Below, one piece after another: positions 1 through 64,000 of a DNA stretch of 64,000 nucleotides. The notes under the pieces are model-generated. The model did no database searches. It was given only the letters and a program-made list of their open reading frames with translations, and was not told where the DNA came from. The stretch comes from a virus. Taxonomy: Duplodnaviria; Heunggongvirae; Uroviricota; Caudoviricetes. Each line of letters starts with the position of its first letter. Within the stretch, counting starts at the first letter, position 1. The position numbers and the translations under genes are program-made. Location: the IMG/VR virus record IMGVR_UViG_3300031998_000033, positions 36,685 through 100,684 of that record; one strand, written 5' to 3'.

Positions 1-198
1 TCTTCTTGTCGATAGACCTGAGTTTCTTATACTTCGCATAATCGGCGGCGGTAATATTGTCATCCACGTTTATATAGAAAACATCTACTTTGTCATAGAT
101 AGTCTATCCGATAACGGCCTTTATGGCGCGCTGCAGATATTCGAACCTTTTAGGATACGTCGTAAGGCTTACTATAAATTTTTTTCCATTATCAGTCA
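1..198 (-). CDS. Hypothetical protein, N-terminal part; gene runs off the left edge. One in-frame TAG near 104-106.
   Basis: Minus-strand ATG at ~196-198 with an AT-rich upstream region. Reads MTDNGKKFIVSLTTYPKRFEYLQRAIKAVIG(TAG)TIYDKVDVFYINVDDN... Missed by the ORF track because of the TAG. Confidence 0.4.
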
Positions 199-242
199 TT
201 TGCCACCGTTTAAATTATCTAATATCCATTATATAATATACA

Positions 243-276
243 AAAAAGGCAGGCTTTTACAGCCCGCCTTTTCAGC
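243..276 (-). terminator. Rho-independent terminator after the tail-fibre gene
   Basis: Imperfect GC hairpin ggcgggctgtaaaagcctgcc followed by TTTTTT on the minus strand, just after the TGA stop at 295-297. Confidence 0.55.
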
Positions 277-294
277 AATTCATCCCACTCCGGT

Positions 295-3200
295 TCAATC
301 TGAAAGCTCGTCGCGGATGTCCATAAAGCATTTCACGACTGCGCTCAGCCCGGCGCTGAGGTTCGAGCTCAGCTCGTCAGACGGGAACGTGAGCGTGATG
401 GCGTCGCAGATTTTCGCCTTGACTTCGGCCGCCACTGAATCCCGAATCATGTCATGTATTATGCTCCCGAGGCCTACGACATATTCGCCGGCTCCGCGGA
501 ACTCAACGCCGACGGCATTATCCAAAACCTGCTTATAATCTGGATTTCCGTTATCTGCCGTCAACACCAGACGGTCTACGACGCCGGAGTGGACCGACAG
601 GTTCGGAATCTTGATATATCCTTCGGACGTATCAGTCGTCATGCCGGCTTCCAGCAATACGCTTGTCGTCGCATTGCTGAGCGCATCTATGTTATGAGCG
701 ACAATAGAGAACGTAGCCGGTGTTTCGCCGTTGTATACGTGAACGCTGGCGTTTTCCTCGTTATGTATAGGCAGATAGTTGCTAAGACTGGAATTTATTC
801 TTTCAACCTGAGTTTCTACCGCCTAAACGGCTGAAACCGTCGCATAAGAAGAAAGTCCGACTTCCAGGTCTTCAATTCTTCCGGAAAGCGCTGCGTCGGC
901 TGCGTCGATTTCGGCCGAACTTGAAGTCTCGGTCTTCTTGTAATAGCCGCTGAGATTAACGGATGCCGTCAAATCGGCCAACGCCGCGGATATCTGGTTC
1001 GACGACGAAGTCTCTGTCTTCTTGTAATAGCCGCTGAGATTTTCAAACGAAGGCAGGCTGTCGAACGCATTCTATATTTCTCCGGCCGACGAAGTCTCAG
1101 TCTTCTTGTAATAACCGCTGAGATCGACGGATGCCGTCAAATCGGCCAACGCCGCGGATATCTGGTTCGACGACGAGGTTTCCGCCTTAGAATAATAGCC
1201 GTCGGAAAGCGCCTAGGCTGTAACGAAATCGGAAAGCCTGCTTTCTACAGCTTCAAGATCGGCTACCGTCGCGTACCCGGACAAATCGACCGAAACATCG
1301 GCGAACGCATCAGACAACTGAGCCGCAGAAGACGTTTCTGTTTTCGGATAGAACAGGGACGAAATCCCGCGCAGATCATAAATACGCGCAACCGTATCGG
1401 GCTTAACTTCTTGGCCGGGCTTGGTGAATTCGTATACGCTGGCCTGATCGCCCGTCTTCGTCGTAATAACGAAACCGGCCGTACCATCTCCGAGTTCGTA
1501 GTTTTCGTTTTTAGAATCGAGCTTTTCAGCAAGTCCTTCAACAGACGCGACCTTGCTCCAATCGAGGCAAAACGTCTTATCGTCCGACAGCTCGATTCCG
1601 TCGCCGGACGCGCGGTATACGTCTATGAGGTCGGCGACGTCGCAGGATACGGTTTTTGTCCTGCCTTCCGCAAGCTCTATAACAAAAAACAGCGCTTTTG
1701 ACGACAGCCCTGAAGACACCTCGTATTCAGCTATGTACGCGTCCGAAAGCATTCCGTCGAACGCAAGCTTCGACACGTCCGCGGTAAGCGTCTGGCCGCC
1801 GAACTCAATATACAGGCTCTGTTCGGCATCGTCGTAGCCGAACGATTTCGCGCTGATCTCGTCGAGCCTGGACTGAAGCGTCCTGCCGTTGAAAGTTATC
1901 TCGCCGCCGTCTATCGTCGTCTCGCCGTTTTCGGTCTTGACTCCGAATACGCCGGAAACCTCGCCGCCTTCAAGAGAAAGCCGTTTTTCGACCGCGGCGG
2001 AAAGCGCGTCGTCGCCGGCTGTCCTGTCTTGAATTTCCTGGGCAAGCCTGGCGTCGAGATCGTCAAGGCGTCCGACGATCTCGCTCTGGGAAATGTCGAA
2101 TATCATGAACCGGCGGCCGCTGTCGACCTCCTGAAACCTGAAGGACGTGCACTTGCCGCATTCGACCAGCATCTCGGCGGGAGACCCGTCGTCGAAATAT
2201 ACGGGATCGCCCTGCGGGGTCATAAACCTAACATTGGCGAAACGTCCCTGTTCCGCGGCGCGCGGCTGGAGCATAAACAAAAACTCGCGGGACTTCGTCG
2301 ACCCGTCCGGCTTGTCAGGAATTTCGATTACGATGTCGCCTACGCCGTACTCCCAATATCCCGCTTTATCGTACCTGCGCCTGAACTCGAGGTTCGGATA
2401 TCCGCCGGATCCGCCTCCGACTGGCCTGATGTCGAACTTGTTGGATTCGAAATCGCCGTCCGTCGACTTTACGTAGACGAGCTCATATTGCGTATCATTG
2501 CAAGTCCTGGCCGATACGCTGGAATCAAAGCTGTATTCGTTAAGCCCGAGTATCTGCGCGAACTTGATGTCATAATCCGCGTCCGAATAGGCGATAAACT
2601 TGCATGAACCCGTCTCGGAATCATACCCTTCGACGTGTCCGACGATCTGATTCGTGTCAGGATATACCACGAAGGCATCCGGCATGTCGTAGTTGACAAG
2701 CCTGTTGACGGCGAATTCGCGGGCCTTGATAGGCATAGCCGGCCCGTCGTCCATCGTATAGATCTCGTATCTAGCCGCCCCGTCGGCGTATGCGGTTAAA
2801 GCCGAAGATATCGCCTCATCGGCGGCCTGACGGACAGAACGCTCATTGTCAAAAGCCGCGCTTAGGCCCGAAATCTCAGACGCGGTCTGCTCATCGGCGG
2901 CGCGGCGCGCGTTAGATTCCGATTCAAGCGCCACGTATACGCCAGCGGAAAGCGCCTCGACCGTGTCTTTAAGCCCGTCCAATACGCCAGAGAGGTCGGG
3001 GGGTATGGCCGATACGGAATCGCTGATCGCCTGAATGTCCGCGGCGCATTCGCCTATGGCGTCAAGCAGATCCTCATGAACGTACGTCGAAAGTTCCTAA
3101 AGCTAATCGCCAAACGTTCCAAGCTCTATCCTGCCGCCTTCCGACGTTTTAAGGACTGGATCTACAAGCGTCGCGCCGTAAATATCAACAGACGACAGCG

Positions 3201-3369
3201 TACCCTGGAAAATTTCAGCTTTTCCTTTAATACCGCCTGAAAAAGTACCCCAATATTCGTTTTCTTCGTTATAAAAACGGACTTTCTAAGTCGTAACACG
3301 ATCCTCAGGCTTAAACCCGACCGTTATCGTCTCTTTGACGCGGTTCTTCAAATCTGTATAAGTAGACAT
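295..3369 (-). CDS. Tail-fibre-like protein of about 1024 aa, read through 7 in-frame TAG codons
   Basis: ATG at 3367-3369 with an aggaa RBS; TGA at 295-297. Track ORFs 1213..2982 and 295..657 and the unlisted segments between are all one frame. They are separated only by TAG at 3286, 3103, 3097, 1213, 1072 and 823. Tandem repeats LSGYYKKTETSSSNQISAALADLTASV x3 (about 880-1210) and a fibre-like motif VDIYGATLVDPVLKT. Confidence 0.7.
880..1210 (-). repeat. Three near-identical ~87-nt coding tandem repeats inside the tail-fibre gene
   Basis: The unit gtctcggtcttcttgtaatagccgctgagat...gccaacgccgcggatatctggttcgacgacga recurs at about 920, 1010 and 1090. Confidence 0.8.
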
Positions 3370-3468
3370 TGCCGATGGTTTCCTTCTGGCTTGATTTATC
3401 AAATCTATTTACTTAAAAGGAACCGACAAACAAATATGCGCATTGAATGCGTATATAACGGCAATATA

Positions 3469-4083
3469 TCAGCTTTTTTTAGATTCGTCTATCAGTTTCG
3501 ACAACGGAAAATGAGCTTCGAACGCCGCAAGGCTGGCCTTTTGCTCGGGAGTCAATCCCGCTTCCATCTTTCTGGCTTCGGAAACAGCCATTTCCCAGTA
3601 TTTTCTAGAATATTCGTCTATATTTGGATCATACTGCCCGCCGCCGCCCATGCCGGCTATCAGCTATTCTATAGACGGCGTAACGCCCCATTCTCCCAGG
3701 CCGGGCGCATTTCCAATATGCCTGATCTCGGGACGAGCCGGCGCCTGCCTTACGACGCGCCCGGTCTTGAAGTCCAACACGGTGCCGTCATACGTCATAA
3801 ACAGGTCCGACCTTCCCGAGACAAACCCGGACTAAGGAACTTCGGCCCCGAGCATAGCGTCCGGCGCGGTATCCGGAACGGTAAGCCTCCTAGACGCGCC
3901 GTATTTTGCCTCGTACTCCGGCGTCCCGTACATCGGCTGATCCTGATTGGGGACGGTCAGGTTCTTTGCATCCTTGCCGGTATGGCTTATGTACCCGCCC
4001 GCCGCGGCCTTGTGCACGTTGTAGTTGCCGAAACGCCGCTCATTAAACGGATTGGCTTCCGGATAGATCGTCCTGCCCATCAT
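3469..4083 (-). CDS. Hypothetical protein of about 204 aa, read through 2 TAGs (3832-3834, 3664-3666)
   Basis: Track ORFs 3832..4083 and 3469..3651 are in one frame and joined only by TAG codons. Stop is TAA/TGA at 3469. Confidence 0.5.
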
Positions 4084-4750
4084 AGAAATGGAAATTCCTA
4101 GTTATCTCCAGCCATTCCAGCATTTCGGCGTCCATCGAAGACGGAGGAACATGCATGACCTGCCCGGCGACGAGGTCTTTTCCGTATTCCCGGACCCAGC
4201 TTCTCACGGTGTCGGGCACCTTAATCCCCCTGCCGTCAGCGACTTTGGCCAGCCCCGGTATCCATTTGCCGTTGAACAGCCTGAATACGAACACCGACGA
4301 GGCAATCTCGGAAACGTCGTCCATCTTGCCGACCAGGCCTTTGCGGTAGAGGTCATTGTACAGCAGGCCGGCGTAAGTGAGCAGCCCTCCGAACTTTTCG
4401 TCTTCGGTCTTGGACTCGTCCTTGAAGTCCAGAAGCCCGACGACTTCGTCCGGACTGCGCCCGTCCAGTTGCTTTAGGACCGACTTAACCGAGCTGGCGT
4501 CTATGAACGCCTGATCGAGGTCCGGAACATGCGCCGCCGCGATCTCCCTACAGCGCGCCGCCGACATGACGTACAGGAACGGGCATGCGAAGTCCACGCC
4601 CGGCCTCTGGATAAACTCCAGTACCGCATCGTCATCGTAAAGCACACCGAGGCCGACAAGCCGCCTAAGCAGCCTGGCGACTTCGCCATATGTCATGTCC
4701 CGCGTATAAGGTGTGTCTCTGCTTTCCGTATTTTCCATGTCTGTCCTCAC
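4043..4750 (-). CDS. Hypothetical protein, 235 aa, no TAG
   Basis: Intact ORF. 4-nt overlap with the upstream kinase-like gene suggests translational coupling. Confidence 0.5.
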   Translation of the reverse strand: MRTDMENTESRDTPYTRDMTYGEVARLLRRLVGLGVLYDDDAVLEFIQRPGVDFACPFLYVMSAARCREIAAAHVPDLDQAFIDASSVKSVLKQLDGRSPDEVVGLLDFKDESKTEDEKFGGLLTYAGLLYNDLYRKGLVGKMDDVSEIASSVFVFRLFNGKWIPGLAKVADGRGIKVPDTVRSWVREYGKDLVAGQVMHVPPSSMDAEMLEWLEITRNFHFYDGQDDLSGSQSV

Positions 4751-5325
4751 GTTACTATCTGGTGTCCGCCCATGCGCTCCACGACATGCTGGACGATTAT
4801 GTCGGCGCTCATCAGGTCGCCCTCGACCTCCTTGAAGTCGACGCCGTACGCCTTGAGCATTTCCTTGATCTGTATCCCGTACTTATCGGACTCCTCCTCC
4901 GTCTGCAGGCGCCCAACCGGGTTGTACTTCTTGACGCGCCTGAGGAAGTAGTTCAGGTTATCGTAGCGCGCGGATATCGTGTAGACCAACTGCTTGAGAG
5001 ACTCGTCTATCTCGGGATCCTTGTTGTAGAACGGGCTGAGGAACAGCGGCGAGTCGGTGACGATCACATCGACCTTTCCGGCGCAGCGACTCATCCTGTA
5101 GTACTGCTTCGCGAAGATGTATATCTGGTTGGAGAGCGCCTCGTTGTTCTTCTCCCAGACCTTGTCCTTCGCGAACTCTGTGACGAGCTCGCAGTTGACG
5201 CCCATCATCTTAAGCTTCGCGAATACATAGGCGGCAAGTGTAGATTTGCCTGAACCCGGAGGACCGAACAAATTTATCGAACAAACTTTTTTATCTATAT
5301 TAATACCAGCTTCAGCCATTGCCAT
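4747..5325 (-). CDS. P-loop NTPase or nucleotide-kinase-like protein (AAA_33-like)
   Basis: Walker A motif NLFGPPGSGKSTLAAY and Walker-B-like IVTDSP. 192 aa, no TAG. Confidence 0.55.
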   Translation of the reverse strand: MAMAEAGINIDKKVCSINLFGPPGSGKSTLAAYVFAKLKMMGVNCELVTEFAKDKVWEKNNEALSNQIYIFAKQYYRMSRCAGKVDVIVTDSPLFLSPFYNKDPEIDESLKQLVYTISARYDNLNYFLRRVKKYNPVGRLQTEEESDKYGIQIKEMLKAYGVDFKEVEGDLMSADIIVQHVVERMGGHQIVT

Positions 5326-5514
5326 TGACCTTCTCCACTATCATCTTATAGTCTGCGTATACTGCGCCGTCTTCATCCCATGTCGCGTCGACTACTGTTT
5401 TTCCGTTGGCGTCGACAACTTCGCATATCAGCGTCTTGGATCCGCCGCTACGCCTTGTCTTAAGCCTCCACGGCAGCGGGCTTATGGCGTGCTTCGGTAC
5501 TTTTGGCGTCCTCA

Positions 5515-5898
5515 TTACAGCGTAAACTCCCCGCCCTGGCCTTTAGTCGAATTAACTACAGCCACATCTCCGCCGGTCGCGATCTTAATGCCGGATATCT
5601 CGGATTTATAGCCGCCTACGAGTTCCTTCTCGATCTCGTCCTCCGTCAGCGTATACATGATCTGAGTAAACGGCACAGTTAAATTCTTTTCCAGACGCTT
5701 AACTGTAAACGGCGCGCATACGGGCTTTATAGCCACATGGACATCGCCGCGCATTGTCGGAACCATCATCACAAGGCGCGGATCCTCCAGATTGACGCCA
5801 ATAGGAGACCAACTAGATAAATTAGTCTACGGCATTTCCTTGCCTATGACTATCTCTCCACCATAAAGACGCATCAAAACTATCTTACTCTCTTCCAT
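5515..5898 (-). CDS. Hypothetical protein of about 127 aa with one in-frame TAG at 5827-5829
   Basis: ATG at 5896-5898 with an aggat RBS. Track ORF 5515..5772 is the C-terminal part. Confidence 0.45.
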
Positions 5899-5921
5899 GA
5901 TTATCCTTTCTTTTTAAAAAA

Positions 5922-7112
5922 TTATACTTTCTTATATCCGAACCGCAAAACCAACGTATTCATGAAGTTGACCGCGTATACGGAGACGAGAACACCGAAC
6001 AACGCCGCCTGCGAAAGAGATAATACCGACAGGACAAACGTCGACACGGCGAATGCGAACAGGCTTGCAAAACCCCATGCGCTGAGAAGCAGCCCATGGC
6101 AGAAGCTGAGTTCGGAACTGCCGTACCGCTCAAGCAGCACAGCCGGCGCCATCGCGAAACCGCATCCGTAACACGCGTTGACGATAATAAACGAAATCGG
6201 GGCGCACCGCGGATCGACCAGCACCAAAACAAGCGCGACTATCTCGAGGGCAAGGGCGCACAGCCATGAGTCAACGCGCCGACCCATATAGTCGCTTACG
6301 GCCGGAAACAGAAGGCGCCCGCCGCCGTTTGAAAGACCGCACAGCATCATTACGAATACAACAGCGCCTTCAGTAAGGCCGGACTCGGAAAGCATACCGG
6401 CGCATTGCCCGATTATCACCAGCCCCATGGCGATATTAAGGAACATGAACGTCCAGCACTGCAGAAAATAAGAATCCGAGACATACTTCAAAATCGAATA
6501 CGACTTGCCAGTCTGTTTTTTCAACGCGGCTTTCGCATACTTCGGCTTATCTATCATTATAGACCCTATAGACATCGAAAGCAAATAAACGCCCGCGAAA
6601 AAGAAAAACACGTTCTCTATCCCGAAATACGGAAACGCGTATTTGAACATATAAGAACAGATCGAAGAGCCGAGGCCGAAAGACACTATGGAAATCGCCA
6701 TTATAAGCGCCTTGTGGCTGGACTTGCCGAACCACAGCAGAAGGTTCTTGACCGGCGTGACGTACCCGACGCCTTCGGCAAGGCCACACAATACGCCGCA
6801 TCCGGCGTACAAAAGCCACACATTTTTAACATGCATCGCCAACGCCGATACGCAAAGACCGGCGAACAGCAGCGCTGTCGAAAGCCATGCCGCGCGCTTG
6901 ATGTTCTTCTCGACAAGCGAACCAAACGTGGCGGCTCCCATGCCAAGGAAGAAAATATTCAGGCAAAACGCGAACTGAACCGCGGCCTTAGACGCGCCGA
7001 GGCATCCCTGCGCCGGTCCAGAAAATAAGCTGAACGCGTACGTCCAGCCTATCGCCGTCGTCAGGAGAAAACACGGAATCAGCGACTTGCTCGCTTTATA
7101 TAAAAAAGACAT
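5922..7112 (-). CDS. MFS transporter (oxalate/formate-antiporter-like), about 396 aa, no TAG
   Basis: About 12 predicted transmembrane helices in a typical MFS layout. Likely start is MSFLYKASK at 7110-7112; the track ORF extends to 7190. TAA stop. Confidence 0.6.
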   Translation of the reverse strand: MSFLYKASKSLIPCFLLTTAIGWTYAFSLFSGPAQGCLGASKAAVQFAFCLNIFFLGMGAATFGSLVEKNIKRAAWLSTALLFAGLCVSALAMHVKNVWLLYAGCGVLCGLAEGVGYVTPVKNLLLWFGKSSHKALIMAISIVSFGLGSSICSYMFKYAFPYFGIENVFFFFAGVYLLSMSIGSIMIDKPKYAKAALKKQTGKSYSILKYVSDSYFLQCWTFMFLNIAMGLVIIGQCAGMLSESGLTEGAVVFVMMLCGLSNGGGRLLFPAVSDYMGRRVDSWLCALALEIVALVLVLVDPRCAPISFIIVNACYGCGFAMAPAVLLERYGSSELSFCHGLLLSAWGFASLFAFAVSTFVLSVLSLSQAALFGVLVSVYAVNFMNTLVLRFGYKKV

Positions 7113-7322
7113 CGTTATACCTTCTTCTTCAATGTTCCAAGAAAACACGCGGCGGCTTCGCCGGTAAGCTCGAACGGGCCAAACCCGCATACGCTGGCGA
7201 ACCTTGCCATGCGTTCCGCGGCGTCAACATCGGCGCCCCCGACCACAGCCTTCAAATACAGCTCTGGATCGGTGTTCGCCAAATCAGCGGCGTTCACTGT
7301 CTTGTCCCAGTCTACGTTCATA

Positions 7323-7748
7323 TCAAAGCTTCTTCAAGAAAAGTTCCTTGGCGTACGCGGACGCAAACTTCCGATCGGCGTTTTTTGGCAGCGCTTTCAT
7401 AACGGCGCCTATATTCGCGGCGCCCGAAGCCACGGCGTCGTCCACAAGCCTGCGCGTATCGTCTTCGGAGAGAAGAGCCGGGACAAAAGCCGAAAGGCAT
7501 TCCAATTCCTTTTTCTCCTTTTCCGCCAGTTCGGCCCGTCCGGCGTTTTCGAACTGTTCAATGGCTTCGCGCCGCATCTTAACAGCCTTGGCCGCACATG
7601 CCGCGACCGCGTCGTCGGTAACGGGCTTTCCTTCGTTCACAGTCTTGTTCTTTACGTCTGAGAGAAGGCAGCGCAGGCAATTCCGCTTCACGTCGTCGTG
7701 CGCAATCATGGCCTTCTTTATTTCTTCCTGCAGTTTCTCGTATATCAT
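7323..7748 (-). CDS. GatB/YqeY-domain protein, 141 aa
   Basis: Full-length resemblance to YqeY-family proteins (KRNCLRCLLSDVKNKTVNEGKP...AELAEKEKKELECLSAFVP). No TAG. Confidence 0.6.
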   Translation of the reverse strand: MIYEKLQEEIKKAMIAHDDVKRNCLRCLLSDVKNKTVNEGKPVTDDAVAACAAKAVKMRREAIEQFENAGRAELAEKEKKELECLSAFVPALLSEDDTRRLVDDAVASGAANIGAVMKALPKNADRKFASAYAKELFLKKL

Positions 7749-7785
7749 AGAGTATGAATTTACGTAGTGGTTCTTGTTAAAACAA

Positions 7786-8823
7786 TTAAATGATTTTATA
7801 GCCGGGTTCTAGCACGGGCCATTCTTTTACTTCTGTCTCATAATAATAATCTATCCATTTAGAACCGTCCCAGCATACCGTGTCGCTTATCGACATTCGC
7901 TCCCCGTCCGGACCATGCGCGACGCAACGAAGGTAGCATGCATCCCCAGGCTTCAGTCCGCCGGCGGCTTCGCGCTCGACCGCAAACTCTTCGACACTGG
8001 TAAACGCATGCGCCGGCTCGTATATCTTATCGGGCGTAAGACCTATGCGCGGAAGCACGTTCACCTTGCTCTCATTCAGATTCCTCGCCCTGACATAGTA
8101 TGAATAGCCTGAATGCCTGTCGGAAACATATCCGCGATCGACATAGCCCATATTTCTGAAGAACCGGCCGTCTCCGAGAGAAACATAGTCAGAACATCCA
8201 AGTTTCATGTCATTATAATAAAAACCGAACCCAACGCGGCCGTCGGCGCCAAATGTAAAACCGCATTCGGATTTGAAATGCGCCCTGTTGCGAAACTGGC
8301 CGCAGCCGCACAGAAATTTCGCGTTATTCCCGTCTAAGGTCCTGAGCGGATCAAAAAGCGCCGGATCCGCCTTCGCATCGTCGTTGAAGCCAAGCTTGAC
8401 GTATATGCTGTCAGACCGCTTGTTGACTTCGATAAGCCATGCGCCGCCGTATGTTTTCTCCATTTCAGCTATGAGATCCGCGACGCACAGCATGAACTGA
8501 GAGTGTTCGTAGTTCTTTTTCCACGCCGGAAGCGAAAGGAAAAACACGCCGAGATTATGCGAGACTTTCAAGCCGGACACCAACCGCGCACACTGGAACA
8601 CCGAATGCGGGTTTCCGAGCACATCGTAATAATGCAGTACACCTATCAGGCCTGGAGACTCGAACTTCTCCGAAACGCGCTTGCATATGGCGTCGAGATC
8701 CGAATGCCGTTTTTCAGTATGCGGAACATGGCACCAGACTTCGTCGAAGTTCTTGTCATAATTCAACAGCAAATCCGCCTTGAATTCAATGGGATTCTTT
8801 GAAAAATATATAGAATTACGCAT
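7786..8823 (-). CDS. Hypothetical protein, 345 aa, no TAG
   Basis: Intact ORF. Confidence 0.45.
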   Translation of the reverse strand: MRNSIYFSKNPIEFKADLLLNYDKNFDEVWCHVPHTEKRHSDLDAICKRVSEKFESPGLIGVLHYYDVLGNPHSVFQCARLVSGLKVSHNLGVFFLSLPAWKKNYEHSQFMLCVADLIAEMEKTYGGAWLIEVNKRSDSIYVKLGFNDDAKADPALFDPLRTLDGNNAKFLCGCGQFRNRAHFKSECGFTFGADGRVGFGFYYNDMKLGCSDYVSLGDGRFFRNMGYVDRGYVSDRHSGYSYYVRARNLNESKVNVLPRIGLTPDKIYEPAHAFTSVEEFAVEREAAGGLKPGDACYLRCVAHGPDGERMSISDTVCWDGSKWIDYYYETEVKEWPVLEPGYKII

Positions 8824-9256
8824 TTTCGTCAGACTGGTTTTCTTTAGCGTAGGATTTCTCGACTTCCGACAAATACCTATCGATTACGTCTGGGTCGAAG
8901 TTTGAAATAGTCTTGTCCTCTTTCTTCCACATAAGAAGAATCGCTTCTACAACCTCGCACGCGTTTTCGCCTTCTTCCATATGCAGGAAATGATTAACTA
9001 TATTGAATTCGAACAGCTTGCTTTTCACTGTACCGTCCTTTGCGACGGCGCATAGAAAATTAATAGGCTGAAACCCATAGAACGACTTCTTGTCGCAGGC
9101 TAGAGACGCGTCGCGGTGGAGGATCTGCCCGTCTACAACATACCTCGCATACTCGGCGCTCTTCATTTCGCGGCGCTTATCCGCAGTAAAAAGATCTAAA
9201 GCAAGACGTCTTTTCGCCGTATTCAAAAGACGCGTAATGTTTTTTCTATTAAGCAT
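8816..9256 (-). CDS. Hypothetical protein, 146 aa
   Basis: Intact ORF. First gene of the leftward block that diverges from the terminase operon. Confidence 0.45.
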   Translation of the reverse strand: MLNRKNITRLLNTAKRRLALDLFTADKRREMKSAEYARYVVDGQILHRDASLACDKKSFYGFQPINFLCAVAKDGTVKSKLFEFNIVNHFLHMEEGENACEVVEAILLMWKKEDKTISNFDPDVIDRYLSEVEKSYAKENQSDENA

Positions 9257-9389
9257 ATTAAAATTATCCGAAAGCAGAAAACGAACGGTACGTCTTTTAA
9301 ATGTTTTTTCTTCAGTTAAGACATATTAAAAAGTAAATCCTATTCTAAATAAATTCTAAAAACGAATAAATTCTAAAACTGATGTAAAT

Positions 9390-9773
9390 ATGAATATGGA
9401 TATGAATATGAATACGAATCAAGACAGATAGCTTTCGCATATTAAAAAACCCGGCGAAATAGACAGGATTTCCAAAGAAGAATTCGAATACCGCATTTCG
9501 GAAATCGCGAAATGCAAACGCGACATCAATTATTTCGCATCTAAATATTTTCGCATAATCAGCTTGGATTAGGGTCTTTAGATCATAAACCCATATCCTA
9601 AGCAGAAAGAACTTCTTGATTTTTTTGTACATGAAAACCGCGCGATAATAATAGCGTCGAGGCAGACCGGCAAATGTGTTTGCAAAAATACAAAAATCAA
9701 AATTAAAAATAAAAAGACAGGCGAAATAGAAGAATTGACAATTGAAGATTTCTATAAACGGTTTAAATTATAA
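9390..9773 (+). CDS. terL: Large terminase fragment A: N-extein ending in Walker-A SRQTGK, fused to a 32-aa N-intein (IntN1). Three in-frame TAGs.
   Basis: Frame-3 translation gives ...YFASKYFRIISLD(TAG)GL(TAG)IINPYPKQKELLDFFVHENRAIIIASRQTGK|CVCKNTKIKIKNKKTGEIEELTIEDFYKRFKL, then TAA at 9771. The extein resembles T4 gp17 (YFKI..SLDHGL...YQRDLLK.MHENRF...LSRQLGK). Missed by the ORF track. Confidence 0.7.
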
Positions 9774-11274
9774 GTAAATAAATCTAGCATTACGTTAGAA
9801 AGGAAAATACGTTTATGAAATTTTTCACACATTGTTGCCATTGTGGAAATAAATTTGAAACTAAATCGAAAAAAGCCAAATACTGTAGCTGGCTATGTAA
9901 AAAAATTGAAATTACCAAAGCACAATTTCCGAATGGATCAGATTATGTTGAATGCAAAATATGCGGTCTGCGCGGCAAGCAGATCATATAGCATATAACA
10001 AAAGTCCATAAGATGGAAATTAATGAATACTGCAAAAAATTCAATGTTAAATATGAAGATTTATAGACAAAAAGTTTAAGTATTCAAATGTCGACTAATA
10101 CAAAAAAAGCCTGCGTAGAAGGTCGCTGCGGTTTTCAAAAAGGCGGAGACAATCCGTCGAAAAAAGAAGAATGCCGGAACGGCCGGAACAGCGTATGGTC
10201 GATAAACTTCAAGGGATATGACGGTCTTTCCGATGAAGAGAAAACAGCCAGAATAAAGGCGCTGAGCGAACGAGCGCAGGCGTCACGCGACAGCAGACAC
10301 AACAACGCGACCAAGATCGACTACTACTTGACACGAGGATATTCCGAACAAGACGCGAAAAAAATGCTGCGGGAAAGACAGCGGACGTTCACGCTTGAAA
10401 AATGCGTGGCTAAACACGGAGAGGAAGAAGGCAGCAGGATATACGAGGACAGGCAGCGACGGTGGCAGAACACAATGAAGTCGAAGCCAGTTGAGGAAAT
10501 AGAACGCATCAACAAGGCTAAATTATTTAGCAACCGTAGAGGTTTTTCTATAATCAGTTAGGAATTGTTCGAAAATATAGTTAAACAATTACATGGTCGG
10601 TATAAAAAAATACATTATGCAACTATTACGCCGGGGCGTATTGACGGCGAATACATGGTATATAACAAACATACTAAAACTACATATTTTTTGGACTTTT
10701 ATATAGAAGACAACAACAAGGTAATAGAGTTCGACGGCGATTACTGGCATGGCGAAAAGCGCGGAAACCAGAAACGCGATGCGGAACGCGAAGCGAATCT
10801 CCGTAAGCTGGGCTACGCCAATATCCTGCGCGTCAAGGAACGAGACTACAAAGCCGATCCGGACGCGGTCACGGCGCAGTGCGTCGAATTCATAACGAAA
10901 GGCGATTTATGAACCTCTCTGATACTGTATCCCGTAAATTCGTAGATTCGGCAGACGCGTCGGATTATGAGATCCTGACCGACTCCGGCTGGTAGGATTG
11001 CGTCGCCGTACACAAGACGGTCAAATACGAGATATGGCGCGTCTAGACTGAACGCCATTCGCTGGAGTGCGCCGACGACCATATAGTATTCCGCGAAGAC
11101 ATGAGCCAGGCATTCGTCAAAGACCTTGTACCGGGCGACGCGATAATGACCGAGGACGGCGTTGAAAAAGTAATCTCAATGGAACGGACGGGGTAGTTCG
11201 AGAACATGTTCGACGTCGAGCTGGCCGACGACACAGACCATAAGTACTACACTAACGGGATACTGTCGCATAAT
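9675..11274 (+). mobile_element. Split intein 1 in the terminase P-loop: IntN1 9675..9770, nested homing endonuclease gene, IntC1 10912..11274
   Basis: IntN block A CVCKNT..I. IntC is about 121 aa with block B LECADDHIVF and blocks F/G FDVELADDTDHKYYTNGILSHN, followed by +1 Thr. Splicing would give SRQTGK-TTSYTIF, matching T4 gp17 SRQLGKTT. Confidence 0.65.
9815..10912 (+). CDS. Free-standing homing endonuclease (N-terminal zinc ribbon plus C-terminal Vsr/DUF559-like nuclease), about 365 aa, 3 in-frame TAGs
   Basis: ATG at 9815 with an aggaaaa RBS. Cys clusters CCHCGNKF...CSWLCKK and CKICG. C-terminal motif EFDGDYWHGEKRGNQKRDAEREANLRKLGYANILRV. TAGs at codons 59, 84 and at 10559. TGA at 10910-10912 overlaps the next ATG (ATGA). 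Confidence 0.6.
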
Positions 11275-11634
11275 ACGACGTCCTACACAATATTCGCGCT
11301 CTGGACGCTGATATTCAATCCAGAACAGCGGATAATGCTTCTTGCGAACAAAGCCGATACGGCGATCGAAATTCTTTCGCGAATCCAGCTTGCGTATGAA
11401 TATATTCCTACATGGTTGAAACCGGCTGTCATTACGTGGAACAAGAGCGAAATAATTTTTTCAAACAAATCCGTCATAAAAGGCTTCGCCACGGCATCGG
11501 ACGCGGCAAGAGGCTATAGCGCGAACTGCGTCGCCGGCGACACCAAGATAACAGTGCGGTTTAAAATACTGCCGTTTATGAAATTTAAAATACCAATATC
11601 CTGGCTGAGGTTCCTCGGCAAAGATAGTAAATAA
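10909..11634 (+). CDS. terL: Large terminase fragment B: Met + IntC1 + middle extein + IntN2
   Basis: Middle extein TTSYTIFALWTLIFNPEQRIMLLANKADTAIEILSRIQLAYEYIPTWLKPAVITWNKSEIIFSNKSVIKGFATASDAARGYSAN aligns to T4 gp17 residues following Walker A. It is followed by IntN2 CVAGDTKITVRFKILPFMKFKIPISWLRFLGKDSK and TAA. Confidence 0.7.
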
Positions 11635-13389
11635 ATATATGACAAAAGAAATAACAATAGAACAGCTTAAAAAAGATCTAGCGGACCTGCTTGAAACGTC
11701 GCCGGACAACTACGCGAGATTTCTGAAATCCGAAAAGTACAAAGACAAGTATGAAGGATACATCGACAAGATAAACGAACTGACGCCGCTTCTGCAGGAT
11801 CCGTATTATAAGCTGAAGACGAAAATATACTGGATACTGCACGACATACGCGATTTTCCTAGATGCCATTGCGAAGGATGCCATAATGTGATCGCACGTA
11901 ATGTCGTAAGCGCCGTCGTAGGATACAGCGGCACCGGCCTTTTCTGTTCGAACAGCTGCGCGCAGAAAAGCCAGATGCATAAAGACAAAATGCAAAAGCT
12001 GGCAAGGGAAAAATACGGAAGCGACACCGTCGTCGGATCGCCGGCCGTTCGCATGAAAATAAAAGAGGTGTTCAAACAGAGAGTCGCAGAGAATCCGAAC
12101 TTCTACGTCGGGCGCGCGGAGAAAAGCCGAAAAACATGCAGGATGAGGTACGGCGTGGACAATCCGCAGCAGGACGAGGAGATCCGCAGCCGGACTATGA
12201 CAACGTTCAAAAAGACAATGCTTAGAAAATACGGATATAACAATGCCCTGGACGTACCGGAGATCAGACGGAAAATACGGCAGACCAACATCAAAAAATA
12301 CGGCGTCGAATCCGTATTCCAGAATTCGGAAATGATGCAGACTGTACAGGAGCGCGCTAAATCTCCGGAATCGAAAGCCAAGCGGAAACAGACATTAGAA
12401 GAAAAATACGGCGTCGGCAATTCATTTCAGACGCAGCAGTCTAAAGACGCGGCGATAACGTCCATAAAGACAAAATGCTACAACAGGCTTCTGACAACAA
12501 GCGTTATTCCTAATTTTTCCCTTGAAGACTACTTGAACATAAAGGACTCGGGCAAAAACATAAAAACCGTACTGTCGTGGCACTGCGCCGAATGCGGCAG
12601 AGATTTCGACGCCGTGCCTTTCGAGCATTGCTATGGCAGATCCATAGCAAGGTGCATGCACTGCCATCCCATAATAAACACCGGCTATTCCGTTATGGAA
12701 AAAACGGTGCTCGACTTCGTAAAGGAGCTTCTTCCCGGCGAACGAATAATGGAAAACGACAAGACTATGCTTGTAAATCCCGAAACAGGCAGGAATCTAG
12801 AGCTGGACATCTTCATACCGTCGCTCATGAAGGCCATAGAGTTCCAGGGAACATACTAGCACAGCTTCGAAAAACAGAAGAAGTATGACGCGATAAAAAT
12901 AGAAGAATGCCGGAACAACGGAATAGACCTTATGCAGCTAGACGAAAGCATGTGGACAGACGACAGGGACGCCGCGAAAGCCGCGATATCTGATTTCATA
13001 TTCAACTTAGAAGACCAAACGCTATGAAGCTTTCAGAATCGATAAAACGCCTGTATAAGAAGATAACAAGCATACGCGGCGCAGTGGAGGTGGAAACCGA
13101 CCGCGGATGGGAACCTGTCGAATACGTCATGCAGACGCCGGCGCAGCAGATATACGAGATAACGACCGAGAATGGCCTGGTTTTGAAATGTTCCGCCGAC
13201 CATATCCTGATAGACGCCGAAGGCAATGAAATGCTCGCGAAGGATTCGGCCGGCAGAAAAGTAAAAACCGCCGGGGGCAACGCCGAAATAGTACGGGTGA
13301 GAACGACGGACGAAAAGGCGGAACTATACGATCTTTCGCTCGGCGGAGACCGCCATGCGTACTATGCCGGCGGAATATTGTCGCACAAC
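11527..13389 (+). mobile_element. Split intein 2 at the terminase Walker-B site: IntN2 11527..11631, nested homing endonuclease gene, IntC2 13027..13389
   Basis: IntN block A CVAGDTKIT. IntC has block B LKCSADHILI and blocks F/G LYDLSLGGDRHAYYAGGILSHN, followed by +1 Cys. Splicing would give ARGYSAN-CVICDEFGFV, matching the gp17 Walker-B region. Confidence 0.65.
11639..13027 (+). CDS. Free-standing homing endonuclease 2 (zinc finger, KYG repeat modules, C-terminal Vsr/DUF559-like domain), about 462 aa, 1 in-frame TAG
   Basis: Frame-2 ORF between the two halves of intein 2. Motifs HCEGCHN...CSNSC, repeated KYGVDNPQQDEEIR / KYGYNNALDVPEIR / KYGVESVFQNSEMM modules, and ELDIFIPSLMKAIEFQGTY. TAG at 12857. 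TGA at 13025 overlaps the ATG at 13024. Confidence 0.55.
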
Positions 13390-14745
13390 TGCGTCATATG
13401 CGACGAATTCGGTTTTGTCGCCAATAATATAGCCAACAAGGTCTTCGAGTCCATCTACCCCGTAATCTCTTCGTCGAAGAAGTCGAAATTCATAATCGTG
13501 TCGACCCCCAACGGCGCCGATCCGAACAACCTCTACTACAACCTGTGGCAGCAGGCCAACCAGAAGAGCTACGATAAGAACAAAGAAGGCTGGAAACCGT
13601 TCAGAATCGACTGGTGGGACGTGCCCGGCCGCGACCAGAAGTGGAAAGAGATGACCATCGCGTCGATCGGCGAAAGGCGGTTCGCGCAGGAGTTCGGCAA
13701 TGAGTTCCTGGCCGGCAAACAGAGCCTCAAGCTCATCCCGGACGACATAATAGAGAAATTCAGGATGGAAGCGTCGCGGATGAAAGCATAGGGGCAGGCG
13801 CCGGTCGAGCAGCAGATCCTTTCTGAAAACGAGCAGATGGTGTACAAGTTCAGGATGTGGGCGGAGTTCGACCCGAAAAGAACGTATGCCGCGGCGGCAG
13901 ATATCGCGGAAGGCGTCGGAAAAGACAGCTCCGTATTATATATATTCGACGTCACCGACCTTAGCCGCATAATAATGTGCGCGGCGTTCTCGTCCGATAC
14001 CGTGTCTCTTGTAGAATTCGCGTACGTATGCTCGAAAATCCTTCCGCTTTACGGATCGCCGCCGCTGTTCGCGGAAAGGAACGGCGTTTCAGCCGGTATG
14101 CTGGATTCGTTACGTATAACCTATAAATACCCCAATATAGCGAGGGAATCCAAAAACGGAGAAGCCGGCATCTACTCGCATGTAACAATAAAAGGCCGGG
14201 CTTGCCTATGGGCGCGCGACATGATGACGACGATGGGATTCGGTTTCATTCTTCCCGACCAGGCCCTGCTCGACGAAATGGGCACTTTCGTTAAGAAAGA
14301 AACAAGCGGGCGACATACCGTATTCCAGGCCGCTTCGGGCTCGCATGACGACCACATCATGGCGCTGGTATGGCTATGCTGGGGACTAAATAAGGAAATT
14401 GTCGACAAATATTTCATCGTAGTGAAGACATTCGAATCCCAGCTCGGCGAACTTCTGCCGCAGATGCTCATGCCGATGACAGCATACAACGGCGCGCAGA
14501 TAAAACAGATATCCTAGGATCCCATATACCGCCGGTTCGTGGAAATAAAAAATGAATGTCTCTCGTCCTACAACGCGGCGATGAACGCCGAACAGAACGC
14601 GCAGGAAGACATATTCCAATGGAAAAAAAACCAGCCTCAGTATTTCGACGACGAATGGATAAGTCCGTCATGGAATGAAAACGAAAATCTACAACAGCGG
14701 TCAGTCAATCCAAATAACATCATGCCGTCATTTTTCATAAGCTGA
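13024..14745 (+). CDS. terL: Large terminase fragment C: Met + IntC2 + C-extein (Walker B, ATPase C-motif, nuclease domain). Two in-frame TAGs.
   Basis: C-extein CVICDEFGFVANNIANKVFESIYPVISSSKKSKFIIVSTPNGADPNNLYYNLWQQA matches T4 gp17 MIYIDECAFIPNF...QPVISSGRRSKIIITTTPNGLNHFYDIW. TAGs at 13789 and 14515 are in frame. TGA at 14743. Confidence 0.75.
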
Positions 14746-15249
14746 CAAAATCCGTTATTTTTCCAGTTGTTAACGTTCTGCAATGTCTACACGTTGATAA
14801 CGATCGGCGTCATGGGTTTTCGTCTCAGCGCCCGGCTTCCGCTTTTGAGAGATACCGTTCGAATCTGTTGAGGAATTCCGATACGTCGACATATTCCTAT
14901 ATGAACTCATTGCGCTACTCCCGCGTCATATTCTTTATATATGGAACAGCGGCGTCGTCCGCCTTGCACCACAATATCAAATAATGCCTGAACCATGTCT
15001 TTATCCGCGGTCCGTACTCCGCAATAAAAGCCTAAAGAGTCTCCTGCGGATATTCGTTTTCCAACGTTCGGATCTGTACGTTTCCGATATCTTGCTATCG
15101 GAGAATACGCCTTTCCGCCCTGCGGCGTTGCCGGTCCGCGCGCTTCTGGCTTTTGCTCTCCGAAGATTTCTCCTCACGGGATGTTAGATCTTCCATGTAT
15201 ATATTTACAAAAAAGACCTCTGTTAGCAAACTCTGCAAAACCAGCAACG

Positions 15250-15951
15250 TTACGCCCGCGTTTTTTGTCGGTTGACGTCTTGCAATGTCGCTATGGTCGC
15301 GGACAAAGGCATCATATGCATGTTCATTACGGCCCGGCTGCCGCATATGCACGGCCATGACGTAGTCTTGACGTTGGTCGCCAATATATATCTTCCAACG
15401 GGCATCTCAAGGTCCTTGGGCACGTATCCGAACAAGCTCCATCGGCTGTCGTATCTGTACCGCAGCTCTATGCCTAAACCCATTCCGCCGGGCTGATCAT
15501 CCCCCATAACGCATACATTGCATTCGAACTGAGACGGATCCAGCCGCGCGCACAAAAGCCGCGTTCCCGCTTCGGTTTTTGTTTTTCCGTAATGGATATT
15601 GTCTATCCCGACCGCATCGAACCCATCGAAGTAAAACCATTTTTTTACGGCGGTTGGGCGCTCGTCGAGAAACAAGAATACCTGCTGAAGGCTTCGTTTC
15701 GTAAAGTCGTCTTCGCTTTCAGCCGTCCCGACTAGACACCGCAGCAGCGAGTCCTGCGGAATAAATATCGCCATGAGCGCGCCGAGCTCCTTTAACTCGG
15801 ACGCCGTATTGAATGCGCGTTCTCCGTATGCGTCTTCCGGCGTATATTCAGGGGAAGGAATCCTGCGCATATTGTCTATCAGCGTGTACCGGTCTGCCTC
15901 TTGATACCTGTACGTCCGCGCCCGATCGCGTTCTAGTTCTTGGTCTATCAT
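15250..15951 (-). CDS. Hypothetical protein, 233 aa, no TAG
   Basis: Intact ORF directly downstream of the ClpP-like gene. Confidence 0.45.
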   Translation of the reverse strand: MIDQELERDRARTYRYQEADRYTLIDNMRRIPSPEYTPEDAYGERAFNTASELKELGALMAIFIPQDSLLRCLVGTAESEDDFTKRSLQQVFLFLDERPTAVKKWFYFDGFDAVGIDNIHYGKTKTEAGTRLLCARLDPSQFECNVCVMGDDQPGGMGLGIELRYRYDSRWSLFGYVPKDLEMPVGRYILATNVKTTSWPCICGSRAVMNMHMMPLSATIATLQDVNRQKTRA

Positions 15952-16023
15952 ATCAAACTTGCGTACATTTCGGCTTCACCCGGCGGAATTTCTTCGTCCG
16001 TTTCTCGTATTTCCAGAGGCATT

Positions 16024-16611
16024 TCATGTTATCTCGTCGCAGATTCCGTATTTCAGACATTGCTCCGCGTCGAGGTACAGCTTGTCATCCTTCAGCATCT
16101 CGGCGAGCTTCTTCTTCGGGATTTTCGTATGCTCCGAATAAATGCGAAGGATCTTGTTAAAATGCTTTATGTTGTTCTCCGCTTCGCGCTTAAGCTGCTC
16201 GAAAGTCGAAAATTCTGCCCCGGCGCATCCCAGATGCAGCAGATGGTCGGAATACCTTGACATCGTCCTGTAATCACCGTACGCCGCCAATATTGATCCC
16301 GCCGAATATGCGACGCCGATTACGTGCGTATGTACCGATATGCCTTTGCTTTTCGCGACATCAAGCACGGAAAGCAGCCCAAACAATTCATAAGCATCTC
16401 CGCCGCACGAATTGATGTATATGTGTATGACCGGATCCTTGAACGCTTCCATCTGGTTAACCAGCGACGTGACGGCGTGTATCACCTCTGTCGAAATCGT
16501 AGAATCGAATTCACCGAGTATATACACATTGCCGTCGTCGGTTACGAAATTCCGCGACTTCACATTCTGGTTTCGCATAGGTGTATCTGTCTTTTTGTTT
16601 TCTGTCTTCAT
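16024..16611 (-). CDS. ClpP-family serine protease (a possible prohead protease)
   Basis: IHIYINSCGGDAYELFGLLSVL and VIGVAYSAGSILAAYG align to ClpP IYLYINSPGG and CMGQAASMGAFLLTAG (catalytic Ser). A His and an Asp follow with ClpP-like spacing. Confidence 0.65.
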   Translation of the reverse strand: MKTENKKTDTPMRNQNVKSRNFVTDDGNVYILGEFDSTISTEVIHAVTSLVNQMEAFKDPVIHIYINSCGGDAYELFGLLSVLDVAKSKGISVHTHVIGVAYSAGSILAAYGDYRTMSRYSDHLLHLGCAGAEFSTFEQLKREAENNIKHFNKILRIYSEHTKIPKKKLAEMLKDDKLYLDAEQCLKYGICDEIT

Positions 16612-16616
16612 GGCTT

Positions 16617-16892
16617 TTACTTTATAAATTTTATAAAACCAGACTTCTGTTTCGGAAGTCTCCTAAGCAACCATAAATATAATGTCTTGTCGTCAAGGCG
16701 TTCAAGCGTGACATAATTGTCCATCACTATCTGTCTTACGCGCGGATCGGGACTCATTGTCATATATTTGCGGCAGATGAATCCGGCGAAATCCTTGAAA
16801 TTTGGATCTTCTATATGACGACGCCAGGTTTCTTCGGACTTCGTCACAAGGATATTGTTCATTGCGTCAAATAGCATAGTCGATCTTGCCAT
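16617..16892 (-). CDS. Hypothetical small protein, 91 aa
   Basis: Track ORF in a compact minus-strand operon. Confidence 0.35.
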   Translation of the reverse strand: MARSTMLFDAMNNILVTKSEETWRRHIEDPNFKDFAGFICRKYMTMSPDPRVRQIVMDNYVTLERLDDKTLYLWLLRRLPKQKSGFIKFIK

Positions 16893-17250
16893 ACGTCAAT
16901 CCTATATAGACATTATATAAATCTATGACTGCCATTCTGTCTTCGTCGTTTTTTGCCGCGGCTTTAATATACGCCTCTTCCAGGGACGCGGACTGTTCAC
17001 CCGGTTTTGACAACACCGCTTTTTCGAGATCGTCCAATATCGAATTTTTTACTTCTGCCGCCCATTCAGGCGGAGGTTCGACGCCGTCTATGTCGGCCGC
17101 TATGCGAAGATACGCCTGCATTTCTGGAATTTCGAAATCCGGATCTTTTTTTATTTCGGCGTCTTTTTCCTGCTGCGACCTGGCGTCTTCCGATATCTTC
17201 TGCAGCTCTTCTGCGTCTACAGCAGAGGCATTGCCGTTAAGAATCTTCAT
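16867..17250 (-). CDS. Hypothetical acidic protein, 127 aa
   Basis: Track ORF. Confidence 0.35.
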   Translation of the reverse strand: MKILNGNASAVDAEELQKISEDARSQQEKDAEIKKDPDFEIPEMQAYLRIAADIDGVEPPPEWAAEVKNSILDDLEKAVLSKPGEQSASLEEAYIKAAAKNDEDRMAVIDLYNVYIGLTYGKIDYAI

Positions 17251-17653
17251 CTTCGGAACTCCTTATTCCGATCAGATCTTTTATGACGGCGGCTTTGCCT
17301 GTCTTGTTTTGAACAACTGCCTTCAGATAGCCTTCTTCCGTGAGGTCTGTCTGGTCCCATCCCATGATATTCGCGAATCCAGCCAGCCGCGCTTTTTCGT
17401 CCGGTACATTTATAATCGCGTTTTCCATCAAACCGGATCCATATTCCTTTGGCGACGAACCTTTCGGCATTTCATGCCTGTATTCGCCGGCGGCGACCGC
17501 CTTTATATATTCTGCATCGGGGTCAAGCTCCTCCATATACGAAAAACCGTTATCCAGCTTATCCATTAAGTCGCCGGCATATTCTGACTCAAGCTCCGGC
17601 GGAAGATCTAGATCTTCGAAAGAGAGTTCACGGTCAAGCCAGTTTTTGTCCAT
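17237..17653 (-). CDS. Hypothetical acidic protein, 138 aa
   Basis: Track ORF adjacent to the clamp loader; a gp62-like role cannot be shown from sequence. Confidence 0.35.
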   Translation of the reverse strand: MDKNWLDRELSFEDLDLPPELESEYAGDLMDKLDNGFSYMEELDPDAEYIKAVAAGEYRHEMPKGSSPKEYGSGLMENAIINVPDEKARLAGFANIMGWDQTDLTEEGYLKAVVQNKTGKAAVIKDLIGIRSSEDEDS

Positions 17654-17654
17654 G

Positions 17655-18603
17655 TCAGCTCCTGGCGTATTTCCTGACGGCAGTTACCATGGCAAACAGT
17701 CCGACTTCCTTGTCTATGACGACATTAAGCTGGTACAGCAAATCGGCCAAAACAAGAGTTCCGTCTTCGGTTACTATATTGTTGTCAAGAGCGTAATTGA
17801 ATACGTCGGATCCGAAAGCGACGAAATCCGATACCTTCTCCTTATTCGCAAGATAAAAACGCCTAATGTTAAGCAAGTCTCTCTCTGTCTTTATCTTCTT
17901 GAACAGATCTTTCAGGAATTCGTCTTTGCCAGAATCCGCTATCTGACTTAATTTAACTACCAGTTCTCCCGTACCGCAGCAGAACTGAAGATAGTTCACA
18001 ATACGTCTGCAGTCGGGATAGAACTTAAACGACTCCTCGATAAACGCCTTCAGACTGTCTCTGGTATATTTGACCTGTTCGGAGTCCAGTATGAACTTGA
18101 CGCGCTGCAGCAAATCGCGCTGGTCGAATTTCAGCGGAATAAGAGGGCATCTGCTCAAAATAGCCGGCACGATTTTCGCGGCGTAATTGCATGTACAGAT
18201 AAACCTGGTATCGCTCTGCGCGCTTTCTATAAGCGTACGAAGCGCCAGCTGAAAGTTATTAACGCCGGACGACGACGCCGAATCGAGTTCGTCCAATATT
18301 ACGACTTTAAGCCGGCCTTCTATCGACATAGCGTTGCAGAACTCGGATATCTTCGTCCTGAGCACGTCCAACGTTCCGTCTGTCGCGCATTTCACGAACA
18401 GCGTCTCGGCGTTCAGCGACTTCGCCAATAGCTTTGCGAGAGTAGTTTTTCCGCTGCCCTGCACGCCAGCGAACAGACAATTCTACGGCGCGTTATTCGC
18501 GACCATCGCCTTGAAATAATCGCGAAGGTCCGGGTTCAAAACATAGTCATCCAACGTATTCGGCGCGTACTTGTCGACCCAAAGCTCTTTTATCTCTTCC
18601 ATA
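17655..18603 (-). CDS. Clamp-loader ATPase (T4 gp44 / RFC-like), about 316 aa, 1 in-frame TAG near 18483
   Basis: ATG at 18601-18603 gives MEEIKELWVDKYAPNTLDDYVLNPDLRDYFKAMVANNAP(TAG)NCLFAGVQGSGKTTLAKLLA...VVILDELD...SRC. This is the RFC box II/III, Walker A, DEAD-like and SRC motifs. Confidence 0.75.
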
Positions 18604-18714
18604 TTTATATTATTCGTCCTCAGGACCGAATCCGATACGGTTCCTTTTTTTTCTTCATGTTTATATTGAAATGCATCAGCTTTAGCTCTGTAAGTGTCAA
18701 AGCCTCAGACTGGG

Positions 18715-18778
18715 ACGCGCCGGTATTGGAGTTGTGCTATTCCAATATGTATCGGCGCCGGCGGTCTTCTTTTTTTAG
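18715..18778 (+). ncRNA. Candidate structured RNA or terminator element in a 410-bp intergenic region
   Basis: Nested hairpins: cgccgg[tattgga-gttgtgcta-tccaata]tgtatcggcgccggcg, followed by a T7 run. Confidence 0.3.
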
Positions 18779-19015
18779 TCACTTACACACTCACTGCTTA
18801 CACAGACATAGCTTGCGCACCGGTTAAACTCCATAAGCTTGTTCTTGATAGCCTCTAACTTATCAGGGCCCTAAATGCACAACTTAAGCTCGCACTCAGG
18901 ATCGATATCCAGATGCTGATTATCCAGTTCTGTCAATTCTACGTTTTCATGAACGATCTCTCCTGTGAGATCCCATGCCGCGCGAAGGAAATCATTATAT
19001 TGGATATTGTCCACG

Positions 19016-19976
19016 TCAGAAGCTCATCATAAACGACTTGAGGTCGGACACAGGATTCAGCACGTCTTCCGAATAAAGTGACTCGTTTATCGCCTTCTTT
19101 ATCCGTTCGGTAAGTTCAGCCGGTATTTCGCTGAATGAAATTATCTTCTTGTTCAGCTTGTATTTCTCCGCCGCGTCTGCGCTTTCAAGCAGTTTCCTAT
19201 CAAGTTCGTCCCGGTTCTTTACTAGCGACAGCGCCGTCTTGGGCCCGCACCGCAAAAATACCTACGATATATTGTCAGACTTATCGCCCATTAGTATCTT
19301 CCCGAGCAGAAAATCCTCAGCCGACACAATCTCGTCGCCAAGCTTGCGCTATGCCTCTTTCCCGAACAGGTCGAATTCCCTCACGTTTTCGAGCTGCAGA
19401 AAATCACGGTCGGACGAAATTAATATCGATCCGGCATAGTCCTTCGCGAATTTTGTCATAAACGTCGCAATCACGTCATCGCCTTCTGCGCCTTCTACCG
19501 TTATGAACTTATATCCGTAATCTTCTTCTAGCTTGAGTTCCTTGTAGAGAACGTTTTTGATATAATTCTTGATGGTGTCAAGCCTATAATTGCGCTTTAC
19601 CGTCAACCGGTTAGCCTTGTACTGCGGGTAAAGGTCAAGGCGGAAGTTGCGTTTCAACTTGTCGTCGCACGCGAACACTATGTCTATCTGCTCGCACGAA
19701 TTTATCTCGTCTTCGAAATTCGCCTTCGCGATGCCTTCCAACGCCTGAAGCTTGTCCATCACATATTGCCTAAGAACCTTGCGGTACTCGTTGCAGCTGA
19801 TAAGGTCGGGGAGATTGTCCTGATCGCATTCATCGATTGGTTTTATCCATTCTGCAGCCTAAACGGGATACCGCTTCACGAAATCATTAACGCTGCCAAA
19901 TATACAGAAATACGTTACGTATGAATTGTCCGCCAAAATAAGAAACTTACGCTTGTTTTGATTCATATAAATATAA
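19016..19976 (-). CDS. RNase H / flap endonuclease (T4 RNase H / FEN-1 family), about 320 aa, 3 in-frame TAGs
   Basis: Motifs GAEGDDVIAT, ISSDRDFLQL, GDKSDNI and GCGPKTA. Track ORFs 19349..19762 and 19016..19255 are one frame, joined by TAGs at 19349 and 19262. The N-terminal extension to ATG ~19974 contains a further TAG. Confidence 0.7.
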
Positions 19977-19984
19977 TACGAATA

Positions 19985-20018
19985 AAAGAAAAAAGGCACG
20001 GAATATCCGTGCCCTTTC
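19985..20018 (-). terminator. Rho-independent terminator
   Basis: Hairpin ggcacgg-aatat-ccgtgcc with a T-run on the minus strand, just after the TGA of the 20037 gene. Confidence 0.55.
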
Positions 20019-20036
20019 ACAATCAAGCTGATCCGT

Positions 20037-21046
20037 TCAGCTTCTACGCATACCTGTGCTAGACACCATTGCGGCGCATGCCGTGCCGCTTTCTTCGTCG
20101 TAATTGAACCCTTCGTTCAGATCGATCCACTCCGTCCAATTATTGGCGTCTTCGCTGTCCGAAATCTCTTCGGCAAAGTCATTTAGTTCTTCGCGTAAGC
20201 CCGATGGTATTATGCCGTTGTCCAACGCCTTTTCGCAGAACCACTGTAGTATGCCGTATATAAGCATATATGAAATATTATATCCGAGCGTCTTGTATCC
20301 GTGCCGGGCGGCGTCAGCGAGTATTTCGTTCAGCCTATCGACGTATACTTCCATACCGCCTACCCTACCGTTCTTGCTGACTGCTTCCTTGTGGCGGACA
20401 TTCTTAGATGAGCATTCTTTGTACACCTACAGGGCCTTCTCAGCAGTGGCAAGAGCTTGATCTGGGAACTTGTGGCTGTTTGCTTGGTCCCATGGAACGA
20501 CTTCCCCGCTGGGTCGCACCTCCAGCGCAACCTTATCAAGGTCGTCTCCGGCCGGCTTTAGCTTGATGAGGAACAGGAAGTCGGTTTTGCGGGTAGCGAA
20601 ATACCTCTTGAAATGGTCTTGGTTGTCAGTCGAAATACACCACCCAGTAGACTTGCCCTTATAAAACCTGCCGAGGACCTTGGCCGCATCGTAGCTCGGG
20701 ACTAGCCAGACTTCGTACCCGTCTACGTCCGGCGACAGCATCTCCGCTCCGGCGCGCTCGGCCTGCGCTTTGTACTCGGTGTCCTTCCGCTCCGATCGGT
20801 TTCTCGTGTCGAACTGCTGGACGAAATCCCTGAACTCGGAAAACGGCCTGGCCTGCCAGTACTCTATCGCGTTCTCTGGGCTCTTGCACTTGTGCCGCAC
20901 AGTGTTCCAGTACAGGCCGAACAGGTTTTCGAAGTCCGGCTCAGCCCCGTACTTTTTCTAAAACGCCTGCTTGTCCTCTGACAGAAGCACGCCTTCCCAA
21001 TAGGAGATAGCCTCCGCGATCTGCCTCTTAGTATACATCTTCTTTA
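20037..21046 (-). CDS. Leader-family protein 1 (MYTKRQIAEAISYW...) with a 'YEVW...GKS.GWCIST' domain, about 336 aa, 2 in-frame TAGs
   Basis: Track ORFs 20427..20900 and 20037..20426 are in one frame joined by TAG 20427. The N-terminal extension passes through a further TAG to ATG ~21044. The central domain is paralogous to 49810..51321. Confidence 0.5.
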
Positions 21047-21054
21047 TGATGTTA

Positions 21055-21834
21055 TCTTTCTTTTATTGACGTTATCTCAATGTCCTTGAAGTTATATTCT
21101 TCTGGATGTTCATTTAAAAACTTCTTTCTAGCTTCAGCTTCATCTTTAGCTTCAACCTCAGTCTGATATTTGTCTTGATGCCAAGCTGTATAACCTATAG
21201 TGAATGTCTTTACAGCATTGATTTCTTCTCCATACCAATCATCGCTGTCCTAGGAGTATATGTCTTTACCTGCAGCAGCTCGTTCTACCATTTTCACATA
21301 TGAGTCTATTTCATTCACCAGCCTGTCTGCCTTGTATGTGATATTCCAGTCTTCAGAGAATGAGCGGCGGTGGCGATTCGTGAAAGTCTTTTCTACGAAA
21401 TTGTCTACTTCAGCAAGATCTTTGCCGTCATCATGAACTGTGAATTTACCAGTGTCTATGTCAACATATAAACTTCCGCCATCCGCGCCTCCGCCTTCTA
21501 TCCCGAACAGTCTGTCTTTAATTCTATTAAAACCTAGATTATGGAACCAGCCATTAGTTTTGAACTTGTTATAATAATGGTAAAAATCTTTTTTATACTA
21601 ATATTTTCCGCCTATATCGGTATATTTGACCTTACCATGCTTGAATAAGTCTGTGACTAGCTAATGAGCTTTCCTTAGCTTTGGAAGCAGCTTGATGATC
21701 TAATTGCATGAGTCTCGCAAATCAATGTTCTAATAAGCTTTCTCACATATGCTCTTGTAGTTTCCAGCTCTAAGCTGCTTCTTCCAGTAAGCGATCGCCT
21801 CCGTAATTTGCTTCTTTGTGTATGTCTTTTTCAT
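21055..21834 (-). CDS. Leader-family protein 2 (MKKTYTKKQITEAIAYWKKQL...), about 259 aa, 5 in-frame TAGs
   Basis: ATG at 21832-21834. Translated by hand to TAA ~21055. No track ORF because of the TAG density. Confidence 0.5.
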
Positions 21835-21988
21835 CTTTTTGTTTTCCTTTATCGTAACGGAAGTCCGTACCATCTTGAACGGCCGCGGTTTTGTGTTAGC
21901 CATAGAAATATCCCCGTCCCAGTCTTCAGGATCGACGAACTTCCCGCCGTCTACGACCAGAAACGCGTCGTCGTGCCCGGCCGGCGAA

Positions 21989-24073
21989 TCAGCGGAACGA
22001 GAACGGACGCAGGAACATTTCCTTTCTGAGCTGCTGGTTCCTGTACGTCCCGTAGCCGTACGACTTTCCGGCCTTTATCAGGTTGGCGGCGGCCTTCCTG
22101 TCTCCCATGTCGTAGAACGTCTTGAGCATGTTGTTCAGATAGTTCACGAGGGCCGGCGCGCTGTAGTCGTCGTACCGCGCCGGCTCATACGGGAAAGACT
22201 GGTTTACCATGGCGCGCGCCAGCCGCAGGTCCACGACGTTGTCCCTGAACCTCTGGAACACTCCGGCGACGTCGCCGACGGTCTCGTCGAGGGTTTTGGC
22301 GAAAGCCATGAGCTTCTCGCTTCCAAACTGGTTGTGCATGGACAGCGTGGGCGAAGTCGGACTGGCTTCGAACTCCAGCTTGTTGAACCATCCGTCCTCG
22401 CCCAGCCCCCAGAACGCGAACCAGCGCCCGGCCTGGGCCGACGCCCTCGACTTCCCGGCGAGGCCCGTCGAGCAGTAGAACGGGACGAGGGCTTTTCCTA
22501 TAGACGCCACGACGATGACGCGCCCCGCATATACCATGAACTTGTCGTATCTCCCCGGCGCCATCCCCACTAGATCGGGCATGCCGCAGATGGCCTCCGC
22601 CTTCTGCCGGGCGGCTCCGCCGGCGGAGTTGGCCTTCATGCGCACTCTGGCCTTCTTCTGCCGCGCTGCCTTCCGCTCGGCCTCGCGCCTCGACTCCTCG
22701 CCGAGCTGCCGGTCCTCGCGGTCTTCGAGGATGAGGCGCTTGTCCTCCATGGCCTCGTCGAGCATGTGCGCCCAGTAGTATATCTGTCTGTCCGATTCGG
22801 ATATTGTTTTCGTTTCGCCCGTCTTCACCATCTTGAACGGTCTCGGCTTCGTGTTGTCCGGCGTAATCTCGCCGTCGTATTCGTCCGGGCGCACGAATTT
22901 CTTGCCGTCCTTCACCAGAAAGGCGTCGTCGTGCCTGCCGCTGTTCAGCCATTTCTCGAGCTTTTCCCAGTCCATCTCGCCGCCCCAGTAGACGTTCGTG
23001 TCGTCCGGCATCGGAACCTTCTTGAAGCCGTAGTCCTGCAGCCTCGAAATGCCGCTGATCCCGCCCGGCGTCGCCCCGCCGCGCGCCTGCAGCTCCATGC
23101 CCTTCTCGCACGACGCCGCCAGGGCCTTATACATGTCGTCCAGCACCTTCTCGTCCTTCGGCGCGGTCCCGAAGTTCTCGAAGTGCATCTGCCAGGCGCC
23201 GTCCTGGTCTATGACTACCATGAACGGCTTCTCCTGGTCGAAGCCGGGATTGACGTCCTTGTGCGCCAGGACGAACCCGTCATAGCCCCAGCACATGTCC
23301 TTCTGCTTCTCGCACGCGTCCAGGCGCAGGACGCGCCCGAGGTCCGACACGGGCGGCTTTCCGGCGTCCTCCTGCAGCCGTCTAGGCCCGCGGCCCCGCC
23401 CTCTGCACGCCTCGACCGCGGCCTTGACGCGCGCCGGGTCGTCGCTCTGCATGTCGTCCGCCTTGTGCTGCAGAAGCCAGTTCACCTCTCTCATGGAAAG
23501 CGTATACGCCACGCTGGACTGCACGTCCGGGTCGATTGACATCAGCGATCCGGGGCCGTCTATGATCCCCTTTATCCCGGGCTTGGCGCGGATCATGTCG
23601 TCAAGCACGACTTTGTACGGGTGGACGTGTTCGGCCCTGGCCCTTTCCATTATCTCGGCCGCCCATTCCGCGAAGTCCAGCAGCTCCCGGTCCGTCGCCT
23701 CCATTACGCCGTCCATTGGGGCGTATTCGTCGTCCAGCTTCTTCAGCGCGGCGCGTATGGACTTAGCGCTATGTCCGCCTCCGGCCATCTCCAGAAACCG
23801 GCCGAGGCAGTGCGTCACGGTCTCCAGGGCGTCTCCCTGCAGAAAGCTTTCCGCCGCCGCCGGGTAGCCGCACAGCTCTTCGACGGAGTCCTTCCACACG
23901 TCGAACACCGGAAGGTTCTTGTCCAGGAACGCGACGAATACCACCGGACGCCACATGTCGCAGCCGAACAGGTCCATGTATTCGAACTCGTTAGAGAAAA
24001 ACGCCGGGCGGGCGGGACTGGCGTTTATGTCCGGAAAGCGCGAACTCTGCTTGCGATACCATACTCTGTTCAT
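21989..24073 (-). CDS. Large hypothetical protein, 694 aa, GC-rich (about 62%) and free of TAG
   Basis: Single intact ORF with a TGA stop. GC and codon usage differ from neighbours. All other long ORFs at this locus are alternate-frame artefacts of the high GC. Confidence 0.6.
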   Translation of the reverse strand: MNRVWYRKQSSRFPDINASPARPAFFSNEFEYMDLFGCDMWRPVVFVAFLDKNLPVFDVWKDSVEELCGYPAAAESFLQGDALETVTHCLGRFLEMAGGGHSAKSIRAALKKLDDEYAPMDGVMEATDRELLDFAEWAAEIMERARAEHVHPYKVVLDDMIRAKPGIKGIIDGPGSLMSIDPDVQSSVAYTLSMREVNWLLQHKADDMQSDDPARVKAAVEACRGRGRGPRRLQEDAGKPPVSDLGRVLRLDACEKQKDMCWGYDGFVLAHKDVNPGFDQEKPFMVVIDQDGAWQMHFENFGTAPKDEKVLDDMYKALAASCEKGMELQARGGATPGGISGISRLQDYGFKKVPMPDDTNVYWGGEMDWEKLEKWLNSGRHDDAFLVKDGKKFVRPDEYDGEITPDNTKPRPFKMVKTGETKTISESDRQIYYWAHMLDEAMEDKRLILEDREDRQLGEESRREAERKAARQKKARVRMKANSAGGAARQKAEAICGMPDLVGMAPGRYDKFMVYAGRVIVVASIGKALVPFYCSTGLAGKSRASAQAGRWFAFWGLGEDGWFNKLEFEASPTSPTLSMHNQFGSEKLMAFAKTLDETVGDVAGVFQRFRDNVVDLRLARAMVNQSFPYEPARYDDYSAPALVNYLNNMLKTFYDMGDRKAAANLIKAGKSYGYGTYRNQQLRKEMFLRPFSFR

Positions 24074-24099
24074 ATTGTTACCAAATAGGATTTATCTTA

Positions 24100-24135
24100 T
24101 TAAATTTTACGAAATGGTTAATTTCCACGTCAACC
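24100..24135 (-). promoter_or_regulatory. Sigma70-like promoter for the 694-aa gene
   Basis: Minus strand TTGACG-18nt-TAAAAT, about 30 nt upstream of the ATG at 24073. Confidence 0.45.
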
Positions 24136-24159
24136 AATCATAAATTGTTTACTCTCATC

Positions 24160-24975
24160 TTACGATAAACAGAAAAAAGAACCGCGAGATTCTGCCTTGA
24201 TTATTTCTTCCTCTATCTTGTCAAGTTCCTGCCGACCTTCATCGCCGATGGAAGTATCGATAGAACCGCCGCCCGGAAGCGGAACATTCTGGAATTTCTT
24301 GCGGATCTGGCCTAAAAGTATCTTGGCTTTCGCAAGGCAGATACGCTTGACGTACTCGTTGCCGTAATAACGGGAAAGCGGAAGCTGCCGGTTGCACGTT
24401 AACAGAATACACTGGTTCGCGCACCTAGGTTCCGGCATCAGCCTCAATATCCCGGTATATTCGTCATACGTCCAGTCCGGATTGCTGCCCATCATGCGCT
24501 GCGCGGTGTCATACCATTCATGCAGGTTCTGGAACGTCACCCATGATCCGACGAAGTTGGTCTGACCGCCCATACCGAACATCGGGGATCCAACGCCCTG
24601 TCCGAACGCCGCGTACGGGGAGAAAAACAGGTCGCCATATCCGTGCAGCACATTGTCCTTCTGGAACGAAATCTGCTTGATCGACGCTATCTTAAGTTCG
24701 GACAGATCGATGCCGACGCCCGGCTTGTAATACCGGAGGTTGACTATGCAGTATTCTTCCGGATGGTATTCATATTTAGTGTAGAACTAAATTGAATCGC
24801 CTATTATGACGTTCAAGTGTTTCTGCAGCAGTTCGACCGTCTGAAGCCCGCCGCCTAAATTGAGGATAATCCAGTCCTTCAGCTGCTCCAATGTCGTTAC
24901 GCTAGGATTCAGCCATGTAGAATTCGGGCTTAAGTCTGAAAGCTCGTCTTTAGGTCTTTTAACTGCATTCTTCAT
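24160..24975 (-). CDS. Hypothetical protein of about 271 aa, 1 in-frame TAG
   Basis: Track ORFs 24787..24975 and 24160..24651 are in one frame, joined by TAG at 24787. Confidence 0.45.
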
Positions 24976-25069
24976 ATGCTTTATTTACCATCCACTGGCG
25001 CTGATATGCGAAAGACGCCGGCCTTACGGCCGACGTCCTTGCCCGCGGAAACCGCATTTTCGAAGCTGA

Positions 25070-25405
25070 TCAGATATGTCCGTGCTGGAGCAGCGAGTTC
25101 AACTGACTTATGAAATCATAGTCCCTTTCGGCTTCGTCGGACGAGCTTCCGCCCTCGACGGTGATTTCGAGCCGGCCTAAACCGGAGTTGTTGGCCAGTT
25201 CGCCGCCGAACTTCCTGTACAGCGCGTCGAACATAGCGTCGGCCGCGGTATAGCTGTTGGCGCCGTCATATTTGATCTTCAGCGTCGCCTCGCAGCTGCA
25301 CTTGTTGCCCTCGATCTCATTAAGGCGCTTTGTCCAGTAGTCGATAGCCTCTTTGATGCATTTCTTAGTATACTTCTTCATGTGACAATCCTTTTTAGAT
25401 TTCAT
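25070..25405 (-). CDS. Leader-family protein 3 (..MKKYTKKCIKEAIDYWTKRL...), 111 aa
   Basis: Leader begins at the second Met. TGA stop. Confidence 0.5.
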   Translation of the reverse strand: MKSKKDCHMKKYTKKCIKEAIDYWTKRLNEIEGNKCSCEATLKIKYDGANSYTAADAMFDALYRKFGGELANNSGLGRLEITVEGGSSSDEAERDYDFISQLNSLLQHGHI

Positions 25406-25447
25406 TTTTATTTACTTCTAAGCATAGCGCATACGGTAAATAAAAAC

Positions 25448-26284
25448 ATGAACAAGCATCAATACGACATTTTCGGGCTGGACCCGATTCCTTTCGGTCC
25501 ATGGGCGCCGGGTAGGCCCCATCCGCCGCGCCATGACGATCCGTATGTCAAAGAGACGACGAAGGTCGCGGAGATAAAAGACCGCTTCATGAAGACGCGG
25601 TACAAGGTCGCGCTGACGGACTTCGACGGAGAAGAACCGGCGCATGACGATCTGACGCATGAAGATTTATTCTTCCAAGTAACGGCTGTATCGTACAACT
25701 ACGACGAACCTCTTGAAATTATCCATCGCGATTTCAGGAATTTCGAAGACGCCGTCAGGTTTTTCGAAAAAACCGTAGACCAATTGCAGGCGCTGGCCAA
25801 ACTTGATTCGCGCGACGCGCAGGATATCAGAATATACGCCGACAAGACAGGATACCATAAAATCGATCCAGACTGCTGCCGCAACTGTAAATGGGCTGTT
25901 CCGGCCGACAAACATAACTGCCTGTTCCGCGAATGGCGCGGCAGACTTCGCGGAAAGTTCTTCTGCATGAACTCGAAATTATATTCTAAGCGCATGCCCG
26001 ACCTCGTTCCGGACGAAGGACAGCACGATGTATATCACGATTTCCAACATACCAGATGGAACGTAATCGACATAACTCCGGAAGTAGATCCAGACGGCAT
26101 CTGTGACGGATACGAGCGTAGGGAAAAAGAAACGCCGCCATGCCCGCCGCCAAGGCCACCTTGTCCTCCTATTCCGCCCGGGCCTCCTGTCCCGCCTGGA
26201 CCTCCTGTCCCGCCTGGACCTCCTGTTCCACCCGGGCCTCCGCATCCGTACGTGCCGGGACCGCTTCCGTATGGAAGGCCATAA
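25448..26284 (+). CDS. Hypothetical protein with a C-terminal collagen-like PPG/PGPPVP repeat, about 278 aa
   Basis: Likely start MNKHQYDIF at 25448. Cys motif CCRNCKW...HNC. C-terminal PPCPPPRPPCPPIPPGPPVPPGPPVPPGPPVPPGPPHPYVPGP. Lone plus-strand gene among minus-strand genes, with its own terminator. Confidence 0.5.
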   Translation: MNKHQYDIFGLDPIPFGPWAPGRPHPPRHDDPYVKETTKVAEIKDRFMKTRYKVALTDFDGEEPAHDDLTHEDLFFQVTAVSYNYDEPLEIIHRDFRNFEDAVRFFEKTVDQLQALAKLDSRDAQDIRIYADKTGYHKIDPDCCRNCKWAVPADKHNCLFREWRGRLRGKFFCMNSKLYSKRMPDLVPDEGQHDVYHDFQHTRWNVIDITPEVDPDGICDGYERREKETPPCPPPRPPCPPIPPGPPVPPGPPVPPGPPVPPGPPHPYVPGPLPYGRP

Positions 26285-26292
26285 AGAAAAAA

Positions 26293-26319
26293 GACGGCGT
26301 TTACGCCGTCTTTTTTTTA
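26293..26319 (+). terminator. Rho-independent terminator
   Basis: gacggcgt-tt-acgccgtc followed by T9. Confidence 0.7.
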
Positions 26320-26339
26320 TGTCGATTCATGCTAAACCG

Positions 26340-27011
26340 TCAACCGCCATAGACGGACGCCATATATTCTTGCCATCCGGCCTGCCAGATAAACCACGAT
26401 ATAAGCAGCGATATCAAACCGCCAATATTTCCAGACATAATATTGAACACTCCCCAGCATGCGAAAAGCGCTGCGAATACGCGTCCGACATTCATCGCCG
26501 TCCGTGTCGCGTCCTGTCTGGGCTTTTTCCGGCTAAGCCATGCGCGTAAAATCCGTCCGCCGTCCATGGGAAATCCAGGCAGCAGATTGAAAAATCCAAG
26601 TCCGGCGTTCAGGCCTGAAAGTACGGTAAAAGACTGAAACAAGAAAGCTACGCGACAGAATAGAAATGCGACCACTGAAAATACAACGGCAAGCGCGAGT
26701 GACGTGCCAGGCCCGGCCAGCGCCACGAGCATTTCTTGCTTCGGGACTTTCGGAATACTCTCCAGCTCGGCGCACCCGCCGAGCATTGAAAGCGTTATCT
26801 TCCGCGTTCTGCATCTGTATTTTCTGGCGACAAGACAATGCCCGAACTCATGCGCCAATATTGAAAAACCGAAACCGACTGTAATGAGAACGCCAAACAG
26901 GAAGCCCATGCCGCACATAAGCACCAAAACCGCTATAAATAAAAACGATATGTCGACATATAACGGTATGCCGAATGCAGAGCCCAGCTGAAAAACCTTC
27001 GTTTTAAACAT
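26340..27011 (-). CDS. Site-2 protease family (M50) intramembrane metalloprotease
   Basis: HEFGH zinc motif inside a polytopic membrane protein, with a downstream LPGFPMDGG (LDG-like) motif. 223 aa, no TAG. Confidence 0.65.
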   Translation of the reverse strand: MFKTKVFQLGSAFGIPLYVDISFLFIAVLVLMCGMGFLFGVLITVGFGFSILAHEFGHCLVARKYRCRTRKITLSMLGGCAELESIPKVPKQEMLVALAGPGTSLALAVVFSVVAFLFCRVAFLFQSFTVLSGLNAGLGFFNLLPGFPMDGGRILRAWLSRKKPRQDATRTAMNVGRVFAALFACWGVFNIMSGNIGGLISLLISWFIWQAGWQEYMASVYGG

Positions 27012-27089
27012 CGAATCTCCGTTGTTTTTACGACATCATAATCCGGACATAAACAATCATAGCCTTCGATATAGATTCAGCCCGGTATG

Positions 27090-27398
27090 TCAATCGTCGT
27101 CTTCTCCGTCTTTCTCGGTCGTCTTAGCATAATATGCACCGCAAACAGCCAATAAAAACAACAGCAGCGCCGCCGCCGGCCATAATACGCTTATGAAAAA
27201 AGCGAACCCCGCGCATTTGCAGACTTCGGTTTTTGTATAGTCTTCCCAATCCGGAAAAACAGGACAGAAAAAAATCAGAAAACAAACCAACGCTATAATA
27301 CCATAAATAATCGTAACAGTCGTCATTTCATTTCCCTCCAAAATCTTAAAAAGACGGATCCCGATATGAATACGCGCCGTTGAAAGACAACCGCGCAT
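27090..27398 (-). CDS. Small membrane protein
   Basis: Two hydrophobic helices; probable start at MTTVTIIYG (~27326). Confidence 0.4.
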   Translation of the reverse strand: MRGCLSTARIHIGIRLFKILEGNEMTTVTIIYGIIALVCFLIFFCPVFPDWEDYTKTEVCKCAGFAFFISVLWPAAALLLFLLAVCGAYYAKTTEKDGEDDD

Positions 27399-27774
27399 GC
27401 GAACCGCGCCGTCTTCTGATCTTGCCGTCTATTACATCGCACCAATACCAGTTTTTTCCGTAGCGTCCAATGTAATCGAACTCCGAATGCGGCCCGGCGG
27501 GCTCAGACGCCATAGTTTTGAAAACCGCGTCCGCCGGCAGTTTGGATGTCATACTCCCTTCGGTCCAAGACCCGATAAAAGCTGAATCTGCCCGAACAAG
27601 GCCGGCCAGCCTTCCGGGCTTGATTATTTCTATGACGAAATACCCGTATGAATCGGAACCAACCTGCTGCGTACAGCCTTGCCCGACAAATTCGGGACCC
27701 GTAAATTCACGTTTCTCGGCCTTCTGTCTGATTTCTTCAGACTGGTTTTCCAAAAAATAATGCATTATATTCAA
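27346..27774 (-). CDS. Hypothetical protein, 142 aa
   Basis: Track ORF, no TAG. Confidence 0.4.
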   Translation of the reverse strand: MNIMHYFLENQSEEIRQKAEKREFTGPEFVGQGCTQQVGSDSYGYFVIEIIKPGRLAGLVRADSAFIGSWTEGSMTSKLPADAVFKTMASEPAGPHSEFDYIGRYGKNWYWCDVIDGKIRRRRGSHARLSFNGAYSYRDPSF

Positions 27775-27796
27775 CCTTTTAAATTTTACATAATGA

Positions 27797-28225
27797 TTAT
27801 ACCGTCAGATCAAACATGCCATGGCATTTCCTGTTCGGATACCTCTCAGGCTGAACAGGATCAGGCAAGCCGAGAAGCCTAGCCTTCAATCTACGGCATT
27901 CATTAAGAGACTGTCCGCGCCTGAACGCCTTGGCCAGGACGTAATCGGCGGCGCAGGCCGGAACGCCAGGCAGAAATGACGCGACGGACATATGGAACTT
28001 GAACAAGTCGAAGTCGTCGGCACTATACCCCATCGCGAACTCCACGAGCCTGCTAAACGCCGCCTTTCCGTCCAGGCTTTTTCTAAGCAGCCTTTTCAGA
28101 AAAAAATCCGGAATTTTCAAATAGTCGACTTTAAGCTCGTGGCCGAGAAAATAATAATTTCTGTCCGATCTGAACTCCAGCGCGGAAAGAACCTTATAGA
28201 AAAGTCTTTTAATGAGACTTGCCAT
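27797..28225 (-). CDS. Hypothetical protein, 142 aa
   Basis: Track ORF. Confidence 0.4.
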   Translation of the reverse strand: MASLIKRLFYKVLSALEFRSDRNYYFLGHELKVDYLKIPDFFLKRLLRKSLDGKAAFSRLVEFAMGYSADDFDLFKFHMSVASFLPGVPACAADYVLAKAFRRGQSLNECRRLKARLLGLPDPVQPERYPNRKCHGMFDLTV

Positions 28226-28242
28226 AAAACACGCTCTTCGCT

Positions 28243-28788
28243 TTAGACATTCGATAAGTCAGGATTCGGCGCCGCCGAAAACGGACTTTTGTCTATCATG
28301 ACAAGATCATCCTCGCTCATCTGTAAAATAGGTCTGTCTGTAGGCAACATGACGACGTACAGGCAGAATATCACCTCGTTTGCCCAATTCCTATATATGC
28401 GAGTCTTAAATGGATTAATATGTACTCTGTAATTGCCAGGCGACGCCTCGAACAGGAACTTCACATTATTGAAGCCAAGCATAAGTTCATTATCGAGAAG
28501 GGCTGACATAGTCGCCGAACGATGAACGACCATATCTGGCCATGGCTGATCCGCCTCGACATAGAAGCCGCAGGGAATGACATCCGCCATAAACTTCGCG
28601 CCCCAGATATTACACAGCGTCTTGCCGAATACCATTGTAAACATGTTTTCGTCACGGTCGCAGTCTACGGCGATCAACGGACGAAATTCCGACGTGCCCC
28701 ATGTGGACTCGACGTACGTCTTGGCCGGATCAAGCCCATACTTTTCCACCGCCATGCGCAGAAGACCGTTAAACTCCTTTGTAGTCAT
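28243..28788 (-). CDS. Hypothetical protein, 181 aa
   Basis: Track ORF. Confidence 0.4.
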   Translation of the reverse strand: MTTKEFNGLLRMAVEKYGLDPAKTYVESTWGTSEFRPLIAVDCDRDENMFTMVFGKTLCNIWGAKFMADVIPCGFYVEADQPWPDMVVHRSATMSALLDNELMLGFNNVKFLFEASPGNYRVHINPFKTRIYRNWANEVIFCLYVVMLPTDRPILQMSEDDLVMIDKSPFSAAPNPDLSNV

Positions 28789-29138
28789 TTCTGTCTAGTC
28801 CTCGTCCAGTCTTCGAAAACCCCGTTTGGCAAATGCCTGGTATCCATCCAGGCAAGCCTTACATATGACGGTTCGATACCGTCATATTTCTCAATACACA
28901 GACGTTCTATTAATTCTATGCCTTTATACCGGCTGAGGATGCGTCTTGTTTTATTAAGCCAGTCTACGGCGTCAATGTCACAATAATCAGTATGTTCGGC
29001 ATAGTAAATTTTGGTATTGCCGCTCATAACGGAAAAATACGGCAGTTCGTCATTCAGTCTGAACGTACGCCGTCTGAAAAACATTATTAATGCCGAAACA
29101 AGTCCGACTATGACGAATGTAACTAATGTTAAATTCAT
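28785..29138 (-). CDS. N-terminally membrane-anchored protein, 117 aa
   Basis: N-terminal hydrophobic segment LTLVTFVIVGLVSALIMFF. 4-nt overlap with the downstream gene. Confidence 0.4.
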   Translation of the reverse strand: MNLTLVTFVIVGLVSALIMFFRRRTFRLNDELPYFSVMSGNTKIYYAEHTDYCDIDAVDWLNKTRRILSRYKGIELIERLCIEKYDGIEPSYVRLAWMDTRHLPNGVFEDWTRTRQK

Positions 29139-29139
29139 T

Positions 29140-29586
29140 TTACATATGAATAAAATGACGAACGCTGTCGACGGCCGTCTCCACCGCGGATACGTCTTGA
29201 TCCAAATACATGATCTTTCCCGAAACCGTTTTCACCATCGTAACGGTCTTCTCGCCGACTTTGTTTATTTCTATATCATAGATCTTATCGTCATTCCAAT
29301 TGGTCCACCACCATTCTTTGAACTTTGAGATGTTCTTCCGTCTGCACTTGATTTCAATAATCGGATATGTCTGCTGCTGAAAATATTCGATCTGAAGCGC
29401 GTTCAGTTTGAATGCCATGGGCTTTTCGTAAGTCTTCCAGACATTAAATATTTTATTGTCGTCATCTTTGAAATAATGAAGATACCCGTTCGGAAGTCTG
29501 AACGAGTCGTCCGTATATCCTGATACAACGGCGTCTATGACGGCGCCTTCTGTTTTTCTGTCTTCTTCCATGATCTTCTCCTCCAA
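29140..29586 (-). CDS. Hypothetical protein, 148 aa
   Basis: Track ORF. Confidence 0.4.
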   Translation of the reverse strand: MEEKIMEEDRKTEGAVIDAVVSGYTDDSFRLPNGYLHYFKDDDNKIFNVWKTYEKPMAFKLNALQIEYFQQQTYPIIEIKCRRKNISKFKEWWWTNWNDDKIYDIEINKVGEKTVTMVKTVSGKIMYLDQDVSAVETAVDSVRHFIHM

Positions 29587-29587
29587 A

Positions 29588-30787
29588 TCAGCATCCGCTC
29601 GGACGGTTTAACATGTCCTCGTAAAGCCTCACGGCCGCAAGCGCGATCGCCGGTACTTTCCGGCCGTTGCGGCAGTAGGCCGCGTCTACCAGCTCGGACA
29701 TGAATTGATACCTGTCCTTCCATGAAAACGATATACGCTCATGCTCGTCCAGTTTCTGGCTAAACTCCGCGTACTTGGCATAGTCAAGGTCTACATAGAA
29801 ATAGTGCATCGTATTCGTCATGAAAGCCGGGTTCGGGTTTGTCAATCCAAGCTTTATGACCTTCGACTTATCGAAAACGGAAATCCCCGTCTCCTCCCTC
29901 AGTTCGCGGACGGCCGCGTCGAGCGGGTCTTCGCCCGGCTCGACCATGCCGCACGGAAATTCCTCTATTTCCTCTCCGGCGCCATATCTGAATTGCTTTA
30001 CGGTCAAAACGTTATGGCCTTTCTGAACTATGACAGTCACCCAATCGGGAGCCTTGACAAGAATAGGCTTCAACCCCGTCTCAGCCTCCGCACCGCGTAC
30101 GATATCGAAGATCGGAGTATGCAGGAGAACATGCTCGTCAGCGGATCCGTCTATTTCGGCCAGCGCGTCTTTAACATATTCTTCCGGTCCGCCCGAATTC
30201 ATATACTTCCCGCGGACGGCGGAGGCTGAAACGCCTGCGAACTTCGAATCGATATCGACAGTCTTCAGCTTACCTTCGAACGCCGTATTTTCCTTAAGGA
30301 ACAGCTTCTCGTCGAATTCCGAACCGCTACGGCCGACGACGGCTATGATTCCGCCGCTCTGCGATAGAATATCCTGCCATGCGAACCATGTTTTAAAATT
30401 AAGAAGCTCGTCGACGCCGATGATCGGCCAGAACTCGCGGTCTGGAGAATATCTGTCCAGCTTGATTCGAAGCAGCGTATCTATAAACCGCCAGCTCTTG
30501 ACGGCATGCTCGGTCAGATTTTTACTTCCGGAACAAAGTTCTTTCCGTTTCAATTCCGTATCGTCGATGTATACGGGACAAAGGCCTTTCGTCATGGCCT
30601 TTATTACCTCGATCTTCTCATCAGTACGAAGCCATTGCGTCTTGCCGGCCCGGTGCCAGTCTACGATCGTCGGCGCTATTATGACCGCGTCGACAATATG
30701 CCGTTCAAGAACCTGCTTCACGATCTCGCGGTGCGCCGTAGTAAACGGATCCGCCGTACAGCCGAATATGCCTATTTTCTCTTTCAT
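29588..30787 (-). CDS. Bifunctional NMN/NaMN adenylyltransferase plus Nudix hydrolase (similar to KVP40 NatV)
   Basis: N-terminal (H/T)xGH nucleotidyltransferase motif GIFGCTADPFTTAHREIV. C-terminal Nudix box GMVEPGEDPLDAAVRELREETGI. 399 aa, no TAG. Confidence 0.7.
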   Translation of the reverse strand: MKEKIGIFGCTADPFTTAHREIVKQVLERHIVDAVIIAPTIVDWHRAGKTQWLRTDEKIEVIKAMTKGLCPVYIDDTELKRKELCSGSKNLTEHAVKSWRFIDTLLRIKLDRYSPDREFWPIIGVDELLNFKTWFAWQDILSQSGGIIAVVGRSGSEFDEKLFLKENTAFEGKLKTVDIDSKFAGVSASAVRGKYMNSGGPEEYVKDALAEIDGSADEHVLLHTPIFDIVRGAEAETGLKPILVKAPDWVTVIVQKGHNVLTVKQFRYGAGEEIEEFPCGMVEPGEDPLDAAVRELREETGISVFDKSKVIKLGLTNPNPAFMTNTMHYFYVDLDYAKYAEFSQKLDEHERISFSWKDRYQFMSELVDAAYCRNGRKVPAIALAAVRLYEDMLNRPSGC

Positions 30788-31149
30788 TCGTCATCGCCTC
30801 CGAAAAGATCATCGTCATCCAGCGCATAGTATTTGATCACCGCTTCTAACCTGCGCGAAACCTCTTCTAGCTTTTCCGCTGTTTTTTCGCATTTATCGCA
30901 TCTACATCCATTAGACGCTAAGCCTTTCGATTCGCTTGAAACAATCATTAAATATATTGCGAAAATGCCTAATAATACAGGCAAATAATACCTTGTCAGC
31001 TTCATATTCCAAAACAATTCCCGGAAAAGCTCCGCCGAAAATATTTCAGGCAACGACAAGTTTTTAATAGCGCATACAAGCGACGTCATAACCCAAAAAA
31101 CAACGGCGGCCGCTGAAGACAATACCAATATGGACAATGCAATATTCAT
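30784..31149 (-). CDS. Small membrane protein, 121 aa
   Basis: Two transmembrane segments and an acidic tail. Overlaps neighbours by 4 nt. Confidence 0.4.
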   Translation of the reverse strand: MNIALSILVLSSAAAVVFWVMTSLVCAIKNLSLPEIFSAELFRELFWNMKLTRYYLPVLLGIFAIYLMIVSSESKGLASNGCRCDKCEKTAEKLEEVSRRLEAVIKYYALDDDDLFGGDDE

Positions 31150-31502
31150 TCAGGTCTCCCGGGGTTTTCGTCTTCGCCGGTATTTTCTTTCAGTTTTCTC
31201 ATACACCCGGCCGCCTCTTTTTTCCGCAGCCATCCGATTCCGATCGCCGATATAACAACGCATGCGATCGCCAGCGCGATATACGGACAATGAATAACCA
31301 GCATGATAGCTAAATACGCGCCGCCGGCGGTTATCAGCCCGACGAGAGTAAACGCAAACGCGGCGAATATAACAACCTGCGCAATACCTAAAAGCAATTT
31401 AAAACCATACTCGCATGGACTCATCAGTTCGGCCGGCGACCAAACAGACATCCATCTTGGAAATTCGGCAAACCAGTCAAGAACTTTGAATATGCGTTTC
31501 AT
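31146..31502 (-). CDS. Small membrane protein, 118 aa
   Basis: Hydrophobic core. Sits upstream of the SPFH gene across an intergenic hairpin. Confidence 0.4.
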   Translation of the reverse strand: MKRIFKVLDWFAEFPRWMSVWSPAELMSPCEYGFKLLLGIAQVVIFAAFAFTLVGLITAGGAYLAIMLVIHCPYIALAIACVVISAIGIGWLRKKEAAGCMRKLKENTGEDENPGRPE

Positions 31503-31540
31503 CTTCGCGTCTTAATTCTCTGTTCCGCCTTTGCATTGTC

Positions 31541-31571
31541 GAAATCCGCGTTTCGAAACGCGGATTTCGAC
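31541..31571. other. Perfect 13-bp inverted repeat (hairpin) between convergently arranged gene ends
   Basis: gaaatccgcgttt-cg-aaacgcggatttc. Confidence 0.5.
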
Positions 31572-31592
31572 TGCTGCAAACCGCGCGGCGCT

Positions 31593-32396
31593 TTACTTGT
31601 CGGCCTGAATCAGCAGGCTTGAAGGCTTGCCGTCGAACACAAGCGTAGTCGGCATGACGCCGTTCCATTTCTCGATGGCGTTCAGCATCATGACGTCCTT
31701 GTTCTTGTTGAGGGCCTCGGCCCTGATCTGGATCGCCTCGGCCTCGGCTTTCGCCGTCACGAGCTTCTGCTTGGCCTCCTCCTCGATCTCGGCGGTCTTG
31801 TTCTTGGCCTCTAGCGCTCTCTGCTGCGCCACCTGCTTCGACTCGATCGCCTTCTCGAACACGTCGCTGTAGTCGATGTTCATGATGTTGATCTGCTTGA
31901 CCGAAACCGGCTTGTCCGCGACAAGCCCTATGACCTTCTCCGAAATGGCGGCCGTCGCCTTCTCGCGGTTGTTCACCAGCTGCTCGGCCTCCCACTGCCC
32001 GACGACGTCCTTCACCGCCGACTGGACCGCCGGCTCTATGATGACCGACGCGTAGCGGTCGCCGTACTTCACATGCAGGTCCACGAGCTCGGCCTTCTTG
32101 ACGGCGTACGTCACCGCGATCTCGAAATCGGCCTGCTGCATGTCTTTCGTGTACGCCTGCATTTTGTAGTTGACGCGGACGTCGCGGAGCGTATAGCACT
32201 TCATCGACCCGCCGACGGGATTCACGAAGTACAGCCCGGGGTCGAGCACGGGTGTGTCGACCTTGCCGAACCAAGTCTTAAACCCGGCCTCATCGGCGTC
32301 GATCTGCCCACATCCAGACATTAAAACGACCATAACCGCGCTTAAAACAGCAAATACAATATTCTTCATACGACTTTCCTTTCTATAGTTGTTCAT
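31593..32396 (-). CDS. SPFH/band-7 (prohibitin/stomatin-like) lipoprotein
   Basis: Signal peptide plus lipobox LMSGC. SPFH core with a coiled-coil E/A/K-rich C-terminus. 267 aa, no TAG. Confidence 0.6.
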   Translation of the reverse strand: MNNYRKESRMKNIVFAVLSAVMVVLMSGCGQIDADEAGFKTWFGKVDTPVLDPGLYFVNPVGGSMKCYTLRDVRVNYKMQAYTKDMQQADFEIAVTYAVKKAELVDLHVKYGDRYASVIIEPAVQSAVKDVVGQWEAEQLVNNREKATAAISEKVIGLVADKPVSVKQINIMNIDYSDVFEKAIESKQVAQQRALEAKNKTAEIEEEAKQKLVTAKAEAEAIQIRAEALNKNKDVMMLNAIEKWNGVMPTTLVFDGKPSSLLIQADK

Positions 32397-32413
32397 AATA
32401 TGATTTTACCATG

Positions 32414-32442
32414 TTAAAAAACGGCAGAGAATCCTCTGCCGT
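32414..32442 (-). terminator. Rho-independent terminator
   Basis: cggcagag-aatcc-tctgccg followed by T6 on the minus strand after the TGA at 32480. Confidence 0.55.
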
Positions 32443-32479
32443 CAAAAAGCCGCCGTCTTAGAACCTATATGCGGAATTT

Positions 32480-33166
32480 TCAGAACGAAAAAGCCAAACA
32501 CGCGCAAATGGCATGGCCGGGACTCCAGTCGTGTTCTTTTGCGGATTTTACCTCGATCAAACGATAGAACAATTCGGCCGAACAGTTCTCCATCAAACTG
32601 AAAGCGGCGCCGAAATCCGTCCAAAACTGGCAGAACTTATCGTTTTTCCTTATATATCGGTCTTTCGAGCCTTCGTCAAAATACCATTCATAAGCCATGA
32701 ACAGCTTTATGTCTTTGACGGCGCCGGCTTCGCACAATACGGGAGTATACGCCTTCGTAAGGTTTCTATACCGGAAATACGGCCTTTCGCCTTCTAAATC
32801 CCGTATAACGAATCTCGACCTGTTCAGAACCTTGAACCCGCAGAACACGTCATGCACGAGAATATTAGCGCCCGGCCTGTTATCGCGCCTATACCTCGTG
32901 TCGGAACCGTTCCGCAGCAATACTATATCGTCCTGAACGCCGACAGACATCCATCTAAGCAGCGCATAGTCGACGAATACCGTCGTATGGAACTCGTCGA
33001 TCTTTTTCGCCGTCTGGGACTGATCGACGCCTACTCTAGCTTCTTCTGAAAAACCGACATTAAACTGGTCAACTTTCTTCGAAGCCTGCACCGTATTCCA
33101 TGACTCTATACTGTTCGCAGACGCGCAATATGCCGTAGCCAAAATAATGTATAAAAAACGTTTCAT
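32480..33166 (-). CDS. Secreted or outer-membrane hypothetical protein
   Basis: Signal peptide MKRFLYIILATAYCASA. 228 aa, no TAG. Confidence 0.45.
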   Translation of the reverse strand: MKRFLYIILATAYCASANSIESWNTVQASKKVDQFNVGFSEEARVGVDQSQTAKKIDEFHTTVFVDYALLRWMSVGVQDDIVLLRNGSDTRYRRDNRPGANILVHDVFCGFKVLNRSRFVIRDLEGERPYFRYRNLTKAYTPVLCEAGAVKDIKLFMAYEWYFDEGSKDRYIRKNDKFCQFWTDFGAAFSLMENCSAELFYRLIEVKSAKEHDWSPGHAICACLAFSF

Positions 33167-33196
33167 AGCTTAAAATTCTCCGACATACGGCTATAA

Positions 33197-33859
33197 TTAT
33201 CTGGCGTTCCGAATGCGTTTCCGGCCTGAAACGACGCTTAAACCCTGGCCCTGATACCCGGTCGGAAAAATCCTCGGAACCCTGTCGAGGCCTGTATCGG
33301 GAAAATCATATTCATATCCGTTCAAAAACAACATGCTAGTCAACATCGGAACTCTGATAAAAAGCGTAGCGGCTAATTCATCGCGGATTTCGGCATCCGG
33401 CATTCCATGTGTCGACTTAGACACGCGGGCAAGCGTATTTTCTCTGAATTCCTCATATTCTTCGAATCCCATAGCCAGCTGATCTATGGAAATCTTGAAC
33501 TTCAATGCCTTTGTCATATCCGGAAGAAACTCTATCGGAACGGTAGAATATACAACAGCGATCAGCTTCTCTCTGCAGAGGCGGCTCTGACCCTTCATCA
33601 TTTCCGGCGCCATTTCGGTAAACCTGCGCGTCTTGACGTCATCCGGCGCCGGATACATCGATATCGATGTAAGTATCCTACGACAGAACTCCTCTTTATC
33701 AGAATCGGCAAGGCGCTGAAAAACTGAATTGAAAACCTGGCCGTCTTTCGCAGAAGGTCCTATTTTAGCAAGCCATTCAAACCTCTGAAGCCTGTTCGCA
33801 TCAGATCCCGCCGATACAAGCGCGGTTAAAATTAAAACGACAGCATATAACATCTTCAT
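33197..33859 (-). CDS. Secreted hypothetical protein
   Basis: Signal peptide MKMLYAVVLILTALVSAG. 220 aa. Confidence 0.45.
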   Translation of the reverse strand: MKMLYAVVLILTALVSAGSDANRLQRFEWLAKIGPSAKDGQVFNSVFQRLADSDKEEFCRRILTSISMYPAPDDVKTRRFTEMAPEMMKGQSRLCREKLIAVVYSTVPIEFLPDMTKALKFKISIDQLAMGFEEYEEFRENTLARVSKSTHGMPDAEIRDELAATLFIRVPMLTSMLFLNGYEYDFPDTGLDRVPRIFPTGYQGQGLSVVSGRKRIRNAR

Positions 33860-34018
33860 GACTAATTTTTATCCTTTCTTTAACATATTTATTTCAAAAC
33901 CTGATCTATATACGGTGAGAACCGCCATGGTGACACGGCATTTGGCGATCTTCTTTATCGTATCCTCTTTTCGTTTTTAAAACATCCGCAGTTAGGCGAA
34001 CGCGCGGGCCTGAATTTA

Positions 34019-34441
34019 TCATCGTCCATTAACGGCCTTTCTCACCATTCTGTTCCACCACCTCACAGCGGCCTTCCTCGTCTTGAACACGGCGCCGTCG
34101 CCGCCGATCCGCGGCACGGAACCCAGTCCCCACCATTCGAAACCTTCGGTCGCTATCAGGCATTCCCTGCTGTGGGGAATGTCGCCGGTCTTCCTGAGCG
34201 CGCCCTTACGGCCGTAATCGCGCGTGTGCTCGATAACATACCAAAGACCTGACCACGGCGCCTTTTCATATTCAGGATCGTAGTCGTGGCAATTTCCTTC
34301 ATCGTCCTCCACCCTGATGTGGGGCACAGCTCCGCAAAACGGACACGGGTCGAAGCCGTCGGGGTTGCCGTAGTTCGGCCTGCGCTTTCTGTCCTTCGTC
34401 TGGAAATCAAGGCACAGCTGGTTTAAGTCTTTTTCCATCAT
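34019..34441 (-). CDS. Zinc-finger protein (Lar-like CPFCG motif), 140 aa
   Basis: CPFCGAVPH...H..C Zn motif. Function speculative. Confidence 0.35.
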   Translation of the reverse strand: MMEKDLNQLCLDFQTKDRKRRPNYGNPDGFDPCPFCGAVPHIRVEDDEGNCHDYDPEYEKAPWSGLWYVIEHTRDYGRKGALRKTGDIPHSRECLIATEGFEWWGLGSVPRIGGDGAVFKTRKAAVRWWNRMVRKAVNGR

Positions 34442-35016
34442 CTTGCTTTCTCTTTGATCTGAAACCCAAGCTTTGCCGCTAAGTCTTCCGGCGACTTAGG
34501 ATCAAGCTCTTCATACAGCTTTGCTATAGAGTAATTTGCTCTACGCTTTCTGTCATATACTGCCGGATCAAACGCCATCTCCGCTCTTCCAGGCCCATTT
34601 TCGCAGAAGTCTTTCAGCAGAGACTTGGCAGCAAGCTCATGAGAAAGGTCTCCATCTGCCCAAGACCCGCCTAATGAGTATCCTGATGACCAAGGATAAT
34701 AACAGTCATCCCAACTCAGACTGGCATACCATGTGCCGTCTTTCCGCTTGCCGTGATTTAGCGTGACAAAGCCGTCATACAAATGAAGCTTTGCATATAG
34801 AGTCTTCATCACCATCAGCCAGCTACCTTTGCGAAGCTTTTTCTTCTGCGCTGCGCAACCATGTTCAAGCGCATTTGCCGCACTGACAGAGTCTTCGCAT
34901 ACGTTCACTAGGTTAAGCAGCGGCTCCAACCGGCTTTCAAACTTGACTAGCATCTCTAGCTGGCCTTTGTCTATGCGCTCTAATGCGTCGGCAATGTTTT
35001 TCATATATGCAGTCAT
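34438..35016 (-). CDS. Hypothetical protein, 192 aa; paralogue of the N-terminal half of the 35371 gene
   Basis: Shares ...DGTWY..SLSWDDC... and RA(E/K)M..DPAV..R.R(K/R)ANYS.A(K/R)LYEELDPKSPEDLAAKLG with 35371..36714. Confidence 0.45.
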   Translation of the reverse strand: MTAYMKNIADALERIDKGQLEMLVKFESRLEPLLNLVNVCEDSVSAANALEHGCAAQKKKLRKGSWLMVMKTLYAKLHLYDGFVTLNHGKRKDGTWYASLSWDDCYYPWSSGYSLGGSWADGDLSHELAAKSLLKDFCENGPGRAEMAFDPAVYDRKRRANYSIAKLYEELDPKSPEDLAAKLGFQIKEKAR

Positions 35017-35064
35017 ATCGTCTCCTCACGCTTCCGCGCATGCCTTAGTCCTCCGGCTAACGCT

Positions 35065-35352
35065 TCAGCATCCGCCAACAGCCCGCCTCGGAGCCTTTTC
35101 TGGCACTTCATCCAGCAAGTCACAAACTTGCTTCTCTAGCTCGGCGTTCTTCGCTTCGAGCTTCCGAAGCCGTTTTACTGCTTCGTTAACAGCGGCCAGC
35201 TCTCCCGGAACTTCATCTTCATGGAGCTCTGACTTGTCAAGATGAAGCCATTCAAGCGCTTCGCAGAGTTCTTCAGTAGTGAGATCCTCAGGTTCGACAA
35301 TAGCTATCTTGCCGTCTCTCATAGCTTCCACTTTTGCTTTGCCGTCACTCAT
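35065..35352 (-). CDS. Hypothetical acidic coiled-coil protein, 95 aa
   Basis: Track ORF. Confidence 0.35.
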   Translation of the reverse strand: MSDGKAKVEAMRDGKIAIVEPEDLTTEELCEALEWLHLDKSELHEDEVPGELAAVNEAVKRLRKLEAKNAELEKQVCDLLDEVPEKAPRRAVGGC

Positions 35353-35370
35353 GCCTCAGCCTCCATCCAT

Positions 35371-36714
35371 TTACATACCCGGGTTTCCGTCCGCGCCGCA
35401 ATAGCACCCCGGAGTGCAGCCGCACATCATTCCCAGGCCGGGCATCATCTTCAGCCTGCGCCTGAGCTCGGCATCGTGCGCAGCCGAGCCGGTGGTCCGC
35501 TCGATCATCTTCTGCACGATGCCGTCGATGGTCGTCGGGTTCTCTTTCTTCCATTCTTCCATGCGCTTCCGCATCTCCCTCTTGAAAGACTGGCGGGCGT
35601 CTTCGGTCCTGATCCTGGCCTCTTCGTGGTCGTCCGCGCCGAGTACCCGCACGGCCTTCGCGACGCCGATTCCGGCGTTAAAGTGCGGAAAATCGTCTCC
35701 GATCCCATGCCCGAGGCCGATGATGGAGTTGACTACGCGGTCAAAAAGCCTGTCATCATCATATTCGTACGTCACCTGGTCGAGGACGACGAACTTGTCC
35801 ACTGACGCCGAGAAGATCTCCTCGAAGTGGTCAAGGCAATGCTTGACGATTTCCGGGTTGGTGTAGACATGTTCATAGCTGAAGTGCCTGGTGTTTTTGG
35901 ACTCTTCGTCGCCCTTTTTCGGCTTATACATGCACGGAGTCTCGCCGAGGACGCACCCTGGGACGCCGAGTTTCTCTTCGAGCTCCCGGAGCTTGGCCGC
36001 GTCCTCCTCGCTCGGCCCCTTGCCGTAGCGCTTCCAGGCCTCGGCCTCGGTATGCGGGTTTATGAGCACGACCTTCGCTTTGGCCTTCTTCACGATCTTT
36101 CTCAGCTCGCCCACCGCGTGGGAATCGAAATGCCCGCGCTCCTTGTCGTAGGAGATGGGGTAGTCGCCGAGCGCGTTTTTGGGATCGACGAATATGACGT
36201 TGACATTCGGGAGCTCGCCGGGCTTCACTTCGGTCCCGACTTTCGCCTTCTCGGTTTCCCCCTCGGCCTTCGCCTTCTTCTCCCTGACGGCATATCCCAG
36301 CTTGGCGGCCAGGTCTTCGGGGGACTTCGGATCGAGCTCCTCGTACAGCCTGGCCACGGAGTAGTTGGCCTTGCGCTGTCTTTCCCCCACGGCCGGATCG
36401 AGGTGCATCTTCGCCCTTCCGGGGCCTTCATAGCAGAAGTCCTCCACCGTCGACTTGGCCGCGAGCGCGCGGTCGGTCGTCTTACGGGCGAAAGACGCCT
36501 CCGCCAGCGTGTAGTAGGCCCACGGCGCCTTGGGGCAGTCGTTCCACCTGATACCGACGTACCACGTGCCGTCGCGGCGTGCGCCGCGTCTTATCGTGAC
36601 GTAACGGTCGTACGAGCGCAGCTTTTCGTACAGGGCGTTCGCGATTGTCGTCCAGCCGGCGGCGCGGAGCTTGGGCTTCCCGGCGGTTTCTGTCTTGGTT
36701 TTATCATGCTTCAT
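35371..36714 (-). CDS. Hypothetical two-domain protein, 447 aa
   Basis: N-terminal domain paralogous to 34438..35016. C-terminal domain with a GxG-rich Cys tail. No TAG. Confidence 0.5.
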   Translation of the reverse strand: MKHDKTKTETAGKPKLRAAGWTTIANALYEKLRSYDRYVTIRRGARRDGTWYVGIRWNDCPKAPWAYYTLAEASFARKTTDRALAAKSTVEDFCYEGPGRAKMHLDPAVGERQRKANYSVARLYEELDPKSPEDLAAKLGYAVREKKAKAEGETEKAKVGTEVKPGELPNVNVIFVDPKNALGDYPISYDKERGHFDSHAVGELRKIVKKAKAKVVLINPHTEAEAWKRYGKGPSEEDAAKLRELEEKLGVPGCVLGETPCMYKPKKGDEESKNTRHFSYEHVYTNPEIVKHCLDHFEEIFSASVDKFVVLDQVTYEYDDDRLFDRVVNSIIGLGHGIGDDFPHFNAGIGVAKAVRVLGADDHEEARIRTEDARQSFKREMRKRMEEWKKENPTTIDGIVQKMIERTTGSAAHDAELRRRLKMMPGLGMMCGCTPGCYCGADGNPGM

Positions 36715-36715
36715 G

Positions 36716-36820
36716 TCTCAGCCTCCAGTCGATGCAGCGCTTCAGGTACTCGACGTACTCGCTGTCACGGCACATGCCTTTACCTTCGACGTCCGATATA
36801 ATCTTTTTCATAATTAGATT
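36716..36820 (-). pseudogene. 34-codon ORF duplicating the C-terminal tail of the pncB-like gene
   Basis: MKKIISDVEGKGMCRDSEYVEYLKRCIDWRLRHEA versus PncB-like C-terminus SKGMCRDNDYVDYLKRTIDWRLKYE. TGA overlaps the ATG of the 35371 gene. Confidence 0.4.
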
Positions 36821-36855
36821 ATATCACGTAATTAATAGTTTGTATATTTTTATTT

Positions 36856-37728
36856 TTACTTTAATCTTCCACGTATAAAAGTAGAATTTGGACAGTTTTT
36901 AGCATATACTTCTATATTTCCATCTGTCCACCAATGACTACCTTTTATCGTGTTAGCTTGTTTTCTATGCCACTCAGCAAATCTTTTAGGATCATTTTTC
37001 TTAATATTCAAAATGCCTTCTTTTGATTTGCTTGCATTCAATTTTAATTTCAAACACACTTCATTAGAAAATGGTAATCGTCCTTTAATGAATCCGGTCG
37101 GACAATCAAATTGAAAAACTTCTACTGTACCATTATTCCACCAATGCTTTCCAATGCTGGCTTTACCAATATTTTTCTTATGCTCCTCGGATAACTTCAT
37201 CCCCATATGCGATTTACGTATTTTATCTCGCCATTGTTTTCCCTTTATGGGATCATTAGCAATTTTTCTAATTGTTTCTTTAGCTTTAGAATTTGCTTTC
37301 TATCTCGCACGTTTCTATACAATAGCTTCTTTAGACATAAAGTCTTCTGCGTTTTTGCCATACATTGGATTATTACATCCAGACATATCAGCTGAATGCG
37401 TTTTAGAAAATTCCTGTTTTATTTTTTCGTATGTTCTAGCAGTTATTTGTATGTCTTTGCAAATTGCGAATTTCCAAACTGCTGCAACAGCCGCGTTATA
37501 ACGTCTATCATTGTTTCCATATTCGCTTTGATACCATTTTGCCAAAAGCCTATGCGCAATGAAATGTTCACGCGCAGTCAATGCAACAATGTTATTTGGA
37601 TCATGTTCAAGCTCTGGATAAAGTGATCTCATCTTAATATGATGATATTCACAATAACAAATTGAACGATCAATCTTGTTAGTTAGTCTTTTCTAAATAA
37701 GACTATTATATATCTTCTTGTAGTTCAT
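36856..37728 (-). CDS. HNH homing endonuclease with NUMOD3-like DNA-binding repeats, about 290 aa, 3 in-frame TAGs
   Basis: HNH core CYCEYHHIK...PELEHDPNNIVALTAREHFIAH. C-terminal HWWNNGTVEVF...CPTGFIKGRL and HWWTDGNIEVY...CPNSTFIRGRL. Track ORFs 37315..37632 and 36856..37206 are one frame joined by two TAGs. The extension to ATG ~37726 crosses a third. Confidence 0.6.
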
Positions 37729-37845
37729 GTTTAGTTTCCTTTATTTAAGTGACATTGACGTGTCACATTTATTGTTTACTCTTCTTAAATACAAAAATAG
37801 CGCTAGCCGTCAAACTAGCGCTTGTAGCATGAACTACAAATTTAT

Positions 37846-39069
37846 TTACTCGTACTTCAATCTCCAATCAATTGTACGTTTCAAATAATCAACATAGTCA
37901 TTATCTCTACACATACCTTTTGAAGGTGTATTTGAAAGTTTTGCGACTGGCTTTCCATTGCACTCAACCATCTTGAATACAATGTTAAGTGGATCTACTG
38001 GCAGATCGCAAGTCAAAAATGTGCCAATTCCAAATGCCACATTCGTCCTGTCCTTGAAGTGCTTCCTTATAGCAGTCGCCTTTTCAAAGTTCAGCGAATC
38101 CGAAAACAAGAGAGTCTTGGTCTTAGAATCAATGCCAAGCTTCTTGTAGTAGTCAAGCATCAGCTCACCCCACCAGATAGGGTCACCAGAATCATGACGG
38201 ACTCCGCTGAACAACGTAGCGAAGTTCTTGTCGAAATCCTTCAAGAAGACTTCAGTTCCAATCGTGTCAGTAAGAGCGATGCCCAAGTCGGTCTTGTAAA
38301 CCTCATTCCAGACTTTCATGATCTCGGCATTAGTGTAGGACTTCTCAAGGCCCGGCTTCTGCTGCACACCCATATAAAGCTCATGTGCCTGCGTACCAAT
38401 TGGCTTTGTGCCATATTTATGCGCCAGCCAAACATTCGAAGTCCCGACAAAGCCTGGAATATTCTCATTGACGAGATACTTGATAAGCCACTCCTGCATC
38501 TTCTTCGAGTAGCGACGGCGGGTGCCGAACTCCGAAAAGACCCCAATATCGTAAACACCGTCCTTGACTTTGCTGAATTTCTCGATAGTCCTCTTCTGAA
38601 ACTCGATATCGAGCTCATCAAGCCTGTCTGCATACTTCATCCTGAACCAGACTTCCGAGACGATCGCAAGAATAGCTATCTCGTAGAGTGACGTATCAAG
38701 CCAAGTACCTTCGGCCTCGATTGCAAGGCCGCAATCATTATAGGTCTGCATTCCTATCTCATTGATATGGATGTCTTCGCGGTTAGGATGCCAATTCTTG
38801 AGATTATTGACGATGTATGCAGGCGGTAGCCATCTAAAATCGATTTTTAATCCAGTAATCTCTTCTTTAGAGAAAGTAAGCTTGCAGAACCAGTCAATCT
38901 GGTCCTTTATTTCTTTTACCATTTCTGGCGTAAAACGCACATCGGAATTACGTACCTTCAAGGCCCAGCGCGCGGTGTAATCACCGTAATACCGGTCAAT
39001 GACCGCGCCCATATTAGGCTTATAGGCATCTATATCTGTTAAATTAGTTATAATTGGTGGAAGTATCAT
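37846..39069 (-). CDS. pncB: Nicotinate phosphoribosyltransferase (PncB)
   Basis: TDAYK, FSEFGTRRR, VGTSNV...IGTQAHE, GIALTDTIG, GVRHDSGDP, FGIGT.LTCD and VECNGKPVAKLS all co-linear with E. coli PncB. 407 aa, no TAG. Confidence 0.8.
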   Translation of the reverse strand: MILPPIITNLTDIDAYKPNMGAVIDRYYGDYTARWALKVRNSDVRFTPEMVKEIKDQIDWFCKLTFSKEEITGLKIDFRWLPPAYIVNNLKNWHPNREDIHINEIGMQTYNDCGLAIEAEGTWLDTSLYEIAILAIVSEVWFRMKYADRLDELDIEFQKRTIEKFSKVKDGVYDIGVFSEFGTRRRYSKKMQEWLIKYLVNENIPGFVGTSNVWLAHKYGTKPIGTQAHELYMGVQQKPGLEKSYTNAEIMKVWNEVYKTDLGIALTDTIGTEVFLKDFDKNFATLFSGVRHDSGDPIWWGELMLDYYKKLGIDSKTKTLLFSDSLNFEKATAIRKHFKDRTNVAFGIGTFLTCDLPVDPLNIVFKMVECNGKPVAKLSNTPSKGMCRDNDYVDYLKRTIDWRLKYE

Positions 39070-39698
39070 TACAGCAATTCTCCGTTAAGGTATTTCTTTT
39101 CTCTGTCTTCTATCAATGTTATGATTTTACCTGGGATTTCCTCGTCCATCGGGAAAAGCGAACACGTCGGCGGATGGTCATGCCCGTCCATCGCTATAAC
39201 CAGATAGCAGTCGTCGGACGCATCCGACGTAAAATTGAATTTTTTCTTCCACTTGTCCGGCGTATAAGGCTGGCCGATGACTTTGACCGGAACGAATTTT
39301 CTGCACATATACGCCCAGGCGTAGTCTCCGACGTCGAATTTTATCGCGTCGGGCGGCGTCCCAGCATAGGTTCCGTCCCGCCAGTCTGAAGAAAACGGAG
39401 AATACGCCAACGGCTTGCCGTCTTTCGTATAGGACCATTCCTGCTCGTATATAGGCGACCAGACATCGTTTTCGAACAGCATGCGGTTGACTCGGACTTC
39501 CCTGACGAAAAACCCGAGAAGCCGCGGCCCCCAGTCGCATTCGCAGAAATCCGCGACGCATTTGGCAATCGCCTTCTCCGCGTTCTTCTTGGTGCTGTAG
39601 ACGCCGAAGTCTTTTTTGTCTACCGCCCGCGCAAAGCCGCGGCAATGCCTGCCCGATTCATTCGTCAGCCTTGTCGCAATATATACTTTTCCAGCCAT
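39069..39698 (-). CDS. Hypothetical protein, 209 aa
   Basis: Track ORF, no TAG. Confidence 0.4.
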   Translation of the reverse strand: MAGKVYIATRLTNESGRHCRGFARAVDKKDFGVYSTKKNAEKAIAKCVADFCECDWGPRLLGFFVREVRVNRMLFENDVWSPIYEQEWSYTKDGKPLAYSPFSSDWRDGTYAGTPPDAIKFDVGDYAWAYMCRKFVPVKVIGQPYTPDKWKKKFNFTSDASDDCYLVIAMDGHDHPPTCSLFPMDEEIPGKIITLIEDREKKYLNGELL

Positions 39699-39883
39699 AT
39701 ATTGATTATGCCGCCGTCTCGGAAGTAAATATATTTGAATTGCGTCTACTAAAGGAAGACGGCGATGCCGTGCAAATCTACGATCCGTATGCAGGCAGCA
39801 GTTATTCCGTAGGTTCAGAAGGCGTCGTTGCTAATTAAGTTGAATGCGCTAGGAAGCCGAATAAATAAAAAACAGGAGACAAC

Positions 39884-40508
39884 TGTGAAGAAGACATACA
39901 CGAAGAAGCAGATCCAGGAAGCCATCGCCTACTGGAAGAAGCAGCTCGCGAAGGGCAACTACAGGAAAGTCAACGAGGCGTTTGAGTATTCTGGCGAAAA
40001 TCCTTACGACATCGACAACTGCAAGGCTTCTGGCTGGGTAATGTATTTCAGGAAAAACGGCGAAGCATACTTGCCGGTTGACTATACTGTCAGTCATAGG
40101 CTGCATCCGGAAGACGATCCCAGCCCGCACGCGGCGGATATTCGCGCGACCGACGAGCAGATGAATCGCGTACGTCTCGCGCAGGCTAACGCTAGCACTG
40201 TCGCCAGCCGGTCGTGCAGGTTCGTTCTGGACGGGCGCAGAGTGTCAGCTACGTTTTTTGCGACGCGTGACGCCGCGCAAAGGGCGGCGGACGCTTCCGA
40301 AATGGACGGCGGCGGAGCCCAGTCCTGCGCGTACATCTGGGACTGCGTCAACCTCGGCTATGTATCTGAAAACGATGTCGGCGATCTCGAAAAGACCGAC
40401 GTCGAGATTATAGACACCTATATTTGCGGAAATGGCGCTGTCATTTTCGGACAAGATGCGCTTGAGGACAACGCGGACGAATGGGAACGCGACACGCGTC
40501 GCCTATGA
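39884..40508 (+). CDS. Leader-family protein 4 (VKKTYTKKQIQEAIAYWKKQLAKGNYRKVNE...), about 207 aa
   Basis: GTG start at ~39884 after an aggaga RBS; the track ORF begins further upstream. TGA at 40506. Confidence 0.5.
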
Positions 40509-40746
40509 TGGAATCTGAATTTGGAGCAGATACTTCGCATAGCGAGAAGATTATACCGGCGATTGTCGCATGGCTTTGCATAAACGACAGAAACGCACTA
40601 ATAGCCGCCCTTGACGGCATCGGAGTAAGCTTAAACGACCGTTAGCGAATCGCTTTGTACCATACCGCCATGCGGCAAATAAAGTGCAATCAGAAGAAAT
40701 TGCCGTACATAACGCTGAACATGGACGGCCTTTAGCCAAATTAAAG
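40507..40746 (+). CDS. Small hypothetical protein of about 79 aa, 2 in-frame TAGs
   Basis: ATG overlaps the upstream TGA (TGATG). Translated by hand to TAA. Confidence 0.3.
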
Positions 40747-40815
40747 AAGCAAAGAAGAGATACAGACGCTGCTGGGCAACCATTAAGTTTAGCGTAAGGC
40801 ACCATAAATGACGAA

Positions 40816-40846
40816 AGGCGCGGAAATTTCCGCGCCTTTTTATTTC
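40816..40846 (+). terminator. Rho-independent (bidirectional) terminator between convergent genes
   Basis: aggcgcgg-aaattt-ccgcgcct followed by TTTTATTTC. Confidence 0.6.
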
Positions 40847-40877
40847 TACTATTTCCGGCTGTTACAGTCGGTCGTCT

Positions 40878-41413
40878 GACATATTGAAGATGTTTAATTA
40901 AATCTATGCTGTTGAATCAGTTATAAAATAGAAATCCTTGCCACGCTGTTCTAGCCTGTAGACGCAATAGAAACTACCGTTTACGTCGGCGACAACCGCC
41001 ATGTCATAATCATCGTCAAATGCTTCAAAGGCTTCTTGCCAAATTTCATAATAGTTCTATCCGGTATATCCGGCAGTAACTGGCTTTGCGATTAAAGATA
41101 GCAACAATCCCTCATCATCATTCGGATGCGGAATCCTTTGAACCCCATCTATTGTAAGTATTTGATTTCCAAACTATACAAAACATTCTGGATCTAACGG
41201 TCTGTTATTGTTATCAATTTTTACATAATCATCTGGATTGCAGTCGTAAATATCACCAACCCCGAGGCTTTCATCATTATTTTTCTGTACGAGAATTGTT
41301 GTTTCATCATTTTTAAGGTTCTCGTTCACCTTTCGGTAGTTGCCCTTCGCGAGCTGCTTCTTCCAGTAGGCTATCGCCTCGACGATTTGCTTTTTGGTGT
41401 ATGTCTTCTTCAC
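40878..41413 (-). CDS. Leader-family protein 5 (MKKTYTKKQIVEAIAYWKKQLAKGNYRKVNE...), about 178 aa, 3 in-frame TAGs
   Basis: Track ORF 41174..41413 continues in frame through TAG 41174 and two more TAGs to TAA ~40878. Confidence 0.45.
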
Positions 41414-41526
41414 AAATGTTTTCCTTTACTTTATAGGTTTAATTTTATTTACCTAAACCTCTAAAAATAACCTATCGTAGAGCGCTCCTATCTCTTCCTG
41501 TTTCTCCATATTTATAAATTATGCTT

Positions 41527-41558
41527 CTAAAAAGAAAAGGCCCGGAAAACCGGGCCTT
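41527..41558 (-). terminator. Rho-independent terminator
   Basis: aggcccgg-aaaa-ccgggcct with a T-rich run on the minus strand. Confidence 0.55.
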
Positions 41559-41640
41559 TGGCCGAATGCTTTAACATAATGCTGTAACAGTTAAAGCATA
41601 ATTTGTTTACCTCCGGGGATCAGGCGGATCAGAACGTATC

Positions 41641-42111
41641 TCAATTATAGTCATCCGCCGAACCGTCGTCGTACTGATAGTTGTCGAAGTAGAACTCCAC
41701 TCCGAATTCGCCTTCCCCGTTTTTCACGCTCGCAACCACAGTGTCGTAATTAAGTTCGGCGTCGCACGAGTCTTCTAAAGCCCAAAGCACCTTTTCTTCG
41801 AAATCCTCGACAGACAGGGTAGTCTTGGCTGTTACGGAAATCCCATGCGACGTATCGGAAACATTGACGTCCGAAATTCCATCGACGCTTTCGATTTCGT
41901 TTTTGATCGCTTCTAGCCCAACTAACTCTATTTCGTATCCGGCGTCGTCTTCGTATCCGGCGTCGTCTTCGTATCCGGCGTCGTCTTCGTATCCGGCGTC
42001 GTCCAAATCATTCATATCTTCGTTTACCTTGCGGTAATTGCCCTTGGCGAGCTGTTTCTTCCAGTAGGCGATGGCTTCCTAGATCTGCTTCCTGGTGTAG
42101 GTCTTCTTCAT
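41641..42111 (-). CDS. Leader-family protein 6 (MKKTYTRKQI(TAG)EAIAYWKKQLAKGNYRKVNE...) with (DDAGYE)x4 repeat, about 156 aa
   Basis: The TAG sits at the leader position that is Q, V, T or A in the other members. TGA at 41641. Confidence 0.5.
41935..42010 (-). repeat. 18-nt perfect tandem repeat x4 (gtatccggcgtcgtcttc) encoding DDAGYE
   Basis: Read directly from the sequence. Confidence 0.8.
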
Positions 42112-42180
42112 AACGGTATTCCTTTAAAGATATTTACCTTATAAAAATTATTTACCTTGAACAGGCCAGGATTTCTACCG

Positions 42181-45108
42181 TCACAGGCTGAAAATGTCGA
42201 ACATTACCTGCTTTGACGGATCAATATTGGAAAACCTGCATGCTTCCCTGAATGACTTTAGCGAATCGAGAACCGTTTTCTCAAACATCTTCTTGTAGTC
42301 CGGTTTGAACATGCTGTCGAATTCAGCCGGCCATTGCCCGTCCTTGAACGCGATTACGTTTATGCGGTACGGGTTGTTTTCGTCAAGATAAACCAGGCGG
42401 ACTTTGTCGCCGACTCTGAGCTGCTCGTATTTCCGGCTGAGCCCAAGCTTGCTGATAATCTGGTTGAAGTACACGCAGGCCTTGGCTATTCCGGTAGTGC
42501 CGACTGTCTTGCCCGTCAGCGGGTTTACCGTCTGCGCCATCTGGAGGAATCCGTCTGCCTCGCGCTCGGTGTTGTACCCCTTGAAAAAGCTGATGTCGTC
42601 AATTGAAAACGTCTTGAACTTGTCATATAGATCGGTAACGTACGCGTGGTAGTCTTGTTCCTTCCAGTCGTGCAGAATGACGCCTTCGTATATGTCGTTC
42701 AGATATTTCTTCACGAACTTCGGGAGACTGCCTTTCTTCATCTCGATGCCGGAGTACTTGATCTTGTCTACCGGATCGCCTTCTTCCATGAACTTCCGTA
42801 TGGAATAATGCTTCTTTTTTTCATAAATTCCAACGTCACCCATGTATTCCAGCTCGTACGTCAAGATGTCCTGCCGCGACGTATGGCAGAAATCATGGGC
42901 TAGCCCCCGCACGAACCCGTTGACGTCCTTGTCTACGAACTCGGCGACGGTCTTCCACAGCTCTAGCCTGTCTTTCTTCCTCCAGTCTTTTATCGCCGGA
43001 GGAAGGCTGTATTCTTTTTTCATCCACGCCGTCACAGGCTCGAGGTTGAGGAAAATGCTGTCCGTATCTCCACTGCTTGCAGTCACGTAGTTCGGGTCCG
43101 CGCCGTACCGCCTGACAAACTCGTCGTGCACAAACTTCGCGCTGGACATATTCGCGAAGCGGCCCATCCTCGTAATCGTCTGCGAGATATTCGGATCGGC
43201 GATCGGGCTAAACGACGTGCCGGTCGCGCCGTAAATCGAGTTAATGCAGATCTTCAATGCCATCTGGAGCGCATGGTAGTTCTCCATCTTCGTCTCGAGA
43301 ACTTCGCGCTCGCCCGGCTTCAGCGCCGCGACGAACTCCTCGTTGTGCAGGTCATGGAAGATCTTGAGCTCCTTCTTCTTGTTGGCCTTGCGCTGGCTGT
43401 AGAAGAACTCGCACCACTTCGCTATGACGCCTTCCTTGATCTCGTGCTTGAGGAACAGCGTGTTGTTCGGCGTCCAGATGCACTTCGTCTCTATCATGCC
43501 GCGCAGCTGGCTGAGCGACAGCATTTTCCTCTGCCGCTGCGGCCCCGGAAGCATAAGCTCAAAATGGTCTATTTCGGGATCGCCCGCGTTTATGGTGACG
43601 CGGGCCCTCGCACCGGTTTCGTCCTCGCCCCATTCAGAGTCGCCGTCGTTGAACGGGTCGAACTTGACCTCGTGGTCCGGATCGCACGTGACGTTGCCGG
43701 ACGCGTTCTTGAAATAGATAAGTACCTTACCGACGTACGTTTCGATCGAAATATTGAGAGCTCGAATAATAGACGGATACAAACTCGCAAAATCAATACA
43801 TCCTATTCCATCTTTATAGATGCCGGCTATGCACGGGAACACGAACGCGCCCTCGAACCCGGCGAAATTATGCCGTTCCTTGAGATACGACTTGAACACA
43901 AGCCCGCCCATCTTATGCTTCGCGAACGCGACGCACGAACCTATCAGGTAGCCGAGCGACGAATAAATCGAATCGTAATTGCACAGCCCGATGGACGCAA
44001 TTCTCCGAGCAAGCGAAGTGAGCTTGCATTTGTCGTCTACCCGTTTGCAAAGGTCTACATCCCGCACATTATACTCGTAGAACCGCTGCCAGTCCTTGAC
44101 GTACAAATCCTTAAGCGACCCCTTGTACTTGATTTTATGCCCGAGGCCTTCGTATTCGCCGACGTTGTCGAGGCTGTATCCGCCGTCGAGAGTCGACCCC
44201 GCGATCTTGAACTTGTCGCGGTACAGGAGCAGACCATCCGACTGGAACACACCGTCGATGTTGACCTCTATTTCCGCGGCGACGTCCGCCCTCGCGTTAT
44301 CGTGATTGACTTCCTTGACATAGCACCTGCCGACGGGTGACAGCCTATCGGCGTCCTTCCTGCTGAGAACCTTGCCCAGGCGCGTATACAAATACGGAAT
44401 ATCGTATCCCTTTATGTTCCAACCGTACAGCACGTCCGCCCTGTTAGAATCCAGCCAGTCGATGAAATGCTCAAGCATCTTGTACTCGCTGTCGTTGAAC
44501 TCGAACAGCATGAACTTGTCTTTCGGATACTTGTCGAGCGGCGCTTCCTTGAAATCTATGTCGCAGTGCTGTAGACTCCACGTATAGAATTTGTCGGTCA
44601 AGCTATCGTGCACCGTTATCATGTTGATGCGGTTGTCGGCGACGGACGGTTTCATGAACTGGTCGGAAATTTCCGTCTCGATGTCGAGCGACTGCACGCG
44701 CATCGGCTGGTTGTTGAAATCTGGCTCGAACACCACGTCGCCGAACACCTTCTAGAGGAACTCCGACTCAGGCCGCAAAGCCTCCATGACGGCCAGGCCG
44801 TCCGCCTGCTCCAAATATTTGCGCCTGGCCTGCGCCGTGTCGAACCATTTCGTCGCGACATAGCGGCCGAAAATGTCCTTCTCCTCTGTATCGTATTTTA
44901 CGGCGTACTTAATCCAGCTCCGGTGCGGGCAAATGAACGTCTTCTCGTTACCGGCCAAATCGTATCCGAAAAGTATTATATTTCCTTTTTTGTCGTATCC
45001 TGTCGCATAGCACGCCGACCGGTATCCTGGTCCTATGTACTTCGTCCGCCAGGCTTCAACCGGTATTTCCGAGAGGTCTATCGCGTTATTAAAAATATTT
45101 TCACTCAT
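42181..45108 (-). CDS. Family-B DNA polymerase (T4 gp43-like), about 975 aa, 1 in-frame TAG at 44752
   Basis: ExoI SLDIETE, DFASLYPSII, KICINSIYG and SSGDTDSIF. The N-terminal 118-aa track ORF (44752..45108) and the 855-aa ORF are the same frame, separated only by TAG. Confidence 0.85.
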
Positions 45109-45277
45109 ATCAATAATTTATATATCTAAGAACAACCACCGAACATGGCTTCACCTATACAGATTAAAATAATACGAAAACAGGAAAAGCAGCCGGGACC
45201 GACGTCATGTGCAATAAAACAAGAAGGGCGCGAAAACCCGCGCCCTTCTTTGGTCTTTCAACAAATCCGTCAGGCAA

Positions 45278-45706
45278 TTAGCCTAAACCGAAACTGGCTT
45301 CAGCCGCGGGCTCAGGCCCGGCGTCTAATTCAGACTCCTCGTCGCCGGCTTCGTCGCCGCCTCCGAGATCGCCTTCATTGCCGCCTTCATCGCCGCCTTC
45401 GCCTTCACCCTCGCCGCCTTCTCCGCCTTCGGCTCCACCGGCTTGTTTCGGTGACGCAGCGGCCGATGCGGCTTTCTCCTCAGCCTCAACATCCTTTTTG
45501 AGACGGATCGGCGACTTAAAGTCAACAGGCGGATTCTCCTCAGAGACCAGGTCGGCGAAATAATCAGCTATGGCCACCAGCTGCTTTTCGCGGATAAGCT
45601 CGCGGAAGTTATCTTCAATGTCCTTATCCGACATGCCGAGATACTTACGCATGACCGTTATCTTAGAGATCTCATCCTAGTCGGCGAACGCCTTGTATAT
45701 CGTCAT
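45278..45706 (-). CDS. Acidic Gly/Glu-rich small protein (possible prohead core / internal head protein), about 142 aa, 1 in-frame TAG
   Basis: ATG ~45704. Low-complexity GGAEGGEGGEGEGEGGDEGG tail. Immediately downstream of the portal gene. Confidence 0.4.
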
Positions 45707-45769
45707 CTTGGCGTCGACAAGCTTCTGAATCTCGTACAGGTCATACAGCACGGGCTTGACGAACTCGAT

Positions 45770-47122
45770 CTATATGTCGGAGTCAATGAGGTCATATCCG
45801 TCCTTGTCCCAGATGTCGCGCAGCTTGAGATGCGTTATGAAGCTCTTCTTGAAGCCGTCGGCGAACCTCCGCTGGAAACGCATGATCATACGGGAGAACG
45901 CGTACTCCTCATACGAAATAGCGTCGTTCTTCTCCATGGTATTCTCCGGAGTCTTGTAGCGCGTCCACGGTACCTTGAACTGCTTGATCAGCTGCCTGAG
46001 GAAATACTCGATGTCGTCCATCTGGTCGTATGTGGCGGAAGACCCTACCGACTCCACCGATGTGCCGTCGTTGCCGTCCGACTTGCCGAACACATAGCTC
46101 TTCAGCATCGTCGGCGGACTGTACGTGCCGTAGATGTCCCGGCCGTTAGGCGCCGCGACCTTCTTCGACTTGAGCTCCATCGCGAACCTGCGTACATACT
46201 CGTCTGCGTAGTTCTAGGTCATCTTGCCGGTCGAGACGTTGAACAGCAGCCTCTCCGGGGCATGCGTCACGCGGAGGATCACCGCCGAGTCTTCGAGCAG
46301 CGCGAGCCTGTGGTACTGCTGCTTCGCGTTCTCGATAAGCGGGTATGAAATCATATAGTCATTCGAATATTCTCCCGAATTGATATATGTCACCTGATTC
46401 CACAAAAGCGGAACGCACGTGTCTTTCGCAAGGTGGAAGTTATACGTAGTCGGCGCGATCGTATTGAATACGGCCGCGCAGCCGGCTATAGAATTGAGGT
46501 ACATCTGACGGCACTCTTCGGCGAACTGCTCTACGTCGAATACAATGCCGATCGGCAGGCCTGTCTCGGCGTTTATCAGGGTATCGTAATATTCGGCGGG
46601 CAGGAATTTCACTCCGATGATGCCGAGGTCCGGATACTGGGGGTTGATAATGTTCTCCCACGCGAGCTCGCCCTCCGTCAGGAACCGCTTGATGAGGTTG
46701 AACCCGTCGTCGCGCATGTTGAACAAATTCATGAATTTTTTGAATTCGTTCTGAAGGATCTCCTGCTGCACTGAATTAAGCCGCTATGGAAGCGCCAGAG
46801 TTATGAAATTCTTGTTCTCGTCGTCATGGATGAAGTCATCCGCGATTTCATCCATGCACCAGCGGCATATCGGATACTGCGCGATCTGCCGGTACATCTG
46901 TATGCGCTGCGCCTTGTCGGACGCGACAGGCATGGCCAGCACGTCCCCGAAGTCGATCGCGCATGTCGGATTTGCATACCTGGCGATACGCTCCTGCGCT
47001 GCCCTCGAGACCATCGACCTCGAGTTTATTATAGTAGCTATGTCGTTATTGATACGGCTGAACGCTCCGTAATTCGAATTGTTCATCACGCCAGCGGCGG
47101 CCTGCGTAGTATTGATTCCCAT
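45770..47122 (-). CDS. Portal protein (T4 gp20-like), about 450 aa, 2 in-frame TAGs
   Basis: Track ORFs 46784..47122, 46214..46771 and 45770..46180 are one frame joined by TAG 46784 and TAG 46214. HRLALLEDSAVILRVTHAPERLLFNVSTGKMT resembles gp20 [30 protein letters not shown]. Confidence 0.7.
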
Positions 47123-47134
47123 ATGCCTGTCCCA

Positions 47135-47875
47135 TTATTTCTTTCTGCGCTTCGAGCGCCCGTCTTCGTCTTCTTCCTTATTGTCCTCGTCCTCGTCTTC
47201 GTCTTCGGAATCTTCATCTTCTGGTATCGTGAACTGAACGTCTGAAAACGCGCCGGATTTCGCGAGGCTCTTAACGACGTCGTCCGTATTGAAAGTATAC
47301 CCGCCTTCCTGCTGCGCGTCTACGGCACCGTCCTTCATCTTCTCGCGCAGAAGCTCCATGTTATGCCTATGCTTCAGCTCGGCCAGCTCTATCCGCTGCT
47401 GCTGCTGGAAAACCATCAGCTTAACCTTCTCTACAAACTTGGACTTCGCCTTGTATATGGAGATGAACTCCGCGACGTTCAGATGTATGCTTTCGAGAAA
47501 AGCCGCGGCCGCATGGACGAGTTCGGGGTCCAGGAGGTCGGAGGACGTTATGTTGCCCACGACATGCTGGAACACCTGCTGCGCCGACACGACCATCTTC
47601 TCGATCTCACGAAGCGACGCCGTCATGTCGCCAAGGGCCAGCTGCCCGCCGACCTCGCTGCGCTGAAGTTCCTCAGCCTTTCTGTCTATCAGTGCGGCCT
47701 CGGCGTTTATACGCTCATCCATACCGTCGAACGCCTTGTGGAACTCTTCGGTCTCGACGTTAAGGCTTTCGAGCATCTCGTCGAGGGACTTCCCGCCCGA
47801 GATGCCGAGCGCCTGGTCTATGCGCTCCTTGGTCGTCAGCCTGCGGTCGGAGTCCTGCATGTCAATCGGCGTCAT
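47135..47875 (-). CDS. Acidic coiled-coil protein (scaffold-like?), 246 aa
   Basis: Track ORF with a DEDSEDEDEDEDNKEEDED tail and no TAG. Confidence 0.4.
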   Translation of the reverse strand: MTPIDMQDSDRRLTTKERIDQALGISGGKSLDEMLESLNVETEEFHKAFDGMDERINAEAALIDRKAEELQRSEVGGQLALGDMTASLREIEKMVVSAQQVFQHVVGNITSSDLLDPELVHAAAAFLESIHLNVAEFISIYKAKSKFVEKVKLMVFQQQQRIELAELKHRHNMELLREKMKDGAVDAQQEGGYTFNTDDVVKSLAKSGAFSDVQFTIPEDEDSEDEDEDEDNKEEDEDGRSKRRKK

Positions 47876-48446
47876 CTTCGATATACTGCTTGATGCTGCG
47901 GCTGAGACTCGTCGCGCAACTCATTCCGGGGAAAGATTCCATTTCCGACAGAAGCTTCTGCATCAGGTCTTTCTTAATGTTGATCTGCTTATAGTATTTC
48001 TTCAGGCAGGTCAAATACGAGTTAAATATAGACGTCGAACACCAGCTGAACGGATTCGTGAAATTGAAATCGTAGTTCTTCAAACCGCGGATTAATTTAT
48101 ACCATGCGAAGCCCTGCAGATCTTCCTTCAGCTCGCGCGGATAATTGCGGAACTCGCTTCGGTTCAGTATCTTGGCCGTAAGGGCCATGAACATGCGGCC
48201 AAGTTCTTCTGATATTATGCGGTCTTCGACGTTCTTCGCCGAATCGCGCCATTTTATAAGCTCGGCGAGAAGCTCCTTGTTCGTGCAGTAGAACCTGTCT
48301 TTATTGGCAGGATCGCCCCGCTTCGCCTTTTCGGCCTGTTTGACCTTCTAGGCCCTAAGTTTGATCTGTTTCTTTTGTTCGTACGAAAGCCTGCTGGCCT
48401 CGCTCTGCTTACGCGGCCGCTTTGCTGTAATTTCTTTTGTCGGCAT
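47862..48446 (-). CDS. Late-transcription sigma factor (T4 gp55-like), about 194 aa, 1 in-frame TAG
   Basis: RFYCTNKELLAELIKWRDSAKN..VEDRIISEELGRMFMALTAKILNRSEF...NYDFNFTNPFSWCSTSIFNSYLTCLKKYYKQ parallels gp55 [39 protein letters not shown]...[29 protein letters not shown]. ATG ~48444. Confidence 0.6.
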
Positions 48447-48592
48447 TAACTTCGCCTTTCTTTTTTTTAAGTATATATTTACTCGACTTTTAATATAATA
48501 TACATAGAAATCTTGAAAAACGAAAAAATATTTCCCGATTATACTGATAATACCGTAAAAGTAAATAGTATTTATAAAAATAAGGAGAATTT

Positions 48593-49810
48593 ATGATTAA
48601 CCTCGACGATATATTCCGTACGGCGGACGACGCGATAAACGAATCCAAAAAAACCGACGTATGCGAACTCGACCGCGTATGCACGACGTTCGCAGACGTC
48701 CGCGACGCCATGCGCCGGGCGGCCAAAGACGCCATCCAGATAACGCCGCTCGAAAACTGCGTAAAGGCGTACGTCACGCAGAAAGACGGAGACTTCGTCG
48801 TATCGCCGGATGTCCCGGGCAAAACCCAGTTTAAGCCGATGCAGCAGGCGAAGGCGTCCGACTGGAAAGTATCAAAACAACAGAAACCGATGCTCGACAA
48901 ATCGCTGAAAGACATTCATGATACGCTCCGCGGCATGAGCGACGACATGTCTTCGACATGGGGCAACGGAAGGAGCTGCGTGGAATGCGTTCTCGCGGCG
49001 CCGCCTGAGGGGCATGAAAAAGAATACGGCGGCAAATTCCTGGCCGTGTTCCCGGAAATCCTGCAGTTCGACGCGGGCGGAAACAGGATAGAAGGCCGGC
49101 CCGAAGGCGCCGAAGACCTCCTGGCGCAGATGAAAGAATGCCCATGCTGCGCCCAGACGAGCAAGACATGCATAGACGCGCTCAAGCATGCGCAGAAATG
49201 CAAGGAAAAGCTGGAGTCGCTCGAGAAGCGCCTTGAGAAAATGACTGACGGCCTCGGATGGCGCTGCTCGCTGGACCAATATGTCGACGACAAGTATTCA
49301 AGATATATAGTGAACGCGGCGATGCGGCACGGCATAGACGTGTCGCGAGACTCGCAGTTTGTTAAAAGCCTCGTGCGCAGGCTGGCTGAAATCGCGGTCA
49401 GGGGAAAGCCTACGCGGTCCGATCTCGCCACGTACGCGAAAGGCGACAAGGTGGACTTCAAATCGGACGCGTGCAGGCAGTTCATCGCGGACGTCGAACA
49501 GAACGCGGAGGAAACAAACGGCGAAGTGCTCGGCCCGATCCGCGATTTTACGACATGCCTCGCCAAGGCCGCGGCGAACATGGCGCTGGCGATAGCGCAG
49601 CTAGACGGCACCGACGACGTCAAAGACCTGGAGAAATGCCGGATACTGTCCGAAGAAGACGCTGCTCCCGGCCGCAAAACGCTTGAAAATGTCGTCAAAT
49701 ACTGCGAACGGGGACCGAAGACTAAAATCGTCGGGTGCAACGGCAGGCTGTATCTCATGCAGGCCGACTTCAGCGGAATAAACGCGATAACGCAGCTGTT
49801 CGGAATATAA
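48593..49810 (+). CDS. Hypothetical protein, 405 aa, no TAG
   Basis: aaggaga RBS; TAA stop overlapping the next ATG. Confidence 0.5.
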   Translation: MINLDDIFRTADDAINESKKTDVCELDRVCTTFADVRDAMRRAAKDAIQITPLENCVKAYVTQKDGDFVVSPDVPGKTQFKPMQQAKASDWKVSKQQKPMLDKSLKDIHDTLRGMSDDMSSTWGNGRSCVECVLAAPPEGHEKEYGGKFLAVFPEILQFDAGGNRIEGRPEGAEDLLAQMKECPCCAQTSKTCIDALKHAQKCKEKLESLEKRLEKMTDGLGWRCSLDQYVDDKYSRYIVNAAMRHGIDVSRDSQFVKSLVRRLAEIAVRGKPTRSDLATYAKGDKVDFKSDACRQFIADVEQNAEETNGEVLGPIRDFTTCLAKAAANMALAIAQLDGTDDVKDLEKCRILSEEDAAPGRKTLENVVKYCERGPKTKIVGCNGRLYLMQADFSGINAITQLFGI

Positions 49811-51321
49811 TGTCGAAAGACCGTGCCATGACCGTTTTCGCAGACATGCTATTCGAAAGCAGAAAAGAATACCTGTCGAAATACGCGGACCAACCGGGCG
49901 TAAAAGACGTCCTAGATAGGTTCTGGTCGCTTCGGCATAGGATTTCCGCGCCGAAAAACGACATAGACTGGTGGATAAAGAAGCCCTATGGCGAGCTCAA
50001 GGCGTTCGTCGACGGCTTTGACGCGCGTAACAGACAGGCAAAGCGCCGTGACGAGCATATTGCGAGAGCCGAAAAGTACGGCGCGAAAAAGCTGGGCGAA
50101 ACCGGCATGTACGAGGTCTGGTACATACCGTCGCATGAGGCCGCGCAGGAAATAGGGCGCATGTACAAGGGCAAGTCGGCCAGCTGGTGCATATCGACTG
50201 AGAGCTCGCAGTACTTCGACTACAACTACAAAGACTCCGAATTCGTGTTCATGGTGCTGCGCGACGGCGCGGAGGCCGAACTGGACGGATGCGACAAGAT
50301 CGCGCTGCAGACGTCGCTCGACGAAGACGGCGCGGTCGAGCTCGACGCCGTATGGGACATCCGCGACAGCCGGATAGACGACGGCGACGAGTACGACGGC
50401 ACGCCGTTCTCGGAGACTGAAACCTACAAAGAAGTCTACGAGGCGCTCGGGATGTTCGAACAGAGCCGCCTGAACAGGACCGTATACCGCGAAAAGCAGC
50501 TCGAAAGGATAATGCGGGACCCGGAGCAGATCAAAAACGTAGTGTTCAAAGACGCCGCGGCGAAGCCCGGCGAAGACGGGTCGTGGACGAACGACTACGG
50601 CCTGGACGACGTCTGCGACCTGATCGACGGGGAAAGCCGCGACGCCGTCAGCGAGAAGTTCATCCGCAGAATACTGGACCCGGAAGGCGACTTATACGAC
50701 ATATTCTATTCCCCGGACGAGCCGTCGTTCGAGTACATGCGCAAGGCCGAAAAGGCGTTCGAGGACGCCGTCGGCAGGTTCGGAGTGAAATGGGACGCGA
50801 TCGAGAAGGCATACGAAGGCGACGAAATAGAAGGCCTAGCCGAGGACGTCCAGGACTGGATGCGCGACCAAATACATGAAGATTTCTATGGAGGGAACGG
50901 GTACGGCGTCGTCTGGCGCGACTGCTGGGAAAACGGCACCGTCGAGGAAGCCCGTAAAGACATAGTCAGACAGATCAGCGACAAAATCGGCGCGACGGAG
51001 TACAACTGGCAGGACGGCGTCTTCGTAGTGCGGTTCAAGCCATCGCAGATACGCGACATGGCCAAGATGCGGCTTGCCGGAAACGACGAGAACGCGCTTC
51101 GGCTCTCGATGTACGAGAATACCGACGACGACGCGCCGGAAACGATATGCGTCTACGAACCGCAGTACGGCTGGGACGGGTTCGACGAAGACATGATGGC
51201 CGAGGCCGCCGCGTCGTTCGGCAAAAGGCTTGCCGGCAGGATTACAATGCAGAAAGACGCGCCGGGGCAGATGTTCTTCAGCTTCGACAGTCCGGACAAT
51301 CCCGACAACATGGAGGAATGA
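49810..51321 (+). CDS. Hypothetical protein with a 'YEVW.IPS..AA...GR.YKGKS..WCIST' domain, about 503 aa
   Basis: Probable start MSKDRAMTVF at 49810. Central domain paralogous to that of 20037..21046. Confidence 0.5.
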   Translation: MSKDRAMTVFADMLFESRKEYLSKYADQPGVKDVLDRFWSLRHRISAPKNDIDWWIKKPYGELKAFVDGFDARNRQAKRRDEHIARAEKYGAKKLGETGMYEVWYIPSHEAAQEIGRMYKGKSASWCISTESSQYFDYNYKDSEFVFMVLRDGAEAELDGCDKIALQTSLDEDGAVELDAVWDIRDSRIDDGDEYDGTPFSETETYKEVYEALGMFEQSRLNRTVYREKQLERIMRDPEQIKNVVFKDAAAKPGEDGSWTNDYGLDDVCDLIDGESRDAVSEKFIRRILDPEGDLYDIFYSPDEPSFEYMRKAEKAFEDAVGRFGVKWDAIEKAYEGDEIEGLAEDVQDWMRDQIHEDFYGGNGYGVVWRDCWENGTVEEARKDIVRQISDKIGATEYNWQDGVFVVRFKPSQIRDMAKMRLAGNDENALRLSMYENTDDDAPETICVYEPQYGWDGFDEDMMAEAAASFGKRLAGRITMQKDAPGQMFFSFDSPDNPDNMEE

Positions 51322-52205
51322 CAGTGGGGGACTTCATCCAGTTTCTCGCCGAGCAGAACGAAATCGGCCTTGGTTTCGAAAAAGCCACGGCGAAGAACGT
51401 CAACAGGTGGCTTTCCAAAAACGGAATGGCCGGAAAGTTCAAAGCCGAACGGTTCAAGCCGGGCAGGGGCCAGCGCTCCGAGAATTTCCCCGACGTCAGC
51501 GTGTCGTCGGCCGACGGGAATTTCTTCATAGAATGCAAACAATATTCGCGAGCCAACATGCTGAATACGAAATTCGACCTGGATGAAGACTGCGGGGCGA
51601 AGGCGCATGACGGCCTGTATTCGGAACTGGCCGCGCAGATAAACGGGTCGGACCAATTCCGCAGATTCCGCAAATTTATGACGTCCGGCCAGAAGCTGCT
51701 CGGCGGGGCGAAGCCGATAGACGTATACCTCGGAAAAAAAGAGTTCGATCCGAAGAAGATAATCCCGAAATACAACAAGATGGTGCGGAACGGGCTTACG
51801 GAGGCCGACTGCAAGGAATTCGACATGGACAATCTGCGGAAGTCGACGGCCGGGACCGTCTCGTGCGCTCTGTCGTGGAGGATCGCGGGCAAAGGCACAT
51901 GGGATATCTGCAGGATAAAGACGGATTTCAAGCCGTATCTCGTCGGAAAATACGGCGGCGGGGCGAAGGTCAAATACCTGCAGCTCGGCGAAAACCTATT
52001 CATAATAGATTCAGACGACAATCCGTTCGGTATAGACGTTCCGGCGCTTCCAGAAAAGGTGACCGGGCTGTTTACGCTGAAATTCACGCCGAGATTCGGG
52101 GTCGGCGGCGTATATATAACGCCGAGATCGGAAATCACAGACAGGCTGGAATCGCCGGCGGACTTCAACAATTCGAAAAAATGGCCTTCCATAAAAGGTA
52201 AATAA
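51318..52205 (+). CDS. PD-(D/E)xK nuclease-like protein, about 295 aa
   Basis: ATG overlaps the upstream TGA. Motif PDVSVSSADGNFFIECKQYS (D...E.K). The track ORF's upstream in-frame extension overlaps the previous gene. Confidence 0.45.
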   Translation: MTVGDFIQFLAEQNEIGLGFEKATAKNVNRWLSKNGMAGKFKAERFKPGRGQRSENFPDVSVSSADGNFFIECKQYSRANMLNTKFDLDEDCGAKAHDGLYSELAAQINGSDQFRRFRKFMTSGQKLLGGAKPIDVYLGKKEFDPKKIIPKYNKMVRNGLTEADCKEFDMDNLRKSTAGTVSCALSWRIAGKGTWDICRIKTDFKPYLVGKYGGGAKVKYLQLGENLFIIDSDDNPFGIDVPALPEKVTGLFTLKFTPRFGVGGVYITPRSEITDRLESPADFNNSKKWPSIKGK

Positions 52206-53252
52206 TGAAAATGAAAAACAATAAGACCATTCAAGCCGGGATTGAAAAACCCAATAACATTTTCGAGTGCGCCAATTTTAACATAACGGACGAAATACTC
52301 GAAAAAGCCAAGATTATGGCGTATATGTACAATCTCCAAGCCGACAATGACAACGGCGAGGAAAAACCGTACATGCCGAAATTCTTTCCGGAAAAGGCCA
52401 TAGACATAATAGTGCGGTTCAACGACGAGTTCATAGTCGAGATCTTCCTTCTTACGAAAACAGGCGAATGGGATTCCAAGTTCAGATATGACGGACAGAT
52501 ATGCAAGTTGTCCGCCGACCAGATGGAGCAGTTCTTTAAATCGGAATTCTACAGGAAAATGCTCGAATCGCTGTCTAAGACATGGCCGGCCGCGGATCCC
52601 ATGTACAGCGGACTGCTAAAGGCGTGCGTCCATAAAAAAATGCGGACCGGCTTTTCGGAAAAGGAACTGCAAGGCAGTCTTCAAGAAGTAGACCAGCCCA
52701 ATAAACGCGTCGACCTCGCCAATAAAGACATAACCGGCGACGGCGTACGCGATTATACGTCTACCGGCCGCAAAATCATCAAATTCGGCGACATGGGCGT
52801 CAAAGGCGGCTCCGGCAAGTATTACTGCTGGCCGAACCCGAAATTCCCGTTTAAATGGTCGCAGTGGAAAGACTGGAAAAAAATCAAACCGCTGTGCAAG
52901 ATGACTTTCAAATACAACGGACGCGAATACATGATATCGCTTTCACTGTTCGACGAGAACTTCGACAACAGGGGTTTCCGCGGCGCCGATACACAGTGGA
53001 CGCCTCCTCTGGCATGGCTTACGCCCGGCGAATGCGCGGAGGTAATGGAACTCAGCATAGTGTAGAAATTCACAAAACAGTGTATAAGGCGGATACGGGA
53101 ATACCTCAATATGACGCCGCATGAAGTATACGAAAAGATCAACAACAAGGATAAGATCACTGTCAAGGAAATCGAAAAGACTCAGCGCGTTATAAAACAT
53201 GTGATCACGACGGCGCTGAAGCAAAACCAGGCCGATACATACTGTTGGGATT
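52205..53252 (+). CDS. Hypothetical protein of about 348 aa, read through TAG 53063
   Basis: Track ORF 52205..53065 continues in frame after TAG to TAA ~53250. Confidence 0.4.
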
Positions 53253-53258
53253 AAGACT

Positions 53259-55286
53259 ATGGAAAACGACAATACCGCATTAACAAAAGACGGGTCCAGC
53301 GCCGGCTATGTCATAATGGCTTTGTCCGATAGAGGTTTTCCCGTGCTACCGTTCGACGCCGACTACAACATAGAGTACTGCAAGAAGTGCATGCAGACAG
53401 ATGTCAACAACCGCGATTTTGATGGGATGTTCTTGACTGGATGGGAAAAATTCAAGAAAAGATGTGGTGGATGGACCTAGGCAAAAGCACTAGCCAAGAT
53501 AAACGGTCTCAACAAAGTTCTTGGAGTGTCAGTATTCAGCAAGAGAGCTACAGCTGAAGAAGCGATGAGAGAAGGTGAAGTCGCTGAGTGCGGTGGCCAG
53601 TATATGCTATGGGGATACGATGAGGAGAGCATCCTCCCCAACGGACTGGGCCAATATATGCTTGACCACAGCGCTGACTGGGGGATATTTCCAGTATAGT
53701 ACAAGCCAGGTGAACCCGTAAAGTTGCTGTCTGAACAGCCTTTGATGCGATATTTCGATAAAGACTACCAGAAACAGATGCGCGCCTAGATACAATAGAT
53801 AGACAGCAGGATGCCGGGATTTGCCGACAAAATGGAAAAAAAGCTAAACGCCGGTAAAACTAAATTCGGCGGGCCGAAAACAGTACGGGAGCTCTACTCG
53901 TTCCTCGACGAGCAGGACAGACAGAAAAACGGCGATACGTGGATTTACTGGAATGTCAAAGGCCGAGAAATAAAAGCTCAGCCGTATTTTGTGAAGACGA
54001 CACCGCATACAGTTGAAATGCAGCTGCTTCAGTCGTCGACATCAGAGTGCAGCGTTTATTCCCTCCTTAAGGCCGTCAAGGATATATTAGACGACTATGT
54101 GCTAGAAGACAATAAAAAGGACAAGTACTTTGTTTTTAAATACGAATACGACGATAAGGCCTATGAAATAGGATCGATAACAAAAACGATGCAAAGGCTT
54201 GAATTCAACATGATAGACTGGGGAATGGACGAAGCCAAGACATTAGTCGATGAAATCTTTGACCAAATCGACGAATGTGAAGGCGGCTGCGCCTGCGGCG
54301 GAAACTGCGGAGGCGACTGCGGCGGAAACTGCGGCGGCGGAGACGGCGGAATCTCGACCGGAGACGTACTCGGGCCTGACGGAAATTTCGAAAACGGCAA
54401 AGGCAGCATGGGTCCCGGCGACTTCCACGTACCGTTCCCGGTGATGCCATGCCTTGTCAGATGGCCGACAAATTGGCTCGGAGGAAACGCGAAAAAGCGC
54501 AGAAAGAAAAATATGCCAAAGGCCGCGACAGGTTCCAACCCGTACGCGAAAGGCATGAAGACAATCGTCGCGGAAGATGAAGACAGCGTCCAAGTGTTCG
54601 AGTATCAGGGATTCGCGCGCCAAAAATTCGAAGAAATAACGCAGGACGTCGATAACGTATTCACCGGCGTGCTTACGTTCAACAGGAGAATGCGTCTCGC
54701 GTGGCTTATCAACGACAAGGGCTTTATGGAATTCTACAAGCCCATTCGGGATTGGGACGAAAAAACGCATGAACCCATACCCGGCGGAAAATGGCGTATA
54801 TACCATACGCGTCTCGACCGGAACGGTGAAATAGAGCTGCTGGACATATCAGACATGGAATATGGGACAGAAGACGCCGCGCTGAACGCCGTGTTCAAGG
54901 CTGTGCAGGAACACCGGCAGAAACTCACTGAGCGCCTTGAAAAGAAAATAGAAGAATCAAGGCCAGATCCGCGCGAACTCATAAAATGGATAGCGCAAGG
55001 CAAAGACCCTGCCCGATTCCCTATGCATAGGCCGGAAATAGACGCCCGCCGGCTCGAAAATGAAATCCGCATGAAGTTTCCGCACCAGTTCGAAAATGTA
55101 AAACTGTCGAACGCGGCCGGACGATGGACATTGGAATTCACCGCCGAAATTCCCGAAGGCCAAAGCGAATTACGCGGGCAGACGCGCGTGTCGGCGGCCG
55201 TTCCGATGGTCAATAGGATAGTATCGTTTCTTAGGACTCGCGGCGTCGATGTGAACAGCTATGATGTAACAGCTGTCGAACGCTGA
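53259..55286 (+). CDS. Large hypothetical (possibly structural) protein of about 675 aa with 4 in-frame TAGs and a Cys/Gly-rich CGGNCGGDCGGNCGG motif
   Basis: Track ORFs 53259..53480 and 53811..55286 share a frame. No TAA or TGA lies between them, only TAG at 53478, 53697, 53787 and 53796. An internal start at 53811 is also possible. Confidence 0.45.
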
Positions 55287-55303
55287 AAGTAAAACTGCAG
55301 ACA

Positions 55304-55957
55304 ATGGCCGACAACGTCACAATACAGCCTGGAACAAGGCCTGAAATCATGCTGGGACCTGTACCCGGACAGCTTCCGAGCCAGGACCAGCTAGGTTCCA
55401 ATAATCCGCTTCCCGCAAACATATACGGGATGGATCTGAATTACGCGGCGGCTAACAGCTGGTATCTATACCTTCCGATAGAAAATATTCTCGGCGTATC
55501 ATATAATGGACTAAACCTTCATGTGACGAGGTTTTCGCTTCCGCAGATGGAGATAACCAGTTCGACGGTCAGCTACAAAGGCTATTCGAAGGAAATACCG
55601 ACAAAGGTGATAAATTCGGACAGTAAAATGCTGACGATCGAATACATTATCGACGAAAAATGGGTGAATTACGCCTGTCTGTACGCCTGGCTTTCGCACG
55701 TATACGGTACGCTGAATCCGATGATCGAAGACGACGACACCGCGCCTATACAGCCTTCGGACTACCTGCCCCTGCGTCTTTATCTTCTCGATAATTACAA
55801 AAGAAAGATCATGGAATTCCAATTTTTGGACTGTTGGATAAAAAATTTCGGAGACCTTGCATTAGACGTGACAAGCCCGGCCGAAACCCATCATTCGTTT
55901 ACAATCTGCTACGATACTTATAAGATAACGAAAACGGGTAATTTTGGAATAGTCTAA
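55304..55957 (+). CDS. Tail tube protein (T4 gp19-like), 217 aa
   Basis: C-terminal EFQFLDCWIKNFGDLALDVTSPAETHHSFTICYDTY parallels gp19 IEIKGLWPTNVGELQLDWDSNNEIQTFEVTLALDYW. Confidence 0.5.
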   Translation: MADNVTIQPGTRPEIMLGPVPGQLPSQDQLGSNNPLPANIYGMDLNYAAANSWYLYLPIENILGVSYNGLNLHVTRFSLPQMEITSSTVSYKGYSKEIPTKVINSDSKMLTIEYIIDEKWVNYACLYAWLSHVYGTLNPMIEDDDTAPIQPSDYLPLRLYLLDNYKRKIMEFQFLDCWIKNFGDLALDVTSPAETHHSFTICYDTYKITKTGNFGIV

Positions 55958-56003
55958 GCGGAAAAAGTAAATAAAAACAGTATAAAACTACAGGATCAGC
56001 ACA

Positions 56004-57156
56004 ATGAGCAAATACCTTACAGAATTTGACGAGCTCCAGGCGGCGCTTAGGAAAGTCCGTCTTGACGAGGACTGCATGATATACCGCAACGGCATGCTTC
56101 TCGAAGACAGCAAGGCCGACGCGTACAGGAAAGTATAGAAACTTCTGCAGTCTCCGCAGATGAGCGAAGCGCATCCATGGCTGTATAAACGCGATATTGA
56201 TTTCCTTACAGAAGAGGAAATCGAGCGCATAAATAAGCTTTTCGACTATGGCGTGAAAAACGGATTCGTTGACAACAGCTTCGAAGAAGAGCTCGAAAAA
56301 AGCGAAAACCCCGATGCCGTCGTCGCCGATGAAGAGCCTGAAAAGGCCGAGCAGACCGCGGAACCGCCTGCATAGGATGAAAAACGCAACGTACCGATTC
56401 CGTGCTGGACGATTTTGTACAGCGCGACAAAAAACGGCGAAACAAAATGCGGCGAATGCTACTCCAACGCGATTTCAGTATCGGCCGCGAAAGCCGACTG
56501 CCTTGCCAAACTCGAACGTTTCGGTTATGCCAATATAACAGTGCTTGCTATCGAAGCCGGCGATCCAGACTGCGCTAAAATACAGAATTCCGACATTGAA
56601 CAAAATCGTTTCCAGCAAGTAGATGAAGCGGAAGAATCTGACGACGGCTCCGACGACAGCTCCGACGACAGCTCCGACGACGCCGGTGATGATACAGACG
56701 ATACCGGTTCTGATGATTTTAGCAGTGACGATACCGGTTCTGATGATTTTAGCGGTGACGATACTGATGACGACACTGGTTCAGACGATACCGAGTCCGA
56801 CGATACCGAGTCCGACGATACCGGCGACGATACCAGTTCCGACGATACCGGTGACGACACCGAATCCGACGATACCGGCGACAACACCGAAGATAAAGGT
56901 GAAGACGATACTGACGATGATGAAGAACTTTCAGACGAAGAAAAAGCTCAGCTGAAAGACGAATATAAAACAAAATTCCAGGAAATTATGATCGCCTGCG
57001 GTTTTGAAGACAGATCGTTTATCGATCTAACCATCCCGGAAAAAACCAGGTTCTTCGAAAAGATGAATGCCCAGTGGGACAAGGCCGATCCGACGAAATT
57101 CATGTCTGAAGACGAGCAGAATCAGCTTGAATCGATCACTGTGACTGTGAAATAAT
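56004..57156 (+). CDS. Acidic low-complexity protein with (S/T)DD tandem repeats, about 384 aa, 2 in-frame TAGs
   Basis: Track ORFs 56160..56375 and 56415..57155 plus an upstream segment from ATG 56004 form one frame, joined by TAG 56136 and TAG 56373. D/S/T-rich repeats lie at about 56630-56900. Confidence 0.45.
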
Positions 57157-57361
57157 GGTCCAATCCGAGCAAATAGACGAAAAAAGTACCTGCTGTTTCA
57201 ACTGCAGGTACTTTTGTCATAGAACGGGATTTTGCAGAAAAAACCCTCCGCAGGTAATAGTCCAATATGTAAATAGATCTGCTTTTCCAACCGCCGTATT
57301 TCCGAAAATAGCCGTACCTACGCTTGACTGGTGCGGCGAATTCAAACATAAAGACACTTAA
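57155..57361 (+). CDS. Small Cys-rich protein (CCFNCRYFCHRTGFC), 68 aa
   Basis: ATG overlaps the upstream TAA. Followed by a strong terminator. Confidence 0.4.
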   Translation: MVQSEQIDEKSTCCFNCRYFCHRTGFCRKNPPQVIVQYVNRSAFPTAVFPKIAVPTLDWCGEFKHKDT

Positions 57362-57383
57362 GTCAAAGCAAACATATAAAGCA

Positions 57384-57415
57384 GGCCGGCACAATATGCC
57401 GGCCTTTTTTATTTC
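57384..57415 (+). terminator. Rho-independent terminator
   Basis: ggccggca-caatat-gccggcc followed by T6. Confidence 0.7.
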
Positions 57416-57985
57416 AATCCGAAAGCCCGTTTTATAGAAGGATATCCAATAAATATTTTGCGCGCTTTACCGGTCAGCCTGGACTTCATGCTTGCCAAGG
57501 CGACGCCGAATTTCCTGCAAAAGACCTTCGGAACCACTTTACAGACATATATTCCGAACTTCTGCCAAGTCCATTTCTGATTAAGCGAAAACGCGCGGCC
57601 GCCGTCATGCAGCGCAAACTGGCCTTTAACATCCAAATAGACGCTTACGCATGACTGTTTCATCGCGGAAAGTGGTATTTTGAACTCTTTCGCAAGCGCG
57701 GGATAAAGCGCCGGATTGAACTATACTATAAAGTCAGGCGTATAGATATGCTCTCGGAACAGGCACCGCTACTTTCCTTGCGAATCTTCATATTTTACGG
57801 CATCGAACAGGCAGAAAGGCGCAGGCTAATACTGAAAATCCTGAAGAATCGACAACTAACGGGCTTCGCAGGCCCAATTGACGAAATCGACCTCCTCTGA
57901 CGAATCTACTGAAAGCGTTACTCCGTGCTCGGTGTCTTCGACAATAAGCTATTTGCGCTTATTCTTTCCGGCTAATTGCTCCATA

Positions 57986-58642
57986 TCAAACGCTCCATTC
58001 CATTCCGGTGCATTCTGCGATGTACTGCTTCAAGGACCTCATTATTTTGAAGGCGTCTTCTGTCCTGTTAAGACGAGACTTATCGCATACGGTACGTTCT
58101 ATTTCATCGTTGACGTTCAATATGCACCGTCTATGCCCGCCGAGTACGTCCGAATCCATGTCCAAGCAGTTCGTCTTCCCAAACGCCGCAGTCATAAACG
58201 CGCGGAGCGTTCCAGCGCCGAGCCTCATATGCGATATGGCGAACATGTTCTTCGGCATGCAGGCCTTGCGCCTGAAAAGCCTGCTGAATACGAAAGCCGC
58301 GCGTCTGTTAAAAGACCTCGTATCTATACTTATATCCTGTTCGGCCAGCCGGTATCTCGACTTTTTCCCGGTATAGCGGATGCCGTCTAATTCAAGCAAG
58401 ATATTCTCAGCGGGCCTGCAATCGCCTAGGATAAAATAATAGTCTAGAGAAAATACATCGAAACCGCCGGCGAGCGACAGCGCCTTCTTTTCAAGACCCT
58501 CTCCGAATGACTCCGATCCAAAAATGTCTTTCCCGCATACATATTCACCGACGGAATTCTTAAAAAAACCGCCGTCTAAACCTTCAAAAGTCTTACGGGT
58601 ATAAGCGTCCAATATGGAATCGAACCGGACGAGATGTATCAT
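57986..58642 (-). CDS. Hypothetical protein, 218 aa
   Basis: Track ORF, TGA stop. Confidence 0.4.
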   Translation of the reverse strand: MIHLVRFDSILDAYTRKTFEGLDGGFFKNSVGEYVCGKDIFGSESFGEGLEKKALSLAGGFDVFSLDYYFILGDCRPAENILLELDGIRYTGKKSRYRLAEQDISIDTRSFNRRAAFVFSRLFRRKACMPKNMFAISHMRLGAGTLRAFMTAAFGKTNCLDMDSDVLGGHRRCILNVNDEIERTVCDKSRLNRTEDAFKIMRSLKQYIAECTGMEWSV

Positions 58643-58755
58643 ATTACCATACCTGCTGGTCGGAAAAACCCGGCGGAATAACAGATGTTATACGTTCTGA
58701 ATGCTTTTCTGTCGCCGCCGGATATTTCTTATTCATATTGATATTTTACGAAACA

Positions 58756-59424
58756 TCAGTCTGGATACGTAAAGTAGAAATAATCTGGTTTTTTAGACGC
58801 GGTTGGAATCCCGTCATATGCAGACTGGGCCAATACGGAAAGCTAGTTGTATTTTCCGCCGTCTACCTACAAATTACTGACGGTTAAATTCGTAATATTG
58901 GCATTTGTCGCGGTAAAATCATTAAAATATCCGTACTGCGCGGAAATGCTCGGAAGCTTATACCAGTTAAGAACGCCGGAAAGCGCGCTTGTAAACCTGA
59001 ATGTGCCTAAAGACGAAAGAAGAATGCCGTTGCTGGAATATATGGCCGATATCAACCGCGGACTGTATTCGCCGTTTTCATACATATAGACATAGGCGCT
59101 TGTATCGCAGCTCATTTTTTCGAGCATGTCCTAATACGGCAGAAGCCCTGCGAGGTCGTCGCTAATCTACGCCGTATCCTCGCGCATGCCCCGTATATCC
59201 ATGATATCGGCCATCCACGCTTCTAGATCGTCGGCCGTCGCGTAATACGACATATATCCGGTATCTGTCATCTCGGAAGGATCGCACGGCTTGGAAATAA
59301 GCAGCAGATCCTTTCTGCCAATGCCATCCGACGTTATTGTAATAGTCGAAAGCTGTGAAATGGGAAGATTCGTCAAGACGTTGTCGGTGACTATAAGACT
59401 GTCGTCCCAATCTTTAATTATCAT
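58756..59424 (-). CDS. Hypothetical (possibly structural) protein of about 222 aa with 4 in-frame TAGs
   Basis: Track ORFs 59167..59424 and 58867..59127 are one frame. TAGs at 59167, 59131, 58867 and 58843. TGA at 58756. aaggaat RBS. Confidence 0.45.
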
Positions 59425-59457
59425 ATCGATATTCCTTTACTGAATATTTACGTCCTT

Positions 59458-60504
59458 TTACGACAAATAGATCTTATCGTATTCCTTTTTCCTGCCGCCG
59501 ACGTATATCATGACGGGTACCGCCCAATATGACGGATGGACGACGCCGGCCGGAGGATCCGCCTGTGTCGTTTTCAGCTCGAGCCGGCACGACTTCATGT
59601 TTATGGTCGCATTGTACGTCTTTGGGCTTTGCGCGGTACCTGCACCGCCTCCGTAATGCACTGTGTCCTTGCCGAGGTTCTACCAGTTGTCCGTACTGTC
59701 GAAATGACTGTTCTCGATATCCGGAACAAGCCTGACGCTGGCGTCAAGACTGTTAATCGGATGCTCATGCGCGGCAAGCGCGACATGCTGCGGAACCTGT
59801 TCGAACCTGCATGTACGGACTCCTTCGGCGGACGAATATTCCGTAAACGGATTCAATTTGACGAACTGCCCGTATAGATCGGGCACGCGCAGCGTCTAGC
59901 CGTATATAAACGGATTCGAGTCCCTTGTAACAAATTTATTGCCGCTTTTAGTAAACTAAGAAGGATCGATATCGAACTGGCTGCCGTCGGGATATACCCA
60001 GCCGTCAAAATCGCTAGACCGTATATATGCGGAATCTATCTAAGGCATTCCGACCTTGGAATACATGAACCGGACCGTCCCGTATTCAGGTTCATCCGGA
60101 ATAGACGGCTGCAACATTGGACAATATATGTCTGCAACGCTATACTGGCCTGTTTTAAACCCGTCGGCGCCGGCGACGCCGGCGGACAATGTGCCTATCT
60201 TCTAAGTGCTTCCGTCGGATGTCTAACCGTATTTAAGCGTCGGCTGGGCATTAACGTAATTTCCGTGTTTGTGTCCGGACAATGAATACTGCCAACTGTC
60301 GGCGAATGCCATTGTTCCGACATGCATAAGATCTAAAGCGCGCTATTTCACGTCGGAGCTTAGTTCGCTGTAACAGGCCCTGTATGTCTGCTGGCCGTTC
60401 TGAACCGCGAAAACAGTATCCGCACAGGCCTAAGCTTGGGCTGGAAGATCCTGGGATCTGAATCCATGAACGCTGACAGCCGTATTGTCTAAATTAATGC
60501 CCAT
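59458..60504 (-). CDS. Fibre/baseplate-like protein of about 349 aa with 8 in-frame TAGs
   Basis: Translated codon by codon from ATG 60502-60504 (TAATG overlap with the upstream gene) to TAA 59458. Track ORFs 59680..59886 and 59458..59661 are internal pieces. Contains IDSAYIRSSDFDGWVYPDGSQFDI. Confidence 0.5.
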
Positions 60505-61445
60505 TACTGTTTTTTCCCTATGTATATCATTATCGGCAGATATCTGAACGAAGGATAGGATTCTTTATTGAACTAAGCGCTGGAGCCGCCTATATCGCAG
60601 CCGCTTACTTCGATCTCGCTGACCTTAAGCGCCAGCGTACTTGTAAACGTCTTATTCGGCGTATACGGCTCATCGCCGTTATGCATACTTCCATAATCCG
60701 ACGCCGTACCTGCGTTTTTAGTCACCTTCGCCTGTATGCGGACAGTCTGGCTTCCGCCGTTGAGCTGAACGGACTGGCTATGGCTATGCCGCGGAAACGT
60801 GCCGTTGCTGAATGTATGGAAAGTCGCGCACGAAACATCGGCCGGAACAACAAAGCCGTCGATGTTCGGAATCTAAAGCGTCGTAGCCGTCTCGTTCTGG
60901 CCGAAACACAGCTTCGCGGCTTTAAAATGCTAAGCCTAGACTGAATAACTCTAGCCGGCCGGATAGACCCATCCGTCGAAAGCTCCGCTGTTTATATCTA
61001 TCTCAGACTGGTCAGGAATATACGGCAGCGCCTTGAACTTCAGCTCGCCAACGACCGGCTCGGCGGCGGCGTACGTCCATAACCTAGGCATGCACAGCCT
61101 TACCGTCCTGTTCCCGATCTTAAACGTCGCAAGCGTAGTATAATCCGGATCCTTATAGTCGTAATCGGCTTTAACGTCAAACGTATTATACCAATGCGTA
61201 TGGTCTGCCTTCGAATACGCGCTGGAAATCTCATGAGACATAGATCCGAAACCAAACCCCGCGCTAAGATCTGCAAACATACTTTCCACCAGATCGCCGT
61301 ATGTAAGCGATTTGGATATATAGTTCTTGTATCCGGAATACAGCGAAGCGGGATGGCTGATGAAAAACCTGTCTTCAGCCCTTATGCGGTCTGTCTGCTG
61401 AAGCTCCTGCAGCTGGACTATGGAATCGCCTGTAAGATTTGACAT
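60504..61445 (-). CDS. Fibre/baseplate-like protein of about 313 aa with 5 in-frame TAGs
   Basis: ATG 61443-61445 behind an aggtgagg RBS. The track ORF 60951..61514 continues through TAG 60951 and four more TAGs to TAA 60504. Shares the motif INSGAFDGWVYPAG with the downstream gene. Confidence 0.5.
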
Positions 61446-61455
61446 ATAAGGCACC

Positions 61456-64000
61456 TCACCTGTTATACGATACCTACTGGAATGACACCCTAAACACGTT
61501 CTCCATGTCTTCACCGCATGGATTCTTGATCACCTTCACGTCATCGGCGTCGAACCGCATTTTATAATAAAACCGGTCGATCTTGAAATACCATGGATCG
61601 AACGCGTCGTTCAGCTCCTATGCCGTAGTAAGCTGCTCGATGTCTATAACGGGCTGGACGGAGCCGTCCGTCGGAAACATCGAATCTATCCATGCGAATC
61701 TTGTAAGCAGGCATCCGGCCAGATATATCTTGCCGTCCGTTATAACCGACATATACTCCGGCACTGTCTTCAGAATCTTTTCAAACATCAGATTCTCAAG
61801 TTCCGCCGGTGTCATCGCGAACCATGTAACCTCATACTGCTCGTCATATACTTTCAAGCTCATGTTCATTACATGATCGGCGATCTTCCATGGATTATTC
61901 GGACTGAGTCTGTAATCGTTTATATCAAATTGTTTGCCGGCGTCTACAACGTATTTTGCGCTGACAAGACTATTCCCGTCGAAATGGTAAAGACAAAGGC
62001 TTTTTAACTGCTGCAGCATCCCGTCAACGCCGTATGTACGCAAATCTGCCGCGATATTATGGTATGTATAATCATAGCATTCGCCGTTCGCATCCATAAA
62101 TACAAGAACAGGCGTCATCAGCGTAGACGCAGTCGAATTTCCAACAGTATACCGCCTGAACTTCGCGCCAAGCGCGTTCGGCTGCTTCTGCTATAGCGTC
62201 TCCCCCTGGTCTTCCTTCGCGAAATTCAGCGCGTTTGGCGAAAGCTCGTCGACGAGAAACCGCAGATGTTCATCGTACACCGGCTGCTGCTCGCATTCAA
62301 GTCCGGCCAAAAGGAACTTCTGCTTCGAAAACCAGATTTGAAACTGCTCGCTGTTCCACAATTTCTTCTGGTATACGGCGCACGGCCCGCATCCGAAAAG
62401 CGAATATATAAAAAGGCACGGCATGCCTTTACGCCTCGCCTCCTCATATATATCGCGCGCGTTATAATACCATTTGCCTGTCTGGAAATTCACCTTCGCC
62501 GTCTTATCCGGCTGATAATCCGGACGCGGCTCCGGATCGTAATGGTAGTAATTGTCGAAATATGTAAAATACGTATCCGGAGGCATGTCCTTGCACCATA
62601 TGTCGACATTATGCCGAAGTCCGAAAAATCCGGTGGAATCTATAGCTTTGACTGTATTCGCGGGATTGATGAAAGTTATCTGATCCAGCCGGTTCCCGTC
62701 AGGCATCTCATAGTTCTGATTCAGCTCTGTCACTTTATACGACTTCGCGCCTGTTCCCGTAAGCTGATTCAACAATGCGACATACTGGTCGTTAAGATCC
62801 TGCATCGCCCTGAAACTGGAGTCTACCTAAGTACGATAGAGCGGCAAATTTCCGCCGTGGCTGTTTATATACGCGTTTTGCTCGTTTACGATTTTGGTAT
62901 ATTCATCGTCTGCAAGCGCCTAAAACGAATACTCGTCTGAAATCTGCGACGCGAACTTTATTCCGGACTTCCTCTTAACAGAACTTCCGAACTTCGCGCA
63001 GGCCAGCCCGTAATTTGAATATGTCTTCAAAGTCGAATTGACGCCGCTGTTCGTTCCGTAGAAATGCTGGTTTATGGCCTTGAACACAGTATCGCGCAGC
63101 GTGCCTGTCAGCTTATTAGTCAACGCCGTAAGCCTGCTTCCCATTTTCGTCTTCAGCCTGCTTATCGCGGCGGACGGGTTTTCTACCCAATCGACGCCGT
63201 TAAGATATTCGAACTGGCCCAGATCGAGGGTATATCCGACGAATACGGCCTTCATCTGCTTTTTCGTCCCGCCGGCCTTTGCATAGTCCTAATACCGCTT
63301 TATCTCGGCGGCAGTATAACCCTCGTCCTGTTTCTGCCGTACAAAATCGGAATCCGCCCATGTTTCGTAATCCGCAAAATTATACGCGTCAACGAGGTCG
63401 GAATCCTTAAGGTATTTGCAGTTTATCTTTTTAGAACCTATTTGAACGCTGAGATAGAATGACGGCTGGACTACGCCGGGCTGTTCGAGCATGCCGTTTC
63501 CAAGCGCGGCGGCGACCATGTCCTCCGGCGTATAGAACATGTCGTCGGTCTCGCATTCTTCATGCGTTACGCCTATTGCGAGAACGACAGGCAGATTCTG
63601 CTCGGCGGCGGCGTCTATTATCGCTGTCATTGTCCTGTAATTGTCGGCGCTGCGCGCGGTCTAACCGTCGTATTCTTCATGCGAAACAAGCGCGTCTTCA
63701 TCATCTATGCCGGATTCGACATATTTCTCATATGTCGGATACAGCGCATAGTAGGGTTCCCTGAATGAATACTGCGTATTCAGGTATAGGTCGAATCCAA
63801 GATTCGGCACGCTGTATTGCTGCTCGACCGATATCTAGCTGATACCTATGCCATGGAATTTCACCCTACGCAGGTTCGGCATATTGGAAAAACAGAACGG
63901 GTCTATTTCGTCCAGCGAGTCTATCGACTGCGGAATTTCAAGCGAAGACACGTTCACGCAGCCGTAGAACGCATTTTTCTACATGTCGTTTATCGCCGAC
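61456..64000 (-). CDS. Very long structural-like protein (>840 aa, 5' end outside the window) with at least 6 in-frame TAGs
   Basis: Track ORFs 63289..63630, 62920..63255, 62191..62805 and 61618..62118 are all in one frame. They are joined only by TAG at 63661, 63289, 62920, 62827, 62191, 61618 and 61474. TGA at 61456. Confidence 0.5.

Follow-up and report, generated by a model that had tools for sequence, protein, structure and literature searches.

How is a phage genome to be read in which reading frames of conserved genes are interrupted again and again by TAG, and which amino acid, if any, does this codon specify? This question is raised by a stretch of 64 kb (the window) from a phage genome with a minimum size of 277,570 bp, the lineage of which occurs in herbivore guts. 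A curated model of the window encompasses 64 genes with 19,233 codons, 32 of them terminated by TAA, 32 by TGA and none by TAG; the 36 genes without internal TAG, for which the gene end is unambiguous, likewise use TAA and TGA only. This model contains at maximum 85 in-frame TAGs in 28 genes, with about 80 in 27-28 genes being realistic: removal of the doubtful ORF 57409-58029 (5 TAGs) and of TAG 39810, which is upstream of a likelier GTG start, leaves 78-80, in agreement with the more than 75 reported in an initial annotation of this DNA. As also stated there, the interruptions are TAG only, never TAA or TGA. No frameshifts are present at TAG sites. Several of the long ORFs with TAGs represent antisense shadows rather than genes (plus strand 3947-5665, 21879-24143 and 35246-36604; minus strand 49770-52010), so that naive TAG counts need caution. 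Assembly errors, which the initial annotation had named as a possible source of the TAGs, are opposed by the 100% identity of the window to the ENA contig ERZ27257204:k141_6112942, on which the public gene calls are fragments, and to Logan contigs from run SRR9008936, a separate assembly, although the ENA assembly possibly derives from the same reads.

It was confirmed that TAG is a sense codon in this T4-like phage. Tiling of the window with a codon model results in a coverage of 0.731 under the standard code and of 0.84 with TAG as sense, compared to 0.695 with TGA and 0.705 with TAA as sense; re-prediction with these controls, as proposed earlier, thus gives a gain for TAG only. Reading TAG as sense reduces the gene number from 71 to 55 and increases the median length from 176 to 270 aa. 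If the codon model is trained on TAG-free genes only, the TAG's own frame scores best downstream of the codon in 75 of 75 testable cases, while after terminal TAA/TGA stops the same frame is best in only 16% (Mann-Whitney p = 4.8e-22). A purine follows TAG in 75% of cases versus 58% for CAG (p = 0.036); in E. coli amber suppression such a purine is a favourable context. The same TAG-specific coverage gain was found for the relatives L005, L010, L011, L012, L014, L019, L191 and L192 and for both flanks of the source contig, whereas the distant marine-type T4-like loci L029, L048 and L052 show none. The relatives originate from rumen and elephant-faeces metagenomes and many are also recoded.

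Profile matches cross TAGs in the portal, the C-terminal piece of the terminase TerL, the clamp loader, the RNase H/exonuclease, the gp13-like adaptor and an HNH homing endonuclease. The gp20-like portal gene (45278..47122, minus strand) carries TAGs at 46784 and 46214, both cited before, and additionally at 45770 and 45677; its match to Pfam Portal_T4 (E = 3.2e-67, residues 71-508) covers all four, and the relative L005 has CAG at all four positions. The gp44-like clamp loader (17655..18602, minus strand) has one TAG at 18483 within a phrog_168 match (E = 2.6e-55), and the RNase H or 5'-3' exonuclease (19016..19966, minus strand) has three at 19859, 19349 and 19262, two of which are covered by phrog_107 (E = 2e-32), with a precomputed Pfam 5_3_exonuc_N match on the same contig. 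The single TAG at 24787 of the gp13-like head-tail adaptor (24160..24975, minus strand) is covered by phrog_211, and a fragment of it has a precomputed Pfam match to Phage_T4_gp13. The large terminase region (9399..14745, plus strand) contains 12 TAGs, including the previously cited 13789 and 14515, and matches PHROG terminase and homing-endonuclease families. Here TerL, with eight TAGs summed over its pieces (approximately 9399-9773, 10909-11634 and 13024-14745), is interrupted by two split inteins, each accompanied by its own free-standing gene for a homing endonuclease (9815-10912 and 11639-13027); the inteins have sub-threshold support by Pfam Intein_splicing, and the junctions were read directly as ...ASRQTGK/CVCKNT..., ...GILSHN/TTSY..., ...RGYSAN/CVAGDT... 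and ...GGILSHN/CVICDEF.... The earlier statement that the interrupted frames are supported by homology therefore stands with profiles spanning the TAGs for portal, terminase, clamp loader and RNase H. For the family-B DNA polymerase (gp43-like, 42181..45108, minus strand, Pfam DNA_pol_B and DNA_pol_B_exo1), with its one previously cited TAG at 44752, and for the gp55-like late sigma factor (47862..48446, minus strand, phrog_234, E = 1.6e-18), with one TAG at 48348, the TAG is just upstream of the profile match and within tblastn alignments to relatives.

Further TAG-bearing genes are less well assigned. The four TAG-dense genes at 58756..63984 (minus strand), with 4, 8, 5 and 9 TAGs and the last running off the window, retain an in-frame coding signal past every TAG and probably have host-interaction or structural roles. 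The ORF 59458-60504 has 8 TAGs in 348 codons, close to the 8 in 349 reported initially, and a 347-aa database homologue (E = 1.5e-109, 100% coverage). The gene for a repeat-rich protein of 1,024 aa (295..3369, minus strand, codon model score 159) contains 6 TAGs and not the 7 counted earlier for a tail fibre; a profile search gave no match for it, and no profile supports either of the labels tail fibre and distal fibre-like. A 675-aa protein (53259..55286, plus strand, 4 TAGs), encoded directly upstream of the tail-tube gene (55304-55957, phrog_45), is possibly the sheath; it shares 50% identity with its L005 counterpart over the full length, in which one TAG is CAG and one again TAG. An AT-rich HNH homing endonuclease gene (36856..37728, minus strand), inserted beside the NAPRTase gene, has three TAGs, all covered by phrog_655 (E = 1.1e-28).

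The description of the recoding as genome-wide was an overstatement, as TAG usage is heterogeneous across genes (G-test p = 6e-5). It was shown to be graded, highest in structural, packaging and homing endonuclease genes (22%, 20% and 16% of Gln-like codons, respectively), lower in replication and late transcription genes (12% for replication) and nil in metabolic genes (0/43). A block of 11.6 kb (25070..36714; 18 genes, 3,564 codons), including genes for Peptidase_M50, an NMN adenylyltransferase-Nudix fusion and a Band_7 protein, contains no TAG, neither internally nor as terminator, and 76 CAG/CAA codons (P = 3e-5 given the TAG share of the whole window). A second TAG-free cluster (5922..9256, minus strand) encodes an MFS transporter (Pfam MFS_1), a YqeY/GatB-C-like protein (7323-7748; phrog_1460, precomputed PF09424 YqeY) and two unknowns, and the PncB-type NAPRTase gene (37846..39069, minus strand; NCBIfam NF003704, 422 bits; TIGR01514) is TAG-free as well.

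We favor, with a probability of roughly 0.85, the reading that TAG was reassigned from stop to Gln (NCBI translation table 15) in this large phage, the core genes of which are of T4 type. In analogy to phages already known to use code 15 (Borges et al., bioRxiv 10.1101/2021.08.26.457843; Peters et al., PMC9523058), TAG would be decoded by a phage-encoded, Gln-charged suppressor tRNA with anticodon CUA, the gene of which would be located elsewhere on the contig, with a release factor 2 gene possibly assisting. TAG-free genes could then be translated as soon as infection begins, with the host cell still unmodified; TAG-containing genes would require the suppressor. The TAGs in the genes for DNA polymerase, clamp loader, RNase H and the gp55-like sigma factor imply that the switch must act before replication and late transcription and not only at the lysis stage. 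Early-type genes with TAGs, such as those for polymerase and clamp loader, do not fit a simple late-gene timing model.

Improbable, though the likeliest of the alternatives, is that TAG is read as sense without a phage suppressor tRNA, either since the host already reads TAG poorly as a stop or by a non-canonical agent, for example a modified host tRNA-Gln, perhaps together with a phage YqeY/GatB-C-like protein. Consistent with the initial annotation, ARAGORN and Rfam searches down to E = 1 revealed no tRNA gene in the window, nor is a release factor gene present in it; no genes for tRNAs, Rfam families, release factors or aminoacyl-tRNA synthetases were found in about 80 kb (window plus flanks of 9.6 kb and 6 kb) of 277.6 kb, and no tRNA genes in 18 portal-centred loci of relatives. 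Among phages with recoded TAG, published surveys detect a suppressor tRNA in just about 40%, and among recoded jumbo phages in about 61%; the TAGs in replication genes would demand very early suppression, and the YqeY-like gene itself is TAG-free. However, about 70% of the contig is outside the searched part and phage tRNA genes are usually clustered, those hosts of recoded phages that have been studied to date keep to the standard code, and a link of YqeY to suppression is speculation.

The identity of the inserted residue was assessed by alignments to four related contigs, checked codon by codon at DNA level. Opposite the TAGs of the window, Gln accounts for 16 of 28 aligned residues and is always encoded by CAG; this rate matches the ordinary Gln-Gln conservation of 60% in the same alignments. 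The four relatives cover 13 TAG sites, with Gln in at least one relative at nine and TAG again at one. In terms of log-likelihood, Gln (-49.6) leads His (-91.3), the next residue, by 41 natural-log units and Glu, Lys and Arg by more than 45; the reciprocal test, i.e., TAGs of relatives against residues of the window, yields -38.2 for Gln and -57.0 for Glu, a lead of 19 units. The TAG 46214 of the portal falls into a column in which 90% or more of the family have Gln and in which L005, L006, L008 and L009 have CAG. Opposite the polymerase TAG, L008 and L009 have CAG (Gln), and opposite that of the sigma factor, L005, L008 and L009 have CAG. TAG 59956 of the 8-TAG ORF and a TAG of a paralogue share a column with Gln in five of five homologues, a genuine Gln codon being verified at DNA level for P0121 only. 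Gln evidence from the protein collection is partly circular, as P0066, P0094 and P0121 show Q where the DNA has TAG (code-15 translations); Q in four of four of P0001-P0004 possibly has the same origin, and only codon-checked relatives count as evidence. In the leader family, the protein encoded at 41641-42111 shows X at a column with Q, V, T, A or K in the paralogues, as described earlier. Judged by these alignments, the in-frame TAGs almost certainly code for Gln, which the initial annotation had regarded as plausible. That TAG encodes another residue, such as Tyr, Leu, Lys, Glu, Trp or pyrrolysine, is very improbable: some TAG columns do have K, D, R, A, L or T in the relatives and most of those in the 8-TAG gene are variable and not Gln at 40-50% identity, but the likelihood margins, the conserved portal and fibre-like columns and the exclusive pairing of Gln with CAG, one transition away from TAG, speak against it. 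Gln-like codons of the window comprise 85 TAG (13%), 470 CAG and 86 CAA.

Equally improbable is a leaky stop, at which low read-through would throttle expression without full reassignment. The gene-class gradient and the purine enrichment in the following base are in line with such a role, but genes with 8-9 TAGs and essential ones such as those for the portal, TerL and the DNA polymerase would give almost no full-length product at low read-through, and none of the 64 genes terminates in TAG. That the TAGs are true stops in pseudogenes of a decaying element, or errors, accounts for the fragmented genes under the standard code and in the public calls, but can practically be dismissed given interruptions by TAG alone without frameshifts, coding signal intact past all tested TAGs, specific swaps with CAG, TAGs at other positions within the same genes of relatives, two concordant assemblies (with the reservation on shared reads) and the lack of TAG terminators.

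Regarding the lineage, the T4-like label holds by its gene content (Portal_T4, gp13, gp55-like sigma factor, gp44-like clamp loader, PolB, RNase H, TerL), but distantly: the best cultured portal match has 24.7% identity, and the polymerase gene, the only stretch searched at DNA level, had no match in 50,697 phage records. The resemblance of the PncB-like protein to proteobacterial PncB is reflected in higher PDB scores for 1yir, 3os4 and 4hl7 (268-238 bits), which we take to be gammaproteobacterial, than for 2im5 (162 bits), presumably from Porphyromonas; the possible proteobacterial host derived from it rests on one metabolic gene, and two GTDB scans found no cellular relative.

Compared with T4-like phages (Straboviridae and allies), the phage shares the gp20-type portal, gp13, gp17-type terminase, gp43-type PolB, gp44-type clamp loader, RNase H, gp55-type late sigma factor and tail tube, and a gp23-type capsid gene is present in the relative L006. 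Unlike the cultured members, which use the standard code, it is recoded; its prohead protease matches ClpP-like head-maturation protease families, and its candidate promoter motif is RGTAAATAW and not TATAAATA. Code 15 (TAG to Gln) is known from the crAss-like, Lak, Agate, Garnet, Amethyst and Topaz clades of gut phages (Borges et al., bioRxiv 10.1101/2021.08.26.457843), with proteomic proof (Peters et al., PMC9523058) and with suppressor tRNAs and RF2 carried by such phages. By description, the window phage resembles these in TAGs inside conserved genes with Gln as inferred residue, in strongest TAG use in structural and variable use in replication genes, in some genes compatible with the standard code, in TAG sites differing among close relatives and in a lineage from animal guts. 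It differs in its T4-type core (Portal_T4, gp13, gp55-like sigma factor), a GC content of about 50%, the lack of suppressor tRNA and RF2 in the approximately 80 kb examined and, with at least 277 kb, a size above the means given for Agate, Sapphire and Jade (Borges et al., bioRxiv 10.1101/2021.08.26.457843). For phAss-1 (Phassvirus), TAG was reported in 41 ORFs including TerL and portal, with Gln inferred via conserved Gln columns (PMC10607447), as here; in contrast, phAss-1 is of an unrelated lineage, with 136 kb, a tape-measure protein (siphovirus type) and three tRNA-Sup(CTA) genes. In jumbo phages, alternative codes were found mainly in rumen, pig-gut and human-gut members, many with tRNA(CUA) and RF2, and a Portal_GP20 gene in three fragments under code 11 is whole under code 15 (PMC13037316). 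Compared by description, the window shows the same picture and adds the residue identity and the gene-class gradient, resolved site by site. The TAG recoding is real, but a well-documented habit of gut phages.

TAG was found as a sense codon inside real genes of the window, and this observation goes beyond chance. The window, with a GC content of 0.499, is 100% identical to positions of about 112,528-176,527 of the contig ERZ27257204:k141_6112942 (ENA), which comprises 277,570 bp, and shorter Logan contigs of the run SRR9008936 are likewise identical to it. A curated model of 64 genes with 19,233 codons holds 85 in-frame TAGs in 28 genes, about 78-80 of them firm, so that about 80 TAGs in 27-28 genes agree with the more than 75 claimed in the initial annotation. 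All positions cited there (44752, 13789, 14515, 46784 and 46214) are in-frame TAGs, and it was also right that neither TAA nor TGA but only TAG lies within conserved, otherwise intact genes and that genes end in TAA or TGA, as all 64 curated genes do (TAA 32, TGA 32, TAG 0). TAG was never used as terminator in the 36 genes that lack an internal TAG and therefore have unambiguous ends. The gene described with up to eight TAGs (59458-60504) carries eight in 348 codons, and its ORF matches a 347-aa database protein over its full length (E = 1.5e-109).

The comparison of coding density that had been proposed, with TGA and TAA as controls, revealed a gain for TAG only. Tiling with a self-trained codon model covered 0.731 of the window under the standard code; when TAG, TGA or TAA was taken as sense, the values were 0.84, 0.695 and 0.705, respectively. 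Reading TAG as sense reduced the gene count from 71 to 55 and raised the median length from 176 to 270 aa. Naive tiling by the longest ORFs inflates the count, since real genes cast low-complexity antisense shadows, among them several long ORFs with TAGs. The ORFs at 3947-5665, 21879-24143 and 35246-36604 on the plus strand and at 49770-52010 on the minus strand were rejected as genes. On the plus strand, the region 49810-52205 contains two long ORFs in different frames, 49726-51321 and 50958-52205, which overlap by ~360 nt; most likely the gene of the second one starts after 51321. The continuity of the frames was analyzed with a model trained on TAG-free genes alone, by which the 40 codons downstream of each TAG were scored. 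The frame of the TAG itself scored best in 75 of 75 cases, compared to 16% after terminal TAA or TGA codons (Mann-Whitney p = 4.8e-22). Profile matches cross TAGs in the C-terminal piece of the terminase TerL, the clamp loader, RNase H, the gp13-like adaptor and an HNH endonuclease, and the Portal_T4 match crosses four TAGs of the portal (45278-47122, minus strand).

The identity of the inserted residue was addressed by the codons found opposite the window TAGs in four related metagenomic contigs, taken around the portal genes. These are L005, a 125,776-bp contig with a portal 86% identical over the tblastn alignment, and L006, L008 and L009, which are 72-76% identical. Thirteen TAG sites of the window were covered; at nine of these at least one relative has Gln, and at one site TAG occurs again. 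Gln accounts for 16 of the 28 aligned residues, all 16 encoded by CAG as checked on the DNA, and in the same alignments ordinary Gln codons of the window are kept as Gln in 60%. With substitution frequencies derived from those alignments, Gln reached a log-likelihood of -49.6, which is 41 units ahead of His (-91.3), the next-best residue. The reciprocal test, with 19 TAGs of the relatives compared to the window residues, agrees (Gln -38.2, Glu -57.0). Gln, which had been proposed from precedent, is thus borne out by the codons of the relatives. At the portal TAG 46214, at least 90% of 18 family members have Gln, although some of them are code-15 translations (code 15 reads TAG as Gln); the column is CAG in all four codon-checked relatives. 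For one TAG in the eight-TAG gene and one in a paralogue the column is Gln in five of five homologues, and the Gln column of this family is a genuine Gln codon in the sole homologue checked on the DNA. Four homologues from a protein collection (P0001-P0004, 94% identical) have Q opposite the window TAGs in 4/4. The collection contains code-15 translations, as three other entries (P0066, P0094 and P0121) show Q at positions that are TAG in the DNA; therefore the Q of database homologues is no independent evidence for Gln, whereas the codon-checked loci are. Judged by these alignments, the window is a clean site-by-site case in which TAG behaves as a Gln codon.

The use of TAG is uneven among genes (G-test p = 6e-5). 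Overall, TAG makes up 13% of the Gln-like codons (85 TAG, 470 CAG and 86 CAA). The share is 22% in structural genes, 20% in packaging genes, 16% in homing endonucleases and 12% in replication genes; the gp55-like sigma factor has one TAG among nine Gln-like codons and the metabolic genes none among 43. A block of 11.6 kb (25070-36714) with 18 genes is free of TAG and contains 76 CAG/CAA codons (P = 3e-5). Genes without TAG avoid it as a stop as well and are therefore read identically under both codes. Considering all in-frame TAGs, the preceding base is T or A in 63%, compared to G in 48% for CAG (chi-square p = 3e-9), and the following base is a purine in 75% for TAG and in 58% for CAG (p = 0.036).

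The motif RGTAAATAW occurs at 13 sites in the window, compared to 1.7 expected, and none of 100 shuffles reached 13. Sites include 9773, 11626, 24981, 25408, 41445, 42148, 48475, 52197 and 55966; most of those with the GTAAATA core precede a gene start by 7-44 nt and one does so by 121 nt, and none lies within the TAG-free block at 25.5-36.7 kb. The motif may serve the gp55-like sigma factor as a late-type promoter. The T4 late promoter TATAAATA itself was not convincingly enriched, with six matches compared to 2.2 expected. Six proteins, starting at 42111, 41413, 39885, 25405, 21834 and 21038, share the N-terminal leader MKKTYTKKQIxEAIAYWKKQL, and the TAG reported at a variable site of this family is found once, at the position x. 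The leader is presumably akin to MKTYQEFIAE, the capsid-targeting sequence of T4, which contains an IxE protease site; if this likeness holds, the six proteins would be packaged into the head.

The genome had been described as T4-like. This holds for the core gene set: the portal is of the gp20 type (Portal_T4, Pfam PF07230; E = 3.2e-67, 429/433 profile positions), and a gp55-type late sigma factor (phrog_234, 1.6e-18), a gp44-type clamp loader (phrog_168, 2.6e-55), RNase H (phrog_107, 2e-32), a gp43-type DNA polymerase with Pfam DNA_pol_B and exonuclease domains (42181-45108, minus strand) and a tail tube protein (phrog_45, E = 1.8e-12) were identified. A gp23-type capsid gene was not found in the window, Pfam Gp23 being seen only in the relative L006, and the putative sheath gene (53259-55286) gave no profile match. 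The description does not extend to closeness to classified families. The best cultured portal match among 50,697 GenBank phage records (INPHARED) is only 24.7% identical, so no close relationship to Straboviridae, Kyanoviridae or Ackermannviridae emerged, and the polymerase gene, the only stretch searched at the DNA level, had no match in INPHARED.

Metagenomic relatives are plentiful, with portals 55-95% identical and contigs of up to 395,716 bp. Many of them are TAG-recoded as judged by tiling: in the loci L010, L011, L012, L014, L019, L191 and L192 the coverage rises from 0.72-0.85 to 0.91-0.98 when TAG is read as sense, and by the same test distant marine-type T4-like loci are not recoded. 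The IMG datasets with relatives derive from elephant faeces (3300001598), sheep rumen (3300021426) and cow/sheep rumen (3300033463), and the names of two ENA records, STEW19-1 and XIEF21-1, hint at rumen studies. Precomputed Pfam hits place MVP_shoulder (vault-like), TROVE (Ro60-like) and PARP domains in the related loci L005 (18071-20641) and L192 (1411-3069 and 8691-9974).

The absence of a suppressor tRNA and of RF2 from the window, stated in the initial annotation, was reproduced by ARAGORN, Rfam and gene annotation. No tRNA was found in the window or in 15.6 kb of flanks on the same contig, i.e., 9.6 kb on the right (L003 1-9630) and 6 kb on the left (L068 14739-20696), by ARAGORN, also with introns allowed, or by Rfam at the gathering threshold, and none in the window by an Rfam search down to E = 1. 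Neither the annotation of the window genes nor the precomputed Pfam hits of the flanks include an RF2/release-factor or synthetase gene. A tRNA is also absent from 18 portal-centred loci of relatives and from 5.9 kb of one 92-kb IMG/VR relative, and a generic tRNA(CUA) pattern scan of IMG/VR returned only unrelated contigs among the matches listed. It is conceivable, though in our view improbable, that the lineage decodes TAG as Gln with no conventional suppressor tRNA of its own, or that it does so in a proteobacterial host, e.g., rumen Succinivibrionaceae. In this improbable case the switch would be required from the very first minutes after infection, as it is needed by DNA polymerase, clamp loader, RNase H and the late sigma factor, and the code change would be a precondition for replication and not a timer of late genes or lysis. 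Regarding such a host, the nicotinate phosphoribosyltransferase (NAPRTase; 37846-39069, minus strand) is of the PncB type (TIGR01514) and scores higher on the structures 1yir, 3os4 and 4hl7, which we take to be gammaproteobacterial, than on 2im5, which we take to be from Porphyromonas. The enzyme represents a single metabolic gene and is only 58% identical even to the copy in L005, and GTDB scans with NAPRTase and with the portal alignment detected no relatives.

Since neither tRNA nor release factor nor synthetase lies in the window and flanks, we infer from precedent that a phage tRNA(CUA)-Gln, which would be encoded elsewhere on the contig, decodes TAG. On the minus strand (5922-7748), an MFS transporter, whose best NCBIfam match is of the L-lactate or oxalate/formate type and below the cutoff, adjoins a YqeY/GatB-C-like protein, both TAG-free. 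That the YqeY-like protein helps to charge a Gln suppressor tRNA is pure speculation.

The large terminase gene (9399-14745, plus strand) is encoded as three separate pieces, broken up by two split inteins whose N-fragments are short, with a free-standing homing endonuclease gene between each pair of intein halves. The junctions are ...ASRQTGK|CVCKNT..., ...GILSHN|TTSY..., ...RGYSAN|CVAGDT... and ...GGILSHN|CVICDEF... Two split inteins within one gene are, to our knowledge, unusual, and the arrangement presumably resembles the atypical split intein AceL-TerL. It is also similar to the 'fractured genes' that Dassa et al. described (PMC2677866). The DNA polymerase gene is continuous in the window, whereas ORFs whose Pfam hits are endonuclease-like and intein-like interrupt it in L008 (4848-9650) and L009 (2818-7667). 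A gene-poor stretch of 1.1 kb (36.7-37.8 kb), considered as an RNA gene, instead contains an AT-rich HNH/NUMOD homing endonuclease gene (36856-37728; phrog_655) with three TAGs, just after the NAPRTase gene. Downstream of it, at 36716-36810, the part that encodes the C-terminal end of NAPRTase (...KGMCRDSEYVEYLKRCIDWRLRHEA) occurs a second time in diverged form, which looks like a homing footprint.

As public gene calls with the standard code fragment the contig, portal, terminase, polymerase and host-interaction proteins are mis-annotated, and the 277-kb contig merits re-annotation with translation table 15. TAG recoding of phages has been known since 2014 and has been widely surveyed, also in jumbo phages that have a gp20-type portal. 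For crAss-like, Lak and several further clades of gut phages, the reading of TAG as Gln is established (bioRxiv 10.1101/2021.08.26.457843), and it was proven in gut phages by proteomics (PMC9523058). A jumbo-phage survey from 2026 contains a code-15 genome with a Portal_GP20 gene fragmented under code 11 (PMC13037316). The window is a new, well-resolved case of this known recoding and extends earlier work without altering it. The regulatory layout of the lineage is of the T4 type, with a sigma factor like gp55 and a motif that is a candidate for a late-type promoter, and this makes the idea of the code switch as an infection timer easier to frame: there is a defined TAG-free block and recoding is strongest in structural genes, yet the machinery of replication and late transcription depends on suppression as well. 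Suppression is required for the polymerase, the clamp loader, RNase H and the late sigma factor alike, and therefore the switch cannot be merely a timer of late genes or lysis. Compared to the published code-15 phages the picture is the same, with recoded structural genes, variable replication genes and a gene set compatible with the standard code (bioRxiv 10.1101/2021.08.26.457843); the suppression needed by both replication and late sigma factor genes is the point specific to this genome.

Follow-up and report, generated by a model that had tools for sequence, protein, structure and literature searches.

Phages that decode TAG as glutamine (code 15) include the Lak, crAss-like, Garnet, Amethyst and Agate clades and others, and a code-switch model that covers recoded replication genes has already been published (Borges et al., bioRxiv 10.1101/2021.08.26.457843). 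Replication genes were found to be "variably" recoded in that study, and mostly recoded in the Lak phages, and PMC10879173 discusses a threshold concentration for the suppressor tRNA. Code-15 jumbo phages have also been described from animal gut and rumen, with a Portal_GP20 gene that breaks up under the standard code as the worked example (Anim Microbiome 2026, PMC13037316).

The phage studied here belongs to the T4-like jumbo phages, comes from metagenomes of the gut or rumen type and is at least 277 kb long; a stretch of 64 kb, referred to as the window, was analyzed. It resembles the phages of Borges et al. in that TAG encodes glutamine, only some of the genes contain in-frame TAGs, structural genes are recoded and a subset of the genes is compatible with the standard code; the mechanism suggested in an earlier note on this DNA is also the one proposed by those authors. 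Unlike those phages, it represents a T4-like lineage with a portal gp20, a gp55 late sigma factor, gp13, a gp44-type clamp loader and a tail tube, and its standard-code-compatible genes center on an NAD+ salvage/accessory operon instead of an integrase or replication genes. It shares the jumbo size, the TAG recoding and a portal that is fragmented under the standard code with the gut and rumen phages, as compared to which a conserved TAG-free module and a density graded by gene class could be measured here. We consider the result a solid new example of a published idea about recoded phages, with no new mechanism.

In T4, which uses the standard code, early and middle genes are transcribed from sigma-70 promoters and late genes from TATAAATA promoters that are read with gp55, and homing endonuclease genes have late promoters of their own. 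The phage studied here likewise has a gp55 homolog and an AT-rich motif with a TAAATA core just upstream of structural and homing endonuclease genes. Unlike in T4, the motif is GTAAATA rather than TATAAATA, it precedes the gp55 homolog itself, and TAG adds a translational layer on top of the transcriptional program.

Decoding and distribution of TAG in the window

The phage decodes TAG as glutamine. In the portal gene (45278-47122, minus strand), the Portal_T4 (Pfam) match covers residues 71-508 and runs across the four TAGs, indicating read-through. All four sites are occupied by Gln in relatives of 94-95% identity, and one of them by Gln in 113 of 120 homologs; the identity to portals of cultured T4-like phages is about 24%. 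Across alignments with 60-97% identity, a TAG faced another TAG in 32% of cases and Gln in 30%, against a Gln background of 2.9%. The suppressor tRNA, which the earlier note had proposed to locate, was found neither in the window, nor in about 14 kb of flanks, nor in the relatives' loci examined, and neither RF2 nor an aminoacyl-tRNA synthetase was recognized among the genes of the 64 kb window.

TAGs were identified in the replication, late and structural genes for which they had been claimed. On the minus strand, these include PolB (42181-45108, TAG at 44752-44754; Pfam), the gp55-like late sigma factor (47862-48446, TAG at 48348-48350; PHROGs), which has a GTAAATA at 48476, and a replication run at 16867-20026 with the clamp loader (17655-18602; Pfam), whose single TAG is opposite Gln in L099 and L101, a gene with one TAG (18775-19014), RNase H/FEN with three (19016-20026; Pfam) and two small TAG-free genes (16867-17250 and 17237-17653). 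On the plus strand, the large terminase (PHROGs) is fragmented (10879-11634 with three TAGs, 13024-14745 with two) and interleaved with homing endonuclease genes (9815-10912 with three TAGs, 11639-13027 with one), both of which are preceded by GTAAATA. The TAG density is highest in the fiber-like genes at 58756-63999 (minus strand; 4, 8, 5 and 9 TAGs), and genes of the same class are located at the other end of the window (295-3402 with six TAGs, 3469-4083 with two). The argument that read-through has to precede replication is logically sound, since the TAGs in PolB, the clamp loader and RNase H are real and several of them align with Gln in relatives.

The gene list contained 67 genes (19,572 codons) with 80 in-frame TAGs, and 38 of these genes (8,850 codons) were TAG-free. 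Randomness with respect to gene length, a question raised in the earlier note, was rejected by a length-aware permutation test on the number of TAG-free genes (p about 5e-6), and the observed TAG-free codon total was reached in none of 200,000 such permutations. The distribution was also non-random under a Gln-weighted null (p = 0.0017), and the TAG-free genes are clustered along the window (runs test, p = 0.004). Within genes, the TAGs showed no significant bias to the 5' end. The off-frame TAG density is similar in the TAG-free and TAG-containing classes (19.5 and 20.9 per 1000 codons), so base composition is not the cause of the partition. All complete genes end with TAA or TGA, and the 38 TAG-free genes are therefore read alike in both codes. 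The TAG density is about 3 per 1000 codons for replication genes, 6 for the head, neck and packaging class and 9.4 for the tail and fiber class, where TAG/(TAG+Gln) is 0.22.

It is extremely improbable that the pattern reflects chance or gene calling, that is, gene length, wrong frames or wrong starts. Some 5' TAGs do depend on the selected start (codon 4 of the ClpP-like gene, codon 16 of 39765-40508 and codon 11 of 41641-42111), but the permutation, Gln-weighted and runs tests as well as the equal off-frame density all speak against it. Moreover, the genes of the block at 26340-39698 are tightly packed in independent gene calls made with the standard code, and the pattern recurs in independent relatives. 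The permutation tests in the window and the conservation across relatives refute this explanation.

A co-oriented block with conserved TAG avoidance

The TAG-free block at 26340-39698 is a co-oriented array of 19 genes on the minus strand plus one inserted endonuclease gene. Pfam matches identify an S2P/Peptidase_M50 protein (26340-27011; precomputed match), an NMNAT-Nudix fusion (29588-30787), an SPFH protein (31593-32369) and a NAPRTase-family (PncB-type) enzyme (37846-39069). The array also contains two signal-peptide-like proteins (32480-33859), a gene without assigned function (35371-36714) and a gene at 39069-39698. Many small ORFs are present in the block as well.

With the insert set aside, there is no TAG in 3,839 codons of the block (P = 3e-9 if the rate seen in other genes is assumed; P = 8e-6 once normalized to Gln codons). 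The orthologs in up to 17 relatives contain 5 TAGs (raw count) in about 19,600 codons, so that the avoidance is not absolute, and other orthologs contain 60 in 11,838 codons. TAG/(TAG+Gln) in these orthologs is 0.0097 for the block as compared to 0.140 for the others (Fisher p = 2e-16). The block genes are only about 36-79% identical to those in L008 and L012, as compared to 87-95% for PolB, gp13 and the portal. Across recoded relatives, TAG avoidance in the block is thus conserved despite a faster divergence than that of the structural genes. The NMNAT-Nudix fusion has been conserved and is shared with more than 100 relatives, and the same block in three relatives includes a TAG-free gene for an 860-aa vault-like (MVP_shoulder) protein.

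The inserted HNH homing endonuclease gene (36856-37728, minus strand; phrog_655, 1e-28; 33% GC) is the only TAG-containing gene in the block. Its three in-frame TAGs had been correctly singled out as the exception within 25448-39698, and it has a GTAAATA of its own at 37843-37849. Its orthologs contain five TAGs in L020 and six in L032, and the L020 copy has two GTAAATA motifs.

The NARP2 pathway for NAD+ reconstitution, as summarized in PMC13464706, consists of NAMPT and an NMNAT/Nudix protein (bioRxiv 10.1101/2024.02.11.579819). The block likewise combines a predicted NMNAT-Nudix fusion and a predicted NAPRTase-family phosphoribosyltransferase in one operon; the latter may act on nicotinamide or on nicotinate. 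This NARP2-like pathway is a passenger of the finding and not the finding itself.

The block at 4043-9256, also on the minus strand, consists of genes at 4043-4750, 4747-5325 (AAA_28 kinase-like; Pfam), 5312-5515, 5515-5898, 5922-7190 (MFS transporter; Pfam), 7323-7748 (YqeY; Pfam), 7786-8823 and 8816-9256. It had been described as TAG-free, which applies to most of its genes but not to 5515-5898, which carries a TAG at codon 24 (window 5827-5829) in an N-terminus that aligns, TAG site included, with orthologs at 42-58% identity. With one TAG in 1,675 codons, and with orthologs that contain four TAGs in L099 (two of them in the MFS gene, opposite Gln in this phage) and none in L101, the block is TAG-poor and leaky rather than TAG-free. 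The enzyme, transporter and SPFH functions named previously for genes in the two blocks were recovered by Pfam, and the block at 4043-9256 had PHROG matches as well.

TAG-free genes outside the conserved block

The interval 15250-16611 was also listed as TAG-free, which is correct for the gene without assigned function at 15250-15951 (minus strand), of which the L101 ortholog has one TAG, and for the ClpP-like protease (16024-16578, minus strand; precomputed Pfam) only if 16578 is taken as the start; the TAG upstream of it is not shared by L101. Given its matches to head maturation protease PHROGs, the ClpP-like gene may be a late gene. The 694-aa gene at 21989-24073 (minus strand), which is TAG-free and has no assigned function, is preceded by a TTGACG-18-TAAAAT site. 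Its partial ortholog in L014 contains one TAG and two GTAAATA motifs, and the TAG absence is therefore not conserved. The genes at 25070-25405 (minus strand) and 25448-26284 (plus strand) form a divergent pair without TAG, each directly behind a GTAAATA, and orthologs of the second gene have four TAGs in L014, one in L020 and four in L035.

Beside the portal, the gene for an acidic protein (47135-47875, minus strand) is TAG-free in this genome only. The TAG-free operon on the plus strand (48593-49810, 49810-51321 and 51324-52205) lies behind a GTAAATA at 48561, and its genes do not look like the membrane proteins that the earlier note had listed. The L008 orthologs of the acidic protein gene and the three operon genes contain 2, 4, 2 and 1 TAGs. 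The tail tube gene (55304-55957, plus strand; phrog_45) is TAG-free here and has one TAG in L008, and a further TAG-free gene is located at 57986-58642. The previous list of TAG-free genes was thus mostly right, with omissions at 16867-17250, 17237-17653, 25070-25405, 47135-47875, 55304-55957 and 57986-58642. No conserved constraint is seen for 21989-24073, 25070-26284, 47135-52205 and the tail tube, for which a lineage-specific history, such as recombination, is more likely.

Such a mosaic history could in principle account for all TAG-free genes, as recent transfers or recombination from standard-code bacteria or phage relatives with no regulation involved. We regard this as a possible but rather doubtful explanation. 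The base composition is heterogeneous (63% GC and 86% GC3 in 21989-24073, 54-58% GC in 48593-52205, about 50% overall), and 21989-24073, 25448-26284, 47135-52205 and the tail tube gene lack TAG in this genome alone, with identities to L008 of 39-76% as compared to 87-92% for the flanking gp55 and portal. Identities are mosaic also inside the conserved block (PncB is 90% identical to L014 and 58% to L012), and MFS, SPFH, S2P and NAPRTase are families common in bacteria. However, the orthologs of 26340-39698 in at least 17 relatives that use TAG as a sense codon have diverged to 33-90% identity and almost never contain TAG, and the block includes ORFs with no Pfam match, the homologs of which were found here only in these relatives. 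Fresh imports from standard-code donors would in general be expected to bring some TAG stops, but no such stop is present among the 38 TAG-free genes.

It is unlikely, on the whole, that TAG is excluded for reasons of robustness instead of timing, that is, from genes needed reliably at any suppression efficiency, such as those for abundant virion and assembly proteins, or in suppressor-free states like a carrier state or an infection aborted under defense attack. The tail tube, the portal-adjacent acidic protein and the ClpP-like protein matching head maturation proteases are TAG-free here, and NAD+ salvage genes would presumably be most needed under NAD+-depleting defense. Yet relatives have TAGs in their tail tube gene and in the gene next to the portal, no major capsid gene was recognized in the window, and for the NAD+ block this explanation overlaps with the timing model.

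A promoter-like motif and the order of expression

The motif GTAAATA occurs in 21 copies as compared to 7.45 expected, a number reached in none of 100 shuffles, and 15 copies are located in the correct orientation no more than 60 nt upstream of a start codon, which the motif abuts in six cases. It is associated with TAG-containing genes (Fisher p = 0.005). The block at 26340-39698 has no GTAAATA, here or in L012, L014, L020 and L021, save before TAG-containing HNH inserts. The motif is also found ahead of the gp55-like sigma gene and three TAG-free transcription units, and 48593-52205 and 25070-26284 lie behind the same motif as the fiber and neck genes. That GTAAATA acts as a late-type promoter is an assumption. 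A scan for sigma-70-type promoters gave 19 sites in the TAG-free block as compared to 21 expected. The block is thus not enriched in such sites, and the scan does not establish an "early" promoter class.

The partition into early TAG-free and late TAG-rich genes that the earlier note proposed is accordingly supported for 26340-39698, where avoidance is conserved and GTAAATA is absent outside the HNH insert, but not as a general rule, since close relatives have TAGs in their orthologs of 47135-47875, 48593-52205, the tail tube, 25448-26284 and 21989-24073.

We lean towards the explanation that purifying selection would exclude TAG from the co-oriented accessory module at 26340-39698, with its NARP2-like NAD+ salvage pair, S2P, SPFH and small ORFs, and would act less strictly on 4043-9256, with YqeY, the MFS transporter and the kinase-like protein. 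Genes of both blocks never end in TAG and therefore yield the same product in the standard code of the host and in the phage code. The most likely reason for such selection would be translation at the start of infection, before there is enough Gln-suppressor tRNA to outcompete RF1. The timing, the suppressor tRNA and the dose dependence are what we infer. For the dose dependence, at a read-through efficiency s per TAG, a protein encoded with n TAGs would be made in amounts approximately proportional to s to the power n. The density gradient could also reflect different selective constraint instead of timing. If timing is the cause, the products of one-TAG genes such as PolB would rise soon after suppression starts, and those of the fiber genes, with 8-9 TAGs, would depend on full suppression.

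Gene content of the window and the reading of TAG

The window was 100% identical to part of the ENA metagenome contig ERZ27257204:k141_6112942 (277,570 bp, approximately 112.5-176.5 kb), and the same phage was present in the Logan run SRR9008936. Metagenomic relatives numbered in the hundreds, some of them on contigs of 125-450 kb, and a megablast search returned no match to the window. Markers of T4-like myoviruses were identified, including a gp20-type portal, a gp13-type neck protein, a tail tube, a gp55-like late sigma factor, a gp44-type clamp loader, a family B polymerase (PolB) and an RNase H/FEN, together with a large terminase and an HNH homing endonuclease. Identity of the portal to its counterparts in T4-like Cronobacter and Enterobacter phages is about 24%, and all T4-type genes of the window are, as judged by similarity, distant from cultured phages. 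An NMNAT-Nudix fusion was also found, as was a transferase with matches to the Pfam family NAPRTase and to phrog_448 ('nicotinamide phosphoribosyl transferase'), matches that do not discriminate between nicotinamide and nicotinate as the substrate. The two are candidate counterparts of the bifunctional NMNAT/Nudix and the NAMPT of NARP2 NAD+ reconstitution. The flanks (L102, about -9705 to 0 relative to the window, and L002 1-4642, window 64001-68642) encode glycosyltransferases, UDP-galactopyranose mutase, anaerobic ribonucleotide reductase (NrdD) and NAD synthase (NadE). The genes for the mutase and NrdD are both fragmented in standard-code calls, and NadE is called as a single piece under the standard code; its presence in the flanks means that genes for NAD+ metabolism are not limited to the main block in the window.

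Several genes have an unusual organization. The large terminase gene is split (10879-11634 and 13024-14745, plus strand, within 9390-14745), with each piece opening with an intein-like segment that ends in 'ILSHN' followed by T or C, and two free-standing homing endonuclease genes are interspersed with the terminase pieces (9815-10912, DUF559/MTES_1575; 11639-13027, DUF7487). The terminase of the related locus L101 is uninterrupted and 484 aa long. A paralogous multigene family comprises 20037-21038, 21052-21903, 25070-25405, 39765-40508, 40898-41413 and 41641-42111, and the N-terminus of 49810-51321 also belongs to it; the members share an N-terminal motif of approximately 'KKTYTKKQIxEAIAYWKKQLAKGNYRKVNE', followed by unrelated C-termini. 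A Cys/Gly run ('CEGGCACGGNCGGDCGGNCGGG') is located in the 675-aa protein 53259-55286 (plus strand) upstream of the tail tube, and a long acidic repeat rich in Asp, Ser and Thr in the 383-aa protein 56004-57155 (plus strand) downstream of it.

Homology was found to extend across in-frame TAG codons in the portal, for which the Portal_T4 Pfam match covers residues 71-508 and spans the TAGs, and likewise in PolB, the clamp loader, RNase H and the terminase, which bears out the proposal of the earlier note that these genes require TAG read-through. In relatives with 94-95% identity, glutamine is present at 4/4 of the portal TAG sites, one of which is glutamine in 113 of 120 homologues. Across the homology-validated alignments (60-97% identity), a TAG was paired with another TAG in 32% and with glutamine in 30% of the cases, and glutamine accounted for 44% of the non-TAG residues, against a background of 2.9%. 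The combined length of ORFs of at least 100 aa was 167.9 kb with TAG read-through and 119.6 kb under the standard code, but read-through of the other two stop codons lengthens the ORFs similarly in this sequence of about 50% GC, and homology is therefore the stronger evidence for recoding. On homology and glutamine correspondence, TAG is a sense codon for glutamine, as in code 15. Homology-validated in-frame TAGs were present in every relative examined, so the recoding is clade-wide, and annotation of the clade in practice requires code 15. The final TAG of 40898-41413 (minus strand) is the penultimate codon (TAG ATA TAA), and may either be read as sense or be what is left of a TAG stop that is backed by TAA.

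TAG-free genes in the window and in related phages

For the gene list, we combined the output of a self-trained caller with standard-code ORFs and with the gene calls precomputed for the source contig, the last of these being substituted where the codon-usage caller overlooked atypical TAG-free genes. In total, 67 genes with 19,572 codons and 80 in-frame TAGs were included, of which 38 genes with 8,850 codons contained no TAG. Random placement of the 80 TAGs in proportion to gene length gave a mean of 25 TAG-free genes (p ~5e-6), and none of 200,000 permutations reached 8,850 TAG-free codons. The deviation was also significant under a null model weighted by glutamine codons (p = 0.0017), and the TAG-free genes formed clusters in the genome (p = 0.004, runs test). 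TAG trinucleotides out of frame were equally frequent in both gene classes, and composition is thus not the cause. Chance or artefact as an explanation for the partition was rejected by the permutation tests, and the outcome that the earlier note had named as contradicting it, TAGs being random with respect to gene length, was not what we observed. Complete genes terminate in TAA (32 genes) or TGA (34 genes) and never in TAG, and the TAG-free genes therefore read the same whichever of the two codes is applied.

The TAG-free genes listed in that note are real and highly non-random as a set, but six additional ones had been omitted, the tail tube among them, and the ClpP-like gene is TAG-free from an internal start although not upstream of it. 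The block at 4043-9256 (minus strand; YqeY, MFS transporter and kinase-like genes) had been described as TAG-free; gene 5515-5898 within it has a genuine TAG at codon 24 (5827-5829), in a region that aligns with orthologues at 42-58% identity.

The density of TAG differed among gene classes. It was 0 per 1000 codons in the block at 26340-39698 (minus strand), which encodes S2P, SPFH, NMNAT-Nudix, the PncB-type transferase and small proteins, and 0.6 in 4043-9256, and rose to 3.0 in replication genes, 5.9 in head, neck and packaging genes, 6.3 in homing endonucleases, 9.4 in tail and fibre genes and 10.1 in the 'KKTYTKKQI' paralogue family. Expressed as TAG/(TAG+Gln), the values were 0.11 in replication genes, 0.13 in the head, neck and packaging class and 0.22 in the tail and fibre class. 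The gradient fits a threshold model in which the protein yield would fall as s to the power n, with s being the read-through efficiency and n the number of TAGs, but it could instead reflect differing constraint. A threshold concentration of suppressor tRNA has been discussed previously (PMC10879173). If TAGs served to abort translation early, a 5' bias would be expected, and we tested for it for this reason; neither the mean relative position of TAGs within genes (0.425, KS p = 0.06) nor their position relative to glutamine codons (p = 0.13) showed a significant 5' bias. The two blocks are also poor in glutamine, with CAG/CAA representing 2.0% of the codons in 26340-39698 and 1.7% in 4043-9256, as compared to about 4.2-4.4% for glutamine plus TAG in head and tail genes.

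We compared these genes to the equivalent regions of relatives in ENA, Logan and JGI, which were retrieved with the portal, the NMNAT-Nudix protein and the 345-aa protein 7786-8823; scans of IMG/VR with the portal and with an NMNAT alignment each identified a single distant relative. Since greedy selection of read-through ORFs over-counted TAGs via spurious ORFs, TAGs were counted solely where homology between different genomes supported the region. Orthologues of 26340-39698 from up to 17 relatives contained 5 TAGs in about 19,600 codons when the HNH insert was excluded (TAG/(TAG+Gln) = 0.0097), as compared to 60 TAGs in 11,838 codons (0.140) in other orthologues, namely gp13, HNH, PolB, portal, gp55, 47135-52205, 53259-55286, tail tube and others (Fisher p = 2e-16). 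The genes in the block are about 36-79% identical to those of the relatives L008 and L012, in which PolB, gp13 and the portal are 87-95% identical, and slow evolution is hence not the reason for the absence of TAG. Inside the block in L012, L014 and L020, TAG-rich genes are limited to inserted endonucleases. The block in these three relatives also contains a TAG-free gene for a vault-like protein of about 844-860 aa (PF11978 MVP_shoulder and a faint match to Vault_3; L012 6994-9564, L014 6679-9213, L020 6930-9512), of which there is no copy in the window. The comparison provides good evidence for purifying selection against TAG in 26340-39698.

Orthologues of the other TAG-free genes gave a mixed picture. 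In L008, TAGs were present in the orthologues of 47135-47875 (two), 48593-49810 (four), 49810-51321 (two), 51324-52205 (one) and the tail tube (one); up to four were found in orthologues of 25448-26284 and one in the orthologue of 21989-24073. Orthologues of 4043-9256 contained no TAGs in L101 and four in L099, two of which are in the MFS transporter at sites where the window has glutamine. By these counts 4043-9256 is TAG-poor, about five-fold below the density in the other orthologues, rather than TAG-free. The partition proposed earlier is thus upheld for 26340-39698, where avoidance is conserved, but not for 48593-52205, 25448-26284 and 21989-24073, whose orthologues carry TAGs. A standard-code-compatible subset of genes avoids the recoded stop codon beyond chance, both in the window and across relatives. 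Such a comparison separates the genes kept TAG-free by selection, with an about 20-fold depletion in 26340-39698, from those that are TAG-free by happenstance, a distinction that could not be made from a single genome.

One explanation for the partition is mosaic acquisition of TAG-free genes from standard-code sources. Window-specific TAG-free genes have an atypical GC content and an identity below that of their flanks, and for these genes acquisition is probably the correct explanation; it does not account for the conserved avoidance of TAG in the NAD+ block, and we regard it as unlikely for the partition as a whole. We consider it somewhat probable that the genes in 26340-39698, and more loosely those in 4043-9256, are kept translatable in the code of the host by selection because they act before suppression is established. 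Under this timing model, the products of 26340-39698 and, less strictly, of 4043-9256 would act before suppression sets in, and the TAG-containing genes would rely on a glutamine suppressor that is already active by the time of synthesis of PolB, the clamp loader and RNase H. That the TAG-free genes are favoured for robustness or abundance instead of timing overlaps with the timing model and seems to us quite improbable.

Promoter-like motifs and code class

The motif GTAAATA occurs 21 times in the window, as compared to 7.45 expected, a number that was reached in none of 100 shuffled sequences. Fifteen copies are correctly oriented and no more than 60 nt ahead of a start codon, and examples of sites include 3406, 9774, 11627, 24982, 25409, 25436, 37843, 39725, 41446, 42131, 42149, 48476, 48561, 52198, 55967 and 59445. 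It precedes the fibre gene 295-3402, gp13, the genes at 52205, 56004 and 58756, three genes of the paralogous family, all three homing endonuclease genes and the gp55 homologue itself. Another copy at 9384 precedes a possible ORF of 127 aa with three TAGs (9390-9773). Most members of the 'KKTYTKKQI' family are located behind GTAAATA and are rich in TAG (10 per 1000 codons); the N-terminal half of the TAG-free 49810-51321 is paralogous to 20037-21038, which carries two TAGs.

Genes with GTAAATA comprised 11 that contain TAG and three TAG-free units (25070, 25448 and 48593), as compared to 18 and 35, respectively, without the motif (Fisher p = 0.005). The sole GTAAATA in the conserved block fronts the HNH endonuclease, which is the only TAG-containing gene in the block. 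The same pattern in the block was observed in the relatives L012, L014, L020 and L021, in which GTAAATA is conserved ahead of the orthologues of gp55, 48593, 52205, 56004 and gp13. These results link code class to promoter-like class, but to a limited extent, since the role of the motif and its time of action are presumed and a scan for sigma-70 promoters gave no enrichment in the block. In six cases GTAAATA abuts the start codon (1-7 nt), and if it functions as a -10-type promoter element, a Shine-Dalgarno leader could not be accommodated.

The late promoter of T4 is TATAAATA. GTAAATA resembles it in having the TAAATA core, and a gp55 homologue is encoded in the window, but the enriched motif is GTAAATA and not TATAAATA, for which only one of six copies in the window was located upstream of a start. 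A scan for sigma-70 promoters in the 21-41 kb region recovered 19 sites, as compared to 21 expected, with no enrichment in the TAG-free block, and it is therefore unusable for classifying the block as early.

A second motif, GTAAAAT (minus strand; 24104, 27783, 29137, 32403, 39124 and 58743), is located 18-101 nt upstream of six TAG-free genes (21989, 27346, 28785, 31593, 37846 and 57986). A TTGACG element lies 18 nt upstream of one copy, and one copy is located behind a terminator-like hairpin. The motif was not enriched overall in the window (16 copies, as compared to 10.7 expected; 8 of 100 shuffled sequences had at least 16). Of 38 TAAAAT occurrences on the coding strand of the block in relatives, 22 have G as the preceding base, and some of the GTAAAAT copies there may, judging from their positions, be stop/start junctions. 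The TAG-free gene 21989-24073 (minus strand, 694 aa) has a GC content of 63% and a GC3 content of 86%, far above its neighbours, and is located behind a sigma-70-like TTGACG-18-TAAAAT site. Its partial orthologue in L014 (18080-18709) has one TAG and two GTAAATA motifs, and it is possible that promoter-like class and code class changed together in this gene.

Suppression and comparison with other recoded phages

No tRNA(CUA) gene was identified in the window or its flanks (-9.7 kb to +4.6 kb) with ARAGORN, with or without introns, or at the Rfam gathering threshold; since about 200 kb of the 277,570-bp contig is outside this range, its absence from the window is uninformative. None was identified in any of the relative loci scanned with ARAGORN, also when introns were allowed, and matches at a lowered threshold were spurious, with introns of up to 1.7 kb. 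Genes for a code switch (suppressor tRNA, RF2 or aminoacyl-tRNA synthetase) were not identified in the window. Clusters of tRNA genes are located a few kb upstream of the NMNAT-Nudix gene in the distant relatives L025 (6531-6779; Lys-Gln(UUG)-Leu) and L042 (154-1220; three Ser, Val, Gln(CUG) and Gln(UUG)). No CUA anticodon was present in the visible parts of these clusters, the second of which starts 154 nt from the edge of the fetched sequence, beyond which more tRNAs may lie.

The TAG-free gene for YqeY (7323-7748, minus strand; PF09424, phrog_1460 'tRNA amidotransferase') is conserved in the relatives L099, L101, L025, L027 and L033. In GatB and in Deinococcus GlnRS, the YqeY domain is the module with affinity for tRNA-Gln (PMC1865053), which is suggestive of a candidate accessory factor in a phage that reassigns TAG to glutamine.

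The interpretation in the earlier note is that of a published model, in which the standard code suffices for early genes, recoding affects structural and lysis genes, and replication genes are 'variably' recoded, mostly so in Lak phages (Borges et al., bioRxiv 10.1101/2021.08.26.457843); avoidance of TAG was assessed in that study against CAG+CAA. The recoding of replication genes is already part of that model, and the point made in the note about the polymerase is therefore not new. Jumbo phages with code 15 and fragmented Portal_GP20 genes have also been reported (PMC13037316). New here are a T4-like clade with clade-wide TAG to glutamine reassignment, the identification of the conserved TAG-free module as an accessory operon with NARP2-like NAD+ salvage, the association with GTAAATA, and the demonstration that conserved constraint applies to only part of the TAG-free set.

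A more speculative extension of the timing model, which we consider doubtful, is that the number of TAGs acts as a graded timer of translation atop a T4-type transcriptional cascade. The conserved TAG-free operon for counter-defence and NAD+ salvage would be made in the code of the host; replication genes with one TAG would be turned on once the suppressor tRNA-Gln(CUA) appears, and fibre genes with 8-9 TAGs would await full suppression. Mobile homing endonucleases would acquire the 'late' motif together with the 'late' code, including those inserted in the early operon, and the conserved TAG-free YqeY could help to charge or amidate the suppressor tRNA as part of the switch.

The code-switch hypothesis for recoded phages is still without a tractable test case. 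The lineage described here offers T4-type landmarks, including the gp55 late sigma factor, an enriched promoter-like motif, and replication and structural modules, along with many sequenced relatives, so that the transcriptional class of each gene can be set against its code class, with the genes in the conserved block being those that would be expressible unchanged in a standard-code host.

Follow-up and report, generated by a model that had tools for sequence, protein, structure and literature searches.

Fractured genes, in which a host gene is combined with a split intein and a free-standing homing endonuclease gene, were described by Dassa et al. 2009 (PMC2677866) and include one Myoviridae-like terminase locus; each of those loci is broken in two by a single fracture. 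Among terminase (TerL) inteins, AceL-TerL, GOS-TerL and the Cat consensus have an IntN of 25–37 aa and an IntC of 104–115 aa (PMC11766414). In mycobacteriophages, contiguous TerL inteins interrupt the P-loop, at the "classic" site that separates its invariant Lys from Thr, or Walker B (Kelley et al. 2016, PMC5050341). Our literature search turned up no natural gene reported to carry two such splits.

We analyzed a 64-kb stretch of DNA (hereafter, the window) from an uncultivated jumbo phage in which TAG encodes an amino acid. A 277,570-bp contig (ERZ27257204 k141_6112942) contains the identical sequence. The fractured gene in the window is real, with two atypical split inteins and a middle piece of the form IntC-extein-IntN, and each component is a known kind of element. 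We conclude, with a probability of roughly 0.85, that this is a doubly fractured TerL gene of the T4 gp17 type in a TAG-recoded jumbo phage, presumably trans-spliced by the two split inteins.

Layout of the locus and the predicted spliced terminase

We first describe the arrangement of the locus (Table 1). The preliminary description had proposed three separately initiated, gp17-like terminase pieces with a homing endonuclease inside each split. The three ORFs were confirmed, and the endonuclease genes H1 and H2 were found to fill the two gaps on the same strand, giving five tightly packed ORFs in the order A, H1, B, H2, C. Two lengths were corrected: the middle extein, given as 83 aa, is 84 aa, and the second IntC, given as Met + 119, is Met + 121. 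B and C each begin at an ATGA, in which the start codon overlaps the stop codon of H1 or H2, respectively; this suggests that translation of B and C may be coupled to the endonuclease genes. The five ORFs are probably expressed together, presumably by co-transcription.

Table 1. Features of the interrupted terminase locus (window coordinates)
Feature	Positions	Strand	Content	Basis
Piece A ORF	9390–9773	+	95-aa N-extein + 32-aa IntN1	
Piece B ORF	10909–11634	+	Met + 121-aa IntC1 + 84-aa middle extein + 35-aa IntN2	
Piece C ORF	13024–14745	+	Met + 121-aa IntC2 + 451-aa C-extein	
TerL N-extein	9390–9674	+	95 aa, ends in Walker A SRQTGK	Dissection, gp17 alignment
IntN1	9675–9773	+	32 aa, CVCKNT..., CVCKNTKIKIKNKKTGEIEELTIEDFYKRFKL, then TAA	Match to site-1 intein profile
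H1	9815–10912	+	Free-standing homing endonuclease gene, 365 aa, 3 TAG codons	Pfam DUF559, MTES_1575
IntC1	10909–11274	+	Met + 121 aa, ...LECADDHIV...MFDVEL...GILSHN	PDB match VidaL
TerL middle extein	11275–11526	+	84 aa, Thr+1 of Walker A to ...ARGYSAN	gp17 alignment
IntN2	11527–11634	+	35 aa, CVAGDT..., CVAGDTKITVRFKILPFMKFKIPISWLRFLGKDSK, then TAA	Conserved among middle-piece homologues
H2	11639–13027	+	Free-standing homing endonuclease gene, 462 aa, 1 TAG codon	PHROG 3339
IntC2	13024–13389	+	Met + 121 aa, ...LKCSADHIL...LYDLSL...GILSHN	PDB match gp41-1, Pfam Intein_splicing
TerL C-extein	13390–14745	+	451 aa, Cys+1, Walker B CVICDE, rest of ATPase + nuclease domain, TGA	

All eight in-frame stops within the three pieces are TAG (three in A, three in B, and two in C), in keeping with the recoding proposed earlier; the terminal stops are TAA, TAA, and TGA, respectively. 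TAG is presumably read as Gln; in close homologues, only four of the eight TAG positions are aligned with Q. No suppressor tRNA was found within the 64-kb window.

Removal of the intein segments in silico gave a 630-aa protein, which aligned with T4 gp17 (E 2.6e-46) through gp17 residue ~553 and was continuous, with no indel, at both junctions. With the splice junction written as a slash, junction 1 restored the P-loop SRQTGK-TT (GK/T, after K95) and junction 2 restored Walker B (SAN/CVICDE; predicted junction peptide, GYSANCVICDEFGFVANNIANK), in agreement with the preliminary description. Positions 1–204 of 215 of Pfam Terminase_6N were covered in a single stretch, and more than 200 phage TerLs were matched by the spliced product as one tblastn piece. 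In another sample, the syntenic locus L083 carries an uninterrupted allele, P0074, to which the spliced product was 80% identical without gaps. The N-extein aligned with gp17 residues of about 106–167 and was 88% identical to that of L084 and 76% identical to that of the uninterrupted L083. The middle extein was examined in an AF2 model of the piece B homologue P0001, which is 85% identical and is not the window's own protein; it superposed on the ATPase domain of T4 gp17 with an rmsd of 1.4 Å over 84 columns. Walker A, Walker B with the catalytic Glu, and the nuclease domain were found on one polypeptide, as in T4-type terminases, only after splicing in silico. Judged from the sequence, the terminase layout in the window is far beyond chance.

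Intein halves and their predicted trans-splicing

We next examined the two insertions as candidate split inteins. Catalytic residues were identified in both: C1, CADDH, MFDVE, and SHN/T in intein 1, and C1, CSADH, LYDLS, and SHN/C in intein 2. Over homologues of 39–85% identity, Cys1, the block-B His, the block-F Asp, the penultimate His, the terminal Asn, and the +1 residue were invariant or nearly so, and Cys207 of IntN2 was invariant among middle-piece homologues. IntN1 matched positions 1–31 of a profile built from fused and contiguous site-1 inteins and was 63–74% identical to IntN1 of loci L001 and L003. All four intein halves are under purifying selection, with dN/dS values of 0.12–0.18 (0.18 for IntN1 versus L084; 0.14 for IntN2).

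In PDB searches, IntC1 matched VidaL with an E value of 1.1e-4 as a single sequence and 3.7e-12 as the site-1 profile, which also matched gp41-1 (9.5e-10), CatC (2.5e-7), and others. All PDB matches of this profile were of the HINT type, namely inteins and, more weakly, intein-like BIL chains. IntC2 matched gp41-1 (E 3.3e-5) and Pfam Intein_splicing (E 3.9e-7), the latter being under its gathering cut-off for every piece. The fold was modeled for the IntC halves. Foldseek with the P0001 model of IntC1 returned VidaL and about 40 other inteins. The AF2 model of IntC2, made from the window's own 255-aa ORF, had a pLDDT of 70–94 over residues of about 21–120 and was matched best by VidaL (rmsd 1.4 Å over 103 columns), followed by gp41-1, Cat, and upwards of 50 further inteins. 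Both insertions have a HINT fold, as recognized by sequence matches and, for the IntC halves, by Foldseek.

The two halves of each intein lie in separate ORFs, and their lengths are within the range of atypically split inteins (IntN up to ~40 aa, IntC above 100 aa). The block-B His is located in IntC, so that the split falls before block B in both. Among 41 split site-1 loci, IntN was 30–53 aa in 40, the remaining one being truncated at a contig edge; IntC was likewise 114–128 aa in 40, the exception being L004, in which the endonuclease is fused in frame. In L019 and L068, site 1 holds contiguous mini-inteins, which were colinear with IntN1 + IntC1. The relatedness of the two inteins that had been proposed was also borne out, as the IntC halves are 33% identical and both IntN halves start with CV...TKI.(I/V)(K/R). 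We infer that the two inteins may be orthogonal; the IntC-extein-IntN topology of piece B and the shared IntN start would nevertheless make cross-reaction possible. This topology is used artificially to cyclise peptides.

These features suggest that the two split inteins most likely stitch the three gene products into one terminase. IntN1 (32 aa) would dock on IntC1 (121 aa), and IntN2 (35 aa) on IntC2, each pair completing a HINT fold. Class-1 trans-splicing would then proceed by an acyl shift at Cys1, attack by Thr+1 at site 1 or Cys+1 at site 2, cyclisation of the terminal Asn, and an acyl shift to the peptide bond. The reaction would join K95 to T within Walker A and N to C just ahead of the Walker B strand, yielding a 630-aa terminase, and neither ATPase motif would be present before splicing. 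Alternatively, the intein halves might serve only as docking domains, with one or both inteins splicing-dead, in a multi-chain terminase assembled non-covalently. Such assembly has a precedent in split NrdA (PMC3045599), a phage enzyme whose fragments are held together by interaction domains that stem from a mobile element. However, the catalytic residues are kept among the homologues beyond what docking needs, and a 120-aa domain would remain inside Walker A and beside Walker B; we therefore regard this alternative as unlikely.

Relatives, endonuclease genes and other explanations of the split

The preliminary description regarded two splits in one gene of a recoded genome as unusual, which holds in a relative sense: at least 13 distinct loci in public data encode three-piece terminases, and the pair of P-loop and Walker-B insertions was also present in three other TAG-recoded lineages. 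The same three-piece layout was observed in the independently assembled L084 and L085, L001 and L002, and L003. Relatives showed every occupancy: site 2 alone (P0025 and P0029), site 1 alone (P0021 and P0022), and neither.

The gene might instead be a decayed terminase, wrecked by endonuclease insertions, in a phage relying on another terminase encoded elsewhere. A second TerL could lie outside the window, which shows only 64 kb of the 277.6-kb genome; none was found within it. By contrast, all of the pieces are intact ORFs, with dN/dS of 0.03–0.2 across exteins and inteins, and the three-piece layout persists in the L001 and L003 lineages, which are only ~50% identical. Decay is thus very unlikely, and trans-splicing of a functional terminase is preferred.

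H1 contains a Cys-rich, Zn-ribbon-like N-terminal region and a C-terminal Vsr-like (EDxHD-type) nuclease. It matched Pfam DUF559 with 31.6 bits (cut-off, 20.6), and MTES_1575 was also matched; its N terminus gave only weak Zn-ribbon and ROS_MUCR-like matches. Single-sequence PDB searches with the homing endonuclease gave no match. The H1-family profile matched I-Bth0305I (3r3p; E 6.8e-5) and Vsr (E 0.012), and D, E-F-x-G, and W-H were invariant in the family. A further 59 loci carry an H1 homologue at this site, and the dN/dS of H1 was 0.16. H2 matched PHROG 3339 "homing endonuclease" (E 2.8e-36) and Pfam DUF7487 (E 1.4e-21), and its C terminus matched the profile of the H1-family Vsr-like nuclease (E 9.3e-9). 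At the H2 position, a homologue was found in L003 and just a 51-aa remnant in L084/L085. Their profiles place H1 and H2 in the Vsr-like (EDxHD-type) family of homing endonucleases, and both are presumably active. They would cut intein-free terL genes of co-infecting relatives, driving the copying of the whole IntN-endonuclease-IntC cassette.

In another reading, the endonuclease ORFs would be carried by group I or II introns, whose removal from RNA would leave an mRNA encoding contiguous inteins or TerL. In gut jumbo phages, terL is reported to be divided by group I introns into two or three parts (PMC12880540), and group I introns can also harbor Vsr-like endonucleases (PMC2677866). However, no group I/II intron was found in a permissive Rfam scan of positions 9000–15200 with E up to 1. 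In addition, a real stop codon ends each piece and an ATG opens the next; the position of this ATG, which opens the IntC-bearing piece, is conserved across 14 homologues, and 41 of 60 loci have stop codons immediately 5′ of IntC. Splicing at the RNA level is thus highly improbable, and protein trans-splicing remains the preferred reading. An assembly artefact or chimera is scarcely conceivable, even though the window was assembled from short metagenomic reads (contig name, k141_...), given the identical piece order in independent assemblies from DRR507851, DRR595542, ERZ15610113, ERR10754355, and IMG 3300021426.

Comparison with known fractured genes and terminase inteins

The preliminary description likened both inteins to the atypical split inteins of metagenomic terminases, AceL-TerL and GOS-TerL. 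The likeness stood for geometry and family, and failed for the insertion site. A T4-type TerL host, a short IntN (32 and 35 aa), and a long IntC (121 aa) are shared with AceL/GOS/Cat, and Cat belongs to the same broad family in sequence and fold (CatC profile, E 2.5e-7; Foldseek, 3.6e-6). However, Cat-type inteins occupy a third site (QEF./CEFLGS), whereas one window intein interrupts Walker A and the other immediately precedes Walker B, with +1 contexts of TTSY and CVICDE, respectively. Site 3 is empty in the window and reads QEFG-NEFLAG. As single sequences, the window inteins matched CatC weakly (E 0.0075–0.26), while the site-3 IntC of L025, with CE at +1, matched it with an E value of 6.6e-23. 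The assignment of the window inteins as AceL-TerL/GOS-TerL alleles was therefore rejected.

VidaL (PDB 6vgv), an ultra-short, atypically split intein, was the best profile and structural match of both inteins, with about 24–28% identity in the Foldseek alignments. Shared features include the block-B variant C-A-x-x-H and the ending ...G(I)(L/V)SH. Two features of intein 1 count against the splicing reading, namely the pairing of Cys1 with Thr+1 and an Ala at block-B position −3, the latter also found in VidaL. The IntN of VidaL is ~16 aa.

Like the window inteins, the mycobacteriophage TerL inteins interrupt the ATPase domain at its P-loop and at Walker B. Unlike the window inteins, they are contiguous, with the endonuclease embedded or absent, and reside in terminase_1-type proteins, where they are not paired as two split inteins in one gene. 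With I-Bth0305I and the EDxHD family (PMC3239194), the endonucleases share a C-terminal Vsr-like core, a putative DNA-binding N terminus, and the association with fractured genes; I-Bth0305I comes from within a group I intron, whereas H1 is free-standing with a Cys-rich, Zn-ribbon-like N terminus in which no NUMOD motif was evident.

The "fractured gene" pattern invoked earlier is that of the loci described by Dassa et al. 2009. The same-strand order of N-extein-IntN, endonuclease gene, and IntC-C-extein is shared with them and occurs twice in one gene in the window, as are the Vsr-like endonuclease, the phage setting, and a conserved motif of an essential enzyme as the target. Unlike those loci, the gene in the window has two cassettes and hence three pieces, the middle one flanked by IntC and IntN, and lies in a TAG-recoded genome whose endonuclease genes themselves contain TAG codons.

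Gene layout, TAG recoding, and phage context

ORF translation recovered three ORFs of the terminase large subunit gene (terL), here called A, B, and C, where the preliminary description had placed them and with the translations that it had given. Two further ORFs, H1 and H2, lie between them. The five ORFs form a compact block on one strand, in which H1 runs into B, and H2 into C, through an ATGA overlap of stop and start codons. A scan for promoters and terminators was uninformative, with counts no higher than those in shuffled sequence.

Features of the terL block and auxiliary metabolic genes (positions in the window)
Feature	Position	Strand	Content
A	9390-9773	+	95-aa extein + 32-aa IntN (IntN1)
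H1	9815-10912	+	fills the gap between A and B
B	10909-11634	+	Met + 121-aa IntC (IntC1) + 84-aa extein + 35-aa IntN (IntN2)
H2	11639-13027	+	fills the gap between B and C
C	13024-14745	+	Met + 121-aa IntC (IntC2) + 451-aa extein
MFS transporter	5922-7190	-	auxiliary metabolic gene
Cytidylyltransferase-like + NUDIX fusion (NMNAT-like)	29588-30787		auxiliary metabolic gene
Nicotinate phosphoribosyltransferase (NAPRTase)	37846-39069		auxiliary metabolic gene; E 8.5e-69

Codon inspection showed that all eight in-frame stops within A, B, and C are TAG; the terminal stops are TAA in A and B and TGA in C. When TAG was read as sense, ORFs became longer throughout the window, in agreement with the earlier claim of a recoded genome. 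Of the eight TAG positions, four are occupied by Gln in close homologues (QLSHIKK, GLQII, SGWQDC, and MKAQG), so that TAG is likely reassigned to Gln. No tRNA gene, and hence no suppressor tRNA, was found within the 64-kb window.

ENA contig ERZ27257204 k141_6112942 (277,570 bp) includes a segment identical to the window. T4-like genes for DNA polymerase, clamp loader, and portal occur in the window, and the portal is only ~24% identical to cultured-phage portals, pointing to a deep-branching, TAG-recoded T4-like jumbo phage as the source. The presence of the NMNAT-like fusion, NAPRTase, and MFS transporter genes suggests that NAD salvage is encoded by the phage. Several ORFs on the minus strand (20037-21038, 21052-21903, 25070-25405, and 41641-42111) share the N-terminal motif (K)KTYTKKQI.EAI.YWKKQL, and a second motif, TKPRPFKMV(R/K)T, occurs at the start of 21052-21903 and within a 694-aa ORF (21989-24073, -). 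Judged by these motifs, the ORFs look like a family of paralogous modules. The 694-aa ORF had no PHROG match and coincides with a GC-rich island at 22001-24000 (0.63 versus about 0.50 elsewhere). ORFs 49810-51321 (+) and 20037-21038 share the block G.YEVW..PS..AA...GR.YKGKS..WCIST and look like paralogues; neither had a Pfam match. ORF 56004-57155 (+) contains a long, central, acidic low-complexity stretch with DDTGSDD/SDDT repeats.

Intein halves and the predicted spliced terminase

The end of A and the start of B carry the halves of intein 1, and the end of B and the start of C those of intein 2. The Pfam intein model scored under its cut-off on the terL pieces. Single-sequence searches of the PDB matched gp41-1, VidaL, CatC, and the Spl DnaX intein, bearing out the inteins previously claimed from sequence. 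We then built a profile for the first insertion site (site 1, in Walker A) from 21 inteins, with split ones fused in silico and naturally contiguous ones included. Its PDB matches were solely intein-type (HINT) chains, led by VidaL (3.7e-12), gp41-1 (9.5e-10), and CatC (2.5e-7); the DnaX, TFIIB, PolB16, NrdJ-1, and CDC21 inteins and weaker intein-like BIL chains ranked lower. In a Foldseek search with the AF2 model of P0001, a middle-piece homologue 85% identical to B, VidaL came first and the T4 gp17 ATPase domain second (rmsd 1.4 Å over 84 columns), followed by ~40 inteins. In the AF2 model of the window's own 255-aa ORF, pLDDT was 70-94 for most of IntC2 (about residues 21-120); the modelled IntC2 matched VidaL at 1.4 Å over 103 columns, with gp41-1, Cat, and >50 other inteins next. 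In two public loci, contiguous natural mini-inteins at site 1 (L019, 151 aa; L068, 156 aa) align colinearly with IntN1 + IntC1.

The two inteins had been described as related, and their IntC halves are indeed 33% identical; the IntN halves share the first strand only, CV...TKI.(I/V)(K/R). Net charges are +4 for IntN1 and -15 for IntC1, and +6 for IntN2 and -3 for IntC2, and IntN2 is more hydrophobic than IntN1. Proteins P0077-P0120, from other contigs, have IntC halves that share 45-59% identity with IntC1 and are fused to other host proteins, namely ClpX-like AAA+ proteins (PF07724/PF10431), DnaB-type helicases (PF03796), and one RecA/RadA-like protein. These fusions indicate that several P-loop ATPases have been invaded by the same atypical split-intein family.

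Compared with L084, the nearest related locus, the dN/dS values were 0.18 (IntN1), 0.12 (IntC1), 0.14 (IntN2), and 0.12 (IntC2), which are rough values, with synonymous sites near saturation. Homologues 35-85% identical show little or no variation at Cys1, at the His of block B (CADDH / CSADH), at the Asp of block F, at the terminal His-Asn, or at the +1 residue (Thr/Ser or Cys). If A, B, and C assembled non-covalently without splicing, this invariance of every catalytic residue would be left unexplained, and we consider such assembly very improbable. A permissive Rfam scan for group I/II introns gave no match, and the intron explanation was rejected. An assembly artefact is extremely improbable, as the same three-piece order recurs in independent assemblies.

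Joining the exteins in silico at the predicted junctions gave a 630-aa protein that matched Pfam Terminase_6N in a single stretch (positions 1-204 of 215). Its expected size is about 72 kDa, against roughly 15, 27, and 65 kDa for the unspliced A, B, and C. Its alignment to T4 gp17, a check proposed in the preliminary description, had an E-value of 2.6e-46 and no indel. At junction 1, srqtgk-ttsytif lies opposite srqlgk-ttvvaif of gp17, and at junction 2, ysan-cvicdefgfv lies opposite nsfa-miyidecafi. More than 200 phage TerLs aligned to the product in one piece, at 30-34% identity. After the Lys of junction 1 (QTGK-TTSY), the predicted spliced sequence starts TTSYTIFALWTLIFNPEQR, and across junction 2 it is GYSANCVICDEFGFVANNIANK.

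By sequence comparison, the strongest evidence that the exteins form one terminase is a natural empty allele. In the public locus L083 (sample SRR18573358), terL is uninterrupted and follows the same three genes. Its product, P0074, is 80% identical to the spliced product over 311 residues with zero gaps. In this allele, CAAACTGGAAAA is directly followed by ACGACTTCATAT at site 1, and TATTCCGCAGGC by ATTGTTATCATG at site 2. Of the other close relatives, P0025 and P0029 are occupied at site 2 only and P0021 and P0022 at site 1 only. Presence/absence polymorphism is expected of mobile inteins, and here it places both junctions with single-residue precision.

Only one TerL is present in the window and, by profile search, only these two inteins. 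Searched by megablast, GenBank phages gave no match to the locus, and the nearest cultured-phage TerLs are ~33% identical. Between the C-exteins of the window (13390-14742) and L084 (2888-4642), identity is 90-95% over the first 80 residues and 31-65% beyond ~120. This break, close to an empty intein hotspot (site 3, residue ~103), may mark the edge of a recombined or co-converted tract.

Endonuclease genes and terL inteins in public loci

Endonuclease genes had been proposed within both splits, and homology matches were obtained for H1 and H2. In single-sequence searches of the PDB, neither gave anything useful; the match for H1 came with a family profile. H1 passes Pfam DUF559, and the profile of its family's C-terminal domain retrieved the I-Bth0305I catalytic domain first (3r3p, E 6.8e-5) and Vsr endonucleases next. 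The 'EDxHD' family, whose prototype is I-Bth0305I, was initially noticed in fractured genes (PMC3239194). H2 matched PHROG 3339 'homing endonuclease' (E 2.8e-36), and its C-terminus matched the H1-family nuclease profile (E 9.3e-9). Judged by a dN/dS of 0.16, H1 is under purifying selection. Both genes contain TAG codons and are thus adapted to the recoding of this genome.

A scan of IMG/VR with the middle-piece alignment gave 600 pattern matches, of which at least 541 proved to be related to the query. Among the matches listed, a site-1 intein was present in all 80 IMG/VR loci retrieved. Together with six further loci, 86 were classified; counts are lower bounds and include near-duplicates. 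Split and contiguous inteins were distinguished by ORF length to the nearest stop, with the standard code assumed unless TAG clearly interrupts conserved domains. Four insertion points (hyphens) recur: GK-[ST]T in Walker A (site 1), N-C..DE before Walker B (site 2), -THLL[DE][DE] (site 2b), and QEF.-C.F.GS (site 3).

Site 1 was split in 41 of the 60 scorable loci and contiguous in the other 19, among the matches listed. Split IntN halves were 30-53 aa (40/41; the exception, L010, ends at the contig edge) and split IntC halves 114-128 aa (40/41; in L004, an endonuclease is fused to IntC), usually 0.8-1.5 kb apart. The contiguous ones were mini-inteins or inteins of 405-443 aa. H1 homologues occurred at site 1 in at least 59 other loci, where they were separate genes, in-frame fusions to IntC (L004), or in-frame parts of the large contiguous inteins. 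These results indicate that the split point is the endonuclease insertion point, before block B, which gives a simple reason for the 'atypical' split of this family. Every intermediate state at site 1 was seen, in L004, L017/18, L021/22, L027/29, L044, L047, L063/64, and L071, and also in P0015 and P0040. P0015 has three inteins: the one at site 1 is split, the one at site 2 is contiguous, and the third is an IntN immediately behind the Walker B Asp-Glu.

A three-piece TerL with two split inteins was found in at least 16 loci including the window, about 13 of them distinct. Sites 1 and 2 are split in the window, L084/L085, L001, and L003, all with in-frame TAG codons, and sites 1 and 3 in L005, L025/26, L051/52, L056, L067, L070, and L072. 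A contiguous intein at site 2 accompanies splits at sites 1 and 2b in L006 and at sites 1 and 3 in L023. Homologues of both endonucleases were present in L003. In L001 (~50% identity), the second gap (9527-10276) had OrfB_IS605 and Cas12f1-like TNB (TnpB-type) Pfam matches and no homing endonuclease, indicating that the split at site 2 is occupied by another mobile element. In L084/L085, H1 is present (72% identity) and H2 is a 51-aa remnant (L084:2712-2906, L085:3001-3195; 67% identical to H2 residues 409-459) between intact split intein halves. The second endonuclease has thus decayed while the gene is still split, so that the split outlives its endonuclease; on this comparison, the doubly split terL looks evolutionarily locked in.

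Within this single gene family, the terL series allows a direct comparison of steps in the life cycle of endonuclease and intein: the empty allele, the contiguous mini-intein, the intein with an in-frame embedded endonuclease, the endonuclease-IntC fusion, the free-standing endonuclease between halves, and split halves with a decayed endonuclease.

Proposed three-fragment assembly and known systems

Translation of B and C is probably started by coupling to the endonuclease ORFs. Each IntN/IntC pair would then complete a HINT fold and splice in trans, ligating K-T within Walker A and N-C ahead of Walker B. In engineered proteins, the IntC-extein-IntN layout yields cyclic peptides. Piece B has this layout, so self-cyclisation would have to be avoided, and a working system is predicted to need orthogonal inteins. 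A more far-reaching reading, tentative at a probability of about 45%, is a natural one-pot three-fragment ligation in which two atypically split inteins, orthogonal to each other and with IntN halves of only 32 and 35 aa, assemble an essential motor whose Walker A and B motifs are complete only after both splices. If so, splicing could be a post-translational gate on DNA packaging, and orthogonal intein pairs with short tags could be taken ready-made from the terL system.

Atypically split inteins whose IntN is short enough to serve as a tag are sought after in protein labelling and semisynthesis. To our knowledge, only a few have so far been characterised, namely AceL-TerL, GOS-TerL/Cat, VidaL, and PolB16. 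The window offers two more candidates, and their apparent joint natural use in one protein implies, as a prediction, orthogonality and function in Cys1/Thr+1 and Cys1/Cys+1 contexts; many more would be available from the 80 retrieved IMG/VR loci. In recoded jumbo phages, terminases will be missed or fragmented by gene callers and annotation pipelines.

Assignment of the window inteins to the AceL/GOS-TerL allele was rejected since the insertion site differs. A site-3 IntC matched the engineered Cat consensus (E 6.6e-23, +1 Cys-Glu), placing the AceL-TerL, GOS-TerL, and Cat inteins at site 3, which is empty in the window. Atypically split terminase inteins are already known (PMC11766414), as are fractured genes with Vsr-like endonucleases, one terminase locus among them, each fractured in two (Dassa 2009, PMC2677866). 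Mycobacteriophage TerLs have contiguous inteins at P-loop and Walker-B sites (PMC5050341). For the terL fragments of Jug phages, whose genomes use the standard code, group I introns were given as the cause (PMC12880540). We found no natural gene with two split inteins described in the open-access literature, which does not imply absence elsewhere. The doubly split terL is real, recurrent in public data from many uncultivated phages, and apparently unreported. Its components are all of known kinds; what appears to be new is the occurrence of two split inteins in one natural gene, together with two new atypical alleles.

Follow-up and report, generated by a model that had tools for sequence, protein, structure and literature searches.

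A GC-rich allele of a modular gene behind gp13, probably acquired by a jumbo phage from a GC-richer relative

Why does one gene of 694 codons, lying just behind a T4-like neck gene, differ so sharply in composition from both of its flanks, and why is a piece of it found again immediately downstream? The stretch of DNA analysed here (the window, 64 kb) is part of a 277.6-kb metagenomic jumbo-phage contig with T4-like morphogenesis and late-transcription genes: in the window these are Phage_T4_gp13, Portal_T4, a gp55-like late sigma factor, a tail tube gene and a head maturation protease. The genes at the locus are the following.

24160..24975, minus strand: T4 gp13-like neck / head-tail adaptor gene (Pfam Phage_T4_gp13; phrog_211 head-tail adaptor), with 1 TAG
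21989..24073, minus strand: GC-rich, TAG-free ORF of 694 codons, stop TGA at 21989-21991, a three-module fusion
21052..21834, minus strand: leader-family gene 2, 260 aa, 5 TAG, GC 0.38, likely start at ATG 21834 with AAGGAA before it
20037..21038, minus strand: leader-family gene 3, 333 aa, 2 TAG, its N-domain occurring again in 49810-51321

The window holds 88 in-frame TAGs among its 66 genes, including the portal, gp13 and tail genes. In alignments with homologues from L004, L010 and one window paralogue TAG stands opposite Q, and the phage reads TAG as glutamine, in the manner of code 15. ARAGORN detected no tRNA in the 64-kb window, suppressor tRNA(CUA) included, and an Rfam scan of the window returned no families.

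The 694-codon ORF has a GC of 0.627 and a GC3 of 0.860, ranking first of 66 for both (z ~2.4) against window-gene means of 0.496 (sd 0.054) and 0.603 (sd 0.108), respectively. A 1-kb profile steps sharply, from 0.41-0.53 alongside to 0.62-0.64 within the gene, which bears out the GC contrast (about 62% versus about 50%) given in the first-pass annotation. The same annotation had described the gene as TAG-free between neighbours with two to five TAGs each. The absence of TAG stands (0 in 694 codons, ~3.0-3.2 expected, P(0) ~0.04); the neighbour counts are 1 for gp13, 5 for 21052-21834 and 2 for 20037-21038, so that range was slightly too high. TAG-freeness is only marginally unusual, because 37 of the 66 genes likewise lack TAG. 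As a family trait it was ruled out, since TAG is present in the orthologues of L002, L003, L004 and L010.

Comparison of the locus in relatives located the same gene family directly 3' of gp13 in L002 (62% GC), L003 (~58%) and L004 (40%, with the same N-terminal module), each at its own GC, and the term moron, applied to the gene on first reading, is therefore not appropriate. The same gene at native GC and at the same locus in relatives is what the first-pass annotation itself had listed as speaking against its proposal. Between the window and L002, the 694-aa gene shows an amino acid identity of 0.85, a nucleotide identity of 0.89, a dS of 0.185 and GC3 values of 0.88/0.89, whereas the adjacent gp13 shows an amino acid identity of 0.91, GC3 values of 0.61/0.88 and a dS of 1.73, an estimate inflated by these compositional differences. 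Only inside the 694-aa gene does the GC3 of the window equal the genome-wide value of the L002 lineage. These comparisons show that the GC-rich allele was swapped in from a GC-richer relative resembling L002, and the dS contrast agrees with the earlier suggestion of a comparatively recent arrival. The actual donor would be another GC-rich relative, similar to L002 but bearing the N-terminal module as well.

Both junctions were located. On the left, the window equals L004 from the 3' end of gp13 through GAGAGTAAA and diverges thereafter, at a mark that lies in the spacer:

24146..24152, minus strand: GTAAACA, a one-base-degenerate GTAAATA, the left junction mark; in L004 the motif GTAAATA is intact and lies 20 nt upstream of the ATG

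On the right, homology to L002 ends 14-20 nt past the stop codon, and at that point the tail of another module A begins (module A being the central domain of the 694-aa protein, described below), as expected from the proposed insertion within a pre-existing gene.

The tail at the right junction is the repeated piece. The internal segment 22807-22935 has, as the first-pass annotation had noticed, a diverged copy at 21849-21977, with 71% nucleotide identity over 129 nt and 27 of 38 amino acids identical, and this is the sole second copy of any segment of the 694-aa protein within the window.

21862..21975, minus strand: remnant of the tail of the displaced resident module A (HDDAFLVVDGGKFVDPEDWDGDISMANTKPRPFKMVRT), within DNA homology at 21849-21977, GC3 0.66

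The remnant shares its reading frame with the MKKTYTKKQI... of gene 21052-21834. It is 71% identical in nucleotides to the window copy, 74% to that of L002 and 70% to that of L003, and its GC3 is backbone-like, against 0.87-0.92 in those three copies. Because it is equidistant from all copies and has this GC3, we read it as part of the displaced resident allele and not as a copy of the incoming gene; what had been called a duplication scar is thus not one. In-situ tandem duplication was ruled out, since the remnant lies no nearer to the segment within the 694-codon gene than to its counterparts in other phages, and the GC3 values differ. Frameshifting or readthrough joining the 694-aa ORF to the remnant was likewise rejected, as the frames differ and nothing supports it.

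The transcription signals bear on whether the gene might still be a moron from outside the phage lineage, expressed early from its own sigma70 promoter and inserted with duplication of part of itself.

24104..24133, minus strand: sigma70-like TTGACG-18-TAAAAT, 10/12 matches, in the 86-nt spacer; its surroundings are missing from relatives
24988-24982, minus strand: GTAAATA motif of gp13, predicted to be phage promoter-like
19990..20018, minus strand: strong intrinsic-terminator-like hairpin, 13 bp stem and T-run, two genes downstream

The sigma70-like site lies where it had been annotated as a strong promoter, and L002, L003 and L004 have spacers of only 12-28 nt without such a site. Its strength is statistically unsupported, because a score like this is expected by chance in the window: 13 sites reach 10/12, and there are 77 sigma70-like sites in total versus ~71 expected from shuffles. 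The conserved motif [AG]GTAAATA is found within 70 nt upstream of 15 of the 66 genes, gp13, a tail-fibre-like gene and four of the six leader genes among them, and also before the orthologues in L004 (directly) and L010; by this motif the locus of the 694-aa gene is predicted to be a late-type unit. There is no terminator between gp13 and the 694-aa gene, the first one being at 20018, and this hairpin probably ends the transcription unit of gp13, the 694-aa gene and the leader genes. A moron would account for the highest GC and GC3 of 66 genes, for the 10/12 site in a spacer that relatives lack, for the degenerate GTAAACA just upstream and for the lack of TAG, which suits translation before recoding was established. 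Like lambdoid phage morons, the gene has a GC off that of its flanks and a promoter-like site upstream, and sits between conserved genes. Unlike them, it occurs at the same locus in relatives, has no private terminator and appears as an allelic replacement instead of an addition. With three relatives carrying the family there at their own GC, TAG in the L002 and L004 orthologues, a promoter score at chance, and a downstream copy that does not come from the incoming gene, we consider a moron unlikely.

Vertical inheritance without any transfer, with gene-specific selection or mutation bias raising the GC, would find some room in the heterogeneous composition of the window, where 31593-32396 and 35371-36714 also have a GC3 of 0.82-0.84. 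It is nevertheless improbable, given a dS versus L002 that is ~9-fold lower than in the abutting gp13, a GC3 at the L002 lineage value only within the gene, and sharp junctions that match the homology breaks.

An equally improbable alternative concerns the remnant, which had been suggested to form a functional N-terminal extension of the downstream gene. Translation would then start at ATG 21903 or further upstream, giving a gene 21052-21903 with the ...NTKPRPFKMV tail at its N-terminus. The frame is open from 22203 to 21052, GGGGA precedes ATG 21903, and fusion of module A, leader and cargo is usual at this locus (L003 and the 694-aa gene). However, only 38 of the ~180 domain residues are left, so GNAT-like folding is impossible; in-frame continuity is expected by descent; and the leader is N-terminal in five paralogues and in most of 76 relatives, which start at the leader Met, as gene 21052-21834 would from ATG 21834 with the usual AAGGAA spacing.

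An assembly chimera, with reads from some GC-rich organism fused to phage sequence, could produce a sharp GC step at both ends but is extremely improbable: the JGI contig L007, assembled independently, agrees with positions 20882-22368 of the window at 100% identity over the 1487 nt that span the right junction, three further assemblies show the same synteny with gp13, and the ORF is intact. The metagenome scan returned nothing but this identical sequence, used here as a control of the assembly.

We turn to the protein itself. The 694-aa protein consists of three modules joined, each of which occurs alone or in other combinations elsewhere (a slash marks a module boundary or predicted cut).

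23366..24073, minus strand: N-terminal module, aa 1-236, ending ...RRLQE/D, GC3 0.82
22820..23365, minus strand: module A, GNAT-like (acyltransferase-fold) domain, aa 237-418, ending ...NTKPRPFKMVK
22751..22819, minus strand: linker and internal leader-like motif, aa 419-441 (...SDRQIYYWAHMLDE/A), a motif also found in free-standing genes
21992..22750, minus strand: C region, aa 442-694, with a ~90-aa core at aa 510-605 (GRxIVV..PFYxSTGxxGK..GxW..FxGxGxDGWFNK) common to giant phage proteins

Over aa 1-184 of the N-terminal module, protein P0006 of L004 is 61% identical, contiguous with its own module A and directly 3' of gp13. P0017 and P0021 match aa 142-245 of the 694-aa protein and then run into other domains. 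P0025 combines the C domain seen here with an N-domain like that of gene 20037-21038. The internal leader-like motif is the N-terminus of free-standing genes, namely P0013 of L010 (MKNSIDRQIYYWAHMLDEAF) and the last gene of L003 (MNQQRQIQYWAHMLDEAF). The whole protein had no matches in Pfam (LPD models included), PHROGs, NCBIfam or PADLOC, and solved structures gave no match by sequence. Among 50,697 isolate phage records none matched, either by megablast of the locus or by tblastn of modules A and C, and an IMG/VR scan with the module A profile gave no relatives.

By the fold criterion applied, module A has the GNAT fold, and we conclude that it is a divergent GNAT-like domain. As in the GNAT superfamily, an invariant glycine-rich loop, which in GNATs is the CoA pyrophosphate site, lies between strand and helix, with a GF motif after the helix. 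The loop, T-P-G-G-x-S-G at the strand-to-helix position, differs from the canonical Q/R-x-x-G-x-G/A after beta4. Unlike GNATs, module A matches no GNAT sequence model (no Pfam family at E<=1, no PDB sequence match with the module A profile), and its ~60 C-terminal residues (WLNxGxHxDxFLV...NTxPRPFKMV) have no GNAT counterpart.

The C core, for which the PDB holds no structural neighbour, recurs in proteins of 2-5.8 kaa, two of them with LPD38 and one of these also with GNAT; a further protein that bears it is annotated as a phage structural protein. In the giant phage proteins the core keeps company with M23 and lytic transglycosylase domains as well as with LPD38 and GNAT. LPD38 and lysozyme domains are described as confined to phage-type polyvalent proteins, a class injected along with the DNA (PMC5512222). 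Like these proteins (Iyer et al. 2017, PMC5512222), the 694-aa protein would unite disparate domains, GNATs among them, in one polypeptide, and its delivery with the DNA is likewise predicted. Unlike them, it is short, has three modules, lacks a Pfam LPD match and has no MPTase-type processing peptidase.

The genes downstream belong to a leader family of variable cargo. Six members lie in the window, and 76 anchored relatives from the databases share MKKxYTKKQIxEAIxYWKKQL. The leaders fall into three length classes and end in [LIVM]-x-E in 73 of the 76, conservation collapsing right after the Glu. Searches of the leader-gene cargos against Pfam and PHROGs gave no useful match, and the family is unannotated because standard-code gene callers truncate leader genes at TAG. 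The 694-aa protein has the leader motif only as an internal variant; its N-terminus is without a clear leader, and only MKKVWYRKQ of L004 recalls MKKTYTKKQ.

We infer that the leader resembles a T4-style capsid-targeting propeptide ending in hydrophobic-x-Glu. The capsid-targeting sequence (CTS) of T4 is MKTYQEFIAE/A, which the N-terminus MKKTYTKKQITE/A recalls. As in the internal proteins of T4 (IPI, IPII, IPIII and Alt, processed by gp21), the leader is the only shared part of unrelated, fast-evolving proteins and ends hydrophobic-x-Glu, and its genes bear late-type motifs and belong to a phage whose head, neck and late-sigma genes are T4-like. In T4, this sequence is the sole conserved part of diverse internal proteins (PMC3012670, PMC9026906), and gp21 cuts after L/I-x-E (PMC9026906, PMC3012670). 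Unlike the T4 internal proteins, the leader has 24-31 aa here versus 10 in T4, and in the 694-aa protein the motif is internal. The head protease differs as well:

16024-16674: ClpP-like head maturation protease, the sole head protease detected in the window

No gp21-type (S77) prohead protease homologue was found in the 64 kb, and packaging and cleavage are predictions.

Mosaic loci of a related kind have a precedent: the T-even phages reportedly have hyperplastic mosaic cassette loci, among them the IP loci, with exchange through conserved flanks. As in these, variable cargo lies here between short conserved sequences (promoter motif and leader), and modules are swapped among relatives. Unlike in these, the right junction is illegitimate or based on microhomology (GCCGG-type), falls within a coding domain and left a truncated remnant.

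Together, the evidence makes it reasonably probable that the 694-aa gene is a GC-rich allele of a modular gene following gp13, recombined from a GC-richer relative, that the scar is the tail of the displaced allele, and that the product is virion cargo. The incoming allele recombined in from the L002-like relative with its left junction within a conserved promoter-like sequence just past gp13 and its right junction 14-20 nt past the incoming stop, inside the resident module A, whose displaced 3' tail stays in frame with its own leader and cargo as before the event. The gene would be transcribed late with gp13, and its product would probably serve as a multi-domain effector that is packaged in the capsid and delivered along with the DNA. 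Cleavage may occur after LQE/D (aa 233-236) and MLDE/A (aa 437-441), where hydrophobic-x-Glu falls at module boundaries, a placement that could be chance because [LI]xE occurs eight times in the protein. The neighbouring leader family would be cargo of the same kind, tagged by a T4-CTS-like propeptide.

A broader reading is possible and is put forward tentatively. TAG-recoded, T4-related jumbo phages may carry a large set of exchangeable, capsid-packaged effectors addressed by a 24-31-aa propeptide, MKKxYTKKQIxEAIxYWKKQL...[LIVM]xE; the 694-aa protein may be a three-part polyprotein cut at such sites to release a new, divergent GNAT-fold enzyme and a giant-ejected-protein domain; and the incoming allele may have exchanged the late motif for a promoter of the host type, which would shift the timing of its expression.

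As such, the GC anomaly is a case of ordinary phage mosaicism, here datable and mapped to the base. The locus offers a clean natural module exchange among recoded jumbo phages of 38-62% GC, at one locus, with the footprint of the displaced allele left behind. Two uncharacterised domains, the divergent GNAT-like fold and the ~90-aa core, tie it to phage-type polyvalent proteins. The leader family is widespread, and if the propeptide reading is right, the leader would be a sequence handle for listing the injected effectors of uncultivated jumbo phages.

The 694-aa gene (ORF 21989-24073(-), 694 codons) has a GC content of 0.627 and a GC3 of 0.860, against means of 0.496 (sd 0.054) and 0.603 (sd 0.108) over the 66 curated genes of the window, and ranks first of the 66 on both measures (z ~2.4). 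The 1-kb GC profile runs at 0.62-0.64 within it vs 0.41-0.53 alongside. TAG is a sense codon in the window, with 88 in-frame TAGs over the 66 genes, and stands opposite Gln in DPNI[TAG]SSV vs DPDVQSSV of contig L004, in DR[TAG]IYYW vs DRQIYYW of contig L010, and between window paralogues (RKQI[TAG]EAI vs KKQIQEAI). Examples of TAG-containing genes are:

21052-21834 (-), leader-family gene, five in-frame TAGs
45278-47122 (-), TAG-containing gene
61456-63984 (-), TAG-containing gene

The 694-aa gene has zero TAGs vs ~3 expected (P ~0.04). The first-pass annotation had called it GC-rich and TAG-free, and both descriptions hold, though 37 of the 66 genes likewise lack TAG, clustering around 26-39 kb. 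Neither tRNAs, suppressor tRNAs included, nor Rfam families were detected within the 64-kb window. A second GC-rich gene, 35371-36714(-) (GC 0.61, GC3 0.82, TAG-free), adjoins a very AT-rich (GC 0.33) HNH homing endonuclease gene, 36856-37728(-) (phrog_655), and the Band_7 gene at 31593-32396 is a third one with high GC3. The phage genome is a compositional mosaic.

An identical 694-aa protein was found on a 277,570-bp ENA metagenome contig, and a search of 50,697 deposited phage genomes returned nothing similar. Genes of the setting are:

24160-24975, T4 gp13-like neck gene
47862-48446, gp55-like late sigma factor gene
surrounding genes, T4-type portal and DNA polymerase B
surrounding genes, tail tube and ClpP-like head maturation protease
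surrounding genes, 5'-3' exonuclease and clamp-loader-like

The stretch 9815-14745(+) looks like a large-terminase gene broken into pieces: 10909-11634 is made up of the C-half of an intein (...YYTNGILSHN|T), a terminase-like part with a weak Terminase_6N match and an intein N-start (SAN|CVAGDTKITV), 13024-14745 opens with a further intein C-half (...YYAGGILSHN|C) and goes on with VICDEFGF..., and the pieces are interspersed with free-standing genes of endonuclease-like type (9815-10912, DUF559/MTES_1575-like; 11639-13027, DUF7487).

Among 5.8 billion proteins, a word-indexed search retrieved only the 694-aa protein itself and two relatives; an exhaustive HMMER search yielded 277 and resolved three modules. 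The N-terminal module (aa 1-236) is 61% identical across aa 1-184 to database protein P0006, whose contig L004 (GC 40%) carries the gp13 3' end, a 28-nt spacer and the N-terminal module contiguous with module A, with one in-frame TAG; aa 142-245 are common to P0017 and P0021, whose downstream sequence is unrelated. Module A (aa 237-418), naturally ending in ...NTxPRPFKMV[KR], occurs alone or C-terminally in other proteins. In contigs L002 (GC 62% throughout) and L003 the gene begins with module A immediately 3' of gp13, and in L003 the C-terminal region that follows is another one, bearing LRR_5 repeats. In L010 (GC 38%) the leader-like motif (...DRQIYYWAHMLDE|A) and the C region make up a gene of their own, with the N-terminus MKNSIDRQIYYWAHMLDEAF and a start 13 nt downstream of a GTAAATA motif; the last gene of L003 has the N-terminus MNQQRQIQYWAHMLDEAF. 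In P0025 the C domain of the 694-aa protein is fused to the N-domain that window gene 20037-21038 carries. The modules are thus found in varied combinations, indicating free shuffling within this phage group. The first-pass annotation had taken the gene for a moron and had named its presence at the same locus in related phages, at native GC, as the refuting result. This is what was found: the same family occupies the same locus in relatives and is native to the post-gp13 position, and the gene is not a moron.

The N-domain shared with P0025 (...YWxxRPxxEFRDFVxxFDxRNR...GRxYKGKSxxWCIST...; phrog_28193) is present in two window genes, 20037-21038(-) and 49810-51321(+). L003 also has an AT-rich (27-40% GC) endonuclease-like gene upstream of gp13, and its module-A gene extends, across TAG codons, into LRR_5 repeats of the BspA type (L003:400-1800, L003:4290-4757); giant LRR_5 proteins lie beside the free-standing C-domain gene of L010.

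Comparison with L002 set the gene apart from its neighbour. The gp13 C-terminus is 0.91 identical in amino acids and 0.77 in nucleotides (dS 1.73, GC3 0.61 in the window and 0.88 in L002), whereas module A, leader and C region (449 codons) are 0.85 and 0.89 identical (dS 0.185, GC3 0.88 / 0.89). Thus the 694-aa gene has the composition of L002 and ~nine-fold lower silent divergence than the abutting gp13. Its dN/dS is 0.52 (0.06 in gp13), as expected of fast-evolving cargo. At the left junction the window and L004 share identical sequence from the 3' end of gp13 up to and including GAGAGTAAA and diverge beyond, the window having ~55 extra nt enclosing a sigma70-like site, where spacers are 12-28 nt in L002, L003 and L004. 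At the right junction L002 homology extends 14-20 nt beyond the stop codon (TGATTCGCCGGCCG), and the tail of another module A starts at once (GGCACGACGACGCG..., HDDAFLV...). Window 20882-22368 is matched at 100% identity by the independent JGI contig L007, which rules out an assembly artefact as the source of the right-hand GC step.

The tail piece is the only second copy in the window of any part of the 694-aa protein (21849-21977 vs 22807-22935, 71% over 129 nt, 27/38 aa identical), and lies in frame with the leader of gene 21052-21834, confirming the repeat of the first-pass annotation. Its interpretation as a duplication scar of the incoming gene is ruled out: the remnant has a backbone-like GC3 of 0.66, against 0.87-0.92 for the window, L002 and L003 copies, and is 71%, 74% and 70% identical to them, respectively, while those three are mutually 79-93% identical. 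Given this composition and equal distance, the remnant is therefore what is left of the resident allele after the incoming segment cut into it; its frame runs on into MKKTYTKKQI... since the resident gene, like that of L003 and like the incoming gene, had the fused architecture A-linker-leader-cargo. The proposed recent recombination inside a pre-existing gene is thus borne out by the dS contrast and the junction in the resident module A. The donor would have been a GC-rich relative, supplying the N-terminal module as well.

Six window genes start with MKKTYTKKQIxEAIxYWKKQL... and continue into unrelated sequence of GC 0.38-0.56; their starts are:

21038, leader-gene start
21834, leader-gene start
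25381, leader-gene start
39885 (+), leader-gene start
41413, leader-gene start
42111, leader-gene start

The leader recurs in at least 78 database proteins, some on contigs of 220-432 kb and nearly all truncated, presumably by standard-code gene callers stopping at TAG. Anchored on YW, it has three lengths (...KKQLKE|S, ...KKQLKKMNE|S and ...KKQLAKGNYRKVNE|S), and [LIVM]-x-E lies within 20 residues past YW in 73 of 76 sequences, with conservation dropping directly behind its Glu. T4 gp21 cleaves after L/I-x-E, and among the diverse internal proteins of T4 nothing but the capsid-targeting sequence is conserved (PMC3012670, PMC9026906). The 694-aa protein has an internal YWAHMLDE|A that aligns with YWKKQLKE|S, and its N-terminal module/module A boundary reads QL[QK]E|[DN] in all homologues; these are putative cleavage motifs in a protein with 8 [LI]xE occurrences. 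No gp21-type protease was seen within the 64-kb window. Low-complexity tails occur at 25448-26284(+), 56004-57155(+) and 41641-42111(-), the types being a repeat rich in proline (PPGPPVPPGPP), a long acidic tract dominated by D, S and T (DDTGSDD...) and a fourfold DDAGYE repeat right behind a leader.

The strong sigma70-like promoter proposed for the gene exists as a site, TTGACG-18-TAAAAT at 24133-24104(-), well placed and not statistically distinctive: the window holds 77 such sites vs ~71 expected, and 13 reach 10/12 matches, leaving the promoter claim unsupported. GTAAATA occurs 21 times vs ~8 expected, and 15 of the 66 genes have [AG]GTAAATA in the 70 nt upstream of them (7-45 nt from many starts), among them gp13, the late sigma gene, a tail-fibre-like gene and four of the six leader genes. 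It also precedes the L004 orthologue and leader or C genes of L008 and L010:

3412, 9774, 11627, 24988, 25415, 25436, 39725, 41452, 42137/42155, 48482, 48561, 52198, 55967, 59451, [AG]GTAAATA in the window
L004:~105, L008:~9950, L010:~6985, [AG]GTAAATA in other contigs

The T4 late promoter sequence is TATAAATA. By this likeness and the gp55-like sigma, [AG]GTAAATA probably serves the phage as a late-type promoter of its own. Ahead of the 694-aa gene the motif is degenerate (GTAAACA, 24152-24146). Between gp13 and the 694-aa gene there is no terminator, and the first strong one (20018-19990) lies behind both leader genes; terminator placement and the late-type motif therefore indicate that gp13, the 694-aa gene, gene 21834 and gene 21038 most likely form one late transcription unit, with an added host-type promoter possible at the 694-aa gene.

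More than 100 proteins contain the C core (aa 510-605), some of them giants of 2-5.8 kaa. P0062 and P0094 combine it with LPD38, P0094 additionally with Pfam GNAT, and further relatives bear Peptidase_M23 or FHA; its BFVD matches are to portions of an LT_GEWL protein, of a giant podovirus protein and of a Cellulophaga phage 'structural protein'. Both LPD38 and lysozyme domains are confined to phage-type polyvalent proteins, for which packaging and injection with DNA have been proposed and in which GNATs are recurrent enzymatic domains (PMC5512222). The best-supported reading is that the 694-aa protein would be a late-made, virion-delivered multi-domain effector. The cargo family may work like T4 internal proteins or polyvalent proteins, a likeness drawn from sequence that does not place it in either class. 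The replacement at the post-gp13 locus is an instance of known phage mosaicism, in an uncharacterised cargo family that is probably packaged in the virion.
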